From positions 1 through 41,812 of the forward strand of contig JAADFA010000109.1 of the NCBI GenBank assembly GCA_013153135.1: DNA of 41,812 bases, read 5' to 3'. Origin of the DNA: Chloroflexota bacterium (GTDB lineage Bacteria > Chloroflexota > Anaerolineae > Anaerolineales > DRMV01). Shown here piece by piece: positions 1 through 41,812 of the stretch; position 1 is the stretch's first letter, and every line of letters begins with the position of its first letter. A program made the position numbers and the translations under genes. The notes below the pieces were generated by a model, which saw only the letters and a list, made by a program, of their open reading frames with translations, was not told the origin of the DNA and did not search any database.

Positions 1-70
1 ACCCCCGACATGCCCGTCTTTTGAGCCCCTTTTTGCCCTCCTGGCCCTCCAGGAGGCCTTCGTTGTTTCC

Positions 71-111
71 CCGAAAAAGCCAAAGTCCAGGGGCGCACTG
101 CCGTGCGCCCC
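71..111 (-). terminator. Possible intrinsic terminator for the rho/DUF4230 transcript (distal REP hairpin plus T-tract)
   Basis: On the minus strand the 9-bp GC stem (111->90) is followed by TGGACTTTGGCTTTTTCGG. The T-run starts about 10 nt after the stem, so it is not canonical. Confidence 0.35.
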
Positions 112-213
112 TACTACCGACTAACGACTGCCGACTACCGACTGCTTGCTATCCGCTCCCTGCTCTGGGCGCACTGCCGTGCGCCCCTACTGCCGACTAT
201 CGACTACCGACTG
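90..213. repeat. Two copies of a REP-like unit: a GC hairpin followed by tandem heptamers
   Basis: Copy 1 is the hairpin GGGGCGCAC-TGCC-GTGCGCCCC (90-111), then TAC and four heptamers TACCGAC/TAACGAC/TGCCGAC/TACCGAC (115-142), then TG. Copy 2 is the hairpin GGGCGCAC-TGCC-GTGCGCCC (167-186), then TAC and three heptamers TGCCGAC/TATCGAC/TACCGAC (191-211), then TG. It lies just 3' of the minus-strand gene ending at 224. Confidence 0.8.
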
Positions 214-223
214 TTCCACCCAT

Positions 224-937
224 CTATGGCGTTGGCGTAGGCGTTTCGGCTTGGGGCGTGTCGTAGACAAAGCGGACTCGCGGATAGCCCAGCTCGGCAA
301 ACAATCGCGTGAGAAAGGCTTCCGCGTTGATGCGCGCACGTTCCAAAATGCCGTCTTCCAACGCGGCTTCGAGGATGGCTTGTTCTGCCGCTTTTCGAGC
401 CGCGGTCTCCAAATCAACTTCGCCTTTGGTCAGCAGGCCTTTTTCCCGATCGTAGACGTAAGACTTTTGGTTATCCAGCGTCGCGATAAAAATCTCAGGC
501 TCAGGCAGACGGACATATAATACTCCGTCTTCAATCCAGATATCCTCAGGCCCGAGCTTGCTCAAATCCACGCCTGCAATCACGATGCCGTGGGCAATGA
601 AAATCAGCCGATCGCCGAATAGGGTATCCCAGATGCCCTCGGGTTGGGTGCGGGCTGTGATGACCTTTTCGATGGTATATTGCACCGTTTCGAGACGGGC
701 CAGTTGCTTTACTTGGTGGATGATGGTGATAGGGTCAGGTTGGATGGTTGGCGTTGGATGCAGTACTTGCGCGACCTGGGTGCTGAGGGAGGCCTGCATC
801 GCTTGCACAGGTTCGACGCTTCGTTGCACCTGCTGAACCGAGGCCCGGACGGTTTCGGTCACCCGATATACCCCCCAGGCCACGATAGCCAAAATCGCGA
901 GGGCGAAAAGAAAGAGGCCAAGTCGGCGCATCATCAT
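224..937 (-). CDS. DUF4230-like membrane-anchored protein
   Basis: 237-aa ORF with an N-terminal TM segment (LGLFLFALAILAIVAWGV). The motif IAHGIVIAGVDLSKL...LYVRLPEPEIF resembles the DUF4230 family as I remember it. Three consecutive ATGs follow GAGGGA. It starts 28 nt downstream of the rho stop. Confidence 0.7.
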   Translation of the reverse strand: MMMRRLGLFLFALAILAIVAWGVYRVTETVRASVQQVQRSVEPVQAMQASLSTQVAQVLHPTPTIQPDPITIIHQVKQLARLETVQYTIEKVITARTQPEGIWDTLFGDRLIFIAHGIVIAGVDLSKLGPEDIWIEDGVLYVRLPEPEIFIATLDNQKSYVYDREKGLLTKGEVDLETAARKAAEQAILEAALEDGILERARINAEAFLTRLFAELGYPRVRFVYDTPQAETPTPTP

Positions 938-965
938 CCCTCACTTGAGATAAGACTTGAAAGCG

Positions 966-2252
966 TCAGATCGCTTCAGTTAAAGTCTCCAAAAATTCCA
1001 TGTTGTTGCGAGTCTTGCGCAAGCGCTCCAGGATGGCTTCGGTTGCAGTTGCCATATCCATGCCCGCGCCGGCTGGTGGTGGTGTGATCATTTGTTGGAA
1101 CATACGGCGCATGAGCCAAACCCGTTGCGTGATGTCCGGACCGAGGAGCAGCTCCTCACGACGGGTGCCAGAGCGGGTGATATCAATCGCGGGAAAGATT
1201 CGCCGTTCCTGGAGCTTGCGCGAGAGATGGAGCTCCATATTCCCTGTGCCTTTGAACTCTTCGTAAATTACATCATCCATACGAGAGCCCGTATCAATAA
1301 GTGCAGTCGCAATAATCGTTAACGAACCGCCGTTTTCGATGTTCCGGGCGGCGCCGAAGAAACGTTTGGGCGGATAGAGTGCGGAGGGGTCCAGACCGCC
1401 CGTCAGGGTGCGGCCTGAAGGGGTCACAACCAGGTTATACGCACGGGCTAGGCGAGTAATAGAGTCCAGCAAAATTACCACATCTTTGCCGATCTCAACC
1501 AGGCGCTTAGCTCGTTCCAGCACCATTTCCGCGACGCGCACGTGCGATTGCACGGGCTCGTCGAACGTGGATGAAATGACCTCCGCGTCCACCGAGCGGT
1601 CCATATCCGTAACTTCCTCGGGGCGCTCGCCGATGAGCGCGACCATAAGGTGCACATCGGGGTATTTGGTCGAGATAGCGTTGGCGATTTGCTTGAGGAT
1701 GGTTGTCTTACCCGCCTTGGGTGGGGACACAATGAGCCCTCGTTGCCCTCGTCCGATGGGCGCGACCAGATTGATGAGCCGGGTAGCTAAGGCGTAGCGG
1801 TCGGTTTCGAGGTCAAAGCGCCGATCGGGGAAGATGGGCACCAGCTCCTCAAACCGAGGACGGCGTCGTGCTTCTTCGGGCGTGAGGCCATTAATGCTTT
1901 CGACACGTAGGAGGGCATGATGCTTTTCCGTGTTGCGTGGGGGGCGGACATAACCCATGACCAAATCGCCGGGTCGGAGGCCATAGCGCCGAATTTGCGC
2001 GGGGGAAACATAGATATCATCGGGGCCTGGCCGATAGCGGCGCGCGCGCAAAAAGCCCACGCCGGAGTCGGGCAAAATTTCCAAAATACCCCCTCGCAGT
2101 TCCAGGCCGTTGCGTTCAGCCTCTGCTCGTCGGATCGCTACGATTAACTCGTCCTTCTTTAGACGACTGTAGCGGGGGATTTTGAGCTCTTTCGCTCGGC
2201 GGCGCAATTCGGCTAACGTCGCTTTTTCGAGTTCTGCCACTTGGGTCGCCAT
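966..2252 (-). CDS. rho: Transcription termination factor Rho
   Basis: It has a Rho N-terminal SAP-like segment ([25 protein letters not shown]), Walker [10 protein letters not shown] and [10 protein letters not shown], and is Rho-like end to end. The ORF track begins at 2339, but I trimmed it to the ATG at 2252 (MATQVAELE), giving 428 aa. Confidence 0.93.
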
Positions 2253-2497
2253 CGGTGCCAACCTCACTGAGTAGGGATGCATTTCAAAATAGGATGGCTG
2301 ATTGAACGATGGGCGGACATCAGGATGGACAACATCCATGGGACATGTGCGCTCGGTTGGGATGATGTCCGAGCGGGTGCAAGGGGAAGCAAGTTACACC
2401 ACAGTTCAATGACGCGCACAGTTGAACCCGGCCTCATTTGGATGCGCGGCCCTGGGGCATATGCGGGAAAAGCGTGCTTTGTGCGAGGCCGCGCGCC

Positions 2498-2532
2498 AAA
2501 CACAAAACGCGGGGCGTACGTCCCAACGCCCC
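2498..2532 (-). terminator. Intrinsic terminator downstream of the 2618-2995 gene
   Basis: The minus strand reads GGGGCGT-TGGGACGT-ACGCCCC (7-bp stem, 8-nt loop), immediately followed by GCGTTTTGTGTTT. Confidence 0.6.
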
Positions 2533-2617
2533 TGATGGGCTACGCGGTTATGGCCTCGCCCGTTGGTTTGCGCCACCCGGGCTATTACGCGCGACGTTTT
2601 CGCGCGAGCTCGCAGGC

Positions 2618-2995
2618 CTAGTAGGTGAAGTCGTCGGAATCGTCTCCATTGGGTTCAGCGAGGTTCTCGAGCACCTCTTGCGGCAAGAGGACCCACAACG
2701 TCAGCACATCCCCCTCGTCCGTGGGTTCATAACGGACGGCCGCAATCGGTACGCGTTGTACAAGGCCCAAGGGCGTGCGGAATTCGAGGTAGATCGCATC
2801 TTTCGCCCGCCACGCGCGGTGGCATCGTTCAACCAACGCAGGACCATTCAGCGCACGCACACGCGTGCGCGCCAAAAGCGCGCGGCGAGGCGGCCCTTCC
2901 AATATACCCCAAAACAGCTCGCCCATGGGCTGCTGGACAGGTTCGAAAACGGGCGTCGGGCCTTCAATGATGGTGATTTTCCGTTCCTCATCCAT
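2618..2995 (-). CDS. Hypothetical protein (125 aa), acidic C-terminus
   Basis: The ORF is 2618-3013, and its first codon is TTG. The ATG at 2995 (MDEERKITIIEGP) lies about 11 nt after GGGAG and is the more likely start. I recognise no family. Confidence 0.55.
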   Translation of the reverse strand: MDEERKITIIEGPTPVFEPVQQPMGELFWGILEGPPRRALLARTRVRALNGPALVERCHRAWRAKDAIYLEFRTPLGLVQRVPIAAVRYEPTDEGDVLTLWVLLPQEVLENLAEPNGDDSDDFTY

Positions 2996-3144
2996 GGGTG
3001 TATTCGCTCCCAACCGTTGTGTTTTTTATCATACCATGTTTTGCTTCCCCTGCAAGGGCCGGACCGAAGAGAACCAGGGCTTTTTACTTGGCTTCATTAC
3101 CCAAACCTATCACCTCTGCTCAGCCATTTCTTTCTCGGATGCAC

Positions 3145-3150
3145 TATAAT
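3145..3150 (+). promoter_or_regulatory. Candidate -10 box (TATAAT) for metG
   Basis: A perfect TATAAT sits 38 nt upstream of the metG ATG in a GC-rich intergenic region. I see no convincing -35. Confidence 0.3.
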
Positions 3151-3188
3151 TGTAGCATTCCAGGCCTGACTCGAAGCGGAGGAGACTT

Positions 3189-5000
3189 ATGAGCGCGTAC
3201 GTCTTGGCCGGGGTCGCGTGGCCATATGCCAACGCGCTGATCCATGCCGGGAACTTGGTGGGCGCGTATTTGCCTGCAGACATCTTTTCTCGCTATCAAC
3301 GCCTGCGCGGTCGGAACATGCTCATGGTCTCGGGCTCGGATGCCCATGGTACGCCGATCACGGTACGTGCTGATAAAGAAGGCGTCCCCCCTGAAACCAT
3401 TTACCGACGTTATCATCGCTCTTTTTTGGAGCTCTTCCAGAAGTTTGGTCTGGCTTACGACCTGTTTACCTCAACGCATACTGAGAACCATTTCCGCGTA
3501 TCACAAACCATATTCAAAGCCCTGCTCGAGAATGGTTACCTTTTTACCCAAAAGGCCAAACAATGGTATTCCCCAACTTTGGGGCGCTTCTTGCCTGACC
3601 GTTACGTTGAGGGTACATGTTACATTTGTGGCTATGAGCACGCGCGTAGCGACCAGTGCGACCGATGTGGTAATTTGCTCGACCCAACTAAACTGATCAA
3701 TCCTCGGTCTAAGCTCGATGGGTCAGTGCCTGAATTGCGGGATACGGAACACTTTTACCTTGACTTGCCCAAGCTGGAGCCAGCTCTGCTGGATTTTTTG
3801 CGGCAGCATCAAGACCATTGGCGCCCCCCGGTCGTGCGACAATCCATTAGCTTTATTCAGACTGAAGGGCTCAAGCCCCGGCCCATCAGCCGCGATCTGG
3901 ATTGGGGCATCCCCATCCCCTTGCCCGGTTGGGAACACAAGGTGCTGTATGTCTGGTTTGAAGCGGTGATCGGGTACCTTTCTGCGGCCATTGAATGGAG
4001 CCAGCTCACTGGCCAACCCGACGCGTGGCAGGCTTGGTGGTTCAACCCCGAAGCACGAACGTATTACTTTATCGGCAAGGACAATATTCCCTTCCACACC
4101 CTCATGTGGCCTGCCGAGCTCATCGGCGCGGGGACGGCCTTTGAGCGTCTCTTCCTTGGCCAAGAGAAGGGACGCCGCTTGGTCTTGCCGTATGATGTGC
4201 CCGCGAACCAATTTCTCAACCTGGAAGGCTGCAAATTCTCCGGCAGTCGTAACTGGGCCCTTTGGGGGCTCGATCTGCTGGAACGCTACGACCCCGACCC
4301 CTTGCGCTATTACCTCACGGCCATCATGCCCGAGACGAAGGATACCGACTGGTATTGGGAGGACTTCCTGCGGCGCAACAACGATGAGCTGGTGGCTACG
4401 TGGGGCAATTTGGCCCATCGAGTGTTATCTTTTGCGTACAAACATTGGGGCCACGTGCCCGAGCCTGGGCCCCTGGCCGACCTAGACGCGGCTTTGTTAG
4501 AGGAAATGACTCAGGGCCTGCAGGTCGTGGGTGAGCATCTGGAGCACGTACGCCTCCGCGCGGGCTTGCAAGAAGCCATGCGCCTGGCTGCCCAGGTGAA
4601 CAAGTACCTGGAGCGCCGCGCGCCGTGGCAGCGCATTAAAGAGGATCGCACCGATGCAGGCACCATTATCTACACGGCCTTGCGTGCCATTGATGACTTA
4701 AAGATAATGTTTGCCCCCTATCTTCCCTTCACCAGCGAACGTCTACACCAATATTTAGGGTATGAGCGGCCCCTTTTTGGACGTCAATATACGGAGACGG
4801 TTGAGGATGCCCTGGGTACCCATGAAGTTTTGCGTTACGACCCCACCCCGGCGACGGGCCGTTGGGTGCCCAGCGAGCTACCTCCGGGGCAGCCCTTGCG
4901 TAAGCCCAAGCCTCTGTTCCGTAAGCTTGACCCGGCCATCATTGAAGAGGAAAAGGCGCGCCTGGGTGAACCGCCCGAGGATTGCGTGGGGAGGCGATAG
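3189..5000 (+). CDS. metG: Methionine--tRNA ligase (archaeal/eukaryote-like type with zinc knuckle)
   Basis: 603 aa. Motifs are WPYANALIHAGNLVG (the HxGN form of HIGH, as in eukaryote/archaeal-type MetRS), the knuckle CYICGYEHARSDQCDRCGN, and the KMSKS-equivalent KFSGSRN. GGAGGAG lies 5 nt before the ATG. Confidence 0.93.
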   Translation: MSAYVLAGVAWPYANALIHAGNLVGAYLPADIFSRYQRLRGRNMLMVSGSDAHGTPITVRADKEGVPPETIYRRYHRSFLELFQKFGLAYDLFTSTHTENHFRVSQTIFKALLENGYLFTQKAKQWYSPTLGRFLPDRYVEGTCYICGYEHARSDQCDRCGNLLDPTKLINPRSKLDGSVPELRDTEHFYLDLPKLEPALLDFLRQHQDHWRPPVVRQSISFIQTEGLKPRPISRDLDWGIPIPLPGWEHKVLYVWFEAVIGYLSAAIEWSQLTGQPDAWQAWWFNPEARTYYFIGKDNIPFHTLMWPAELIGAGTAFERLFLGQEKGRRLVLPYDVPANQFLNLEGCKFSGSRNWALWGLDLLERYDPDPLRYYLTAIMPETKDTDWYWEDFLRRNNDELVATWGNLAHRVLSFAYKHWGHVPEPGPLADLDAALLEEMTQGLQVVGEHLEHVRLRAGLQEAMRLAAQVNKYLERRAPWQRIKEDRTDAGTIIYTALRAIDDLKIMFAPYLPFTSERLHQYLGYERPLFGRQYTETVEDALGTHEVLRYDPTPATGRWVPSELPPGQPLRKPKPLFRKLDPAIIEEEKARLGEPPEDCVGRR

Positions 5001-5008
5001 ACTCGTCC

Positions 5009-5710
5009 ATGAGCGGCTATCGGATTCGGGATTGGGATACCGAGGACCGTCCGCGGGAGCGCTTGGCCCGGCTCGGGCCGCAGAGCCTGACCACGGCAGA
5101 GCTCTTAGCCATCCTTTTGCGCACTGGCCGCCGCGGAGAGCACGCGGTGGCTTTGGCCCAGCGCCTGCTGCGCGAGTTCGGCGGACTCACGGGCCTGCAT
5201 CGCGCGCCCTTGAGCGCGTTGCAGGCCATCCCGGGCATGGGCTTGGCCAAGAGCACTCAAATCAAAGCCGCGTTGGAATTGGCGCAACGTCTGCGTCGCG
5301 CTCAATGGAAAGAACGCCCGGCTATTCACAGTCCGCAGGATGTGGCCGAAATGCTCATGACCGAGATGACCGCGCTGGAACAAGAGCATTTACGGGTGCT
5401 CCTGCTCAACACCCGCAATCACGTTTTAGATGTGCGCGACGTGGTCCGGGGTTCGGTCAATAGTGCGCAAGTGCGTGTAGCCGAGGTCTTCCGGGAGGCC
5501 GTTCGACATAACGCAACCGCCATCTTGCTGGTGCATAATCACCCTAGTGGCGACCCGTCTCCAAGCCCGGATGATATCGCGTTGACGCGCCAAATCGTGG
5601 CCGCGGGGCGTACGCTAGATATCGCGGTGCTTGACCATATCATCATTGGCGCGGGGCGTTATGTCTCTTTGCGTGAGGCCGGGTTGGTGGTCTTTTGGGA
5701 TGGCGCCTGA
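5009..5710 (+). CDS. radC: RadC-family JAB/MPN domain protein
   Basis: Motifs are ELLAILLRTG, an HhH-like LQAIPGMGLAKSTQIKAALEL, and the JAMM motif HNHPSGDPSPSPDD. I trimmed the TTG at 4982 to the ATG at 5009, 9 nt after the metG stop. Confidence 0.88.
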   Translation: MSGYRIRDWDTEDRPRERLARLGPQSLTTAELLAILLRTGRRGEHAVALAQRLLREFGGLTGLHRAPLSALQAIPGMGLAKSTQIKAALELAQRLRRAQWKERPAIHSPQDVAEMLMTEMTALEQEHLRVLLLNTRNHVLDVRDVVRGSVNSAQVRVAEVFREAVRHNATAILLVHNHPSGDPSPSPDDIALTRQIVAAGRTLDIAVLDHIIIGAGRYVSLREAGLVVFWDGA

Positions 5711-5742
5711 GCGCGCGATGGGGGCTCGTTTGGGAGGCGACC

Positions 5743-6246
5743 ATGACCAAAACGCGACCTTGGCCGGACGTACAGCTCGCTGCCGTCGGGAACGATATCT
5801 GGGAACTCCGTCACGCGGGCCAGACTTGGCGGGTGCGCGTTCTGCATCGTGAAGGGGTCCGCTGGTATCTCGAGATCGAGGGGCAACGCGTGGTCGTCGA
5901 TGCCACCTGGGTCCGGGGCCAAGGATGGGCCCAATGGCGTGGGCGGTTGTGGCGCGTCGATAGCACCCCCCGCGCACCCAGCGCGCGAGGCGAAGCCGAA
6001 GCGCCCCATCGCGATGGCATCCTGCGCGCACCCATGCCCGCGCAAGTGCGCCATATCGCGATCCAACCCGGTGATCGCGTTAAGGCCGGGGCAACTTTGG
6101 TCCTCCTTGAAGCCATGAAGATGGAACTTCGCATCCAGGCGCCGTTTGACGCGCATGTGACCGCGGTGCATGTGCAACCCGGTCAGGCTGTCGAGCGCGA
6201 CGCGGTATTGGTTGAACTCGAACCCGTCACTGCGGGGGCTGAGTGA
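5743..6246 (+). CDS. Stand-alone biotinyl/lipoyl-carrier domain protein
   Basis: The C-terminal roughly 70 aa carry the biotinylation motif LEAMKME within a biotinyl-domain-like sequence. The ATG at 5743 lies 6 nt after GGGAGG. The N-terminal roughly 90 aa are unassigned and Trp/Arg-rich. Confidence 0.75.
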   Translation: MTKTRPWPDVQLAAVGNDIWELRHAGQTWRVRVLHREGVRWYLEIEGQRVVVDATWVRGQGWAQWRGRLWRVDSTPRAPSARGEAEAPHRDGILRAPMPAQVRHIAIQPGDRVKAGATLVLLEAMKMELRIQAPFDAHVTAVHVQPGQAVERDAVLVELEPVTAGAE

Positions 6247-6303
6247 AAGTAGCTCCCTCACTCACGAGGCTGGCGTGATCGTGGATGGTGAAATTCAAAC
6301 GTT

Positions 6304-7359
6304 TTAGCGGGTCTGAGTCACTTTTGTCAGCCCGCGTGGGTGATCTGGATCGTAATCCTTGGCCAACGTGAGGTAGTAAGCAAACAGTTGGCCCAAGACT
6401 ACCGCGGTGAAGGGGGTAAGCCATTCGGGCAGATCGCCGGGCAAGGCAAGCCGTGTGCGCGCGAGCGCGAGGGTCTCTGCTGCGTCGGAGATGGCAACAA
6501 TTTCCGCGCCTCGTTCCCTCAGCCGTGTCGCGAGCCGTTGGATCTCGGTGTACACCCGCCCGCGCGGTGCAATCAGGATGACCGGAAACCCATCCCCAAT
6601 GACCGCGATAGGGCCGTGCTGAAAGTCGGCCGATGAGTATGGTTCTGCAACTACGTAAGTGAGCTCTTTGAGCTTGAGTGCAATCTCGTATGCGGTCGCG
6701 TAGTTGTATCCGCGGCCGATGACCACGCACGTACTCATGTAGCGGTAGCGTTCCGTCGCGCGCGCGATCATTTCGGCCATACTCAATGCCTGGCTTACGG
6801 CCGCGGGCACCGCGGTGAGCTCCCGCCAGGCTTGCGCGTCCTCTGTCCATTGGGTTACGAGCAGGGCCAGAGCCATGAGCTGCGCGGTGTAGGTTTTGGT
6901 CGCGGCGATGCTTCGCTCCTCCCCTGCATGCAAGGGCAGTATATGGGTCGCGACGTGGGCCAAGGGCGCGTCGGGGTCGTTGGTGATCGCGACGGTCATG
7001 GCCCCCTGTTGTGTTGCTGTCTCTACCACAGTGATGATATCCGAAGAGCGGCCCGATTGAGAAATACCGATAACCAACGTCTCGCGCAGTTGAGGGGGAC
7101 GCTCATACAGCGTGAAAAGGGACGGCGTGGCCATCGCCACGGGCAGCCCGACCATCGCGCCAAACAAATACTTGCCGTACAGCGCGGCATTGTCGCTGCT
7201 CCCACGTGCGGCCATAACTACGAAGCGGATTCCTCGCTCGCGGGCGGTCTGCGCGATAGCCCGAGCTCGCTCCCGTTCTTCCAAGAGCAAGGTGGTGAGC
7301 ACTTGGGGCTGTGCGAAGATCTCACGGTACAGGTAGGGCGTATCTGTGTCGGGCTTCAT
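6304..7359 (-). CDS. Tandem-SIS phosphosugar-binding protein (GlmS isomerase-domain-like, without glutaminase domain)
   Basis: 351 aa from MKPDTDTPYLYREIFAQP, with motifs ARGSSDNAA and GISQSGRSSD. The 5' part of the 454-aa ORF is a low-complexity Arg/Pro extension, which I trimmed. The ATG overlaps the upstream stop (ATGA at 7356-7359). Confidence 0.82.
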   Translation of the reverse strand: MKPDTDTPYLYREIFAQPQVLTTLLLEERERARAIAQTARERGIRFVVMAARGSSDNAALYGKYLFGAMVGLPVAMATPSLFTLYERPPQLRETLVIGISQSGRSSDIITVVETATQQGAMTVAITNDPDAPLAHVATHILPLHAGEERSIAATKTYTAQLMALALLVTQWTEDAQAWRELTAVPAAVSQALSMAEMIARATERYRYMSTCVVIGRGYNYATAYEIALKLKELTYVVAEPYSSADFQHGPIAVIGDGFPVILIAPRGRVYTEIQRLATRLRERGAEIVAISDAAETLALARTRLALPGDLPEWLTPFTAVVLGQLFAYYLTLAKDYDPDHPRGLTKVTQTR

Positions 7360-7916
7360 GGCTCCTCCTGGGGTGGAACGTGGGCGCGCAGGATACGGAC
7401 CGCATCCTCGGGGTCTGAGGCTATCAGGAGCGCGTGGCGTGCCGCAGGCGGGAAGTACGCGGCGAGTGCTTCCTGGGTGCGCTGACAGGCATCGGCCAAT
7501 TCCTGCCCGATGAGGATGAGCGGCCGCGGGGGTAGCGCGCGGATCAGCAAATGGTTCCATGTGAGCAAGATTTCGGTCAACGTGCCCACGCCGCCCGGCA
7601 GGGCTAAAAACGCGTCGCCGTGGGTGAGCATGCGCTCGAGGCGCTCCAGCAACGTACGCGTACGCCATTCTTCGTGCAGCCAGCGATTGGGGCCGACCGG
7701 GCGCCAGCGCTCGATTTGCTCGCAGGTCACGCCGATGACATGACCACCGGCCTCGGCCGCGCCGCGCGAGACGGCTTCCATGGTGCCGATATACCCCCCG
7801 GTGATCACGATGTACCCCGCGCGAGCCAGGGCCTGGCCCAAATGATAGGCACGTTGATACGCGGGGTCGCCGGGCTTTGGGGCGGACGCGCCAAATACAA
7901 CCACACGTGCTGCCAT
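7356..7916 (-). CDS. LOG-family (TIGR00730-like) nucleotide phosphoribohydrolase
   Basis: 186 aa with motifs TGGYIGTMEAVSRGA and the signature PGGVGTLTE. Confidence 0.8.
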   Translation of the reverse strand: MAARVVVFGASAPKPGDPAYQRAYHLGQALARAGYIVITGGYIGTMEAVSRGAAEAGGHVIGVTCEQIERWRPVGPNRWLHEEWRTRTLLERLERMLTHGDAFLALPGGVGTLTEILLTWNHLLIRALPPRPLILIGQELADACQRTQEALAAYFPPAARHALLIASDPEDAVRILRAHVPPQEEP

Positions 7917-7946
7917 CGCGTTCCCCTTTGACTTGTAGGAATGGAG

Positions 7947-8297
7947 CTAATCACGCAAGACGCGTAGTACATACCCCAAGCCGACCCCGGCCAACAGCCC
8001 GCCCCAGGGCGAAAGGTCGGCATCGGTGATTTGATTGAGCACAATGGCCAGGCCTAACCCAGCCAAACCCATGCCTGCTAGGAGCCCATACCGCCCTCGT
8101 CCCCAACGTCGCCGCCAGGTTCGGTAGGCCATGCCGAGACCAAGCACCATTAGGCCGAGGCCAACCAGCGCGGCTACCAGCGAAACCACCGCAGCCACCG
8201 CGCGGGAGACGGATGTGAACAAGGGAACACCCAGGGCGCCCAGCCCCCAAGCCAAAAGCAGCAAGCCAATAAGGATATCCCGCGTCCGTCGAGACAT
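7947..8297 (-). CDS. Small integral membrane protein (about 3-4 TM), hypothetical
   Basis: 116 aa, Gly/Leu/Ala-rich and hydrophobic. GGAGGGAG lies directly upstream, overlapping the stop of the preceding gene. Confidence 0.6.
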   Translation of the reverse strand: MSRRTRDILIGLLLLAWGLGALGVPLFTSVSRAVAAVVSLVAALVGLGLMVLGLGMAYRTWRRRWGRGRYGLLAGMGLAGLGLAIVLNQITDADLSPWGGLLAGVGLGYVLRVLRD

Positions 8298-8306
8298 GTC
8301 TCCCTC

Positions 8307-8894
8307 CTAGCCTTTTGGACGTTGTGCAGACCCCGCGCGCAACAAACGCCACAATTTTGCCTCTTCCGATGGGGTCAGATAACGCCACTGGCCGGGCTGG
8401 AGCCCGTGCAGGGTGAACGGTCCGATGGCCCATCGGATGAGGCGTTGTGTGGGGTGTCCGATGGCCGCGGTCATGCGCCGCACCTGGTGTTTGCGCCCTT
8501 CAGTGAGCACCAGCCGGAGCCATGTGGTAGGGTGGTGGCGGACAGGGGGCGTGCGGGGCCACAGCTTCGGCGGGGGCATTCGGTTCGCACGTCGCGCGCG
8601 TAGCCGTCGGCCATCCACCCAAACCCCGTGCACCAGCCGTTCCAAGTCATGGTCATCAGGTTCCCCTTCAACCTGCACCCAATACTCTCGTGGCAGCGCG
8701 TGGCCGTGATGCGTGAGCAACCCGCGCAGCCGAGGATTATCGCTCAAAATAAGCAGCCCTTCTGAGCGCAGGTCCAGGCGCCCCGCTGGGTAGACATGGG
8801 GCACGGGGATGTAATCCTTGAGGGTTGGACGCCCCTCCGGATCCGTGAATTGAGAGAGCACACCGTACGGTTTGTTGAACAATAAAACAGCCAT
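8307..8894 (-). CDS. Pseudouridine synthase, RsuA/RluE family (no S4 domain, RluE-like)
   Basis: 195 aa from MAVLLFNKPYGVLSQF. It has the catalytic-Asp motif AGRLDLRSEGLLIL and REYWVQVEG. I trimmed the 281-aa ORF to the ATG at 8894. Confidence 0.85.
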   Translation of the reverse strand: MAVLLFNKPYGVLSQFTDPEGRPTLKDYIPVPHVYPAGRLDLRSEGLLILSDNPRLRGLLTHHGHALPREYWVQVEGEPDDHDLERLVHGVWVDGRRLRARRANRMPPPKLWPRTPPVRHHPTTWLRLVLTEGRKHQVRRMTAAIGHPTQRLIRWAIGPFTLHGLQPGQWRYLTPSEEAKLWRLLRAGSAQRPKG

Positions 8895-8896
8895 AG

Positions 8897-9139
8897 CTAC
8901 AGTGCCCACGCGAGCAAGAACCCGAGGATGGCGATAAAGGTGCCCAAACCGAGCAGGCAATGGGCTGCGAACAGCCCTCCTTGCCAGCCCAAAAGCAAGC
9001 CCAGCACGCTCAGCACGCCATCCAACGCGATTAGGGCCAGGCCCACCATGGGCAATAGGCCTTTCCGATAGGCGAGAAACTCGCCCACTTGGTCGGACCA
9101 ACGGTTGAGGCGATCGCGCCAAGAAGGTCGACGGGGCAT
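8897..9139 (-). CDS. Small membrane protein (2 TM), hypothetical
   Basis: 80 aa. GTGAGG lies 6 nt upstream of the ATG. It sits between the hflX stop (9149) and the synthase start (8894) with 9-nt and 2-nt gaps. Confidence 0.55.
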   Translation of the reverse strand: MPRRPSWRDRLNRWSDQVGEFLAYRKGLLPMVGLALIALDGVLSVLGLLLGWQGGLFAAHCLLGLGTFIAILGFLLAWAL

Positions 9140-9148
9140 AAGGTGACC

Positions 9149-10726
9149 TCACATAGCAGAATCCAGGGCGGAATCCTCGTTTTGGCCCGCGTGTGCGTCC
9201 TCGCGCAATGCGGTTTCGGCCGCGGTAGGCAGGGCGGGCCCTTTACGTTGTCCTTGTCGCAGCACAAAAGGCGCAAAGCGAGCGAGCAGACGGCCCGGCA
9301 ACCGGCCTTTGATATGCACCCCATCCCGTCGGTGCTCGATGCGGTCGATGCGGCCCATCTCGTGAAAGAGCGAAATAAGGTGTCCTTGGTCGTAGGGCAA
9401 CAATACTTCGACGGGTGTATATCGCGCGTAGAGTTGGTCGGCCACGGCTTGCAGCAGCTCGGGGATGCCCTCGCCCGTGAGCGCGGAGATAGCCACCGCA
9501 CCCGGGAAGGCCTTGAGAGCCTCGCGCGCGGCCTCCGGGTCGGGCAGGAGGTCGATTTTATTGAGCACCGTGAGGATGGGGATGTGGTCCGCTTTGATCT
9601 CGCGCAGCGTGCGGATGACGGCCTCGGCTTGCGCGGCCGCCTGGGGATGCGCAATATCAATCACGTGTAGCAACAGGTCGGCTTCAGCAATTTCCTCCAA
9701 GGTCGCGCGGAAGGCGGCGACCAGGGTTGTAGGCAGCTTTTGGATGAACCCGACCGTATCGGTGAACAGCGCGATGTGACCACCGGGTAACTCCACGCGA
9801 CGGGTGGTTGGGTCAAGGGTCGCGAAGAGCTTATCGTCCGCGTACACATTCGCGCCGCTCAATCGGTTGAGCAGAGTAGATTTGCCCGCGTTGGTATAGC
9901 CGACCAGCGCGACCACGGGAAGCCGGTTCTTACGGCGCCGGGAGCGATAACGTTGTCGATGCGCGCGCACCTTTTCAAGCTCACGTTTGAGCACCGCGAT
10001 GCGTTTGTTGATCTCCCGTCGGTCCAATTCCAGCTGCTTTTCACCAGGCCCGCGCAGGCCTACGCCCCCTGCGCGGCCAGCCCGGCCGCCGCCACCGCCC
10101 GCCTGACGCTCCAGATGCGTCCACGCGCGCGTCAGGCGGGGCAGGCGATACTCCAGCTGCGCGAGCTCAACCTGGAGCGCGCCTTCCTTGGTTTGCGCGC
10201 GTTGGGCGAAGATGTCCAAAATGAGCACCGTGCGGTCGATTACCCGAACCTTATCGCCAAAAAACTTCTCCAATTCTCGTTGGTGCCGGGGTGTGAGCTC
10301 ATCGTCAAAGATGATTACATTGGCCTTGGTTTGCTCAACCAAGGCTTTGATTTCCTCGAGCTTACCCTTACCAACAAAAGTACTGGGGTTCGGCCGGTTG
10401 AGCTTTTGCGTAACTTGACCCACGACCTCCAGGCCCGCGGTTTCGGCCAGCCGTGCGAGTTCGCGGAGCGATTCCTCCAGAGGCAATAGGCTTCGGCGGT
10501 GACGCAGCTCCACCCCCACCAACACCGCGCGCTCCTTGGGTTGTTGTGTGGGGATGGGCGCGCGGCCTTGCTTGAGGCGTTCTGTCTCCTCCTTGCTTAT
10601 GGTCTCTTCGGATTCGGCCAGCGCGGCTCGAGCCTCCTCCACGGGCATGGGCGTGCTGCCATCCTCATCCACAAACCATACTTGGGACGTTGGGCGTTCA
10701 TCCTCTGATTCTTGCCACATGGTCAA
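9149..10726 (-). CDS. hflX: GTPase HflX
   Basis: It has the HflX N-domain, G1 GYTNAGKSTLLN, DTVGF and NKID. Start is TTG at 10726 or ATG at 10720, after AGGAGGTG. It has an acidic N-terminal extension. Confidence 0.9.
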   Translation of the reverse strand: MTMWQESEDERPTSQVWFVDEDGSTPMPVEEARAALAESEETISKEETERLKQGRAPIPTQQPKERAVLVGVELRHRRSLLPLEESLRELARLAETAGLEVVGQVTQKLNRPNPSTFVGKGKLEEIKALVEQTKANVIIFDDELTPRHQRELEKFFGDKVRVIDRTVLILDIFAQRAQTKEGALQVELAQLEYRLPRLTRAWTHLERQAGGGGGRAGRAGGVGLRGPGEKQLELDRREINKRIAVLKRELEKVRAHRQRYRSRRRKNRLPVVALVGYTNAGKSTLLNRLSGANVYADDKLFATLDPTTRRVELPGGHIALFTDTVGFIQKLPTTLVAAFRATLEEIAEADLLLHVIDIAHPQAAAQAEAVIRTLREIKADHIPILTVLNKIDLLPDPEAAREALKAFPGAVAISALTGEGIPELLQAVADQLYARYTPVEVLLPYDQGHLISLFHEMGRIDRIEHRRDGVHIKGRLPGRLLARFAPFVLRQGQRKGPALPTAAETALREDAHAGQNEDSALDSAM

Positions 10727-10750
10727 AGGCCACCTCCTTTGAAAAAGGGG

Positions 10751-11953
10751 TTATACCTCGCGCGCGGGTAAACCCGGCAACGTGTGGGCCGCGCGCAAGC
10801 GAGCCAGGGCTCGGTCCAACGCGTCGTCGGGTACGCCGAGGGAGATGCGCACATACCCCTCGCCATGAGGGCCGAAGATCCGCCCCGGCGCCCAGCTGAT
10901 GTGATGGTGCTGCAGCAAAGCCTGCGTGAACGCGAGACTTTCCACCCCAGGGGGAAGCTTCGCCCAAATGTACATACCCGCTTGTGCGGGATAAGCCGTC
11001 AAGCCCAGCTCGGTCAATAAGGTCAGGATACGGTCACGCCGTTTGCGGTAGACTGCGTTGCGCGCCGCGATCCACGCGTCCATGCGCGGGTCATTGAGCG
11101 CGACCTCAGCTGCATCCATCAGGGGGCCGAAATGGGAGGAATCAACCTGACTTTTGTAGAGGAAAAGATAACGCAGGGCTTCGGCGTGACCCACCGCGAC
11201 ACCCAACCGCCATCCGGCCATGTTTGCGCGTTTGGAGAGGGAATTGAACTCCACCGCGACCTCTAGCGCGCCTGGAACCTGGAGCACGCTCGGCGGGGGC
11301 GGTGCGTCAGGGTCCAATACCACGTCCACGTACGCGGCGTCGTACGCGAGCAAGATATGGTGTTCACGCGCGAACGCGACGGCTCGCTCCAGGGCTTCAT
11401 ATGTGATGGTCGCCCCCGTAGGGTTATTGGGGTAATTGAGCCACAAGATCTTAGCCCGTCGTCGGATGTCGTGAGGGATGGCGTCCAGGTCGGGCAAGAA
11501 GCCGTTTTCCGCGCGCAGGGGCATATAGACCACATGGCCGCCCGCGATGCGCGCGGCTGGTGCGTACGCGGAGTAGCCCGGATCGGGCACGAGGACCACG
11601 TCGCCGGGATTGATCAGGGCTTGCGTGAGGTGGAAAATGCCCTCTTTGGAGCCGATAAGGCCCACGACCTGGGTTTGGGGGTCCAGCTGAACACCAAAGC
11701 GACGTTGGTAATACGCCGCCCAAGCCCGGCGGTAGGCAGGCGTGCCCCCGTAGGGCTGATACGAATGTCGATCGGGGCGTTGGGCCGCGGCGATCATGGC
11801 TTTGATAACGAACTCGGGTGGGGGCATATCGGGCGCGCCAATGTCCATGCGCACCACGTCCAACCCCTGGGAACGCATTTGCTGGATCTGGCGGCCCACT
11901 TGTGCGAAGTAGTACGGTTTGAGATCCGCGATTCGGTCAGCTGGTTGCATCAT
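10751..11953 (-). CDS. Class I/II PLP-dependent aminotransferase (AspC/DapL-like)
   Basis: 400 aa from MMQPADRIADLKPYYF, with motifs NYPNNPTG and the PLP-lysine motif SLSKRANMAGWRLG. I trimmed the 482-aa ORF to the ATG pair at 11953/11950, after GAGGTG. Confidence 0.85.
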   Translation of the reverse strand: MMQPADRIADLKPYYFAQVGRQIQQMRSQGLDVVRMDIGAPDMPPPEFVIKAMIAAAQRPDRHSYQPYGGTPAYRRAWAAYYQRRFGVQLDPQTQVVGLIGSKEGIFHLTQALINPGDVVLVPDPGYSAYAPAARIAGGHVVYMPLRAENGFLPDLDAIPHDIRRRAKILWLNYPNNPTGATITYEALERAVAFAREHHILLAYDAAYVDVVLDPDAPPPPSVLQVPGALEVAVEFNSLSKRANMAGWRLGVAVGHAEALRYLFLYKSQVDSSHFGPLMDAAEVALNDPRMDAWIAARNAVYRKRRDRILTLLTELGLTAYPAQAGMYIWAKLPPGVESLAFTQALLQHHHISWAPGRIFGPHGEGYVRISLGVPDDALDRALARLRAAHTLPGLPAREV

Positions 11954-12258
11954 CACCTCGATGGTGCCGGGTTTCCTTATTAGTTTACCAGCCCATCCAG
12001 CCCTGCGCGCGTCCATGAAGCAACGGGTGCAGGCAAATCTCGTAGAAGCCCATGCCGCGGGCGGCGAAACCCGCCTGCTATCCTCGCCGTTCCATGCCCC
12101 GCGCGCTGAGCCAGCCAGCTCGCGCGCAATTTTATGGCAACTCGCCGCGGGCTTCCAGCCCGCGGCGGCGCGGCACGCGAGCGATTGGCATTTCGACAAT
12201 CTCCGCGTGCATCCCTCGATCGTGCTTTATGGCCGTGGGCGATTTCGCAAACCTTGCT

Positions 12259-12267
12259 TGGTAAAAT
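12259..12267 (+). promoter_or_regulatory. Candidate extended -10 promoter (TGGTAAAAT)
   Basis: A TGnTAAAAT match sits 37 nt upstream of the ATG at 12304, in an AT-richer patch of the 350-bp divergent intergenic region. Confidence 0.3.
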
Positions 12268-12303
12268 TGAACACAAACCATGCAAACACAAAGGGGGTGA
12301 TGC

Positions 12304-12930
12304 ATGTGTCCCTACATCCCGCCGCGCTGGCGCTGGACCCTGGAAGCCCTGCTCATGCTGAACGTGGCCCTCTTTCTCGCTTTTGTGGGGCCGCCGGAAA
12401 AGACCTTGGGGGCAAACATTCGCGCGATATACCTGCATGGGGCCTGGATTTGGGCCGCGTTGCTCGCGTTGACGTGGGCGGCGGTGCAGGGTATGCGGGC
12501 TCTGTGGCGCCACGATCCAAAAGCGTTGCGGGCTTCGCGGCTGTGGGGTTGGGTCGGCATGGCATTGTGGTGGCTGTATTTGCCGCTATCCTTATGGGCC
12601 ATGCAGACCAACTGGAACGGCTTGTTTTTGTCCGAGCCTCGTTGGCGAGCGGGGGTAGAATTAGCCATCGTGGGAGCGCTTTTGCAAGGGGCCGCGTGGT
12701 TCCTGCCACCCCGCGCGACCGCGTGGATTAACGTGGGCTTTCTCGCGCTCATCGGCGTGCGCTTGAGTATCACCGAGCGGGTGCTGCATCCACCGTCTCC
12801 CATGTTTACATCACGCGCATGGACCATCCAGATAACCTTTTTCGCGACCTTGCTCGCGCTGGTTTGGATGGCGCGCGCGTGGGTTCGATGGTTGGACCTC
12901 GTTCTGCCCTCGTGGCCGGACGAGGCCTAA
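12304..12930 (+). CDS. Integral membrane protein (about 6 TM), Trp-rich loops; family not recognised
   Basis: 208 aa, with GGGGGTG 4 nt upstream of the ATG. The loop SLWAMQTNWNGLFLSEPRW is faintly reminiscent of CcmC/CcsA W-rich motifs, but not enough to call. Confidence 0.55.
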   Translation: MCPYIPPRWRWTLEALLMLNVALFLAFVGPPEKTLGANIRAIYLHGAWIWAALLALTWAAVQGMRALWRHDPKALRASRLWGWVGMALWWLYLPLSLWAMQTNWNGLFLSEPRWRAGVELAIVGALLQGAAWFLPPRATAWINVGFLALIGVRLSITERVLHPPSPMFTSRAWTIQITFFATLLALVWMARAWVRWLDLVLPSWPDEA

Positions 12931-12981
12931 TGCGGTCCTGGCTTGGGCGCCCCACAGCATCCCACGGAGGAGAGACGACCC

Positions 12982-13743
12982 ATGACCTCGCGACGGTCTC
13001 GTGTTGTGCGTTGGGTGTTGGTGTTTGGGGTATTGGGCTTGGGGCTCGCGGGGTGCCGCGCCGCGGCGGCCACGCCTCTACCCCCGCCCAGCCCGACGCC
13101 AACCCCGCGCGCGCTGCTTACCCTACCTCTGCCTACGCCTATCCCCCCTACCCCAACCCCGACCCCCACGCCCATCCCGGCCGACCGGATCCTGTTCCAG
13201 GATGATTTTTCCGACCCCAACAGCGGTTGGCCGCGCGTGCGCACCGAGTGGGGCATTACTGATTACGTTGACGGTCGCTATCGTATCGGCGTAGGCATCA
13301 ATTACACGGATTTATGGGCCAACCCGGGCCTGGACTTCGCGGATGCGCGCATCGAGGTCGATGCTCAGGCCATCGCGGGCTCGGAGTACAACACGTTTGG
13401 CGTGATCTGTCGCTATCAAGATGAGAAGAACTTCTATTTCTTCATCCTGAGCAACGCGGGGTATTACGCCATTATCAAAGTGGAAAACGGGGAGCAATAT
13501 CCTTTAACGCCCGAACGTCAGCTGGCTGTGCGCGAGATCATTCGGCCAGGCGGGCTGGTCAACCGGGTGCAGGCTGAGTGCATTGGCAATACGTTGCGCT
13601 TGTATGCGAACGGTACCTTGCTTGCGGAAGTGCAGGATGCGACCCATGCCCACGGCGATGTAGGGCTTATCGCGGGCGCGTTTACCGATGCTGGCGTCGT
13701 TGTTGATTTCGATAACTTTGTCGTCTTGAAACCCGACGAATAA
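12982..13743 (+). CDS. Lipoprotein with PT-rich linker and a jelly-roll/lectin-like (DUF1080-like) domain
   Basis: It has a signal peptide with the lipobox LGLAGC and the linker PTPTPTPTP. I assigned the C-terminal roughly 170-aa beta-rich domain (NTFGVICRYQDEKNFYFF...GDVGLIAGAF) by resemblance only. Start trimmed to the ATG at 12982. Confidence 0.6.
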   Translation: MTSRRSRVVRWVLVFGVLGLGLAGCRAAAATPLPPPSPTPTPRALLTLPLPTPIPPTPTPTPTPIPADRILFQDDFSDPNSGWPRVRTEWGITDYVDGRYRIGVGINYTDLWANPGLDFADARIEVDAQAIAGSEYNTFGVICRYQDEKNFYFFILSNAGYYAIIKVENGEQYPLTPERQLAVREIIRPGGLVNRVQAECIGNTLRLYANGTLLAEVQDATHAHGDVGLIAGAFTDAGVVVDFDNFVVLKPDE

Positions 13744-13778
13744 GCGCCAAACTCAACCTTAAAAAGCGGCGTCAAAGG

Positions 13779-13806
13779 TTGTCAAGGGGGCACTTCCTGT
13801 TATAAT
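13779..13806 (+). promoter_or_regulatory. Sigma-70-type promoter of rpsA
   Basis: TTGTCA (13779-13784), a 16-nt spacer, then TATAAT (13801-13806), 55 nt upstream of the rpsA ATG. Confidence 0.6.
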
Positions 13807-13860
13807 GGGCCTTGCCGCGAAAGAGCGGCCAAGTCCGGTAAAGCGTTCGGAGATTAAGCG

Positions 13861-15168
13861 ATGATGATGCCAGCGCAAGACCCCTCGACGTTGGAACCGC
13901 AAGGGAATGGGGAGGGGCAACACGACGAGCAAGAACAGATGACGATGGAAGACCTGCTGAATGAGTCGCAGGGCGTGCCTCACGCGGAGTTGCGCGCCGG
14001 AACCATTGTGGAAGGCACCGTGAGCACGGTCAACGACCAGGGCGTGTGGGTGAGCCTGGGTTACAAGTCCGATGGGCTCATTCCGGCCGAAGCCCTTGAG
14101 GCCCTGAGCGACGAGGAACGCGCGCAGCTGAAGGAGGGCAACACGGTGCGCGTTTATGTCGAGGGCTTCGATAGCAACGGCACGCCCCGGCTTTCCTACC
14201 GCCAGGCTTTGGAGATGGAGGACTGGGAGCGCGCCCAGGAGTACAAGGAGAAAGGCCTGACCTATCGCGGCCAGATCATCCGCTACAACAAAGGTGGTGT
14301 GGTGGTCAAGTTCGGCCGCTTGCAAGGGTTCATCCCCGCGTCGCAGATCTTGCGCTCCCATCGCGCCATGTGGGGGAGCCTGGTCCCGGGCCCCAGCTGG
14401 GAAAAGGCCATCGGCGATGAAATCGTGGCCAAGGTGATCGAGGTCGACCCGCGGCGACGGCGGCTCATCCTCTCGGAGCGCGCTGCTGCACGCGAAGCCC
14501 GAGAACTGCTCAAGGATAAACTCCTGCAGCAGATCAAAGTGGGCGACGTGATCAACGGCCGGGTTACGCGCATTACCCCCTTCGGCGCGTTCGTGGATAT
14601 CGGCGGCGCGGATGGGTTGGTCCATATCTCCGAGATTTCGTGGGAACACATCAAGCGCCCGGAAGATGTATTGGAAGAGGGTCAGCCCGTACAGGTCAAG
14701 GTCATCGAGGTCGACCCCGAACGACGGCGCATTGGCCTTTCCATCCGTCAAACCCAAGAGGACCCTTGGAAGGTCAAGACCAAGTCGTTGCGCGTCGGCC
14801 AACTGGTACGCGGCACCATCACTCGCTTGGAGAAATACGGCGCCTTTGCCCGCCTGGAGAACGGCCTGGAAGGCCTCATCCATATCTCCGAAATCAGCCA
14901 TCAGCGCATTGAGCACCCGAAAGAGGTGTTGCACGTGGGCGAAGAGGTGACCCTGCGCATCATCCGCATCGAACCTGAGCGGCGGCGCATTGGCTTGAGC
15001 ATCAAAAAGGTCGATTCCCTGGCCTACGCGGACCTGGACTTGCAGATGGCCCTGCAAGAAGCCGAGGCTGAGATGAAGCAGGAGAGCGAAGCCGAAACCA
15101 CCTCGGGGACGCCCACGGAAGGCGCGCCAAGCGCTGCTTCGGACAGCGAAGAAGGGCGCGAAGGTTAA
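13861..15168 (+). CDS. rpsA: 30S ribosomal protein S1 (four S1 domains)
   Basis: 435 aa with four repeats of the S1 OB-fold pattern (GTIVEGTV..., GQIIRYNKGGVVVKF, INGRVTRITPFGAFVDI, VRGTITRLEKYGAFARL) and acidic tails. Confidence 0.9.
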   Translation: MMMPAQDPSTLEPQGNGEGQHDEQEQMTMEDLLNESQGVPHAELRAGTIVEGTVSTVNDQGVWVSLGYKSDGLIPAEALEALSDEERAQLKEGNTVRVYVEGFDSNGTPRLSYRQALEMEDWERAQEYKEKGLTYRGQIIRYNKGGVVVKFGRLQGFIPASQILRSHRAMWGSLVPGPSWEKAIGDEIVAKVIEVDPRRRRLILSERAAAREARELLKDKLLQQIKVGDVINGRVTRITPFGAFVDIGGADGLVHISEISWEHIKRPEDVLEEGQPVQVKVIEVDPERRRIGLSIRQTQEDPWKVKTKSLRVGQLVRGTITRLEKYGAFARLENGLEGLIHISEISHQRIEHPKEVLHVGEEVTLRIIRIEPERRRIGLSIKKVDSLAYADLDLQMALQEAEAEMKQESEAETTSGTPTEGAPSAASDSEEGREG

Positions 15169-15190
15169 GCCGGCTTTTGCGCGCCAAGAA

Positions 15191-15217
15191 GGCCCCTGCT
15201 GACCGCAGGGGCCTTTT
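15191..15217 (+). terminator. Intrinsic terminator after rpsA
   Basis: GGCCCCTGC-TGACC-GCAGGGGCC (9-bp stem) followed by TTTT, 23 nt after the rpsA stop. Confidence 0.7.
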
Positions 15218-15330
15218 GCATTGCGCGCATCTTCCGCACCGAGGCGGTGTTATTACCCCTTGCCTAAGGCCTTACCGCGCGCCACCTATGGCCGCGCGGC
15301 GGTGTTTGACCCCGCTTGTGAGGATGTCCC

Positions 15331-16584
15331 ATGGCCCGTTATGCCCATATCACCGGCTGGGGCCACGCGGTCCCTGAAAAAGTGCTCACTAACGACGATA
15401 TAGCCAAGATGGTCGATACCAGCGACGAATGGATCCGTACTCGGACGGGCATCCGGGAGCGGCGCATCGCGAGCCCGGAGGAGAGTACCGCGGTCCTGGC
15501 CGCGCGCGCCGCGGAAGAGGCCTTGCGTAAAGCCCGGGTCGCGCCGACCCAGGTCGACCTGATCCTGGTCGCGTCCAGCACGCCGGAGTACATTTTCCCC
15601 GCGACCGCGGCGATTGTGCAAGACGCCATTGGCGCCACACGCGCGGGCGCGTTGGACGTCTCGGCCGCGTGCACGGGCTTCATCTATGCCCTCAGCTTGG
15701 CCGCAGCCATGATCAAAGTGGGCGAGATTGACACCGCGCTGGTCATTGGCGCGGAGACCCTCTCCCGCATCATCGACTGGGAAGACCGCAACACGTGCAT
15801 CCTCTTTGGTGATGGCGCGGGCGCACTGGTGCTTGAGGCCTCCGACGAACCCGGCGGCGTCATTACTTCCATCCTCCGGGCCGATGGCTCGGGCGCGGAT
15901 TTGCTCCTTTTGCCCACATGCGGCAGCCGTAACCCGGTGAGCCACGAGGCCCTGGACCAAAAAATGCACTACGTCAAAATGCAGGGGCGAGAGGTCTTTC
16001 GCTTTGCCACGCGCGTGATGGCGCGCGCAACGCGAGAGGTCGTTGAAAAGGCCGGCATGACTCTGGACCAAATCGATTGGATTGCACCCCATCAGGCCAA
16101 TCGGCGCATCATTGAAGCCGCGGCCAAATCCTTGCGTCGGCCCTTGGACGACTTCCTCATGAACCTGGACCGTTACGGCAACACGTCCACCGCGTCCATC
16201 CCCTTGGTGCTCTATGAAGCTGCGGAATCGGGGCGCATTAAGCCGGGCGAATATGGTGTGCTGGTGGGCTTTGGCGCGGGGCTCACCTGGGGCGCGGCCC
16301 TGGTCCAGTGGACGGGCCCCAAGGCCGAACGCAAACCCGTGCGTCTCAAGTGGTACCAGCGTCTGGCGCGCGTACGTTCACGGTTGCGGCAATGGCGCCG
16401 CGCGCTGGAGGGCCTATGGGTCCACCTGCTCGAGCGCCTTAGCCTACCCCGGGTGCCCGAGCGGCCCCGGTTACGCAAGCCTGCCACGCGCTCCAAAGGC
16501 GCCCTTCCCCCAAAGACCAAGGCGCCCGAGCCTGCCCCAACCGAGGCCCATGGCGAAGACACTGCAGCCCCAACGCAGGATTAG
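15331..16584 (+). CDS. fabH: Beta-ketoacyl-ACP synthase III with an ~90-aa basic C-terminal extension
   Basis: The catalytic triad context is present: SAACTGFIYAL (Cys), APHQANRRI (His), YGNTSTASIP (Asn). The core ends at ...GAALVQW (16310). The Arg/Lys/Pro-rich tail runs to 16581. Confidence 0.9.
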   Translation: MARYAHITGWGHAVPEKVLTNDDIAKMVDTSDEWIRTRTGIRERRIASPEESTAVLAARAAEEALRKARVAPTQVDLILVASSTPEYIFPATAAIVQDAIGATRAGALDVSAACTGFIYALSLAAAMIKVGEIDTALVIGAETLSRIIDWEDRNTCILFGDGAGALVLEASDEPGGVITSILRADGSGADLLLLPTCGSRNPVSHEALDQKMHYVKMQGREVFRFATRVMARATREVVEKAGMTLDQIDWIAPHQANRRIIEAAAKSLRRPLDDFLMNLDRYGNTSTASIPLVLYEAAESGRIKPGEYGVLVGFGAGLTWGAALVQWTGPKAERKPVRLKWYQRLARVRSRLRQWRRALEGLWVHLLERLSLPRVPERPRLRKPATRSKGALPPKTKAPEPAPTEAHGEDTAAPTQD

Positions 16585-17159
16585 CCCGATCTATCCGCGT
16601 CGTCCATAGCCTTTGGCCTGGCCCAAAGCCCCAGCAGCGCGAGCCAAACCTCATCCGGGACCTCGGGCAAGGGTTGCACGTGATACGCGGCTTGTTGACG
16701 CCCGCGCTCACGCAGCGCGTGCCATAGGGCGCGGCGTTCGGCTTCGCTAGGCCGCAACTCGTCGATAGTACGCGCGGTCAAGAGCCGCTCGCCCGTAGTA
16801 TAGAAGAACACAATACGCTTCCAGCGCCGTGCGAGGATGGGGCGGGGCAAAGTGACCAATGGCCCCAGCTGCATCTTGACATATTCCTCATGCGCGCGGG
16901 GATGATTGGGTTCATCCGCGAAGAGGTCGCGGCGGCGCACCAGCTCGTGGCCCAACACGGGTGCGACCACTTCAATGCGCCATTTGCGCGGCCCAAACGC
17001 GCGCGGTTGGTAAAAGGCCAGCCAGTCCACGGCCAGAATGCGCGGCGCAGTGGCCAGGGGGATGCGGTACCAACCCAGGGTTCGCGCGATGGCCAGGTCG
17101 CGCGGCTTGGGCAGCAGCGCGACCAGAACCAAATCCTCGGGCTGGGGCAAGGTGCTCAT
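16581..17159 (-). CDS. Conserved-looking hypothetical protein (192 aa)
   Basis: It starts MSTLPQPEDLVLVALLP...GWYRIPL...DWLAFYQP. The ATG at 17159 lies 11 nt after GGAGG and 7 nt after the nitroreductase stop. The rest of the 419-aa ORF is Arg/Pro-rich shadow. I recognise no family. Confidence 0.6.
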   Translation of the reverse strand: MSTLPQPEDLVLVALLPKPRDLAIARTLGWYRIPLATAPRILAVDWLAFYQPRAFGPRKWRIEVVAPVLGHELVRRRDLFADEPNHPRAHEEYVKMQLGPLVTLPRPILARRWKRIVFFYTTGERLLTARTIDELRPSEAERRALWHALRERGRQQAAYHVQPLPEVPDEVWLALLGLWARPKAMDDADRSG

Positions 17160-17166
17160 GGCCCGG

Positions 17167-17763
17167 CTAACCTCCATCATGTTGGGGCCGCGTGCGGCCC
17201 CAAGCGCCCCACGCGATGAGGGCTTCCGGGGCCTTGCGGGTGCGCGGTTTGCTCGCAGCCCCGCGGTAACGCGGCGGCAGGTCATCCAGCGAGCCGGGGT
17301 AACCCAGAGCGATAATGGTCCAGGGCTCGTAAGCCTCGGGAATAGCGAACGCGCGGCGGGCCGCTTTCCGATCGAAGCCCGCGATGAAACGAGTACGTAA
17401 CCCCAGGGCCACGGCCTGCAACGTGAGCTGCGCGCTGGCCATGCCCAGGTCGTGGAACGCGTACGCGTTCGGCCCGCGCTCGTCCTCGGTTTGTGCACTG
17501 GCCAGGATGAGCACAGGCGCGGCCTGGGCCCAGCCCCGGTTCCATGGAACCATGGTTGCCAGGAGGCGCTGGTACCCCGGCTCCCCCTGCCGCGTGACCA
17601 AGAAATGCCACGGTTGACGATTGTAGGACGATGGTGCCCAGCGCGCGGCCTCGAGTACTTGCCGTATGACCTCAATAGACACCGCGCGCGGCGCGTAGGC
17701 CAACGGACTGTAACGTTCAGCAATAAGCGGATGCACCGGTACGGCCACCGGATTGGCGGGCAT
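17167..17763 (-). CDS. Nitroreductase-family protein
   Basis: 198 aa from MPANPVAVPVHPLIAERYSP, with the motif RWAPSSYNRQPW. GGAGGA lies upstream of the ATG at 17763. Confidence 0.85.
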   Translation of the reverse strand: MPANPVAVPVHPLIAERYSPLAYAPRAVSIEVIRQVLEAARWAPSSYNRQPWHFLVTRQGEPGYQRLLATMVPWNRGWAQAAPVLILASAQTEDERGPNAYAFHDLGMASAQLTLQAVALGLRTRFIAGFDRKAARRAFAIPEAYEPWTIIALGYPGSLDDLPPRYRGAASKPRTRKAPEALIAWGAWGRTRPQHDGG

Positions 17764-17786
17764 GGGATGTTTCCTCCTGGGCGATG

Positions 17787-17802
17787 TGTGACATTTGTCA
17801 CT
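17787..17802. promoter_or_regulatory. CRP/FNR-like palindromic operator candidate upstream of the nitroreductase gene
   Basis: TGTGA-CATTTG-TCACT. The core GTGACA-TT-TGTCAC (17788-17801) is a perfect 14-bp palindrome. It lies between an AT-rich -10-like patch (17803-17811) and the RBS. Confidence 0.45.
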
Positions 17803-17842
17803 TTTATAATAAGCCGAAATGCCCGCCTTGGATCTGCCATCT

Positions 17843-18094
17843 CTAAGCCAACGGTGCGTCCGTGTCGTCTTCATCGGCTGGGGGCGGCTCAAAGGGCTGC
17901 AGTTGCTCGCCGACCAACTGACGGACGCGAAGCTCGGCCTCGTCGAGCAGGCGGGTACATTGATCGAGCAGTTGCTGCCCGCGTTCGTAGAGGGCAACGG
18001 CTTCTTCCAGGGGTAAATCTTCCTGTTCCAAGCGCAGGACGATGCGCTCAAGCTCTTGCAGGGCTTGTTCAAAGGAAAGGCGTTCAGGGCTCAC
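17843..18094 (-). CDS. xseB: Exodeoxyribonuclease VII small subunit
   Basis: 83 aa (FEQALQELERIVLRLEQEDLPLEEAVALYERG). The GTG start follows GGGGAGGA and overlaps the xseA 3' end by 11 nt. Confidence 0.88.
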   Translation of the reverse strand: MSPERLSFEQALQELERIVLRLEQEDLPLEEAVALYERGQQLLDQCTRLLDEAELRVRQLVGEQLQPFEPPPADEDDTDAPLA

Positions 18095-19430
18095 GGCGGT
18101 CCTCCCCTGAGGGAATATGACGTTGTTCTACGCGCAGGGTGAGGCGCCCTTGACCAAGCCGCGCGGTAAGGCGTTGGCCGGGCACCACATCCCTCGCATG
18201 GCGGATAAGGCGCCCCTGTTCATCAAATAGTAGGGCGTATCCCCGTTGCAACGGCGCGAGGGGGTCCAGGGCCCGGAGGCGGTAGCGGAGGTCTTGTAGG
18301 CGAGCGCGAGCGCGAGAGAGTTGCTGGTCCATCGCGCGCGGCAAGGCTTGTTGCACGTGATGGCATCGTTCGCGCGCGAGGATAAGATGGTGCCGCAAGG
18401 CCTGGCGCAACCGGACCCGCCATTGTTCCAGACGAAGGCGATGGGCTTGCAGGCGGGTCTGAGGATGGTGCCGCTGCAAACGGCGTTCCAGATAAGCCAG
18501 TTGGGTCGCGGCGGTCAGCAAATGTCGTTCTAATGCGCGCGCCATGCGAGCCCGCAAGTGCGCGAGCATATCCCGCAGCGCGGCCTGGTCGGGGGTTGCG
18601 AGTTCGGCCGCGCCTGTAGGGGTGGGCGCGCGGCGGTCCGCAGCAAAGTCAACCAGGGTGAAATCGGTCTCGTGGCCCACGCCGGTGATCACAGGCGCTT
18701 GGCTCGCGGCTACCGCGCGCACTACGCGTTCATCATTGAACGCGGCCAGGTCTTCCACCGCGCCGCCACCCCGGGCCAGGATGATGACGTCGGGTTGTGC
18801 GACGCGATTGAGCGCCTCAAGCGCCGCGACCAGGCTCTCGGGTGCTTCGTCGCCCTGGACAAAGCTCGCGGCCAGCACCACTTCGGCCAAAGGATAGCGT
18901 CGGCGAATGGTGTTGAGAATATCGCGCAGCGCCGCGCCCGTCGCGGAGGTAACCACGCCGATGCGCCGCGGGAAGCGAGGGATGGGTCGCTTGCGTTCTT
19001 CATCAAACAGGCCTTCGGCTTCGAGCCGGGCCTTAAGCCGCAGGAAGGCTTGATACGCGGCCCCCTGGCCTACGGGTCGGATGACGTCCGCGTAGAGCTG
19101 GTATTTGCCTCCGCGTGGATAAAGGTCCAGGTAGCCGTGCACCTCCACGTGGTCGCCCGGCTGGGGAAGGTAGATGCGGCTTTGGCGCAGCACTCGCGGG
19201 CGCCACATCACGCATGGTAACACCGCGCGGCCGTCCTCATCGACCAGGGTGAAGTAAAGGTGGCCAGAGCGCGGCTGGGAGACGTGCGAGACTTCACCCT
19301 GGACCCAGAGGTCCTGGAGCTCGGCTTGCTCCTGGATGAGGCCGCGGACCAGCGTGAGTACGTCGCCCACGCGCCAGACGGGCGGACGCCAAAAGTCTTC
19401 GAGGAGTTGCTGGATAAGATCCTCGGTCAT
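18084..19430 (-). CDS. xseA: Exodeoxyribonuclease VII large subunit
   Basis: 448 aa with an N-terminal OB fold (LWVQGEVSHVSQPRSGHLYFTLVDE), the catalytic region (VITGVGHETDFTLVDFAAD) and a C-terminal coiled coil. Confidence 0.9.
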   Translation of the reverse strand: MTEDLIQQLLEDFWRPPVWRVGDVLTLVRGLIQEQAELQDLWVQGEVSHVSQPRSGHLYFTLVDEDGRAVLPCVMWRPRVLRQSRIYLPQPGDHVEVHGYLDLYPRGGKYQLYADVIRPVGQGAAYQAFLRLKARLEAEGLFDEERKRPIPRFPRRIGVVTSATGAALRDILNTIRRRYPLAEVVLAASFVQGDEAPESLVAALEALNRVAQPDVIILARGGGAVEDLAAFNDERVVRAVAASQAPVITGVGHETDFTLVDFAADRRAPTPTGAAELATPDQAALRDMLAHLRARMARALERHLLTAATQLAYLERRLQRHHPQTRLQAHRLRLEQWRVRLRQALRHHLILARERCHHVQQALPRAMDQQLSRARARLQDLRYRLRALDPLAPLQRGYALLFDEQGRLIRHARDVVPGQRLTARLGQGRLTLRVEQRHIPSGEDRREP

Positions 19431-19433
19431 GGG

Positions 19434-20075
19434 CTACCCTTCTGCCGCGGGCTGGGATGACGTCGGCGATGCGGGCGGGGCCTGGGCTTCGAGGAAGGGC
19501 CCGGTGAGCATAGCCCAGATAATCGGCGCGAGGAGCGCGGGTAGGTCCAGCCCGGGTTGAAAGGCCAGCCGCACCAGGCCATAGAGCCAGAACCACGCAC
19601 CGCCCAGGGCGTTGAGCAAAAGCCAACGCGGCCACGCACGCGAAGGCAGAGGGAGGAGCCACGCTTGGCTTGTGCCGACCATAAGGCCCCACAGCAACGC
19701 GGCGGCCAAACCCCAAGGCGAGGTTAGCCAGCGCCGCGGCTCGGGCACTCGCGATAGCAGCCCGGCCGCGAGCAGGGCCGTCCCCCAGGCCCACACCCAC
19801 GGAAGCCCGAGGGCCCATGCCCAGGGATGGCGCACGCGCGACCCCAGGGCCAGGACCTGCCACACGCTCACGGCCAGACCCAGGGCCAGGCTCAGAGCCG
19901 CGAGCCGCACGGGAATGGCCGCGGGTCCTTCAAGGGTGCGGCCGAGCGCGCGGGCTACCAGTACGAACGGCCATTGGAAAAAGAGGCCGCCTGGGTAAAC
20001 GCTCAGCAGACGGCCGAAAAAAGCGCCCAGGGCCATGGCCCAGATCCAGCGGGTGGTCAGGCGCCAACGGCTCAT
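19434..20075 (-). CDS. Trp-rich integral membrane protein, hypothetical
   Basis: 213 aa with several TM segments (HPWAWALGLPWVWAWGTALL and others). There is an ATGA overlap with the upstream gene and a 3-nt gap to xseA. Confidence 0.55.
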   Translation of the reverse strand: MSRWRLTTRWIWAMALGAFFGRLLSVYPGGLFFQWPFVLVARALGRTLEGPAAIPVRLAALSLALGLAVSVWQVLALGSRVRHPWAWALGLPWVWAWGTALLAAGLLSRVPEPRRWLTSPWGLAAALLWGLMVGTSQAWLLPLPSRAWPRWLLLNALGGAWFWLYGLVRLAFQPGLDLPALLAPIIWAMLTGPFLEAQAPPASPTSSQPAAEG

Positions 20076-20920
20076 GCCGTGCCCTCCAGGAGCAGGGCTA
20101 CGGGTTGCCCGAAACGGAGCCCCAGGGTTTGGGCTGCAGAGCCCTGGTTGATTACGATTTCAATCAGGCCCGTACTTCCGACCAGGGCCGCGGCTTCGCC
20201 CGGGGCGACGTCGCCGAAGGTGCGTACCAAGGGCAGCACGCGTCCGTCGGGCAGGGCTACCCCGCGCACCGTGGGAAGGGCTCGCGAAGGCCCCTGGCCG
20301 AGCCAGGGCTCCAAGCGCCAGCTCGGAGGTGCGGGTTCCAGACGGCCCAGGCTGGTGAGCACGTTGCCGAACCGATCCGCGTGCAGAGTTTGGCCTTCAA
20401 TACGGTCTGGGTAGATTTGTAGCCGTGGCAGCGGGATGCGGACCAGGGCATCCAACCCGAGCGCGGGACCGAACGCAGGGCCGGGTACGCCCAGCGCGCT
20501 ATGGGCCGCGGCAGGTGCGAAGATATCGCGGCCGTGAAAGGTGGTACTCACGCGCGGCAAGCGGTACGCGGGTGCGCGTAGCTCCCACGCGCGAGCGTGG
20601 GGGTCGAGGGTGAGCAGGTAGGTGAGTACGCCGTTGTCGGGCGCGATGAAGCTGTAGCCCGCGCTGTCGACCCGGATAGCGCGGCGCTGGGTTCCCACAC
20701 CGGGGTCGACGACAATAAGGAAGACCGTACCGCGCGGGAAAGCATCGCGGCTTTGCCAGAGGACGAAAGCCGCGCGGGCGATATCGCCGGGCGGGATGTG
20801 ATGGGTTAGGTCGATGAAGGGCCCGGGGTAGCCCACGCGACGCATGACGCCTTTCATGATGCCCACGTAGGGATCCAGCGTGCCAAAATCGGTTAAGATT
20901 GCGATAGCCGGAGCAGGCAT
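20072..20920 (-). CDS. SAM hydrolase / SAM-dependent halogenase family protein (DUF62)
   Basis: 282 aa from MPAPAIAILTDFGTLDPYVGIMKGV, with motifs VVDPGVGT and APDNGVL. AGGAGGATCT precedes the ATG at 20920. Confidence 0.82.
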   Translation of the reverse strand: MPAPAIAILTDFGTLDPYVGIMKGVMRRVGYPGPFIDLTHHIPPGDIARAAFVLWQSRDAFPRGTVFLIVVDPGVGTQRRAIRVDSAGYSFIAPDNGVLTYLLTLDPHARAWELRAPAYRLPRVSTTFHGRDIFAPAAAHSALGVPGPAFGPALGLDALVRIPLPRLQIYPDRIEGQTLHADRFGNVLTSLGRLEPAPPSWRLEPWLGQGPSRALPTVRGVALPDGRVLPLVRTFGDVAPGEAAALVGSTGLIEIVINQGSAAQTLGLRFGQPVALLLEGTA

Positions 20921-21199
20921 AGATCCTCCTGGGCCTGAACGGACGTAAGGTACATTGTACCGCAAGCGTAACCACCCGGCCCAAAGGCTGTTCGTCGCTC
21001 ATTGTGGATGGCTTCGATGTTGTGGCCAGGGGGTAAGTGACGCGCTTCGGCCCAGGTCCGGCCATCGACCGTCCCCCCTCGGCCTCCAACCCGGGCCTGG
21101 GCCGACCTTCATCACCGGATGGCCGGCGAAGCCCTCCGCGGGCACGGCGGCCCTCTTTGCGTTGGGAGCCTGCGGGTACACGGCCTCCCCGGTCCTGGG

Positions 21200-21223
21200 C
21201 TTTTGTGCTATCATAAACAAAAG
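21200..21223. promoter_or_regulatory. AT-rich inverted repeat at the 5' end of the signalling operon
   Basis: CTTTTGT-N10-ACAAAAG, located just upstream of the AGGAGGGGAG Shine-Dalgarno-like sequence of the first receiver gene. Confidence 0.4.
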
Positions 21224-21262
21224 TTCAGGAGGGGAGAGGCCACTGCCTTGAGGAGTGGAGCC

Positions 21263-21640
21263 GTGGCCGACGCGCTGATTTTATACGTCGAAGACAACGC
21301 AGACAACCGGATGCTGATTCGGCGTTTGTTGACCGCCGCGGGATATCGGCTGTTGGAAGCCGAGAACGCGGCCCAAATGTGGGAACTGTTAGCCCAGCAC
21401 ACACCTGATTTAATCTTGATGGACTTGCACTTGCCTCAGGTGGATGGATTTACGTTGACGCGGGAACTCGCCCAGCATCCTCAGTATGGCCATATCCCTG
21501 TGGTCGCGCTGACCGCTGATGTGCTCAAAGATACGCCAGAACGGTGCCGCCAAGCCGGTTGCATTGGTTATATCACAAAACCTATCAACGTAGATACGTT
21601 TCTAGAGCAAATTGAACACTTTCTGAATCGCTTATCTTGA
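21263..21640 (+). CDS. Stand-alone CheY-like response regulator receiver
   Basis: It has YVEDN, the phospho-acceptor context DLILMDLHLPQVDG, VVALTA and YITKP. The start is uncertain: GTG at 21263 after AGGAGTGGAG, or TTG at 21248. I rejected the upstream part of the 173-aa ORF. Confidence 0.8.
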   Translation: MADALILYVEDNADNRMLIRRLLTAAGYRLLEAENAAQMWELLAQHTPDLILMDLHLPQVDGFTLTRELAQHPQYGHIPVVALTADVLKDTPERCRQAGCIGYITKPINVDTFLEQIEHFLNRLS

Positions 21641-21649
21641 GGGAGTATC

Positions 21650-22096
21650 ATGGTTACGCAAGCCCCTGACCCGAACCCCACCCAGGAGGAGCCCAGCACG
21701 GGAGGTGACCGGCCGCTGGTTTTGGTGGTGGAGGATAATGTCTCGAATTTTGTCTTGATCGCTCGCATGTTAAGCTATATCGGCATTGATACTCAGTGGA
21801 AGACCTCAGGTTATGAGGTTGTGGAGTTCGCTCGACGCCTGCCGAAAGTAGATTTGATCTTGATGGATATTCGCCTGCCGTATGAAGATGGATATGAGGC
21901 TTTGAAAAAGATCCGAGCGAGCGAGGCCCTTAAAGATGTGCCTGTCATCGCGGTGACCGCGGAGGCGAGTCAGGAGCAAATGCGCAAGGCCCGAGAAGCC
22001 GGATTCAATGGGTTTATCGGCAAGCCGTTGGACCCGGATCGCTTTCCGGACCAAATTCGACGGTTGCTCGCGGGTGAAGAAGTTTGGGAGTTGTGA
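21650..22096 (+). CDS. Stand-alone CheY-like response regulator receiver
   Basis: 148 aa with VVEDN, DLILMDIRLPYEDG, VIAVTA and FIGKP. GAGGGAG lies upstream, and there is a 9-nt gap after the previous gene. Confidence 0.88.
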   Translation: MVTQAPDPNPTQEEPSTGGDRPLVLVVEDNVSNFVLIARMLSYIGIDTQWKTSGYEVVEFARRLPKVDLILMDIRLPYEDGYEALKKIRASEALKDVPVIAVTAEASQEQMRKAREAGFNGFIGKPLDPDRFPDQIRRLLAGEEVWEL

Positions 22097-22105
22097 GGTG
22101 CGGTG

Positions 22106-25100
22106 ATGCCGGAGGAGCCTTTGTTGCCGCTGGGCGCGGATGATGAGGAAGAGGAGCCCTTAGGCCATGATGAGCTGCTCATCCCCGTGGACCTAGGGAC
22201 CGACGAATGGTTGGAAGGCGGTGATGAGCAGCCAGACCAGGGCCGTCGGGCCCAGCCTCGTCCAGCGCAGAAAACTCGGCCCAAGTTCCGTCGGCGATTG
22301 CGGCGCCGCCTGACGGTGGTATTGACGTTGTTTGTGTTCTTGCCCTTCGTGGTTGGCATCCTCTGGCTGTTGTTCCAGGCTCGCGAAGAATGGCGCCGGA
22401 TGACGTTGGTCCAGGACGAGGTGGTGTTGGGCTTGGCTGTGCAAGAGGCACGTGATTGGTTGGTGGAGAGCCAATCGCGGTTGCGTAACGCGCTCCGGGA
22501 TCAAGATGTGCAAGAATCCATCGCCCTGATCCGCCGGTACCAAGACTGGCCCACCAGTCGGCGTTTCGTCAATGCTCGTAAAGCCTTATTCCGCCAGCTA
22601 GAGCAGGCTGTCAACCCCCCACGCGGGCTGCCCTATTACACCGATTTTTTGCTAATTGATGGCATCACCCAAGAGGTGGTGGCGGCGACCCGAGAGGAAT
22701 GGCAAGGGAAGCCCCTGGACGCGTTTCCTTTTAGCCAAGATGTTGTCGACGCGCTTATCCGGCCAGATATCCCCGAGCCCGGCGCGGTGTTGCATCAAGA
22801 AGTGCTCTTTCAATTCGCTGGCCTCGCGAAAGATGGCGAGGAGGCGTACCCCTTAGGGTTGCTCACCTTAGTGGCCGTTCCCGGCCCTGAGGAGGAGCCG
22901 CCCTATTTTTTGATCGCCCTGGGCCCCGCGTGGCCTCTTTATAACGCGCTCTTGAATTTGCAGCAATGGTTGCCTGAAGGTCAGGCTTTTTTGTGGGATG
23001 CTGATGGCCGGCTGTACCAGGTGGTTGAAGGGCAGCGTTTGGCCACGGTCTCGCCCAATAGCTTTTGGGCCCAATTGGGCACGTTGCTCAGTCGCGCTGT
23101 GCGCGAGTCGGCCCCCGAACTGTCGCTGCGGGAACGCTTGGCTTGGTACGTGCCTTTGCCTGAAACCCAGCTTATCGAACCTTATCAGCCCACGCGGAGC
23201 AAAGTGTTGCAAAGTGCGCCCACATGGGTGTTGCTTTACCAGACCCAAATGGGGTTGGCCGTGTGGTTGCCTGAGGCTAAGGTGGGGCTGAGCGCGTTCA
23301 CGCCCGTGGTCTCGTGGCTGGCAGCTTGGCGCAATTTGGCTTTTCAGGGCTTGGCCATTGGCGTGTTCATGCTCGTTTCGTTGGTCGTGGTCGCATGGCG
23401 CCTTTCGCGTTCCATCACTCAGCCCTTGAACCAGCTGGTGCAAAGCGCGGAACGGTTGAACCAAGGCGATTGGTCAGCTCGCGTGGATATTACCACCGAT
23501 GACGAAATCGGACTTTTGGGCTATACCTTCAACGAGCTGGCCGATAACCTGCAGGAGCTCTATACCACCATGGAGCTCGAACTCCAGCTGCGCACACGGC
23601 AGGTGCAGCTGGTTAGCGACTTCATCGACCTGGCCCTGGAAGGCATCCAGGATATGGGCCTCGCGTTGCGCACCATGCTCCAGTGGATTCAGGAGCGCTT
23701 CCCCAACCTGCCGCACACCAGCTTTTTGCTCTGGGATGAAAGCATGGGCCGCTGGGTTACCGGGGCCCGCGTGAGCCAATTGCCGCGTCAAGTGCAACGC
23801 ACCCTGACCGGGCTCGAGGTGCGTTTGGCTGATATGGTGCGCGAGCAGCTTGATTGGCAGCTCTGGATGCGCGGCGGCCGGGAGACCGCGCCCTTAATCC
23901 CCGAACCCCTTGTTGGGCTGGCTGGCGCACCCGTGCTCTTGGGTACGCGCTTGATCGGCGTGCTGATCGTGGGTACGGATCGCGAAGACGCGTTGGAACC
24001 CCACCGGGCCGACGCACTCCGGCTATTGGCTCGCCAGCTCGCGCTGATTTTAGAATATTGGCGCTTGTGGCATTCCGAAGCCCGAGAGGACCGACTGTTG
24101 CGCAGCGGCGAGCGCTTGCTGAGCCAGTTGCGCGACCTGCCGTATCCCAGCTTGCTATGGCCTACTATTGCCCAGATTCTGCAGCAAGAAGAGGCGCGCG
24201 AAACGCTGCTCTTGCGCCCCAAAGAAGGCCTCACCGATACCTGGGAGGTGGTGTACCCCGAAGACGCGAGCAGCGATATCCCCCCGCTGCGTGGGTTGTT
24301 GCCTTTAATCGCGGGTAAGCGTCACGTTGCTTGGCTGTTGGACGACGAGCAAACGCCTTTGGGGCAAGGACTCATGGGATTGGCTGGCTACGCGCGCAGC
24401 CGCAACTGGCGCCGTTTGGATGTGTATCCCATTCGCTCTGTGCGCGATGCGGACGAAGAGGGTGAGCGAGTGCTGGCGTTATGGGTCGTGGGTACATCGG
24501 CCTTGTACGCGCCCTCGGACACGTTCCACCGAATCCATACTTTCTTTGCATCAACTATAGCGTGGATGCACTATTACCTCGATTTGCGTCGCTGGGCGCG
24601 TATCTGGCGCATTGTTGAACGGGTCGCGACGTACGCGCCCGAAGCCCCCTCCGAAGGACATCTCTTTTTGCGCGCCTGGGACGAGATGTTATCGTACCTG
24701 CCCAAGGTTGATTTCTTCTTGGCCCAGTACGACTTGGATACGCAAGATTTTGTGGTCTACGTGTACCCCAGCGGACACCATTACTATCATACGACCATTA
24801 CACCCATCGAGCGCCGGCTGATCTGGCACGTGTTCCGCACGCAGCAGGCGCTGAACCTGGGTGGACGGCATAAGATCATCAGCCAGGTGGGCGATGCGGC
24901 CAGCTTGCCAACCCGGGTGCCAGAGTCCTGGGTCGGCGTGCCGGTGACGTTAGGTCGTCGCCAGCTGGGGGTCATCGGCTTGATGGATTGGGAGAATCCG
25001 CAGCGGTTTGATGATGAACACCTGACTTTCTTGCGCCGTTTGGCCCACGCGTTCAGTGGTCTGCTGTTCTACATCCAGCGCGAGCGTCGTTTGCGCCGCC

Positions 25101-25351
25101 GCAGCGAGCGCGAACGTTGGTTGCGCAGCTTCATCCAACATATCTCCTCATTGACCGACTTGCAGAACATTTTGGACTTTAGCGTACAAGAATTACGTCG
25201 CACCTTCCGCGCGCATCGGGTGCGAGTGCACTTGCGTCTGAGCAGTGAAGCAACGCGCGAAGCTCAGCACGAAACCAAGCAACAGGGGCACCAGCGCCCG
25301 TTGCCGCCGGATACGTCCCAACCGGGCCCGAACGGAGGCGAGCAAGCATGA
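22106..25351 (+). CDS. Membrane sensor: TM, ~330-aa extracytoplasmic domain, TM, HAMP, several divergent GAF-like domains; no output domain recognised
   Basis: 1081 aa. The TM segments are LTVVLTLFVFLPFVVGILWLLF and GLAIGVFMLVSLVVVAW. The HAMP is ITQPLNQLVQSAERLNQGDWSARVDITTDDEIGLLGYTFNELADNL. GAF-type endings include LIGVLIVGTDRED...LLARQLALILE and QLGVIGLMDWENPQRFDDEHLTFLRRLAHAF. Confidence 0.8.
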   Translation: MPEEPLLPLGADDEEEEPLGHDELLIPVDLGTDEWLEGGDEQPDQGRRAQPRPAQKTRPKFRRRLRRRLTVVLTLFVFLPFVVGILWLLFQAREEWRRMTLVQDEVVLGLAVQEARDWLVESQSRLRNALRDQDVQESIALIRRYQDWPTSRRFVNARKALFRQLEQAVNPPRGLPYYTDFLLIDGITQEVVAATREEWQGKPLDAFPFSQDVVDALIRPDIPEPGAVLHQEVLFQFAGLAKDGEEAYPLGLLTLVAVPGPEEEPPYFLIALGPAWPLYNALLNLQQWLPEGQAFLWDADGRLYQVVEGQRLATVSPNSFWAQLGTLLSRAVRESAPELSLRERLAWYVPLPETQLIEPYQPTRSKVLQSAPTWVLLYQTQMGLAVWLPEAKVGLSAFTPVVSWLAAWRNLAFQGLAIGVFMLVSLVVVAWRLSRSITQPLNQLVQSAERLNQGDWSARVDITTDDEIGLLGYTFNELADNLQELYTTMELELQLRTRQVQLVSDFIDLALEGIQDMGLALRTMLQWIQERFPNLPHTSFLLWDESMGRWVTGARVSQLPRQVQRTLTGLEVRLADMVREQLDWQLWMRGGRETAPLIPEPLVGLAGAPVLLGTRLIGVLIVGTDREDALEPHRADALRLLARQLALILEYWRLWHSEAREDRLLRSGERLLSQLRDLPYPSLLWPTIAQILQQEEARETLLLRPKEGLTDTWEVVYPEDASSDIPPLRGLLPLIAGKRHVAWLLDDEQTPLGQGLMGLAGYARSRNWRRLDVYPIRSVRDADEEGERVLALWVVGTSALYAPSDTFHRIHTFFASTIAWMHYYLDLRRWARIWRIVERVATYAPEAPSEGHLFLRAWDEMLSYLPKVDFFLAQYDLDTQDFVVYVYPSGHHYYHTTITPIERRLIWHVFRTQQALNLGGRHKIISQVGDAASLPTRVPESWVGVPVTLGRRQLGVIGLMDWENPQRFDDEHLTFLRRLAHAFSGLLFYIQRERRLRRRSERERWLRSFIQHISSLTDLQNILDFSVQELRRTFRAHRVRVHLRLSSEATREAQHETKQQGHQRPLPPDTSQPGPNGGEQA

Positions 25352-27078
25352 CCACTACGCCGGCCGCGCCTGAGCTCAATCAAGACGTATCCATGTTGCC
25401 GAACATTCAGCTCTACCGGCAACAGCTGCTTGGGATGTTTATCAATTTCATGGGCTTGGGCGCTCTGCCTATTCTATTGAGCTTTTTATGGCGCTTTTGG
25501 CACTTTGAGCGGCTCCGATATTTCTATTTGGCTTTCATTGCTCTAACCATCCTTTTATTGCTGAGCCGCCGTTTGTTTAGTTACCGCGTGCAGGTGACCT
25601 TGCTTATGGTTTTTCTGCACGTGTTGGCTGTCTATAGCGCCTTGTATTGGGGCATTTTCTCCGGTGGGCACCTGTTCTTCTTGGCCGCGCTGCTTATCGG
25701 GTCGCTCTTTTTAGATGTAAGCGGTGCAGTCCTCAATCTCATCGCGACCGCGGTAGTGCATACGATCTTGGCTTATGGGACGCTGGAACTGGGTTGGACC
25801 CTGGTAAGTGTATTCAAGGTTCCGCCGATCGCGTTCCAGTCACGCAATCGTTGGGTAGGCGCGACCATTACCTTTATCTTCGGCGCATCTACCTTGATTG
25901 TGCTTATCCACGCCCTGCAACGGCGCCTTGAGACCGCAGTAGAAGATAGTGTACACCTGGCCCAGATCCTCGATCAAGAACGGCAACGATTGGTCGCCCA
26001 GGAACGCCGTTTGCAACGCCGCGTGCGTCAAATCCGTGCGGTGAGTGAGATTATCAACGCGTTGAGTGAAATCCTCGATCCGGAACAGCTGGTTTGGGAA
26101 GTCGTCGATCAAATCCAGGCTCACTTTGCGTTGTATTACGTGGGTATTTTCACTGTCGACGCGGAATTTGAATACGCGATTTTGCAGGCTGGGAGCGGGG
26201 AAGCAGGTCGTAAAATGGTCCAGGAGGGGTACCGCCTCCCCTTAGGCGGCACCTCTTTGGTCGCTTGGGCCATCACGCAACGCAAGATGCGGGTCGCGCG
26301 CGATACCAAACTCGACCCTGGCCACTTCCCAAATCCCTTTTTGCCTTACACCCGCTCGGAAGTAGCTATCCCATTGATCGCACGCGGCGAGATTTTGGGC
26401 GCAATCACCATCCAATCCGACCGGCCCAATGCGTTCGATGAAGAGGACTTGCGTACGCTGCAAACCCTGGCGAACAGTGTTGCCCTCGCTTTAGCGAACG
26501 CGCAGCTTTTCCAACGTTTCCAATCTCAGCTGCGCGAGATTGAAGCTTTGCACCAACGGCTCTTTGAGCAGGCTTGGGTGGAACAGGAGACCGGTGAAAT
26601 CGAAGCCGAAGCCCATGGTGAACGCCTGCCGAGCAGGCCTGGGTACGAAGTCGAAGAGGAAGCACCAACGCACGTGGTCCGTCGACCGTTATTGCTATAC
26701 GGCCATCCCGTGGGCGAGCTTAGCCTTGAAGTGCCGGTATGGTCCGAAAGTGATGAGGAAATCCTGGAAGGTGTGCTCACCTCGTTGACCAATAGCCTGA
26801 TGGTGGCGCGGCTGCTGAGCTCGCTGCAAGCCTACGTCCGACGGGAGGAGATTCGCTATCGCTTGGCGGAACGGTTCAGTGAGGCTTTGGATTTTGATCT
26901 CTTAGCCCGGGTTACTTTGCAAGGCCTGCAAGAAGTTTTTGGCTTCAATGAGGGCTGGCTGCGTTTGGACGTGGAGGCCTTGTTGGCTGCGGAAGAGGCA
27001 GGTAGCCCATATGGGTCGCCCCGAGCCACGAGCCCTCCAGATGAACCCGGGGCGTCGTCTGCGGAGGAGAGCGCATGA
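25348..27078 (+). CDS. Polytopic (about 6 TM) membrane protein with coiled coil and a canonical GAF domain; no output domain recognised
   Basis: 576 aa, with an ATGA overlap with the upstream gene. The GAF reads HFALYYVGIFTVD...SEVAIPLIARGEILGAITIQSDRPNAFDEEDLRTLQTLANSVALALANAQLF. Confidence 0.8.
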   Translation: MTTTPAAPELNQDVSMLPNIQLYRQQLLGMFINFMGLGALPILLSFLWRFWHFERLRYFYLAFIALTILLLLSRRLFSYRVQVTLLMVFLHVLAVYSALYWGIFSGGHLFFLAALLIGSLFLDVSGAVLNLIATAVVHTILAYGTLELGWTLVSVFKVPPIAFQSRNRWVGATITFIFGASTLIVLIHALQRRLETAVEDSVHLAQILDQERQRLVAQERRLQRRVRQIRAVSEIINALSEILDPEQLVWEVVDQIQAHFALYYVGIFTVDAEFEYAILQAGSGEAGRKMVQEGYRLPLGGTSLVAWAITQRKMRVARDTKLDPGHFPNPFLPYTRSEVAIPLIARGEILGAITIQSDRPNAFDEEDLRTLQTLANSVALALANAQLFQRFQSQLREIEALHQRLFEQAWVEQETGEIEAEAHGERLPSRPGYEVEEEAPTHVVRRPLLLYGHPVGELSLEVPVWSESDEEILEGVLTSLTNSLMVARLLSSLQAYVRREEIRYRLAERFSEALDFDLLARVTLQGLQEVFGFNEGWLRLDVEALLAAEEAGSPYGSPRATSPPDEPGASSAEESA

Positions 27079-30000
27079 GCCAACCGACCCCCTTGGCTCT
27101 AACCAAGCCTCGCCGGTCGTTGCGCGGCATTTTGTGGCGGTATAGTATTGCGCTTATCGCCTTGTTCTTGCTGTTGGGTGGCGTGATCCTCTACTTCACC
27201 CTCGCGACTCAGCGTAGCCTGGAGCAGTCCGTCCGAGACGCGCGACCGGTATTGCTCTTGGAAGAGTCCAAATCGCTGATCGACCAAGCCTTGTTTTTGC
27301 TCAATAGCTTTGGCCGACGCATGGACGAATCCTCCACGCGCAGCCAGGAATTTCAGCTGCGTTTAGTCGGCCGTTTGCTCCCCATCCACTCCGCGCTGGA
27401 GGTCAATTTGCGGGAGTTCGAGGATTACATGAATTCCCTCAGCCCGGATGATCCCCTGGCCACGGAAGTGACGCGCTTGTGGGCTTTGCAGCGCGCGCTG
27501 ACCGAAGCCATGGCCGGTATCATCCAGAACGCGAACCGCGGCAATTGGGGACAGGTCGACTCCCTCATCCGGCACTTTAACGCCCTCTATAGGGACTACA
27601 ACAACGCATATAATTTCTTGCTCTTTCACCTCGAAGAACGGCAGGAGCGCTCGCGTGAACGCATTCAACGCTATTTGACCTACTCCGCGCTCTATCCCTG
27701 GGCCTTTGTCGCGCTGAGCACGATTTTGGTCTTGGGGTTCGCGACCTTCCTTATCCGACGGTTGGTCTCTCCAATTGAATACATGGCGCAGGGCATGCTC
27801 CGCTTCGCGGAGGGTGACCTGAGCTTTCGCTTCCCGGACCCTGGGGACCGGGATGATGAAGTTTCGTATTTGATGCGCGCGTTCAACGCGATGGCCCAAA
27901 GCATCCAAGAGGCCCAGTACCGCCTTGAACACCAGGTGGAAGAGCGCACCTTCGACCTCCAACGCCGCATGACCCAAATCCAGACTGCCGCGGATATCGG
28001 CCGTTTGGTGACCAGCATTCGCGACCTGGACGAACTGCTAGAACGTACGGTGCGCCTCATCGCGGAACGGTTTGGTTATTATCACGTAGGCGTGTTTTTG
28101 GTGGATCAGACAGGCTTATGGATTGAGCTGCGCGCGGCCAGCAGTGAATCCGGGCGGCAGCTGCTCAAGCGTGGGTTGCGTCTGCGCATCGGTCAGGAAG
28201 GCATCGTCGGTTTGGTCGCGCGCACGGGGCATCCGAAGGTTGTTTTGGACGTCGCCGCGGAACCTGCGTACAAGTTCATCTCCGAGCTTTCGCTCACGCG
28301 CTCAGAGATGGCGCTGCCCTTGCGGGTGGGCGATCGCATCCTTGGCGTGTTGGATATCCAAAGCACAGAGCCCCATGCGTTCTCGCCCGCGGATGTAACC
28401 ACGATGCGCATCGTGGCGGATCAGCTCGCGGTGGCTATTGACAACGCGCGGTTGTTGCAAGAGATGCAGCGTGCTTTGGAGTCGTTGCGATGGGCTCACC
28501 GCCAGCTCGCGGCGCAGGGTTGGAAGGAATACCTTCAGATCGCACCAGCCCACGCGTATCGTTTGGACGCGACGGGCCACTTCGAAGCCTTGCGGCTGCA
28601 AGATTCGCGTGATGGCACGCAGCCCCTCTCCGGCGCACCTGGGTACGAAGTTCAGATCCCGATCACAGTGCGCGGGCTGCGGGTCGCCATGTTGGTGCTG
28701 CGCCGTTTGGACCGACCCTGGAGCGCGAGCGAACGCGCGTTTTTGGAGGTTCTCAGCCAGCGCTTGGGCCTGGCCCTGGAGAGCGCGCGGCTCTTCCAAA
28801 TGAGCCAACGTCGGTCGCACTGGCTGCAAGGCGTGGTCGAACTCAGCCAATCCATCCGCTTGCAGGCTGAAGAGGACCTGCTCAATACCTTTGTGCAAGA
28901 GGCCCAATCGCGCTTTGGCCTGTGGCGGGTGGCGGTGTACCTCCAACTGCCTGACCGGGCCGGTGTGGCCTTGCGCGCGGTCGCTGGCGACAGCGCGGAA
29001 ACGTTGCGCCGCGAGGGCCACCAGGTCACCGCGCAAGACCGCGATCCTATCGCTCACGTGCTTCGGCAAGGGCAGTGGCTCTTCTTGCCCACGCCTGAGG
29101 CGCAGCAGCCCTATGGCAACACCGCGCCTGTAGCGAGCGGGCTCTCGCGGCTTATCGTGCCGTTGCGCTCGCAGGATGAGATTTTGGGCGTGGTGGATAT
29201 GCACGCGGCTGTGCCCCAGGCCTTTTTGGCGTCCGACCTGCCCATGCTCCAACTTTTGGCCGACGCGTTGAGCATCGCCTTGGCGAATACCCGCTTGGTC
29301 GCGGGCTTGCAGCGCCTGTTGCAAGAGCACCAAATTTTGCAGCAAGGGTTGACGCAGATCACCTTGGCTCACACCATGGACGAAGCCTTGCGCAAGGCCG
29401 CGCAGATCTTGCAGATGATGGACCCCTTGCAAACGGTTGCTGTCTACCAGGTACACCAAGATCTAGAAGACAATTTAGACCGCGTCGTGGCCGCAGGCGT
29501 GGATGCGGCTACCATGTGGCCGGACCAAATCCCCCTCGACGCAGCTGGGGTGCTCTCGCAAGCTGCCCGCGAACGCCAAGCCTTGTGGTGGGTCCAGCTG
29601 GCTTGGGAGCATGACGCCCCCGTGGGTCAGCGCGCGTTTATGGCTGTGCCCATCGTTTACGGTGAGCGCCTGTGGGGCCTCTTGGCTTTGAGTCACGTCC
29701 GGGCCGATGGTTACCATGTGGGCTCATGGGAGCTGTTGCAAAGCTTTGCCAGCACCCTCGCGGGTATCTTGACCAACTTGGAGCTGTTGGACGAAGTTCA
29801 GGCTCGTTCCGAACAACTGCAAACGCTGTACGAGTTTTCGAGTACGTTGGCTCGACACACGAAGATCTTTGATCTATTGGACGAAAGTACGCAATTCTTT
29901 GTGCGAATTTTCCGCGCATCGCACGCGGCCGTCTTCTTCTTCGATGGCTCGCCGCCCAAGAACATTACTTTGGTGGCCTGGGCCAGCAGCGAGACCACGG

Positions 30001-30596
30001 ATACCCCCCCGCGGTTTACGTCGTTGCCCGCGGATAGCTTGCCGCTCGAACGAATTTTGGAAGCGAATCGTCCCGTGGTCTGGCTTGAGGATGCGATCCA
30101 AACGCTGCCCAAACCGTGGCGCGAGTTTATCCAACGGTACGATATCCGTTCGGTTGTCGTCGCGCCGCTGAACCTTACGCGTGGGGCGATCGGGCTCGTC
30201 TTTCTCATGTATCCGAACCCCATGCCGGATTTCGACAAGACCGATCGCAGTTTGCTCGACCAGATGCTCAGCCAACTGAGTCTGGCCGTGCAGACGGCCA
30301 ACCTCTTGGCCCAATTGGAACGTTGGGCCAAGCGCGAACGCCTCATCCGCGAGATCACGGTCAAACTGCGCTCCACCACCGACCCTTACCAGATGATTCA
30401 AATCGCGATTCAAGAGCTGCGCCGCGCGCTGGGCGCGAGCAAAGCTCAGCTTTTGTTTATCCAGACCCCTACGGCTCCGTCCCCCACACCACCAGGCGCG
30501 GGGGAGGTCGCAGAGCCGCCCGATCCGGCATCGTGGCTCGACATGGATTTGGAAGACATCCCGCCGCCAAAGCCATCGGACGCGGCCAAGGGGTAA
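27075..30596 (+). CDS. Membrane sensor: TM, helical extracytoplasmic domain, TM, HAMP, about 5 GAF domains; no output domain recognised
   Basis: 1173 aa, with an ATGA overlap with the upstream gene. The HAMP is VSPIEYMAQGMLRFAEGDLSFRFPDPGDRDDEVSYLMRAFNAMAQSI. The first GAF (ERFGYYHVGVFLVD...ALPLRVGDRILGVLDIQSTEPHAFSPADV...ADQLAVAIDNARLL) is closely paralogous to the last GAF of the kinase. Confidence 0.82.
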   Translation: MSQPTPLALTKPRRSLRGILWRYSIALIALFLLLGGVILYFTLATQRSLEQSVRDARPVLLLEESKSLIDQALFLLNSFGRRMDESSTRSQEFQLRLVGRLLPIHSALEVNLREFEDYMNSLSPDDPLATEVTRLWALQRALTEAMAGIIQNANRGNWGQVDSLIRHFNALYRDYNNAYNFLLFHLEERQERSRERIQRYLTYSALYPWAFVALSTILVLGFATFLIRRLVSPIEYMAQGMLRFAEGDLSFRFPDPGDRDDEVSYLMRAFNAMAQSIQEAQYRLEHQVEERTFDLQRRMTQIQTAADIGRLVTSIRDLDELLERTVRLIAERFGYYHVGVFLVDQTGLWIELRAASSESGRQLLKRGLRLRIGQEGIVGLVARTGHPKVVLDVAAEPAYKFISELSLTRSEMALPLRVGDRILGVLDIQSTEPHAFSPADVTTMRIVADQLAVAIDNARLLQEMQRALESLRWAHRQLAAQGWKEYLQIAPAHAYRLDATGHFEALRLQDSRDGTQPLSGAPGYEVQIPITVRGLRVAMLVLRRLDRPWSASERAFLEVLSQRLGLALESARLFQMSQRRSHWLQGVVELSQSIRLQAEEDLLNTFVQEAQSRFGLWRVAVYLQLPDRAGVALRAVAGDSAETLRREGHQVTAQDRDPIAHVLRQGQWLFLPTPEAQQPYGNTAPVASGLSRLIVPLRSQDEILGVVDMHAAVPQAFLASDLPMLQLLADALSIALANTRLVAGLQRLLQEHQILQQGLTQITLAHTMDEALRKAAQILQMMDPLQTVAVYQVHQDLEDNLDRVVAAGVDAATMWPDQIPLDAAGVLSQAARERQALWWVQLAWEHDAPVGQRAFMAVPIVYGERLWGLLALSHVRADGYHVGSWELLQSFASTLAGILTNLELLDEVQARSEQLQTLYEFSSTLARHTKIFDLLDESTQFFVRIFRASHAAVFFFDGSPPKNITLVAWASSETTDTPPRFTSLPADSLPLERILEANRPVVWLEDAIQTLPKPWREFIQRYDIRSVVVAPLNLTRGAIGLVFLMYPNPMPDFDKTDRSLLDQMLSQLSLAVQTANLLAQLERWAKRERLIREITVKLRSTTDPYQMIQIAIQELRRALGASKAQLLFIQTPTAPSPTPPGAGEVAEPPDPASWLDMDLEDIPPPKPSDAAKG

Positions 30597-30620
30597 CGCT
30601 GTTTTGCGGGAGGGCGCAGG

Positions 30621-31427
30621 GTGCCACGACCTCGAAACCGTTGGGCTTTTATGCATCAGAAAGGTGGCGTAGCCAAGACCACCAGCGCGGCCGCCGTCGC
30701 CGGCGCGTTGGTGGAACAGGGATATCGCGTGCTGGCTTTGGACTTGGACCCCCAGGGCAGCTTGACGTTGGCCTTGGGCTTTCGCCCGCAAGAGCAAAGC
30801 CTGACCATTGCTCAGGTGCTGCAGTCCGATGACCCCACCCTATGGCAGCGCGCCGTTCGCCCAACGGAAGTGGAAAACCTCGACCTTATCCCCGCGAACG
30901 CGTCGCTCTCTGCCGTAATGTCAACGTTGAGCGGGAATTACTTGCGTTTGCGTAAGGCCCTGGATCGAATTACCACATACGACTTTATTATCATGGATAC
31001 ACCACCCGTCTTGCGCTTGGATATTGCCCCAGCTGTTGCGCTTGCAGCCGATGTATTGCTCATTCCAACACAGGCTGAGTATTTCTCGGTTTACGCCATC
31101 GCGGATGTGCTCAAATTGGTCCGTTGGGCTCGACAGTCGCACAACCCGGGCTTGATGTATCGCATCTTTATTACCATGTTTCAGAAGCGAAACCGCGCGC
31201 ACGCGTTGTTGCGTGCTCGGTTGGAAGCCACCTTTGGCGACGGGTTGTGCCAAACTGTTATTGGTGTGGATACGAAAGTGCGCGAAGCAGCCATCGCGGG
31301 TTTGCCTATTACTCACTTTGCTCCTCGTTCACGGGCTGCTTTGCAATATCGCGCGTTGACCCAGGAGGTCCTTGCTTATGTCCGAGAACAAAACCCCCAA
31401 ACGCCCTACCCGACGCCGAAAGCGTAA
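30621..31427 (+). CDS. ParA/MinD-family ATPase with an atypical P-loop (KGGVAKTT)
   Basis: 268 aa. The GTG start lies 5 nt after GGGAGGG. It has the deviant Walker A QKGGVAKTT (Ala at 30672-30674 where GKT Gly is expected), A' LALDLDPQGS, and Walker B FIIMDTPP. No ParB-like gene is in the window. Confidence 0.8.
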   Translation: MPRPRNRWAFMHQKGGVAKTTSAAAVAGALVEQGYRVLALDLDPQGSLTLALGFRPQEQSLTIAQVLQSDDPTLWQRAVRPTEVENLDLIPANASLSAVMSTLSGNYLRLRKALDRITTYDFIIMDTPPVLRLDIAPAVALAADVLLIPTQAEYFSVYAIADVLKLVRWARQSHNPGLMYRIFITMFQKRNRAHALLRARLEATFGDGLCQTVIGVDTKVREAAIAGLPITHFAPRSRAALQYRALTQEVLAYVREQNPQTPYPTPKA

Positions 31428-34400
31428 GGATGGGCGCAAAGCCAAGCGCATAGAGGAACGCTTGAACGCGTTGGGCCCGTGGGATGCTGGCGACGCGTTG
31501 GATTTTCAAGCGTTGCAGCAGGGTGCGGAAGAGGCCGATTCTTCGGCGCCTGACTCATCATCGACGGGTACGGGCCCCTTCCCGCGGCGTACGGGTGTGC
31601 TGGGGACGCTGGTTTGGCCCGGGACAGATAGCCTCGGCCGTCCGGACGCGACCACGGGGCTTTCGCTTGGTACGGACGCGTGGACGCAATTACTCCGCGC
31701 CCAGACCTTTGGCATGCGCGCGGAAGGGAACGTGATCCAGTTAACCGATGCGCCGCTCTCGCCTTATGGTGAGCAGAGCCTGCAGTCGCTAGAGCCGATC
31801 ATGAAAGAAGAGGGGGGCCAGGCTTTCCTCGCCCTGCCGGTGCAAGAGGACGACCGTTTGGTTCTTTTCGAGGCTGTGGCCCCCGCCCCTCGCAAATGGT
31901 TCGATGACGACGCGCATTTGATTCAGCAAACCCTGGAACAACTTTCGCGCGCGCTGGAACATGCCTACCTGTTCCAAGGCACGCAGGCCGCATTGGCCGA
32001 AGTTGAACGCCTGTATCGGGCCACCGCGCGGGTGTTGCAGGCCCAATCCTTCCCCGAGATCTTGCCCATTTTGGCGAAGTTTACGCCCTTGGGGCAGGGG
32101 GTTTACGCGTTGTTCCTCTTTCTGTACCACCCTGTGTCGGGTGGGCCTGGGCCGCGTCCGTTGCGCTTGGCTGCTCAATGGAGCCCACGGCCCATTGCCC
32201 CTGTGTCGTTCACGACCTTGGGGCCGCAAGACGCGCGCATCCCCGACCGGGTTGTATGGCTCGCTTCGGTGGATGAGGGCAGCCACCATTTGCCCGCGCC
32301 CCTGCGGTCGTACCTTTTGCGCAATACCTCGGCCCGTTCTGCGGTTATCGCACCACTGCGCATTGGTGCAGAGAAGATCGGCGTGGTGTACGGTTTGTAC
32401 GAACATCTCCCCGAGGTGCTGGAACGGGATAAGCGGGCCCTGGAGACCATCTTAGGCCAGGCTGCGATTCAGGTGCGCAGCCTCGCGTTGCATACCGAGC
32501 TGCGGGACGCGCTGGCTTTCACAGACCGCCTTTACCACGTCGCCTTGGCCTTGAACGAGGCCGAGTCGTTCCAAGCGGTATTGGATATTTTATGGGACTA
32601 CACCGCGCTGGGCCGCAATGCCCTCGCGGCAGCCATTATGTTGTTCGAACCCCTACTGAGCGACACGCAAACGCCTAATTGGGCAGAAGTGGTCGCAGGT
32701 CGTGTGGCGCCACCACTGGAAGCCGGGCGTCCGGAAGAACGTTGGCGTTTTTCGTTCCTGCCAGGCCAAAGTGAGGGAGCATCGCTGGCTACCGAAGATT
32801 TGGCTGTGCTGGATTCACCTGAGGCGGTCGAACGGCTACGGGAGGTGTTCGCGCGGCAGAATATCTATTGGGTTCGGGATACGAACAACGAACCTCTACT
32901 CGCGAAGCGTTTTGTTCAGTTTTTCCAAGAGCGTTTCGGCGTCCGCAGCGGCGTCATCGTGCCCTTGCGTTTGGGCGATCAGATCATTGGCGTCGTCACG
33001 GCCGCGTATGGGCACCGCATTGAGCCTTGGCCTGAGGACGAGCAGCAAATCCTCGCTGTCGTCGCGGCCCAAGCGGCGGTCCGTGTGCGTTCTCTGGCCC
33101 TGTTGGCTGAAAACGTGCGTCGGGCGCAACAGCTGGAGCTGGCCTCACAAATCGCCCGGGATATCAGCAGCACGTTAAACCTGCAGGAGCTGCTGGAGCG
33201 CGCCGTCAACCTGATTCGTGAACGGTTCGGTTACTACCACGCGGCCATCTTCTTGCTCGACGAGCGCGGTGAATACGCCGAGATCCGCGCGGCAACGGGG
33301 GAAATTGGGCAGATCATGGTTCGTAGTGGGCACCGGCTAGCGGTGGGTTCGCAATCTGTGGTAGGGCAAACCGCGGCCCGGGGGGAGCCGATCGTGGTTA
33401 ACGATACCCGCCAGAGCGAAATCCATCGCCCGAACCCGCTCTTGCCCGAGACGCGCGCGGAGATCGGCCTGCCCTTGCGCGTGGGCAATCGCGTCATTGG
33501 CGTGCTGGATGTGCAATCGCGCCATGCGTACGCCTTCCGGCCCGACGATGTGCGTGCGCTGCAGCTCTTGGCCGACCAGCTGGCCGTCGCGGTCGAAAAC
33601 GCCCGGGCCTACGAGCTCAACCGTCGCGCGCTCGAAAACTTGCGCCGGGCCGATGAGCTCAAGAGTCAGTTCTTGGCCAATATGAGCCATGAGCTGCGCA
33701 CGCCCCTCAACTCCATCATCGGCTTTTCGCGCATCATCCTTAAGGGCATCGACGGGCCCATCAACGACCTGCAACGCCAAGACTTGGAGGCCATCTACAA
33801 CGCGGGGCAGCACCTGCTCGGCCTGATCAACGACATTCTCGACCTTTCCAAGATCGAGGCCGGTAAGATGGATCTCATCTTTGAAGAGGTCGATGTCCCG
33901 CGCATTATTGAGAGCGTGATGGCCACAGCCAAGGGCCTGGTGAAGGACAAACCCGTCCGTCTGGAAGTGGATATCGAACCCGATTTGCCGCCCTTGCGGG
34001 CCGATGCGAAGCGATTTCGCCAAATTCTGCTCAACCTGATTTCCAACGCGGCCAAGTTCACCAAAGAGGGATACATCCGTGTCCGTGCGTGGCGCCAGAT
34101 GGACCCTGACTCCGGTTACACTGAGCTTATCCTCGCGGTGGAGGATACCGGGCCGGGCATCCCGCCGGAGCATCTGGAGAATCTCTTCCAGCCGTTCTAC
34201 CAGGTGGATGCTAGCCTCACGCGGGAAGTCGGCGGCACGGGTTTGGGGCTGGCCATTGTGCGCAACTTGGTCGAACTGCATGGCGGTCGCATCTGGGTCG
34301 AGAGCGAAGTGGGCAAGGGCACGACGTTTTACGTGGCCTTCCCCCTCACGCCTACGCGACGTAAGGAAGATGGCGGGGAAACGTTCCTCTTGGTCCTCGA

Positions 34401-35130
34401 GCCAGACGAAGAGCGGGTTAATCAACTGCGCCGTCACTTTTCGGTCCGTGGCTACCGCGTAGTACAGGTCAGTCAGCTGGGTGAGCTCATCGCACGCACC
34501 ACCACGTTGTACCCATTGGCCATCTTGATCAATCCCTTCTTGCCCCAGCTGATGGGCATTGAAGCGCTCCAAGAGTTGAAAAAACGTCCCGAGACTCGTC
34601 TTGTCCCAACGCAGTTCTTCGCCCTTGCCCTGAAGGATAACCGTGCCTACTTGCCTTGCGTGTATGCCATTACCACCAAGCCGCTGCAATCTGTCGATGT
34701 GCGCTACTTCCTCCAAATGGCTGAACTCAAGCCATACGAAACCGTCTTGCTCGTGGATCGGCACGACCAGCACGCGGCTCGGGTCCTCGAACAGTTCCGC
34801 GAGTTGGGCATCGCCAACGTCCAAGTAACCCAGGCTTTGACCCAGGACGTGCTGACCCAGCCGCCTACGTTGCTTGTGTGGGATCTGCTCGCTCCGGCCG
34901 AACCGGAAGCATTGGCCATTGTGCGGCGTTGGGTGCGCGAGGAACAACGCATCCGCTTCGCGATCGCGATGTTTGAGCAAGAATTTTCATCCGAAAGCCG
35001 CAGCCTGTTCTTAGAGCGGATGCAGCTCTATCGGCAACACTGCGCGACGTCCATGCCCGAGGGTCTCAGCCTCTTAGAACGGATGCTGTACTACATCGAA
35101 GCCCACCGCACAGGGCAATCTTCATCCTAA
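31378..35130 (+). CDS. Soluble multi-GAF sensor histidine kinase with two C-terminal degenerate receiver-like domains
   Basis: ~1250 aa with no TM segment and a Lys/Arg-rich N-terminus. It has about 4 GAF domains. The H-box is FLANMSHELRTPLNS (His codon 33688-33690), the N box NLISNAAKFT, G1 VEDTGPGI and G2 GGTGLGLAI. The ATG at 31378 lies 9 nt after AGGAGG and overlaps the ParA-like gene by 50 nt. Confidence 0.88.
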   Translation: MSENKTPKRPTRRRKRKDGRKAKRIEERLNALGPWDAGDALDFQALQQGAEEADSSAPDSSSTGTGPFPRRTGVLGTLVWPGTDSLGRPDATTGLSLGTDAWTQLLRAQTFGMRAEGNVIQLTDAPLSPYGEQSLQSLEPIMKEEGGQAFLALPVQEDDRLVLFEAVAPAPRKWFDDDAHLIQQTLEQLSRALEHAYLFQGTQAALAEVERLYRATARVLQAQSFPEILPILAKFTPLGQGVYALFLFLYHPVSGGPGPRPLRLAAQWSPRPIAPVSFTTLGPQDARIPDRVVWLASVDEGSHHLPAPLRSYLLRNTSARSAVIAPLRIGAEKIGVVYGLYEHLPEVLERDKRALETILGQAAIQVRSLALHTELRDALAFTDRLYHVALALNEAESFQAVLDILWDYTALGRNALAAAIMLFEPLLSDTQTPNWAEVVAGRVAPPLEAGRPEERWRFSFLPGQSEGASLATEDLAVLDSPEAVERLREVFARQNIYWVRDTNNEPLLAKRFVQFFQERFGVRSGVIVPLRLGDQIIGVVTAAYGHRIEPWPEDEQQILAVVAAQAAVRVRSLALLAENVRRAQQLELASQIARDISSTLNLQELLERAVNLIRERFGYYHAAIFLLDERGEYAEIRAATGEIGQIMVRSGHRLAVGSQSVVGQTAARGEPIVVNDTRQSEIHRPNPLLPETRAEIGLPLRVGNRVIGVLDVQSRHAYAFRPDDVRALQLLADQLAVAVENARAYELNRRALENLRRADELKSQFLANMSHELRTPLNSIIGFSRIILKGIDGPINDLQRQDLEAIYNAGQHLLGLINDILDLSKIEAGKMDLIFEEVDVPRIIESVMATAKGLVKDKPVRLEVDIEPDLPPLRADAKRFRQILLNLISNAAKFTKEGYIRVRAWRQMDPDSGYTELILAVEDTGPGIPPEHLENLFQPFYQVDASLTREVGGTGLGLAIVRNLVELHGGRIWVESEVGKGTTFYVAFPLTPTRRKEDGGETFLLVLEPDEERVNQLRRHFSVRGYRVVQVSQLGELIARTTTLYPLAILINPFLPQLMGIEALQELKKRPETRLVPTQFFALALKDNRAYLPCVYAITTKPLQSVDVRYFLQMAELKPYETVLLVDRHDQHAARVLEQFRELGIANVQVTQALTQDVLTQPPTLLVWDLLAPAEPEALAIVRRWVREEQRIRFAIAMFEQEFSSESRSLFLERMQLYRQHCATSMPEGLSLLERMLYYIEAHRTGQSSS

Positions 35131-35148
35131 GCCCATGGACGGAGGACC

Positions 35149-36861
35149 ATGCCAACCGCGGTGAAGATTACGGCCCGTTGTTTGGATTGTGGCGCGTCGG
35201 TCCCCTTCGACCCCGCCCAACCGCGCTGCCCCAAGTGCGGCAGCGAGTGGCTTCAGGCCGAATACGATTACGACTTGGCTCGAACCATATGGCTGGCGCA
35301 TCTGCACGAGCGCCCCTTCAGCCTCTGGCGCTACCATGAATTGCTGCCCATCCGCGAGGCGCCCCCTACCATCGCGATGGGCGCGGGCGGTACTCCCCTC
35401 CTGCGCTCCATCCACCTCGCGCCCATGCTCAAACTCTCGAATTTGTTCATCAAGGATGAACGGCAGAACCCCACCTCGTCTTTCAAGGACCGCCAGGCCG
35501 CGGTGACCATCGCGACCCTCAAAGAGGCGGGCCTGACCGAGATGGTGGTGGCCTCGACGGGTAACGTGGCCATCGCTTATTCCGCCTTCGCCGCGCGCGC
35601 GGGCATCAAACTGTGGGCTTTCCTGACGTCCCTGGTGCCCCAGGAGAAAATGCGCGAGGTCGCGATTTATGGAACCCGCCTGGTTAAGGTGACCGCGACC
35701 TACGACGAGACCAAGAAGGTGGCCGCGGAGTTCGCGCGGCAAAGGGGGTTGTATATCGACCGCGGATCCCGCTCCATTCCCACGGTCGAATCCATGAAGA
35801 CCTTGGCCTTCGAAATTGTGGAACAGCTCACGCAATTCGCGCCCGACGCGCGCTACGGTCGTCTGCCTTGGCGTGTGCCCGATTGGTACATCCAGGCCGT
35901 GAGCGGTGGACTCGGGCCCCTAGGCGTGGCCAAGGGCTTTCGCGAACTCTATCACATGGGCCTTATCGACCGTATGCCCAAGCTGGGCATCATCCAGGCC
36001 GCGGGGTGCGACCCCATGGTGCGCGCGTGGGAACAGGGCAAGGCCGTCGCGGATCCCCTGCCGCGGCCCAGTACTCACATCACCACCTTGGCCACGGGCA
36101 ATCCTGGGCGGACGTATACCTTCCTCTATGAGTACGTCCGCGAGCATGGCGGGGTGTTCGCCCGCGTAACTGATGAAGAGGCCTTCCGCGCGATGCACAT
36201 GTTGGCGAAGATGGAAGGCTTGTCTGTCGAGCCCGCGACGGCCGTCGCTTTCGCGGGCCTCATCCAATTGGTGCGTGAAGGGGTCATCCAGCCTCATGAG
36301 GTGGTGGTGGTCAACGCGACGGGGCATACCATGCCTATTGAATCCCACATCTTGGGCGACCGCTGGGCCCGGCATGTGGTCCTTGCCCAGCGTGGCGAGG
36401 GAGCCGCGGCTGAAGCCCCACAAGAGGGCCTGGTCGCCGCGCTTAGCAACTTGGCCGCGGAGCGCTACCCGCGCGTGCTCATCGTTGAAGATCATGAGCC
36501 CGCGCGCGTGCTGCTTCGACGCATTTTGCAATCCTTGGGCGATTACACCATCCTCGAGGCAAAGGACGGTTACGAGGCTTTGGAGATTGCTCAGCGTGAG
36601 GTCCCAGACCTTATCATCCTTGACTTGATGATGCCCGGGCTCGATGGCTTCGCGGTCCTTGATTCGCTCAAAGCTCATCCGAACACCGCGCATATCCCCG
36701 TGATTGTGGTCACGGCCAAATCGCTTAATGCGCGGGAGCAGCAGCGCCTTTTGAGCCAGCAGGCCAAATTGATGTACAAAGGTGAATTTCTGAGTGATGA
36801 ATTTTTGAACGAAATTCGCTCGGTCTTAGCGCAGATTCGCAATGGGACCGGGCGAGAATAG
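35149..36861 (+). CDS. Threonine-synthase-like PLP enzyme fused to a C-terminal response-regulator receiver domain
   Basis: 570 aa. It has an N-terminal Cys4 ribbon (CLDCG...CPKCG), GGTPLL, the PLP-lysine motif NPTSSFKDRQ (Lys codon 35485-35487), ASTGNVAIA and VSGGLGPLG. After a linker comes a receiver with RVLIVEDHEP, DLIILDLMMPGLDG (Asp codon 36622-36624), VIVVTA and MYKGEF. Confidence 0.85.
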   Translation: MPTAVKITARCLDCGASVPFDPAQPRCPKCGSEWLQAEYDYDLARTIWLAHLHERPFSLWRYHELLPIREAPPTIAMGAGGTPLLRSIHLAPMLKLSNLFIKDERQNPTSSFKDRQAAVTIATLKEAGLTEMVVASTGNVAIAYSAFAARAGIKLWAFLTSLVPQEKMREVAIYGTRLVKVTATYDETKKVAAEFARQRGLYIDRGSRSIPTVESMKTLAFEIVEQLTQFAPDARYGRLPWRVPDWYIQAVSGGLGPLGVAKGFRELYHMGLIDRMPKLGIIQAAGCDPMVRAWEQGKAVADPLPRPSTHITTLATGNPGRTYTFLYEYVREHGGVFARVTDEEAFRAMHMLAKMEGLSVEPATAVAFAGLIQLVREGVIQPHEVVVVNATGHTMPIESHILGDRWARHVVLAQRGEGAAAEAPQEGLVAALSNLAAERYPRVLIVEDHEPARVLLRRILQSLGDYTILEAKDGYEALEIAQREVPDLIILDLMMPGLDGFAVLDSLKAHPNTAHIPVIVVTAKSLNAREQQRLLSQQAKLMYKGEFLSDEFLNEIRSVLAQIRNGTGRE

Positions 36862-36869
36862 AAATCGCG

Positions 36870-36896
36870 GGCCCCGTCCGCCATCAGGACGGGGCC
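36870..36896 (+). terminator. GC-rich hairpin closing the signalling operon
   Basis: GGCCCCGTCC-GCCATCA-GGACGGGGCC (10-bp stem, 7-nt loop), 9 nt after the stop. It is followed only by TTGCC, so the U-tract is weak. Confidence 0.5.
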
Positions 36897-36922
36897 TTGC
36901 CGTGCTGTATACGACCACAGGG

Positions 36923-37861
36923 ATGACTTCGCGACGTTTCTCCATTCGCGTTCAAGGAACTTTGGCCGCGTTGGCCTCGGCATTCTTTTTGGGGATGACC
37001 CCCATATTTGGCAAGCTGGCTATTCGTGCCGGCATGTCACCCCTGGCCGTAGCCGCGTGGCGCACGGTGTTGGCTACGCTCCTGTTGTTTGTGTTGTTGC
37101 GCGTGCTACGTCCGCAATGGCTTTATATTCACAGCCTGGGCCTCATCGGCAGTATGTTGGCCGGGGCTATTAATGGCTTGGGCTCCCTGTTTTACTACAG
37201 CGCCTTGGCGCGCATTGATGCCTCCCTCGGTCAGCTGCTCTTCGCTTTGTACCCCATCTTTTTGAGCTTATGGCTCTGGCTCGATCGGCACCCCTTCACC
37301 CGTTGGACGTGGATTCGCCTGGCCCTGGCCCTGCCCGCGGTGTACTTTTTGACTCAGGCCGACCCAAGCGCCCCCGCGGATCCCGTCGGCGTGGCCATGG
37401 CTTTGTTCGCGTCCGCAATGTACGCGTTGCATCTACCCATCAACCAGCGGGTGCTGTACGAAGCGCCCGCGCCCACGGTTACCCTGTATACTTTGACCGC
37501 GATGAGCTTGGTGGTTGCGCTCGCGTACGTTCTCATCGGCCCGCGCACATTACCTACCACGCCCGAACGCTGGCAACCCCTCTTGGGCCTGACGTTGGTC
37601 ACCTTTGCTTCGCGGTTGACTTTATTCCTGGGCGTTAAGAACATTGGCGGGATGCAGGCCGCGCTCTTGGGCCTGGGGGAGCTCGCGGTCACGGTCTTTT
37701 TCGCGCATTGGTGGCTGGGTGAGACCCTTACCCCGCGCCAGTGGATCGGCGCGGGGTTGCTCTTGGTGGTCATGTTGTTGGGCCGCTTTGACCATACGCA
37801 GCGACCCCGGCCCCAACGAGGCGGCTGGCTCCGTTGGCTCCAACCGCCTGATTTGGGTTAA
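36923..37861 (+). CDS. EamA/DMT-superfamily transporter
   Basis: 312 aa from MTSRRFSIRVQG, about 10 TM, with a two-fold EamA-like repeat pattern. I trimmed the ORF-track start at 36842, which overlaps the upstream gene and the hairpin. Confidence 0.78.
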   Translation: MTSRRFSIRVQGTLAALASAFFLGMTPIFGKLAIRAGMSPLAVAAWRTVLATLLLFVLLRVLRPQWLYIHSLGLIGSMLAGAINGLGSLFYYSALARIDASLGQLLFALYPIFLSLWLWLDRHPFTRWTWIRLALALPAVYFLTQADPSAPADPVGVAMALFASAMYALHLPINQRVLYEAPAPTVTLYTLTAMSLVVALAYVLIGPRTLPTTPERWQPLLGLTLVTFASRLTLFLGVKNIGGMQAALLGLGELAVTVFFAHWWLGETLTPRQWIGAGLLLVVMLLGRFDHTQRPRPQRGGWLRWLQPPDLG

Positions 37862-37886
37862 GCTGCTTACGTGCACGGAGGATGGC

Positions 37887-39587
37887 ATGTTGTACAATCG
37901 GCTCCTGGCCGCGCTCATGGAGCGCATCGCGAACTTGCTTGCCATTCGTGGCGAGGCCTCATATCGGGTGCAAGCGTATCGCCGCGCCGCGCAAACGCTC
38001 GCGCGGCTGGACAAAGACATTCGCGTATATTGGCACGAGGGACGCCTGGAAAGTCTGCCCAACATCGGTCCTGCGTTGGCCAAAAAGATCGATGAAGTGC
38101 TGCGTACGGGCCATTTGCGCTACCTAGAACGTCTAGAGCAAGAGGTGCCACCGGGGTTGTTGGACTTGCTCGATTTGCCCGGCTTAGGCCCCGCGCGCGT
38201 GGGGCTTTTGTGGCGCCAGCTGGGCATCACTTCGGTGGATGACCTGGTCCAGGCCTTCGCCGAGGGCCGGGTTCAGGGCATCAAGGGGCTGGGGCCAAAG
38301 ACCCTGGCCCAAATTCAGGCCGCGCTGGCTCAGCGCGAGCCCGCGCGCTGGCTCCTGGACGTGGCCCAGGAGGTCGCGCGCGCGTTGGCCGAGGACGCGG
38401 TCGGGCGCGGCTGGGCCCAACGCGCGCAGCCCACGGGCGCGGTGCGCCGTTGGGTCGAGGCACCGCCTCGGGTAGATGTGCTCGCGCTGCCTGCCGCGGG
38501 GGTGTTGCCCGAGGCCTGGCTCGCGCATCCCGTCCTGCGCGCGCTCGAGGTCCAAACTGAAGTCTATGCAGAGTACACGACGTGGTTCGGCCCGCGAGTG
38601 CGGGTGTGGTGGGCCCCGAGCGACGCGCGTTGGGGCTATGCGTTGGTACGCACCACGGGCTCTGAGGCTCATTGGCGCGCACTGGTCGCCCAGGGCGGCG
38701 AGCCGTGGCTGGCCTCTGACCCCCTGCCCACCGAGGCCGCGGTCTATGCCGCGTTGGGGCTGCCCGTGCCGCCGCCCGAATGGCGAGAGGCCGCACTCAC
38801 GCCGGTCCTCCGCACCTGGCCGGAGCACTTGGCCGATGTCGTGCCGTGGGACGCCGCACGCCGCGCGGAACTGCACAGCCACTCGACGTGGAGCGACGGC
38901 CGGGTGAGCATCCGCGCGATGGCTGAAGCCGCGATGGCGCGTGGAATCCGTATCCTGGCCATCACGGACCATTCTGTGAGTTTACGCGTGGGGGGTGGGC
39001 TCTCGCCCGAGCGCCTGCGCCAGCAGCGGGAAGAAATCCGCGCGGTGCAGGAGGCCTTGGGTCAGGGCATCCGGCTGCTCCAGGGCGCGGAGGTCGACAT
39101 CCTGCCCGATGGACGCCTAGATTATCCCGACGACGTGCTCGCGAGTTTAGACGTGGTCATCGCCTCGCCCCATCAGGCCCTGAAGCAATCGCCCGCGGAG
39201 GCCACGCGGCGCCTGGTGCGAGCCGTTCAGAACCCATACGTGCACATTTTGGGCCATCCGACGGGACGCATGTTGCCCCACCGGCCGGGCCTCGCGCCCG
39301 ATATGGCCCGGGTAATCCGCACCGCGGTGCAGCATCGCGTGGCGCTGGAGATCAACGCCAACCCTCATCGCCTGGACTTGCGCAGCCGACACGTGCGCCT
39401 GGTGCGGGAGCTGGGTGGCTGGCTCGCGATCAACACCGACGCCCATCATCCGCGCGACCTGGATTATTGGCCCTTTGGCCTCGCGGTCGCGCGCCGTGGT
39501 TGGGCGCCCCACGACCGCATCCTCAACACGTGGGCGCCAGAGCGGCTGTTACGCTGGCTGCGGGAAAAGCAGGCGGCCGCGGTTTAG
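37887..39587 (+). CDS. polX: Family X DNA polymerase / PHP-domain nuclease (PolX), with substitutions at polymerase catalytic positions
   Basis: 566 aa from [18 protein letters not shown], after GGAGGA. It has three HhH motifs ([28 protein letters not shown]). The PHP motifs are intact: [35 protein letters not shown] trimmed the 647-aa ORF. Confidence 0.85.
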
Positions 39588-41395
39588 CTGCCCTTCTCCC
39601 CCTCTTTGACCCGCAGCACGGCCAAGAAAGCCTCTTGGGGAATTGAAACTTTGCCGATTTGCTTGAGTCGCTTTTTGCCCTTCTTTTGTTTCTCGAGCAA
39701 CTTGCGCTTGCGGGTCACGTCGCCGCCGTAACATTTGGCGAGCACGTCTTTGCGCAGGGCCTTGATGTTCGCACGGCTGATCACCCGGCCATTGGCCACG
39801 GCCTGAATTGGCACGGTGAAGAGCTGGCGTGGGATGAGCTCCTTGAGCTTGGAGACCAGCTTCTGGCCTCGACGGTAAGCCTCATCCCGGTGCACAATGG
39901 TCGCGAGCGCGTCCACGGGCTCTTTGTTGACCCAGATCTCCAGCTTGACCAGGTCGCCCGGACGGTAGCCGATGAATTGATAATCCATGGACGCGTAGCC
40001 CCGGGTGCGCGACTTGAGCTGATCGAAGAAATCCACGATGAGCTCCGCAAGGGGCATCTCGAAATCTAGCACGACCCGGTCCGGCGTTGGGTGCTCCTGG
40101 CCTTTGAAGATGCCCCGCCGCTGGGTCACCAGCTCCATCACCGCGCCGTAAAATTCCACGGGCGTGTAAATTTGCAGCGCGACCCACGGCTCCCGGATCT
40201 CCTCGATTTGCTCTTGCGGCGGCAATTCCGCGGGGGAGTCGATGCGGATGACCTGGCCATTCTTGAGCAAGACCTCGTACTCCACCGAGGGCGCGGTGAC
40301 CACGATATCAAGGTCATACTCCCGTTCCAGGCGTTCTTGCACGATTTCCATGTGGAACATGCCCAAGAACCCCGCGCGGAAGCCGAATCCCAACGCGTGC
40401 GAGTGTTCGGGCTGGTAGGTGAGCGCGGCGTCATTGAGCTGCAACTTAGCCAGCGCGTCGCGCAGGGCCTCATAATCTTCGCTTTCGACGGGGTAGATGC
40501 CCGCGAACACGACGGGTTTGGGATGGCGGTAACCCGGCAGGGGCTCGCTTGCGGGGCGGTCGGCCTGGGTGATGGTATCGCCCACGCGCGCGTCGTGCAC
40601 TGTCTTCAGTCCTGTGGCGATGTAGCCTACTTCGCCCGCGCGCAGCGTTTCCACGGGCTTCATATCGGGCGCGAAAACGCCGATCTCCACGGGCTTGAAC
40701 CGCGCGCCGCCGGCCATGAGCTGGAGCGTATCCGTGGGTCGCACGGTACCGTCCACCACCCGCACGTATGTGACCACTCCCTTGTAGGGATCGTAGTGGC
40801 TGTCGAAGACCAGTGCACGCAGGGGCGCATCCGGGTCCCCCTGGGGCGGCGGGATGCGCTGCACAATGGCCTCGAGGACCTGGTCGATATTAATGCCCTC
40901 TTTCGCGGAGATGCGGATGACGTCGTCCGGGTCCACGCCCAGCAGGTCTGCGATTTCTTGCGCGACCTCATCCGGCCGGGCTGCAGGCAGATCGATTTTG
41001 TTGACCACGGGCACGATCTCCAGGTCGTTCTCCAGGGCCAGGTAAAGGTTCGCGATGGTCTGAGCTTCGATGCCCTGGGACGCGTCCACCAGCAGGATGG
41101 CGCCCTCGCACGCGGCCAGCGCGCGGCTGACCTCGTAATTGAAGTCCACATGGCCCGGCGTGTCGATGAGGTTGAGGATGTACGTCTGACCATCCTGGGC
41201 CTGGTATTCCATGCGCACCACCGAGGCCTTGATGGTCACGCCCTTTTCCCGTTCCAGCTCCATGCTGTCGAGCACCTGCTCTACCGGTGTGCCCGGTGCG
41301 ATGGTGCCCGTGCGCTCGAGCAACCGGTCGGCCAGGGTGGATTTGCCGTGGTCGATATGAGCGATAATACTAAAATTACGGATGCGGTCTTGCAT
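39584..41395 (-). CDS. lepA: Translation elongation factor 4
   Basis: 603 aa from [26 protein letters not shown], with DTPGHVDF and NKID, and LepA-like to the C-terminus. GGAGGCGG lies upstream of the ATG at 41395. It converges on polX with a 4-nt overlap. Confidence 0.93.
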
Positions 41396-41538
41396 ACCGC
41401 CTCCTTGGGTTCCAGCGCTGTTCGTTTCAATTGTACCGTACGCCCCCGGCCCAACCGCGCGGGAACGCGTTCTACCATTGAAAATGTTACCGAAGGGGTA
41501 TGGTTCTCTCAAATGAGAAGGTTACCGAGAGGAGAGCC

Positions 41539-41812
41539 ATGAACCCCGAGGTGACCATGCGTATCGACGAACGCTGCAAAATCCTCCGACGCATCCAACC
41601 CCGCTACGGGCGGGCCTCCCGCAAGGAGCGCAGCCGAATCCTGGACGAGCTGCAGGCCATCACCGGCTTGCATCGCAAAAGCCTCATCCGTTTGCTGCGG
41701 GGGATTTGCGCCGCAAGCCCCGTACTCGCCAACGAGGGCCGACCTATGGCCCCAAGGTGCGCAAGGCTATCCGACTCTGTGCCCAGGCGTTGGACTACCC
41801 CTGTGCCGAACG
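41539..41812 (+). mobile_element. 5' part of a transposase/integrase-type ORF (HTH N-terminal region), truncated by the window end
   Basis: The ATG at 41539 follows GAGAGGAGAG. MNPEVTMRIDERCKILRRIQPRYGRASRKERSRILDELQAITGLHRKSLIRLL resembles N-termini of integrase-core (IS481/ISNCY-like) transposases as I remember them. The family-like continuation (DLRRKPRTRQRGPTYGPKVRKAIRLCAQALDYPCAE) is in a different frame after 41703. Confidence 0.45.

Follow-up and report, generated by a model that had tools for sequence, protein, structure and literature searches.

A conserved Anaerolineales gene cluster encoding kinase-less GAF receptors, a putatively ParA-bound histidine kinase and a receiver-fused PLP enzyme

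The cytoplasmic chemosensory cluster of Rhodobacter sphaeroides is positioned by the ParA-like protein PpfA, by way of the N-terminal end of TlpT, a receptor (PMC7993993). Here, we analysed a 41,812 nt stretch of DNA (the window) from a Chloroflexota bacterium of the order Anaerolineales (contig JAADFA010000109.1, assembly GCA_013153135.1), which encodes a cluster comparable with that system. As with PpfA and TlpT, several kinase-less receptors, one soluble kinase, CheY-like receivers and an orphan ParA-like ATPase are encoded together, and the presumed partner of the ATPase is extended at its N-terminus by positively charged sequence (PMC7993993). The cluster also holds a receiver–enzyme fusion, which may be compared with CheB; Vibrio ParC/ParP is a further comparator. 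Unlike a chemosensory cluster, it contains no MCP signalling domain, CheA (Hpt/P5), CheW, CheR or CheB detectable with Pfam. Its receptors have GAF domains and a truncated-GAF tail rather than the MCP hairpin, its kinase is of the HisKA type (and a hybrid in the orthologues), and its enzyme output would be a PLP enzyme.

In placing sensing apart from the kinase, with several inputs converging on one kinase and several receivers beyond it, the cluster also resembles 'three-component' systems and branched many-to-one phosphorelays. However, the accessory sensors here are paralogues of the kinase input region, with which they share a GAF subtype and a junction module, and they are arrayed three to seven per operon, all ending in a truncated GAF. 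No description of such a cluster was found in the searchable literature, in agreement with the first-pass annotation of this DNA, which knew of no system of such composition.

Organization and conservation of the cluster

A nine-gene operon had been proposed at positions 21200-36896. Only eight genes (g1 to g8, all on the plus strand) lie within this interval, and the number nine is reached once a downstream EamA gene (g9) is counted. The genes and their junctions were otherwise reproduced from the sequence, with an SD-like purine run upstream of every start of g1 to g8; the gaps of 9, 9, 24 and 18 nt, the two ATGA overlaps and the 50 nt overlap at 31378-31427 are exact. The domain calls of the products were verified with Pfam and NCBIfam. 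The non-coding lead region, put at ~340 bp in the first-pass annotation, is present but spans ~327 nt (20921..21247), and is bounded by a divergent gene on the minus strand that starts with the ATG at 20920 and encodes a SAM hydroxide adenosyltransferase (Pfam). The lead region presumably contains the promoter; within it no Rfam family was matched and no sigma-70-like site scored above shuffled expectation, and no promoter or terminator signal in the cluster exceeded that expectation.

Conservation of the neighbourhood had been raised as a check on the grouping, and the same order was found in ~25 species-level genomes of Anaerolineales: REC-REC-[3 to 7 kinase-less GAF receptors]-ParA-like-GAF kinase-ThrC-like-REC-EamA, with proteins 43-62% identical and genes overlapping or near-abutting. 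From sequence comparison we conclude that the gene set is one conserved unit, and spacing and synteny suggest that it is an operon. All loci come from Chloroflexota, chiefly Anaerolineales, a restriction in keeping with plain descent of the gene order within one bacterial order, without functional coupling. This explanation is already disfavoured and we regard it as very improbable, as the order persists at the identities given above although the flanking genes are wholly different between loci, the start/stop overlaps are conserved, and the pairing of kinase and ThrC-like-REC gene persists in a rearranged sister system.

The first two genes encode stand-alone CheY-like receivers. g1 runs on the plus strand from 21248 (TTG) or 21263 (GTG) to 21640, giving a protein of ~125-130 aa (Pfam Response_reg, 1.6e-26) with E, D, D, T and K at the CheY positions D12, D13, D57, T87 and K109. 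g2 (21650-22096, plus strand, 148 aa; Response_reg, 2.1e-22) has canonical signature residues and is 57-70% identical to its orthologues in loci L003, L035 and L084. Orthologues of g1 head the cluster in L003, L083 and L084, and in the same three loci a g3-type receptor gene is the first after both REC genes.

Kinase-less receptors and the modules they share with the kinase

Three membrane proteins are encoded downstream of the receivers. g3 (22106-25351, plus strand, 1081 aa; Pfam HAMP, 7e-14, and GAF) consists of a TM segment, an extracytoplasmic domain of ~320 aa that matched no Pfam family, a second TM segment, HAMP, degenerate GAFs and a C-terminal truncated-GAF element; the two membrane spans are at about residues 66-95 and 411-438. 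Of an otherwise absent GAF, the truncated element, or stub, retains connector helix, alpha1 and beta1. In g3 it covers residues 1005-1075 (25115..25327, plus strand), which match positions 8-63 of a GAF HMM built in this work and align weakly with positions 1-47 of the Pfam GAF model (E 0.085). The same element ends all receptor paralogues examined (n=102).

g4 (25348-27078, plus strand, 576 aa; Pfam and AlphaFold2) has six TM helices with a weak MASE11 match, a GAF, a beta-hairpin with helices, and a stub. Its AlphaFold2 model (pLDDT 82) has helices at 17-146 and 169-241, a GAF at 245-400, a hairpin at 442-462 and helices at 467-512 and 516-531, so that beyond the TM helices and the single GAF it contains nothing but hairpin and helices. 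The g4 stub diverges more than the other two and falls under the GAF HMM threshold; aligned with 102 stub sequences, it was placed approximately at 26860..26982 (plus strand). The monomer model renders it as a helix followed by coil, with beta1 left as coil, which counts against the receptor–kinase pairing proposed below. The third receptor, g5 (27075-30596, plus strand, 1173 aa), for which Pfam reports HAMP and four GAF stretches, was mapped as TM, a helical sensor of ~160 aa, TM, HAMP, five GAF or GAF-like domains and a stub (residues 1089-1134, 30339..30476, plus strand), the last identified by alignment and by positions 5-43 of our GAF HMM. g5 represents a conserved 'core' receptor type that always adjoins the ParA-like gene, and the stub subtype 'RSTNDPQxMIxTAxxELRxALG' occurs in the receptor directly 5' of that gene in >17 loci. 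No HisKA, HATPase, GGDEF, EAL, HD, cyclase, PP2C or HTH domain was found in g3, g4 or g5 with Pfam and NCBIfam, including searches of sub-pieces at E<=5. These profiles, together with the g4 model, agree with the earlier reading of the three proteins as lacking a recognisable output domain.

The C-terminal ~115 aa of the receptors are collinear and homologous with the N-terminal structured region of the kinase (hhalign probability 99.65%, E 5e-25). A second likeness concerns the last GAF of the kinase, next to the DHp (residues 586-745, numbered from 31372; 33127..33606, plus strand), which shares its subtype with the first receptor GAF: in the GAF identity matrix it is 47% identical to the g5 GAF at 300-460 and 36% to the g4 GAF at 227-387, while most other GAF pairs share 17-29%. 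This first GAF is also the part that receptor paralogues of one locus conserve best (53% identity). The proposal of the first-pass annotation that the receptors feed the kinase through paralogous GAF and coiled-coil contacts fits this common subtype and the collinear module; the physical contact itself we infer.

It could be argued that the kinase-less GAF proteins are not inputs of the kinase, and are instead independent ligand-binding or scaffold proteins, or serve the ParA-like ATPase as cargo and anchors, their co-expression with a kinase that senses through its own GAFs being incidental. The kinase does hold at least four GAF domains, with PAS domains in addition in its orthologues, and in L032 and L033 the gene after the ParA-like one encodes a stub-ended GAF protein rather than the kinase, and it is this protein that bears the N-terminal motif described below. 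We nevertheless consider such independence unlikely. Receptors and kinase co-occur in both variants of the system, with and without the ParA-like gene, and have the specific GAF subtype and junction module in common. In addition, the one-piece kinases of sister systems have a sensor, HAMP, signature GAF and short GAF fused N-terminally to the kinase part, a layout that fits the receptors being detached input modules.

A more specific form of contact would be split-domain docking, in which the receptor stub (GAF alpha1-beta1) completes the N-terminal GAF fragment of the kinase in trans and so plugs the receptor into it. The GAF fold places beta1 next to the final strand and alpha1 against alpha5, a packing that would suit this idea. 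Every receptor stops after GAF beta1, every soluble kinase starts with the C-terminal part of a GAF (model ~90-161) with no space for the missing ~50 aa, and both assignments receive weak support from the Pfam GAF model. However, hhalign aligns the two regions as collinear homologues, each with fragment, connector, alpha1 and beta1, not as complementary halves, and most receptors have a short GAF of their own directly 5' of the stub. Moreover, the stub is the part that receptor paralogues of the same locus conserve least (31% identity), which speaks against docking of this kind and also against receptor–kinase pairing through this element in general, as a shared docking surface should show stronger conservation. 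Given also that in L085 a stub-ended receptor adjoins a kinase lacking the N-terminal fragment, we think docking of this kind quite improbable, and retain the reading of the receptors as detached paralogous inputs.

The ParA-like ATPase and the soluble kinase

g6 (30621-31427, plus strand) encodes a ParA/Soj-like P-loop ATPase of 268 aa (Pfam AAA_31, 6e-36, and CbiA). Like ParA/MinD proteins it has a deviant Walker A motif (QKGGVAKTT), and its best solved relative is Thermus thermophilus Soj (2e-33). Orthologues are 43-56% identical and are always encoded between the last receptor and the kinase.

The kinase gene g7 (31378-35130, plus strand) encodes a soluble protein of 1250 aa (Pfam HisKA, 5.7e-21; HATPase, 1.7e-33) in which no TM segment was found. 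A basic N-terminal peptide and a low-complexity linker are followed by a GAF fragment, GAFs, HisKA with the H-box SHELRTP, HATPase and two degenerate receiver-like domains; in the receiver-like tail (E 7e-4), Asn takes the place of the acceptor Asp. The orthologues are hybrid kinases with two C-terminal receivers, both of which are degenerate in g7, and an intact receiver (DDDSK) is present in 16 of 18 orthologues. As these orthologues retain an intact receiver and the cluster encodes no Hpt domain, the path of the phosphoryl group is ambiguous, and the relatives of this window may route it differently; this counts against the wiring proposed below.

The N-terminal peptide of g7 (MSENKTPKRPTRRRKRKDGRKAKRIEERLNALG; 31378..31476, plus strand), the first 50 nt of which overlap the 3' end of g6, is predicted to contact and activate the ParA-like ATPase. 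The motif M[SP]KK..[IL][DN]KRL[DE]xLFxD[IV] opens each of the 23 orthologous kinases that were examined, and in four more distant loci the motif heads whichever protein comes after the ParA-like gene. The core of the peptide, [KR][LI]xxLFx[DE], is one that we take to resemble the N-terminus of Spo0J (GLGKGINALF). We compared the known partners of ParA/MinD ATPases (ParB/Spo0J, SopB, ParG, MinE, PomX and McdB), and the basic/amphipathic peptide is predicted to be of the kind that activates these ATPases. PomX has an N-terminal basic/amphipathic peptide followed by a Pro/Ala/Lys-rich linker (PMC7993993), and g7 has a conserved peptide and a linker of the same types. The start of the kinase gene overlaps the stop of the ParA-like gene in 22/22 loci, whereas the membrane-bound kinases of sister systems have neither a ParA-like gene nor the N-terminal peptide. 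The suggestion that the ATPase belongs with the signalling proteins is thereby strengthened and given a probable partner, with peptide and overlap tying it to the kinase. Unlike the known partners, the predicted one is a histidine kinase, and the searchable literature yielded no description of such a case.

The receiver-fused enzyme, the permease and the proposed wiring

g8 (35149-36861, plus strand; Pfam PALP, 6.6e-63, and Response_reg, 1.5e-20) encodes a Zn-ribbon, a ThrC-fold PLP enzyme (PLP Lys113), a disordered linker of ~45 aa and an atypical receiver (residues 443-564, nt 36475-36840). In the AlphaFold2 model (pLDDT 80.6, pTM 0.69) the top Foldseek matches were the cysteate synthase CapA2 and threonine synthases, fold-type II PLP relatives, at a target-normalized TM-score of ~0.8. 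The receiver keeps the acidic pocket, acceptor Asp and Thr, but its Lys is displaced and beta5 is missing from the model. An earlier count of one kinase and three canonical receivers therefore holds for g1 and g2 and not for g8, and it had missed the two receiver-like domains of the kinase.

As in CheB, PleD and RpfG, a receiver is fused to an enzyme and encoded beside its kinase. In g8, however, the receiver is C-terminal and has no canonical alpha4-beta5-alpha5 face; its attachment through a disordered linker, and the pTM, count against the proposed output switch. Other relatives of the enzyme have a LeuA allosteric domain in the same position, so regulatory additions at the C-terminus are usual among these enzymes. 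In 5/5 contexts of a sister family, a ThrC-like-REC-REC gene comes directly after that of a membrane-bound multi-GAF kinase. Downstream lie one or two stand-alone receiver genes and, in place of EamA, a GNAT gene; a ParA gene is absent. Retention of the pairing in so divergent a family marks it as a deep core of the system, and the idea that the PLP enzyme is a signalling output emerges as credible. No paper describing a ThrC-fold PLP enzyme as a receiver output was found in the literature.

We also considered whether g8 is the genuine threonine synthase of the cell with a regulatory receiver, the system tuning threonine synthesis and EamA exporting threonine or homoserine like RhtA. The fold is that of ThrC and the closest solved relatives are threonine synthases; the PLP Lys and ASTGN loop, which g8 shares with many ThrC-like proteins along with the N-terminal Zn-ribbon, are invariant; and the family is conserved like a core enzyme (>=60% identity over >120 clusters). 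Among unfused relatives the closest, at 50% identity, comes from a cyanobacterium and carries the annotation threonine synthase, and no canonical thrC was found in ~1.6 Mb of related DNA, which is weak evidence because that DNA covers cluster flanks only. On the other side, g8 scores under every NCBIfam ThrC equivalog cut-off (PRK08197, 254 vs 303; TIGR00260, 146 vs 167). In 30/30 sampled family members, substitutions are found in motifs that are constant across five solved threonine synthases: ASTG[ND]T is replaced by ASTGNV, NSxNxxRxEGQK by GSRSIPTVESMK and GNxGN by SGGLGP. Residues of these motifs reportedly bind the phosphate group of O-phosphohomoserine. There are Zn-ribbon ThrC homologues in which the motifs are intact, and these constitute a group of their own at ~33% identity. 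On these sequence tests g8 fails as a bona fide threonine synthase and is a member of a separate ThrC-fold subfamily, marked by FKDRQ, E[SA]MKT and QAVSGGxGP; its C-terminal receiver is a further difference from ThrC. The GNAT acetyltransferase in the place of EamA in sister systems suggests that an unusual amino acid is handled rather than threonine. A role as the genuine synthase thus appears doubtful, though it deserves consideration, and the threonine/RhtA link raised in the first-pass annotation is weak.

The permease gene g9 (36923-37861, plus strand, 312 aa; Pfam EamA, two repeats, 5e-28) resembles RhtA and other EamA/DMT amino-acid exporters in its two repeats and its conserved place beside an amino-acid-type enzyme. 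It shows no specific similarity to RhtA, however, and the EamA/DMT family is very large; TIGR00950, its best match in NCBIfam, reaches a score of 52, where the cut-off is 230. The 61 nt spacer between g8 and g9 contains a GC-rich hairpin (36867..36900, plus strand; stem 36870-36896, arms GGCCCCGTCC/GGACGGGGCC) with a folding energy of -30.3 kcal/mol and z = -3.0 when folded within 36858-36925. No U-tract follows it 3', and it was not among the calls of the terminator scan. g9 is the conserved last gene, 50-58% identical and directly 3' of the ThrC-like-REC gene in ~20 loci, at a distance from the ThrC-like gene of 4-60 nt in relatives. The hairpin taken to close the operon is therefore real, but marks no clear operon end, and the EamA gene probably belongs to the operon.

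Taken together, we consider it about an even chance that the cluster encodes a many-sensors-to-one-kinase two-component system typical of Anaerolineales. Several paralogous membrane proteins, none with a catalytic output, would sense signals; each combines a sensor domain and TM segments with a region of HAMP or MASE-like type, a 'signature' GAF and, at the C-terminus, the conserved junction element. They would relay their state to a single soluble multi-GAF histidine kinase by pairing of homologous GAF and connector-helix modules, with the ParA-like ATPase holding and distributing the kinase through its conserved N-terminal peptide. Phosphoryl groups would pass to g1 and g2, the stand-alone CheY-like receivers, and to the receiver domain of g8, where phosphorylation would switch the activity of the ThrC-fold enzyme, and the co-transcribed EamA permease may move the amino-acid substrate or product of the enzyme. 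The cluster would then represent a putative wiring in which many sensors share one kinase and a single metabolic output.

A conserved receptor, kinase and enzyme cluster

All genes of the cluster lie on the plus strand. Two stand-alone receivers (g1, 21248/21263-21640, with alternative starts, and g2, 21650-22096) are followed by three kinase-less GAF membrane receptors (g3, 22106-25351; g4, 25348-27078; g5, 27075-30596), a ParA-like ATPase (g6, 30621-31427), a soluble GAF histidine kinase (g7, 31378-35130), a ThrC-like enzyme fused to a receiver (ThrC-like-REC; g8, 35149-36861) and an EamA permease identified with Pfam (g9, 36923-37861). The gene spacings and overlaps recorded in the first-pass annotation were all exact on re-reading, and its by-eye domain calls agree with Pfam and NCBIfam. 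Its count of nine genes is correct if g9 is included, but the interval it gave for the operon holds only eight. It had closed the operon at a GC hairpin in the 61 nt g8-g9 spacer, a view we do not share: the hairpin (-30.3 kcal/mol) has no U-tract and was not called as a terminator, and in relatives the EamA gene starts only 4-60 nt behind the enzyme gene and is therefore counted in the operon. The hairpin is possibly an attenuator or stability element, rather than a proven end of the operon. Promoter and terminator consensus scans gave nothing above shuffled sequence, and an Rfam scan of the whole window found no family, and therefore no riboswitch or leader in the 5′ region.

The ThrC-like-REC protein is represented by more than 120 clusters (90% identity) at 60% identity or above, nearly all from Chloroflexota or Anaerolineae, and a profile scan for the ParA-like protein, with one genome per species, returned 80 loci. 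In Anaerolineales loci with a ParA-like protein at least 42% identical and enough flanking DNA, the gene order is GAF receptors, ParA-like ATPase, kinase, ThrC-like-REC and EamA, a recurrence that answers the synteny check proposed in the first-pass annotation. The same order was found on two long metagenome contigs. At every locus in which the 5′ end can be seen (L003, L035, L083 and L084), the first genes of the cluster are the two stand-alone receivers, and one of these relative loci, L083, has gene for gene the same layout as the window, with a g4 that is 47% identical. The flanking genes vary among loci, and the block from the receivers to EamA is therefore the conserved unit.

In the window, the flanks are housekeeping genes, with Rho, MetRS, RadC, HflX, an aminotransferase, S1, FabH and XseA upstream and PolX and LepA downstream; no gene of the threonine pathway is among them. 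A SAM hydroxide adenosyltransferase (DUF62; SAM_HAT_N, SAM_HAT_C) encoded divergently on the minus strand (20072-20920) was considered as part of the system and dropped, as it does not neighbour the cluster in L083 or L084; it is probably unrelated. Outside the cluster, four sizeable ORFs, putative genes, lack a Pfam match (16581-17840 and 19434-20075 on the minus strand, 12943-13743 and 2438-3169 on the plus strand). The first 4 kb have a GC content of 56-57%, compared with 60-67% in most other 2 kb windows, and within the cluster it falls to 57% at 24-28 kb.

Receptors without output domains and their junction with the kinase

Receptors g3 and g5 show the Pfam order TM helix, sensor, TM helix, HAMP and GAF domains, and g4 has six TM helices, with a weak MASE11 match, followed by a GAF domain. 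Consistent with the by-eye reading that these proteins lack an output, no kinase, cyclase, phosphodiesterase, phosphatase or DNA-binding domain was detected in g3, g4 or g5 by Pfam or NCBIfam, also when the proteins were searched in pieces at E<=5, and neither HisKA nor HATPase_c matched. The AlphaFold2 model of g4 (pLDDT 82) contains nothing after the GAF domain except a beta-hairpin and helices. The N-terminus of g3 (residues 1-75, 22106-22330) opens with a strongly acidic stretch (DDEEEE..., DEWLEGGDEQ), after which a run of basic residues, KFRRRLRRRL, leads up to the first TM helix.

Using a GAF HMM built iteratively from the cluster's own domains, we found the same C-terminal element at the end of all 102 kinase-less receptors in 27 loci. 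This common tail comprises the end of alpha5, a connector helix, and alpha1 and beta1 of a GAF domain, after which the protein stops within 5-20 residues (consensus ...NARLFEExxRRAxRERxxxEIxxKIxSxxDxxxILQTAxxELxxxLxxxxVxIQ). We refer to the truncated GAF, from connector helix to beta1, as the stub. Receptors usually carry a full 'signature' GAF, a short GAF and the stub, with extra GAFs in between in g5-type receptors. Every soluble kinase, in turn, starts with an N-terminal peptide and a low-complexity linker, continues with the C-terminal part only of a GAF, and then has full GAFs.

The first idea for the stub was split-GAF complementation, which was downgraded on two grounds. The last ~115 aa of the receptors and the first structured ~115 aa of the kinases are collinear (hhalign probability 99.65%, E 5e-25), and therefore represent junction modules of common descent rather than two halves that complete each other; moreover, the stub is the least conserved segment, with 31% identity among receptor paralogues of the same genome compared with 53% for the signature GAF and 35% for the short GAF. 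A circularly permuted GAF, formed in cis by the short GAF and the stub, was rejected because a full GAF precedes the stub in g5-type receptors and in the sister-system locus L085.

Within the window, the best counterpart of the signature GAF is the DHp-proximal GAF of the kinase (47% identity for g5, 36% for g4), most other GAF pairs being 17-29% identical. In one-piece membrane kinases of a sister family, described below, the kinase part shares a chain with a sensor, HAMP, a signature GAF and a short GAF; by this comparison, the receptors resemble input modules that have become detached. The most economical mechanism, we infer, would be for receptor and kinase chains to pair through their homologous helices and GAF domains.

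The soluble kinase and its putative ParA-like partner

The TM-less multi-GAF protein g7 is a HisKA-type kinase (HisKA 5.7e-21, HATPase_c 1.7e-33) with the H-box FLANMSHELRTPLN. Receivers were compared with the CheY signature D12/D13/D57/T87/K109 (acidic pair, acceptor Asp, Thr/Ser, Lys). The first-pass annotation had listed three canonical receivers, of which g1 and g2 stand (E-D-D-T-K). The g8 receiver is atypical: it reads E-D-D-T, its Lys is shifted by two positions, the Pfam match spans only positions 1-83 of 111, and beta5 is missing from the model. Two degenerate receiver-like domains at the C-terminus of g7 (34372-35130, residues ~1001-1252) had been overlooked; they depart from the signature (E-P-N), the acceptor Asp being replaced by Asn in the first.

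Orthologues of g7 are hybrid kinases with a pair of receivers. The first one has DDDSK at the signature positions in 16 of 18, and the second retains the Asp without the Lys. Receiver degeneration in the window kinase is a lineage-specific loss, at least partly common to L083, where it is weak. Because the first receiver is intact in most orthologues and has lost its acceptor in the window, phosphoryl flow may differ between lineages. Among the three kinases scanned over their full length and the products of the window, no Hpt domain was found, so that a phosphorelay composition was not recovered, and the internal receivers of the kinase may be sinks or regulators rather than relay steps. The kinase gene is apparently split into two or three ORFs in four MAGs (L009, L035, L065 and L084), which could be assembly frameshifts or real pseudogenization.

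The g6 protein belongs to the ParA/MinD family, with a deviant Walker A motif, QKGGVAKTT, that includes the signature lysine (KGGxxK[ST]), and with Pfam matches to AAA_31 (124.5 bits, cut-off 27) and CbiA (61.5, cut-off 25.4). It is Soj-like, matching Thermus thermophilus Soj over residues 7-257 (2e-33), and its tail (...AYVREQNPQTPYPTPKA) shows no clear C-terminal amphipathic helix of the MinD kind.

The N-terminal peptide of the kinase is MSENKTPKRPTRRRKRKDGRKAKRIEERLNALG in the window, and a Pro/Ala/Lys-rich linker comes next. All 23 orthologues examined start with the motif M[SP]KK..[IL][DN]KRL[DE]xLFxD[IV], with a net charge of ~+3, and the kinase gene and the end of the ParA-like gene overlap by 11-50 nt in 22 of 22 loci. 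Four more distant Chloroflexota loci, with ParA-like proteins 35-42% identical, have the same motif on the protein encoded right after the ParA-like gene; in two of the relative loci (L032 and L033) this protein is a stub-ended GAF protein, not the kinase. Sister systems, whose kinases are anchored in the membrane, lack both the ParA-like gene and the peptide. An activating-peptide principle has been described for partners of ParA/MinD proteins (Schumacher et al., PMC7993993). From the conserved peptide, the gene overlap and the absence of peptide and ParA-like gene in sister systems, we predict that the kinase is a partner and cargo of the ParA-like protein.

One Chloroflexota MAG has a ParA-like orthologue in other surroundings (L025:7303-11932), flanked by an amino-acid permease on one side and an unfused Zn-ribbon PALP enzyme on the other, with no GAF protein or kinase nearby. 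The orthologue is 41% identical and has the same HQKGGVAKTT and RTRAALQY motifs, and its PALP neighbour is 27% identical to g8. This single case could hint at a link from ParA to a PLP enzyme that is independent of the kinase.

A ThrC-like enzyme with receiver, its sister system and possible roles

The g8 protein combines a Zn-ribbon and ThrC-fold PLP enzyme with a disordered linker of ~45 aa and the atypical receiver. It is a fold-type II PLP enzyme (Pfam PALP 6.6e-63), with K113 in SSFKDRQ invariant in 60 of 60 family members, and the structures closest to it are those of threonine synthase and cysteate synthase (Foldseek TM-score against ThrC ~0.8, normalized to the target). The earlier interpretation is supported in part: its conserved gene unit and output-less receptors stood. 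That g8 is a genuine threonine synthase is not supported by the NCBIfam cut-offs and motif comparison. All NCBIfam ThrC equivalog scores are below their cut-offs (PRK08197, 254.4 vs 303; TIGR00260, 145.7 vs 167.1; PRK05638, 183.7 vs 421). The motifs ASTG[ND]T, NSxNxxRxEGQK and GNxGN, common to all solved ThrCs, are replaced by ASTGNV, G[SA]RSIP[ST]VE[SA]MK and SGGLGP in g8 and 30 of 30 family members, and likewise in the sister family and in unfused relatives. In alignments, positions invariant in the ThrCs of T. thermophilus, Aquifex aeolicus, Mycobacterium tuberculosis, Bacillus subtilis and Arabidopsis (T88, N154, R160, Q164 and the G-N-x-G-N loop including N188, T. thermophilus numbering) are replaced in every family member sampled. 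These motif residues are said, in work of Omi and colleagues from 2003, to hold the phosphate of O-phosphohomoserine. A separate group, at ~33% identity, consists of Zn-ribbon ThrC homologues that retain the motifs.

True ThrC activity of g8, although rather unlikely, retains some probability because the closest unfused relative of the enzyme, a cyanobacterial protein, is annotated 'threonine synthase' and because a nearly invariant residue, Arg208, lies near the altered loop, where it could bind phosphate. A tblastn search with T. thermophilus ThrC against the DNA of the cluster loci, a limited stretch that is no proof of absence, matched the ThrC-like-REC genes alone. In other relatives of the enzyme, the corresponding C-terminal position is taken by a LeuA allosteric domain, which fits the receiver being a regulatory add-on. 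The representative search also returned ThrC-like proteins of ~610-635 aa (P0226, P0242, P0243, P0258, P0275, P0290 and P0312); P0226, the sole one scanned, has a C-terminal LeuA allosteric/dimerization domain, and a further protein, P0303, has an inositol-monophosphatase domain at its N-terminus. Regulatory or accessory fusions seem common in the ThrC-like superfamily.

An enzyme-domain search among 1.84 billion representatives placed g8 in a subfamily marked by FKDRQ, E[SA]MKT and QAVSGGxGP, comprising about six REC-fused clusters at 50% identity and unfused proteins. A sister fused group of ~700 aa with two receivers (ThrC-like-REC-REC) is 53-57% identical to g8 and has more than 120 clusters at 90% identity. 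The gene comes immediately after that of a giant membrane multi-GAF kinase in all five contexts, three of which have one or more kinase-less dCache/HAMP-GAF genes upstream of the kinase; the upstream kinase-less receptor of L085 ends in the stub. Downstream are one or two stand-alone receivers and a GNAT acetyltransferase, for which NCBIfam gave generic matches only. The set of kinase, enzyme-receiver and CheY-like proteins is thus common to two divergent operon designs, between which ParA, soluble kinase and EamA are swapped for membrane kinase and GNAT, and the deep core of the system is kinase to ThrC-like-REC. Two sister-system kinases, of 3132 aa (L087:601-9999) and 2753 aa (L089:1747-10008), have many GAF and PAS domains and rank among the largest sensor kinases known to us; they may be fused receptor arrays.

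The permease g9 is a member of the EamA/DMT superfamily (Pfam EamA 5.2e-28, two stretches) and scores below the TIGR00950 equivalog cut-off (52.5 vs 230).

Closest in organization is a chemosensory cluster with a ParA-like protein for positioning (PpfA/TlpT). The two have in common receptors without a kinase domain, a soluble kinase, CheY-like proteins, a fusion of receiver and enzyme, and a ParA-like ATPase. However, the MCP signalling domain (PF00015), CheA (Hpt and CheW-like domains) and CheW of Che systems match none of the nine products, and the cluster is therefore an analogue, not a member, of the chemosensory systems. By its components it is a two-component system with detached sensor paralogues. 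In the open-access literature we found no publication on this composition, on a ThrC-fold receiver output or on a kinase as ParA partner.

We speculate that the products form a ParA-positioned receptor-kinase assembly, resembling a chemosensory array but built from GAF domains. Detached sensors would pair with the shared soluble kinase via the homologous GAF/connector junction, and the ParA-like ATPase would spread the assembly along filament cells. The ThrC-fold enzyme would be switched on to make a non-proteinogenic amino-acid-derived compound, exported by EamA here or acetylated by GNAT in the sister variant, perhaps as an intercellular signal or antimetabolite. Taken as a whole, we consider this scheme rather improbable. 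The architecture itself is conserved and widespread, and its several unexpected features come entirely from sequence inference.

The system is found in Anaerolineae, filamentous bacteria that abound in sludge, sediments and groundwater; as they are difficult to grow in culture, hypotheses drawn from sequence offer the main way in. It is widespread, each of the two ThrC-like-REC families having more than 120 clusters at 90% identity. Should the proposed wiring be right, it would represent a second, non-Che way of coupling many receptors to one kinase, in which the receptors are detached paralogues of the kinase input region, and a histidine kinase as partner or cargo would widen the cargo list of ParA/MinD-type ATPases. 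A receiver-controlled ThrC-fold PLP enzyme would, in turn, mean direct phospho-control of amino-acid-type chemistry, not of transcription.

Follow-up and report, generated by a model that had tools for sequence, protein, structure and literature searches.

The textbook targets of two-component systems are transcription, chemotaxis and cyclic-di-GMP. In the enzymatic response regulators, such as the CheB methylesterase, the diguanylate cyclases PleD and WspR, RpfG and the RsbU-type phosphatases, a phospho-receiver is covalently attached to a catalytic domain, the gene lies beside that of a histidine kinase, and an enzyme activity is placed under environmental control (PMC5847659). Fusions of receivers (REC) to metabolic enzymes have been catalogued by Galperin and co-workers and are a recognised strategy (PMC5847659). 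The protein analysed here, PALP-REC, appears to share this organisation. However, its output is a PLP-dependent enzyme of amino acid metabolism, for which our literature search found no such report; its receiver is C-terminal to the output, whereas that of CheB/PleD-type regulators is N-terminal; and a metabolite transporter accompanies the output.

The closest relatives of the enzyme half are found around threonine synthase (ThrC). The ThrCs of T. thermophilus (1UIM/1V7C) and A. aeolicus (2ZSJ) resemble PALP-REC in the fold-type II PLP domain, the SFKDR motif, the S-T-G-N loop and the residues E162/K165/T166 and T317, but PALP-REC additionally has an N-terminal zinc ribbon and the C-terminal receiver, and it is encoded in a signalling/transporter operon instead of the hom-thrB context. 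MetM of Streptomyces albulus, a MetO-thiocarboxylate-dependent homocysteine synthase, is likewise a long-form ThrC homologue with an extra N-terminal module, a hydrophobic residue at position 88 and no equivalents of R160 and N188, and it is also commonly annotated as threonine synthase; unlike PALP-REC, it has no receiver, and its loop motifs differ. The cysteate synthase CapA2 (9K3C), another long-form ThrC-like enzyme, is aligned by Foldseek over 425 columns at 3.2 A, although its sequence match is weak (1.6e-13 in the PDB search).

Regulatory modules have been joined to this superfamily before. Long-form ThrC-like enzymes occur fused to a LeuA allosteric domain or to a PadR winged helix, usually at the C-terminus, and plant ThrC, which is activated by SAM, has an N-terminal SAM-responsive extension. 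These modules act by sensing small molecules or by binding DNA, whereas the receiver of PALP-REC would couple the enzyme to a phosphorelay. A CheY-like fold on a PLP enzyme is known from the 'wing' (RRD) of amino-acid decarboxylases such as M. tuberculosis Rv2531c, where domain movement has been linked to the oligomeric state, with no mention of phosphorylation (PMC12329521). Rv2531c is of PLP fold type I with the domain at its N-terminus, whereas PALP-REC is of fold type II, conserves the full D/E-D, D, T/S and K set, and has a kinase gene adjacent.

PALP-REC lies in a 41,812-nt stretch of DNA from a Chloroflexota bacterium, referred to below as the window. The cluster and the parts of the fused gene are as follows.

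21119..21640, + strand: REC-A, stand-alone single-domain response regulator at the cluster head (Response_reg 1.6e-26, profile 1-110/111)
21650..22096, + strand: REC-B, second stand-alone single-domain response regulator (Response_reg 2.1e-22)
22103..25351, + strand: membrane sensor A, HAMP and GAF (Pfam HAMP 7e-14, GAF 1.9e-13)
25348..27078, + strand: membrane protein B, multi-TM MASE11-like N-terminus and GAF (GAF_2 2.8e-18; weak MASE11 7.7e-4)
27075..30596, + strand: membrane sensor C, two TM segments, HAMP and four GAF (GAF_2 2.9e-56 in 4 stretches, HAMP 6.5e-12)
30621..31427, + strand: ParA/MinD-like P-loop ATPase (Pfam AAA_31 6.1e-36, CbiA 9.9e-17)
31378..35130, + strand: soluble GAF-GAF-HisKA-HATPase_c histidine kinase, 1250 aa (GAF 5.8e-36, HisKA 5.7e-21, HATPase_c 1.7e-33)
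35149..36861, + strand: PALP-REC, ThrC-like PLP enzyme with receiver, 570 aa (ORF, translation, Pfam, NCBIfam, PDB, JGI gene call)
35179..35238, + strand: Cys4 zinc ribbon of PALP-REC (C11, C14, C27, C30; CLDCG...CPKCG; translation)
35374..36324, + strand: fold-type II PLP catalytic domain, residues 76-392 (Pfam PALP)
36325..36468, + strand: inter-domain linker, residues 393-440, with a conserved P-x-E-G-L-L-A-A-L helix (alignment, AF2)
36469..36840, + strand: receiver domain, residues 441-564 (Pfam Response_reg; PDB alignments)
36902..37861, + strand: EamA/DMT-family transporter, 319 aa in the JGI call (Pfam EamA 5.2e-28, two repeats)

The original prediction had read the fused gene as a ThrC-family fold-type II PLP enzyme joined to a canonical phospho-receiver, and the analysis bears this out within one ORF. 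The Pfam matches to PALP (residues 76-392, E = 6.6e-63, 213 bits against a cut-off of 35) and Response_reg (residues 443-528, E = 1.5e-20, 73.8 bits against 30.2) are far beyond chance, and the PDB receivers RR468, PleD and CheY align over residues 442-560. Every motif named beforehand was found in the translation: GGTPLL (80-85), the Schiff-base Lys113 in NPTSSFKDRQ (codon 35485-35487), ASTGNVA (135-141) and SGGLGPLG (252-259) in the PLP domain, and VEDHE (445-449), the acceptor Asp492 within IILDLMMPGLDG (codon 36622-36624), VVTA (520-523) and MYKGEF (542-547) in the receiver. Only the assignment to the short form of threonine synthase has to be corrected, as PALP-REC is a long-form, zinc-ribbon-bearing ThrC-like enzyme.

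A missed stop or frameshift at 36370-36470, which would have split the gene in two, was looked for and not found. PALP-REC is a single ATG-started frame without a stop or frame change across this junction; a GGAGG Shine-Dalgarno-like motif lies just 5' of the ATG, which follows the kinase stop codon on the same strand after 18 nt. JGI, calling genes on this contig independently, arrived at the identical 570-aa product, and PALP and REC share one ORF in 85/85 fetched homologous loci; since these loci come from independent assemblies, a fusion created by sequencing or assembly is excluded. In the linker, G427 is invariant and P424, A431 and L432 are each conserved at >= 90%. The AF2 model has a pLDDT of 76 overall and < 50 at residues 394-428.

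The genes upstream of PALP-REC point to a signalling block. In REC-A, which was found with the PALP-REC receiver as query (1.5e-18), the receiver occupies residues 54-165 and the predicted start codon is uncertain; a matching pair of small REC genes precedes the signalling block in loci L031 and L083. Sensor A has two TM segments (hydropathy peaks at 76-94 and 412-430) around a loop of ~320 aa, followed by HAMP and GAF, with no recognisable output domain, and its homologues are present in the clusters of relatives. Protein B, overlapping gene A by 4 nt, shows several hydropathy peaks within residues 27-187, and MASE11+GAF proteins take its position in L002 and L003. Sensor C overlaps gene B by 4 nt, has TM peaks at residues 26-44 and 209-227 and no output domain; an equivalent of ~1130 aa is encoded in L002, L004, L007 and L009. 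The upstream sensors of some relatives contain dCache_1 domains. The ParA-like ATPase reaches none of the NCBIfam ParA/MinD/BcsQ cut-offs, and is found <= 7.5 kb upstream in 58 of the 63 relatives having enough upstream sequence.

Two neighbours of the fused gene are nearly constant. A histidine kinase (HisKA/HATPase) is encoded directly upstream in 74/74 loci, as well as in PALP-REC subfamily 2 and in a variant with tandem receivers (PALP-REC-REC). In the window, this GAF kinase, the presumed cognate kinase of PALP-REC, starts at 31378 in the JGI call and contains the H-box SHELRTPLN; its C-terminus is receiver-like and degenerate (weak Response_reg, 6.2e-4), and in the first copy Asn occupies the acceptor position. 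An EamA gene lies directly downstream in 79 of 80 loci and again in subfamily 2. The window's EamA ORF is open from 36842, with the JGI start at GTG 36902, and the only further match is to the generic TIGR00950 (52 bits against a cut-off of 230). As noted in the original prediction for thrC, the window holds no second copy; neither hom, thrB nor a second thrC was found there or in any of the 85 loci. A search of the window against Rfam gave no family at gathering score and no SAM riboswitch. A gene for SAM hydroxide adenosyltransferase diverges from the cluster.

The fusion is common. Relatives of PALP-REC are encoded in >= 584 GTDB species genomes of Anaerolineae and Thermoflexus, and the functional residues of both parts are evidently under strong purifying selection: in 231 fused sequences, the receiver quintet is kept at E/D447 (230), D448 (230), D492 (231), T/S522 (231) and K544 (230), the Schiff-base Lys113 in 230, and each of the four ribbon cysteines in 226-231. 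The fused proteins together with a cyanobacterial REC-less group form a monophyletic assemblage (98% bootstrap), and because the REC-less group is nested within the fused proteins (99% support), a single fusion followed by secondary loss of REC is indicated; to judge from this pattern, the fusion is ancient and stable. The literature searched contained neither a description nor a characterisation of it, in agreement with the earlier statement that no ThrC-receiver fusion had been described, and the concern that the architecture might prove both common and characterised is thus justified in its first half only. PALP-REC is a real and widespread response regulator, so far uncharacterised, and its enzymatic output is new.

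The cluster encodes three receivers for one kinase, as sink or branched architectures typically do; together with the tandem-receiver variants and the Thermoflexus fused gene, which lacks an adjoining kinase, this fits a PLP domain that acts mainly as a ligand sensor, a pseudo-enzyme reporting an amino acid level, in a protein that serves as phosphate sink or modulator of a branched phosphorelay with the stand-alone receivers. We consider this highly improbable, as next to no variation is seen in the Schiff-base Lys, the glycines of the PLP-phosphate loop, the N1-binding Thr/Ser or the carboxylate loop, the fused gene keeps its transporter partner, and the REC-less members persist as stand-alone enzymes. 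By residue conservation, PALP-REC does not look like a pseudo-enzyme.

Loss of active-site residues, a point raised with the original prediction, applies in part. The ThrC-type catalytic residues are kept (F60-K61-D62-R63, S84-T85-G86-N87, E162, K165-T166 and T317-G318 in T. thermophilus numbering), the equivalents of K61, S84-N87 and T317 in >= 125 of 126 sequences. The residues T88, N154, S155, R160 and N188, which we take to be the O-phosphohomoserine phosphate ligands of T. thermophilus ThrC (1V7C), are changed: T88 to V (121/126), S155 to G (125/126), R160 to S/T (122/126) and N188 to G (125/126), while the N154 position is variable, mostly R/K/M, in these 126 sequences, across which the ThrC loop GNAGN has become SGGLGP. 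The replacements were repeated in a second alignment that included the canonical Microcystis ThrC2. They do not fix the substrate, because T88, R160 and N188 are also missing from the MetM-like enzymes, which use O-phosphohomoserine. The phylogenetic placement among ThrC-related clades that had been suggested earlier assigns the PLP domain to a clade of its own (clade X, 100% bootstrap), a well-supported group of uncharacterised ThrC/MetM-like enzymes with their own active-site signature.

PALP-REC could be a genuine threonine synthase, possibly the main one of the cell, converting O-phosphohomoserine (OPHS) to threonine with the receiver as an added throttle, much as SAM activates plant ThrC. 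RhtA belongs to the EamA family, and the transporter would then be an RhtA-like threonine/homoserine exporter. In both the NCBIfam and the PDB search, the highest-ranking matches are without exception threonine synthases, with the best PDB sequence relatives of the PLP domain being ThrC structures (1e-40); ThrC (TM ~0.8) shares the best Foldseek matches with the CapA2 cysteate synthase, and the plant ThrC 2C2B is also among the matches. Subfamily 2, named threonine synthase by NCBI, marginally passes TIGR00260 (~170 against 167.1), so that threonine synthase activity in the family is conceivable. Extracellular homoserine/threonine accumulates in cultures of T. hugenholtzii, which has three RhtA-type genes (PMC8129789), and a related long-form cyanobacterial enzyme forms threonine from OPHS in vitro, with very low Vmax (PMC12172450). 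However, the window protein falls below all curated ThrC equivalog cut-offs (TIGR00260 145.7 against 167.1, NF006050 254.4 against 303, NF004170 183.7 against 421), four of the five OPHS-phosphate ligands are replaced family-wide, and hom and thrB are absent from the neighbourhood in 85 loci.

T. hugenholtzii JAD2 adds to this side. A weak K01733 gene beside mtnA, matching the mtnA-adjacent PALP-REC gene of Thermoflexus, coexists there with thrB and a strong K01733 gene; this second thrC scores far better, and no RhtA gene of JAD2 adjoins either thrC. The REC-less members, moreover, lie on contigs of cyanobacterial look, and cyanobacteria are reported to retain the canonical ThrC2. A genuine threonine synthase is therefore rather unlikely in our estimation. 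Judged by its residues and scores, PALP-REC is not a canonical threonine synthase, and it is probably not the housekeeping ThrC, the coexistence with a canonical thrC being deduced from mtnA synteny in one genus (Thermoflexus). Cysteate synthase was considered and rejected (TIGR03844 120.2 bits against 324.9; PDB 9k3c at 1.6e-13 only).

A sulfur-incorporating enzyme of MetM type, which would combine O-phosphohomoserine with sulfide, a thiocarboxylate or a thiol into homocysteine or a methionine-related product, would subject the synthesis or salvage of sulfur amino acids to a two-component system. According to the GapMind 2026 preprint, MetM, a homologue of ThrC, is 'often misannotated' as threonine synthase. 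The window domain scores 199 bits (34% identity) with the MetM-like Microcystis ThrC1, compared with 135-152 bits for canonical ThrCs, and shares with the MetM-like enzymes the hydrophobic position 88, the lack of R160 and N188 and an Arg displaced towards the start of the loop. Some gene neighbours also fit: the Thermoflexus fused gene begins 6 nt 3' of mtnA, near PNP_UDP_1 and S-methyltransferase/MTHFR genes; the sister-group member P0136 adjoins a TauE sulfite/sulfonate exporter and a radical-SAM enzyme; and the SAM hydroxide adenosyltransferase gene lies beside the window's cluster.

On the other hand, the 34% identity is low beside the 51.6% by which Microcystis ThrC1 matches S. albulus MetM. 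The MetM core forms a distinct clade (96%), which is united with clade X as its sister in only 24% of bootstraps, and clade X has its own motifs VSGGxGP and T.I.TL.TG.PG, absent from MetM-like sequences. No recurrent GG-terminated MetO-like ORF (60-115 aa) was found near fused genes in 1.73 Mb, and the window lacks a SAM riboswitch. MetM orthology was rejected on the identity and on the position outside the MetM core clade, and a MetM-like reaction we consider rather unlikely.

The altered loop allows one more reading. The SGGxG PLP-phosphate loop is closer to the glycine-rich loop of IlvA and serine dehydratase than to the GNAGN of ThrC, and dehydratases and racemases are among the significant structural matches, which would suit a beta-eliminating enzyme of catabolism or detoxification, for instance with threonine/serine deaminase or racemase-like activity, that acts on an amino acid imported by the adjacent transporter once a cue from outside the cell has turned it on. 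The dCache_1 domains of some upstream sensors, the SDF amino-acid/dicarboxylate symporter and amino-acid-binding SBP adjoining the cyanobacterial unfused members, and the threonine deaminase side activity of ThrC-family enzymes (PMC12172450) point the same way. Nevertheless, the dehydratase scores are far below those of ThrC (67 against 254 bits; Foldseek ~1e-20 to 1e-16 against 1e-23), and the ThrC-type small-domain residues E162, K165 and T166 are conserved. Characterised EamA proteins are, furthermore, mostly exporters. A beta-eliminase appears quite improbable.

The best overall explanation, to which we give somewhat better than an even chance, is that PALP-REC is an enzymatic response regulator in which a kinase switches a specialised, not housekeeping, long-form enzyme of the ThrC superfamily. 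The HAMP/GAF membrane sensors encoded upstream probably feed the soluble GAF histidine kinase (31378-35130), which would phosphorylate Asp492 in the receiver at the C-terminus. Once phosphorylated, the receiver would switch the activity of the attached PLP enzyme, in a direction and by a mechanism that we can only infer: a likely route is altered packing of the receiver on, or dimerisation beside, the normally dimeric fold-type II domain, transmitted through the ~45-residue linker. The catalytic domain is predicted to be active and, within the long-form (zinc-ribbon) threonine-synthase superfamily, specialised. Its most likely chemistry is a gamma-elimination or gamma-replacement of ThrC/MetM type, with O-phosphohomoserine or a closely similar compound as substrate, and the adjacent EamA protein may carry the product amino acid out or the substrate in. 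Besides the EamA gene itself, the SDF symporter beside the unfused cyanobacterial members and the TauE gene near P0136 fit such a tie to transport.

As AF2 gives no confident interface between receiver and enzyme, this regulatory mechanism is proposed by analogy. The C-terminus of long-form ThrC-like enzymes repeatedly bears regulatory modules (the LeuA allosteric domain and the PadR wHTH domain) and seems to be a hotspot for regulatory fusions, which fits REC as the regulator of the enzyme. The flow of phosphate may be branched, given the two extra stand-alone receivers and the degenerate receiver tail of the kinase, and PALP-REC is perhaps not the main acceptor. The Thermoflexus fused gene, which adjoins neither a kinase gene nor EamA, also speaks against the main explanation. 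A bolder version, in our judgement unlikely, supposes that the clade X reaction is neither threonine nor homocysteine synthesis and that the nine-gene cluster is a 'sense-and-secrete' or 'sense-and-consume' device. In its secreting form, extracytoplasmic HAMP/GAF/dCache sensors, organised with the ParA-like ATPase, would drive the kinase, which through Asp492 would gate within seconds the output of an amino-acid-derived molecule exported by EamA; such a molecule might serve filamentous Anaerolineae as a signal or in cross-feeding. Small-molecule synthesis and release, in place of transcription, motility or second messengers, would then be the terminal output.

The fusion implies a signalling pathway that acts directly on amino acid chemistry and not on gene expression. 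If true, phospho-control of a PLP-dependent amino-acid enzyme would constitute a new class of two-component output and a rare bacterial case of post-translational, signal-driven control over amino acid chemistry. The PALP-REC genes are at present automatically annotated as 'threonine synthase' or 'PLP-dependent enzyme', a label that can lead metabolic reconstructions and predictions of auxotrophy astray, as in calls of KEGG module M00018. Anaerolineae and Thermoflexus, which are difficult to cultivate, are dominant organisms of activated sludge, sediments and hot springs. The PALP-REC system is amenable to experiment, with a soluble enzyme, a defined acceptor Asp, a soluble kinase and a cultured relative, T. 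hugenholtzii JAD2. As a minor observation, the zinc ribbon of PALP-REC weakly resembles the Rpo12/RpoP-type zinc ribbons.

The fusion of a threonine synthase (ThrC)-like PLP enzyme to a receiver, put forward in the original prediction, is real: PALP-REC is encoded in the window by one uninterrupted ORF (35149-36861, + strand; 570 aa), both Pfam domains are recognised in it, alignment to the solved receivers RR468, PleD and CheY extends through residue 560, and an identical product was called independently by JGI on this contig (Ga0072504_108344). The missed stop or frameshift between the domains that would have made an artefact of the fusion was ruled out by the continuous ORF, the agreeing JGI call and the fused ORF present in 85 of 85 independent loci. 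The motifs quoted for both halves, Lys113 and Asp492 included, were all found at the positions assigned to them; the enzyme is ThrC-like as proposed, but of the long, zinc-ribbon-bearing form instead of the short one. Its N-terminal CxxC...CxxC resembles Rpo12/RpoP-type zinc ribbons.

Domains and functional residues of PALP-REC, with conservation counted over 231 fused sequences.
Residues 76-392, + strand: PALP domain (Pfam, 6.6e-63)
Residues 443-528, + strand: Response_reg domain (Pfam, 1.5e-20)
Codon 35485-35487, + strand: Schiff-base Lys113 (by translation), conserved in 230/231
Codon 36622-36624, + strand: receiver acceptor Asp492 (by translation), conserved in 231/231
Four zinc-ribbon Cys: conserved in 226-231/231
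Acidic pair E/D447 and D448: conserved in 230/231 each
Thr/Ser522: conserved in 231/231
Lys544: conserved in 230/231

Near-invariance also extends, in the numbering of Thermus thermophilus ThrC, to F60-K61-D62-R63, S84-T85-G86-N87, E162, K165-T166 and T317-G318, so the loss of essential active-site residues once considered for this protein was not found. Because the catalytic and receiver residues are essentially invariant, the alignment argues against PALP-REC being a pseudo-enzyme or carrying a degenerate receiver.

Among 5.8 billion database proteins, the 120 best matches without exception combine PF00291 with PF00072; they measure 553-590 aa and originate from Chloroflexota/Anaerolineales MAGs. 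A scan with one genome per species placed relatives in at least 584 GTDB species; with the exception of one contig, each of the best 80 bears an Anaerolineae/Chloroflexota label ('Chloroflexia' among them). Largely or fully complete genomes that have the gene include OW818655.1, OY776212.2 and the 3.68-Mb contig ctg321994_10x_l of ERZ25072999. The contig DYLS01000027.1 (L022), labelled as a Blastopirellula marina MAG, shows the Anaerolineae-type order of kinase, PALP-REC and EamA at approximately 61% identity and is probably mis-binned. Further searches revealed a second large fused subfamily of about 548 aa (subfamily 2) in Aggregatilineales/Anaerolineae, a group from Thermoflexus with lengths of 536-540 aa, and numerous PALP-REC-REC proteins of around 700 aa. 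The latter have two tandem receivers, as in P0122 (708 aa; L087/L088) and in a set of around 20 proteins 690-727 aa long. When 1.84 billion cluster representatives were searched exhaustively, the receiver was present only in relatives of at least about 50% identity, and those of lower identity were unfused. Full-text literature searches found no description of a fusion between ThrC/PALP enzymes and receivers, in agreement with the original prediction, and the database names of the fused proteins ('threonine synthase', 'pyridoxal-phosphate dependent enzyme') are automatic. The architecture proved common, but no characterisation of it was found. The PALP-REC fusion is real, widespread, uncharacterised and directly testable.

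In the window, PALP-REC is the eighth gene of a co-directional, tightly spaced cluster of nine.

The nine-gene cluster.
21119-21640, + strand: stand-alone receiver REC-A
21650-22096, + strand: stand-alone receiver REC-B
22103-25351, + strand: HAMP-GAF membrane protein without an output domain
25348-27078, + strand: multi-TM/GAF protein
27075-30596, + strand: HAMP-4xGAF protein
30621-31427, + strand: ParA/MinD-like ATPase
31378-35130, + strand: soluble GAF-HisKA-HATPase kinase with a degenerate receiver tail
35149-36861, + strand: PALP-REC
36902-37861, + strand: EamA transporter

The context was compared across 85 loci from relatives. The kinase lies directly upstream of the fused gene in all 74 loci with enough room, EamA directly downstream in 79 of 80, and a ParA-like gene is present in 58 of 63. 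In subfamily 2, kinase, PALP-REC and EamA are arranged as in the window; PALP-REC-REC genes keep the kinase, but downstream of them two single-receiver genes and one for a GNAT acetyltransferase stand in place of EamA. REC-less relatives in cyanobacterium-like contexts adjoin an SDF symporter and an amino-acid-binding SBP. The cluster around P0136, a sister-group ThrC-like protein (L092), contains a 619-aa protein, a radical-SAM/SPASM enzyme, a TauE/SafE anion exporter and an Fe-alcohol dehydrogenase, and looks like a small specialised pathway.

REC-A and REC-B, directly 5' of the first HAMP-GAF gene, are canonical single-domain response regulators; in L031 (5223-6124) and L083 (2434-3258) the same tandem pair likewise stands 5' of the signalling genes. 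Together with PALP-REC they therefore make three potential acceptors for one kinase, and a rival explanation would have PALP-REC act as a ligand-sensing phosphate sink inside this three-receiver relay. Genes 3-5, which overlap by 4 nt, encode large membrane proteins with HAMP and/or GAF and no recognisable kinase, cyclase or MCP domain, and their products presumably signal to the soluble kinase via protein contacts; in relatives dCache_1 is sometimes found at their position. The P-loop ATPase of gene 6, which falls under the cut-off of all curated ParA/MinD/BcsQ models, may recall ParA-like proteins that position chemosensory arrays. The kinase ends in one or two receiver-like domains that have degenerated (last ~250 residues; 34372-35127, + strand; Response_reg 6e-4); in the first of them Asn takes the place of the acceptor Asp (ILINPF), and in some relatives this tail is a normally scoring receiver.

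Threonine synthases are the nearest curated models and structures to PALP-REC, although its score stays below every threonine synthase equivalog cut-off (145.7 versus 167.1 for TIGR00260, 254.4 versus 303 for NF006050). Five residues of T. thermophilus ThrC, T88, N154, S155, R160 and N188, which we take to hold the substrate phosphate, are systematically changed in the fused family (T88 to V, N154 to R/K/M, S155 to G, R160 to S/T and N188 to G). SGGLGP stands in place of the ThrC PLP-phosphate loop GNAGN, and column 156 has gained a conserved Arg/Lys. At the level of sequence, these features show that PALP-REC is not a canonical ThrC.

In neighbour-joining trees with bootstrap, a single clade (98%) unites all fused proteins with a small REC-less group, whose contigs resemble cyanobacteria in gene content. 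As the REC-less group nests with subfamily 2 (99%), the trees imply what would be a single old fusion, from which the receiver was secondarily lost. This clade and a few rare unfused proteins together make up clade X (100%), whose signature is SFKDRQ, STGNV, G.(R/K)S....E(S/A)MKT, VSGG.GP and T.I.TL.TG.PG. Reference sequences of Microcystis ThrC1 and ThrC2 were recovered from a paper's supplement. The canonical ThrC2 falls with the T. thermophilus type, and 'ThrC1', 51.6% identical to the Streptomyces albulus homocysteine synthase MetM, forms its own MetM-like clade (96%). The Microcystis 'unique ThrC' was thereby ruled out as a member of the fused clade, and searches seeded with P0127 and P0134 gave no cyanobacterial named matches of its type. 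MetM as the sister of clade X obtained a bootstrap of just 24%. MetM-like sequences have a hydrophobic residue at 88 and lack R160 and N188, and the enzymes use O-phosphohomoserine. Because they share several of the substitutions yet use this substrate, the changed phosphate ligands do not exclude O-phosphohomoserine as the putative substrate of PALP-REC.

The original prediction had seen no second thrC in the window, which is a complete 41.8-kb MAG contig, and indeed neither hom, thrB nor a second thrC was found there or in any of the 85 loci. The supplementary KO table of the cultured Thermoflexus hugenholtzii JAD2 lists thrB and two K01733 (thrC) genes, a strong one (score 190) adjoining hppA and a weak one (score 73) adjoining mtnA. 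The PALP-REC gene of Thermoflexus MAGs starts 6 nt 3' of an IF-2B/MtnA-family gene; by this synteny the weak JAD2 gene is probably the fused one, alongside a canonical thrC. Cyanobacteria, which appear from gene context to be the hosts of REC-less clade X members, are reported to retain the canonical ThrC2 (PMC12172450). The JAD2 synteny and the cyanobacterial ThrC2 suggest that PALP-REC probably represents a specialised paralogue. In a rival reading it would be a genuine threonine synthase under regulation, working with an RhtA-like exporter, in line with the extracellular homoserine/threonine accumulated by JAD2 cultures (PMC8129789).

The methionine-salvage context in Thermoflexus speaks for another rival, a MetM-like sulfur-incorporating enzyme. 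However, no MetO-like carrier was found near the fused genes, and an Rfam scan of the window for SAM, T-box and other riboswitches ahead of the cluster reached no gathering score. In the Thermoflexus loci L095-L097 the PALP-REC gene (10001-11623 of L095) lacks an adjacent kinase or EamA and is followed by an SBP_bac_5 gene; L097 has PNP_UDP_1 and S-methyltransferase/MTHFR genes close to PALP-REC. The favoured reaction is gamma-elimination or gamma-replacement of the ThrC/MetM type, with O-phosphohomoserine or an analogue as the substrate; a catabolic deaminase is a further rival.

By analogy with known systems, the best-supported model is that PALP-REC would be an enzymatic response regulator: the adjacent kinase would phosphorylate Asp492, this would switch the attached PLP enzyme through CheB-like gating or PleD-like oligomerisation, and the EamA partner would move substrate or product. 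Such a role of the receiver is suggested because other long-form ThrC-like proteins bear regulatory modules at the same C-terminal position, and because fusing REC to metabolic enzymes is a recognised strategy (PMC5847659). Inter-domain docking in the AlphaFold2 model was set aside as a mechanistic basis, the model being moderate (pLDDT 76.4, pTM 0.65) and the linker 394-428 disordered (below 50). CheB and PleD share the working principle proposed for PALP-REC; unlike them, it has a PLP amino-acid enzyme as output and the receiver at the C-terminus. Rv2531c-type PLP decarboxylases also carry a receiver-fold domain (PMC12329521), but at the N-terminus of another PLP fold type, and phosphorylation is unmentioned in that paper. 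Long-form ThrC-like enzymes P0168, P0185, P0231 (611-633 aa), P0190, P0202, P0256 (471-499 aa) and P0245 (718 aa) have other fusion modules, namely a C-terminal LeuA allosteric/dimerisation domain, a C-terminal PadR winged helix or an N-terminal inositol monophosphatase. The long-form family is a fusion hotspot, and most such fusions appear undescribed.

The 40 nt that separate the PALP-REC stop from the GTG start of EamA contain a perfect 10-bp GC-rich hairpin (36870-36896; GGCCCCGTCC-7 nt-GGACGGGGCC; dG -27 kcal/mol, z about -4.9) without a U-tail and with no conservation in relatives. A promoter/terminator scan of the cluster gave fewer sites than shuffled controls. Divergent from the cluster start is a SAM hydroxide adenosyltransferase gene (SAM_HAT_N/C; 20072-20965, - strand), whose adjacency may be a coincidence or a faint methionine/SAM link like that to mtnA in Thermoflexus. 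A PolX-type DNA polymerase/PHP gene (37887-39587, + strand), a neighbour not kept in relatives, comes 25 nt after EamA in the same orientation, and the remainder of the window consists of housekeeping genes.
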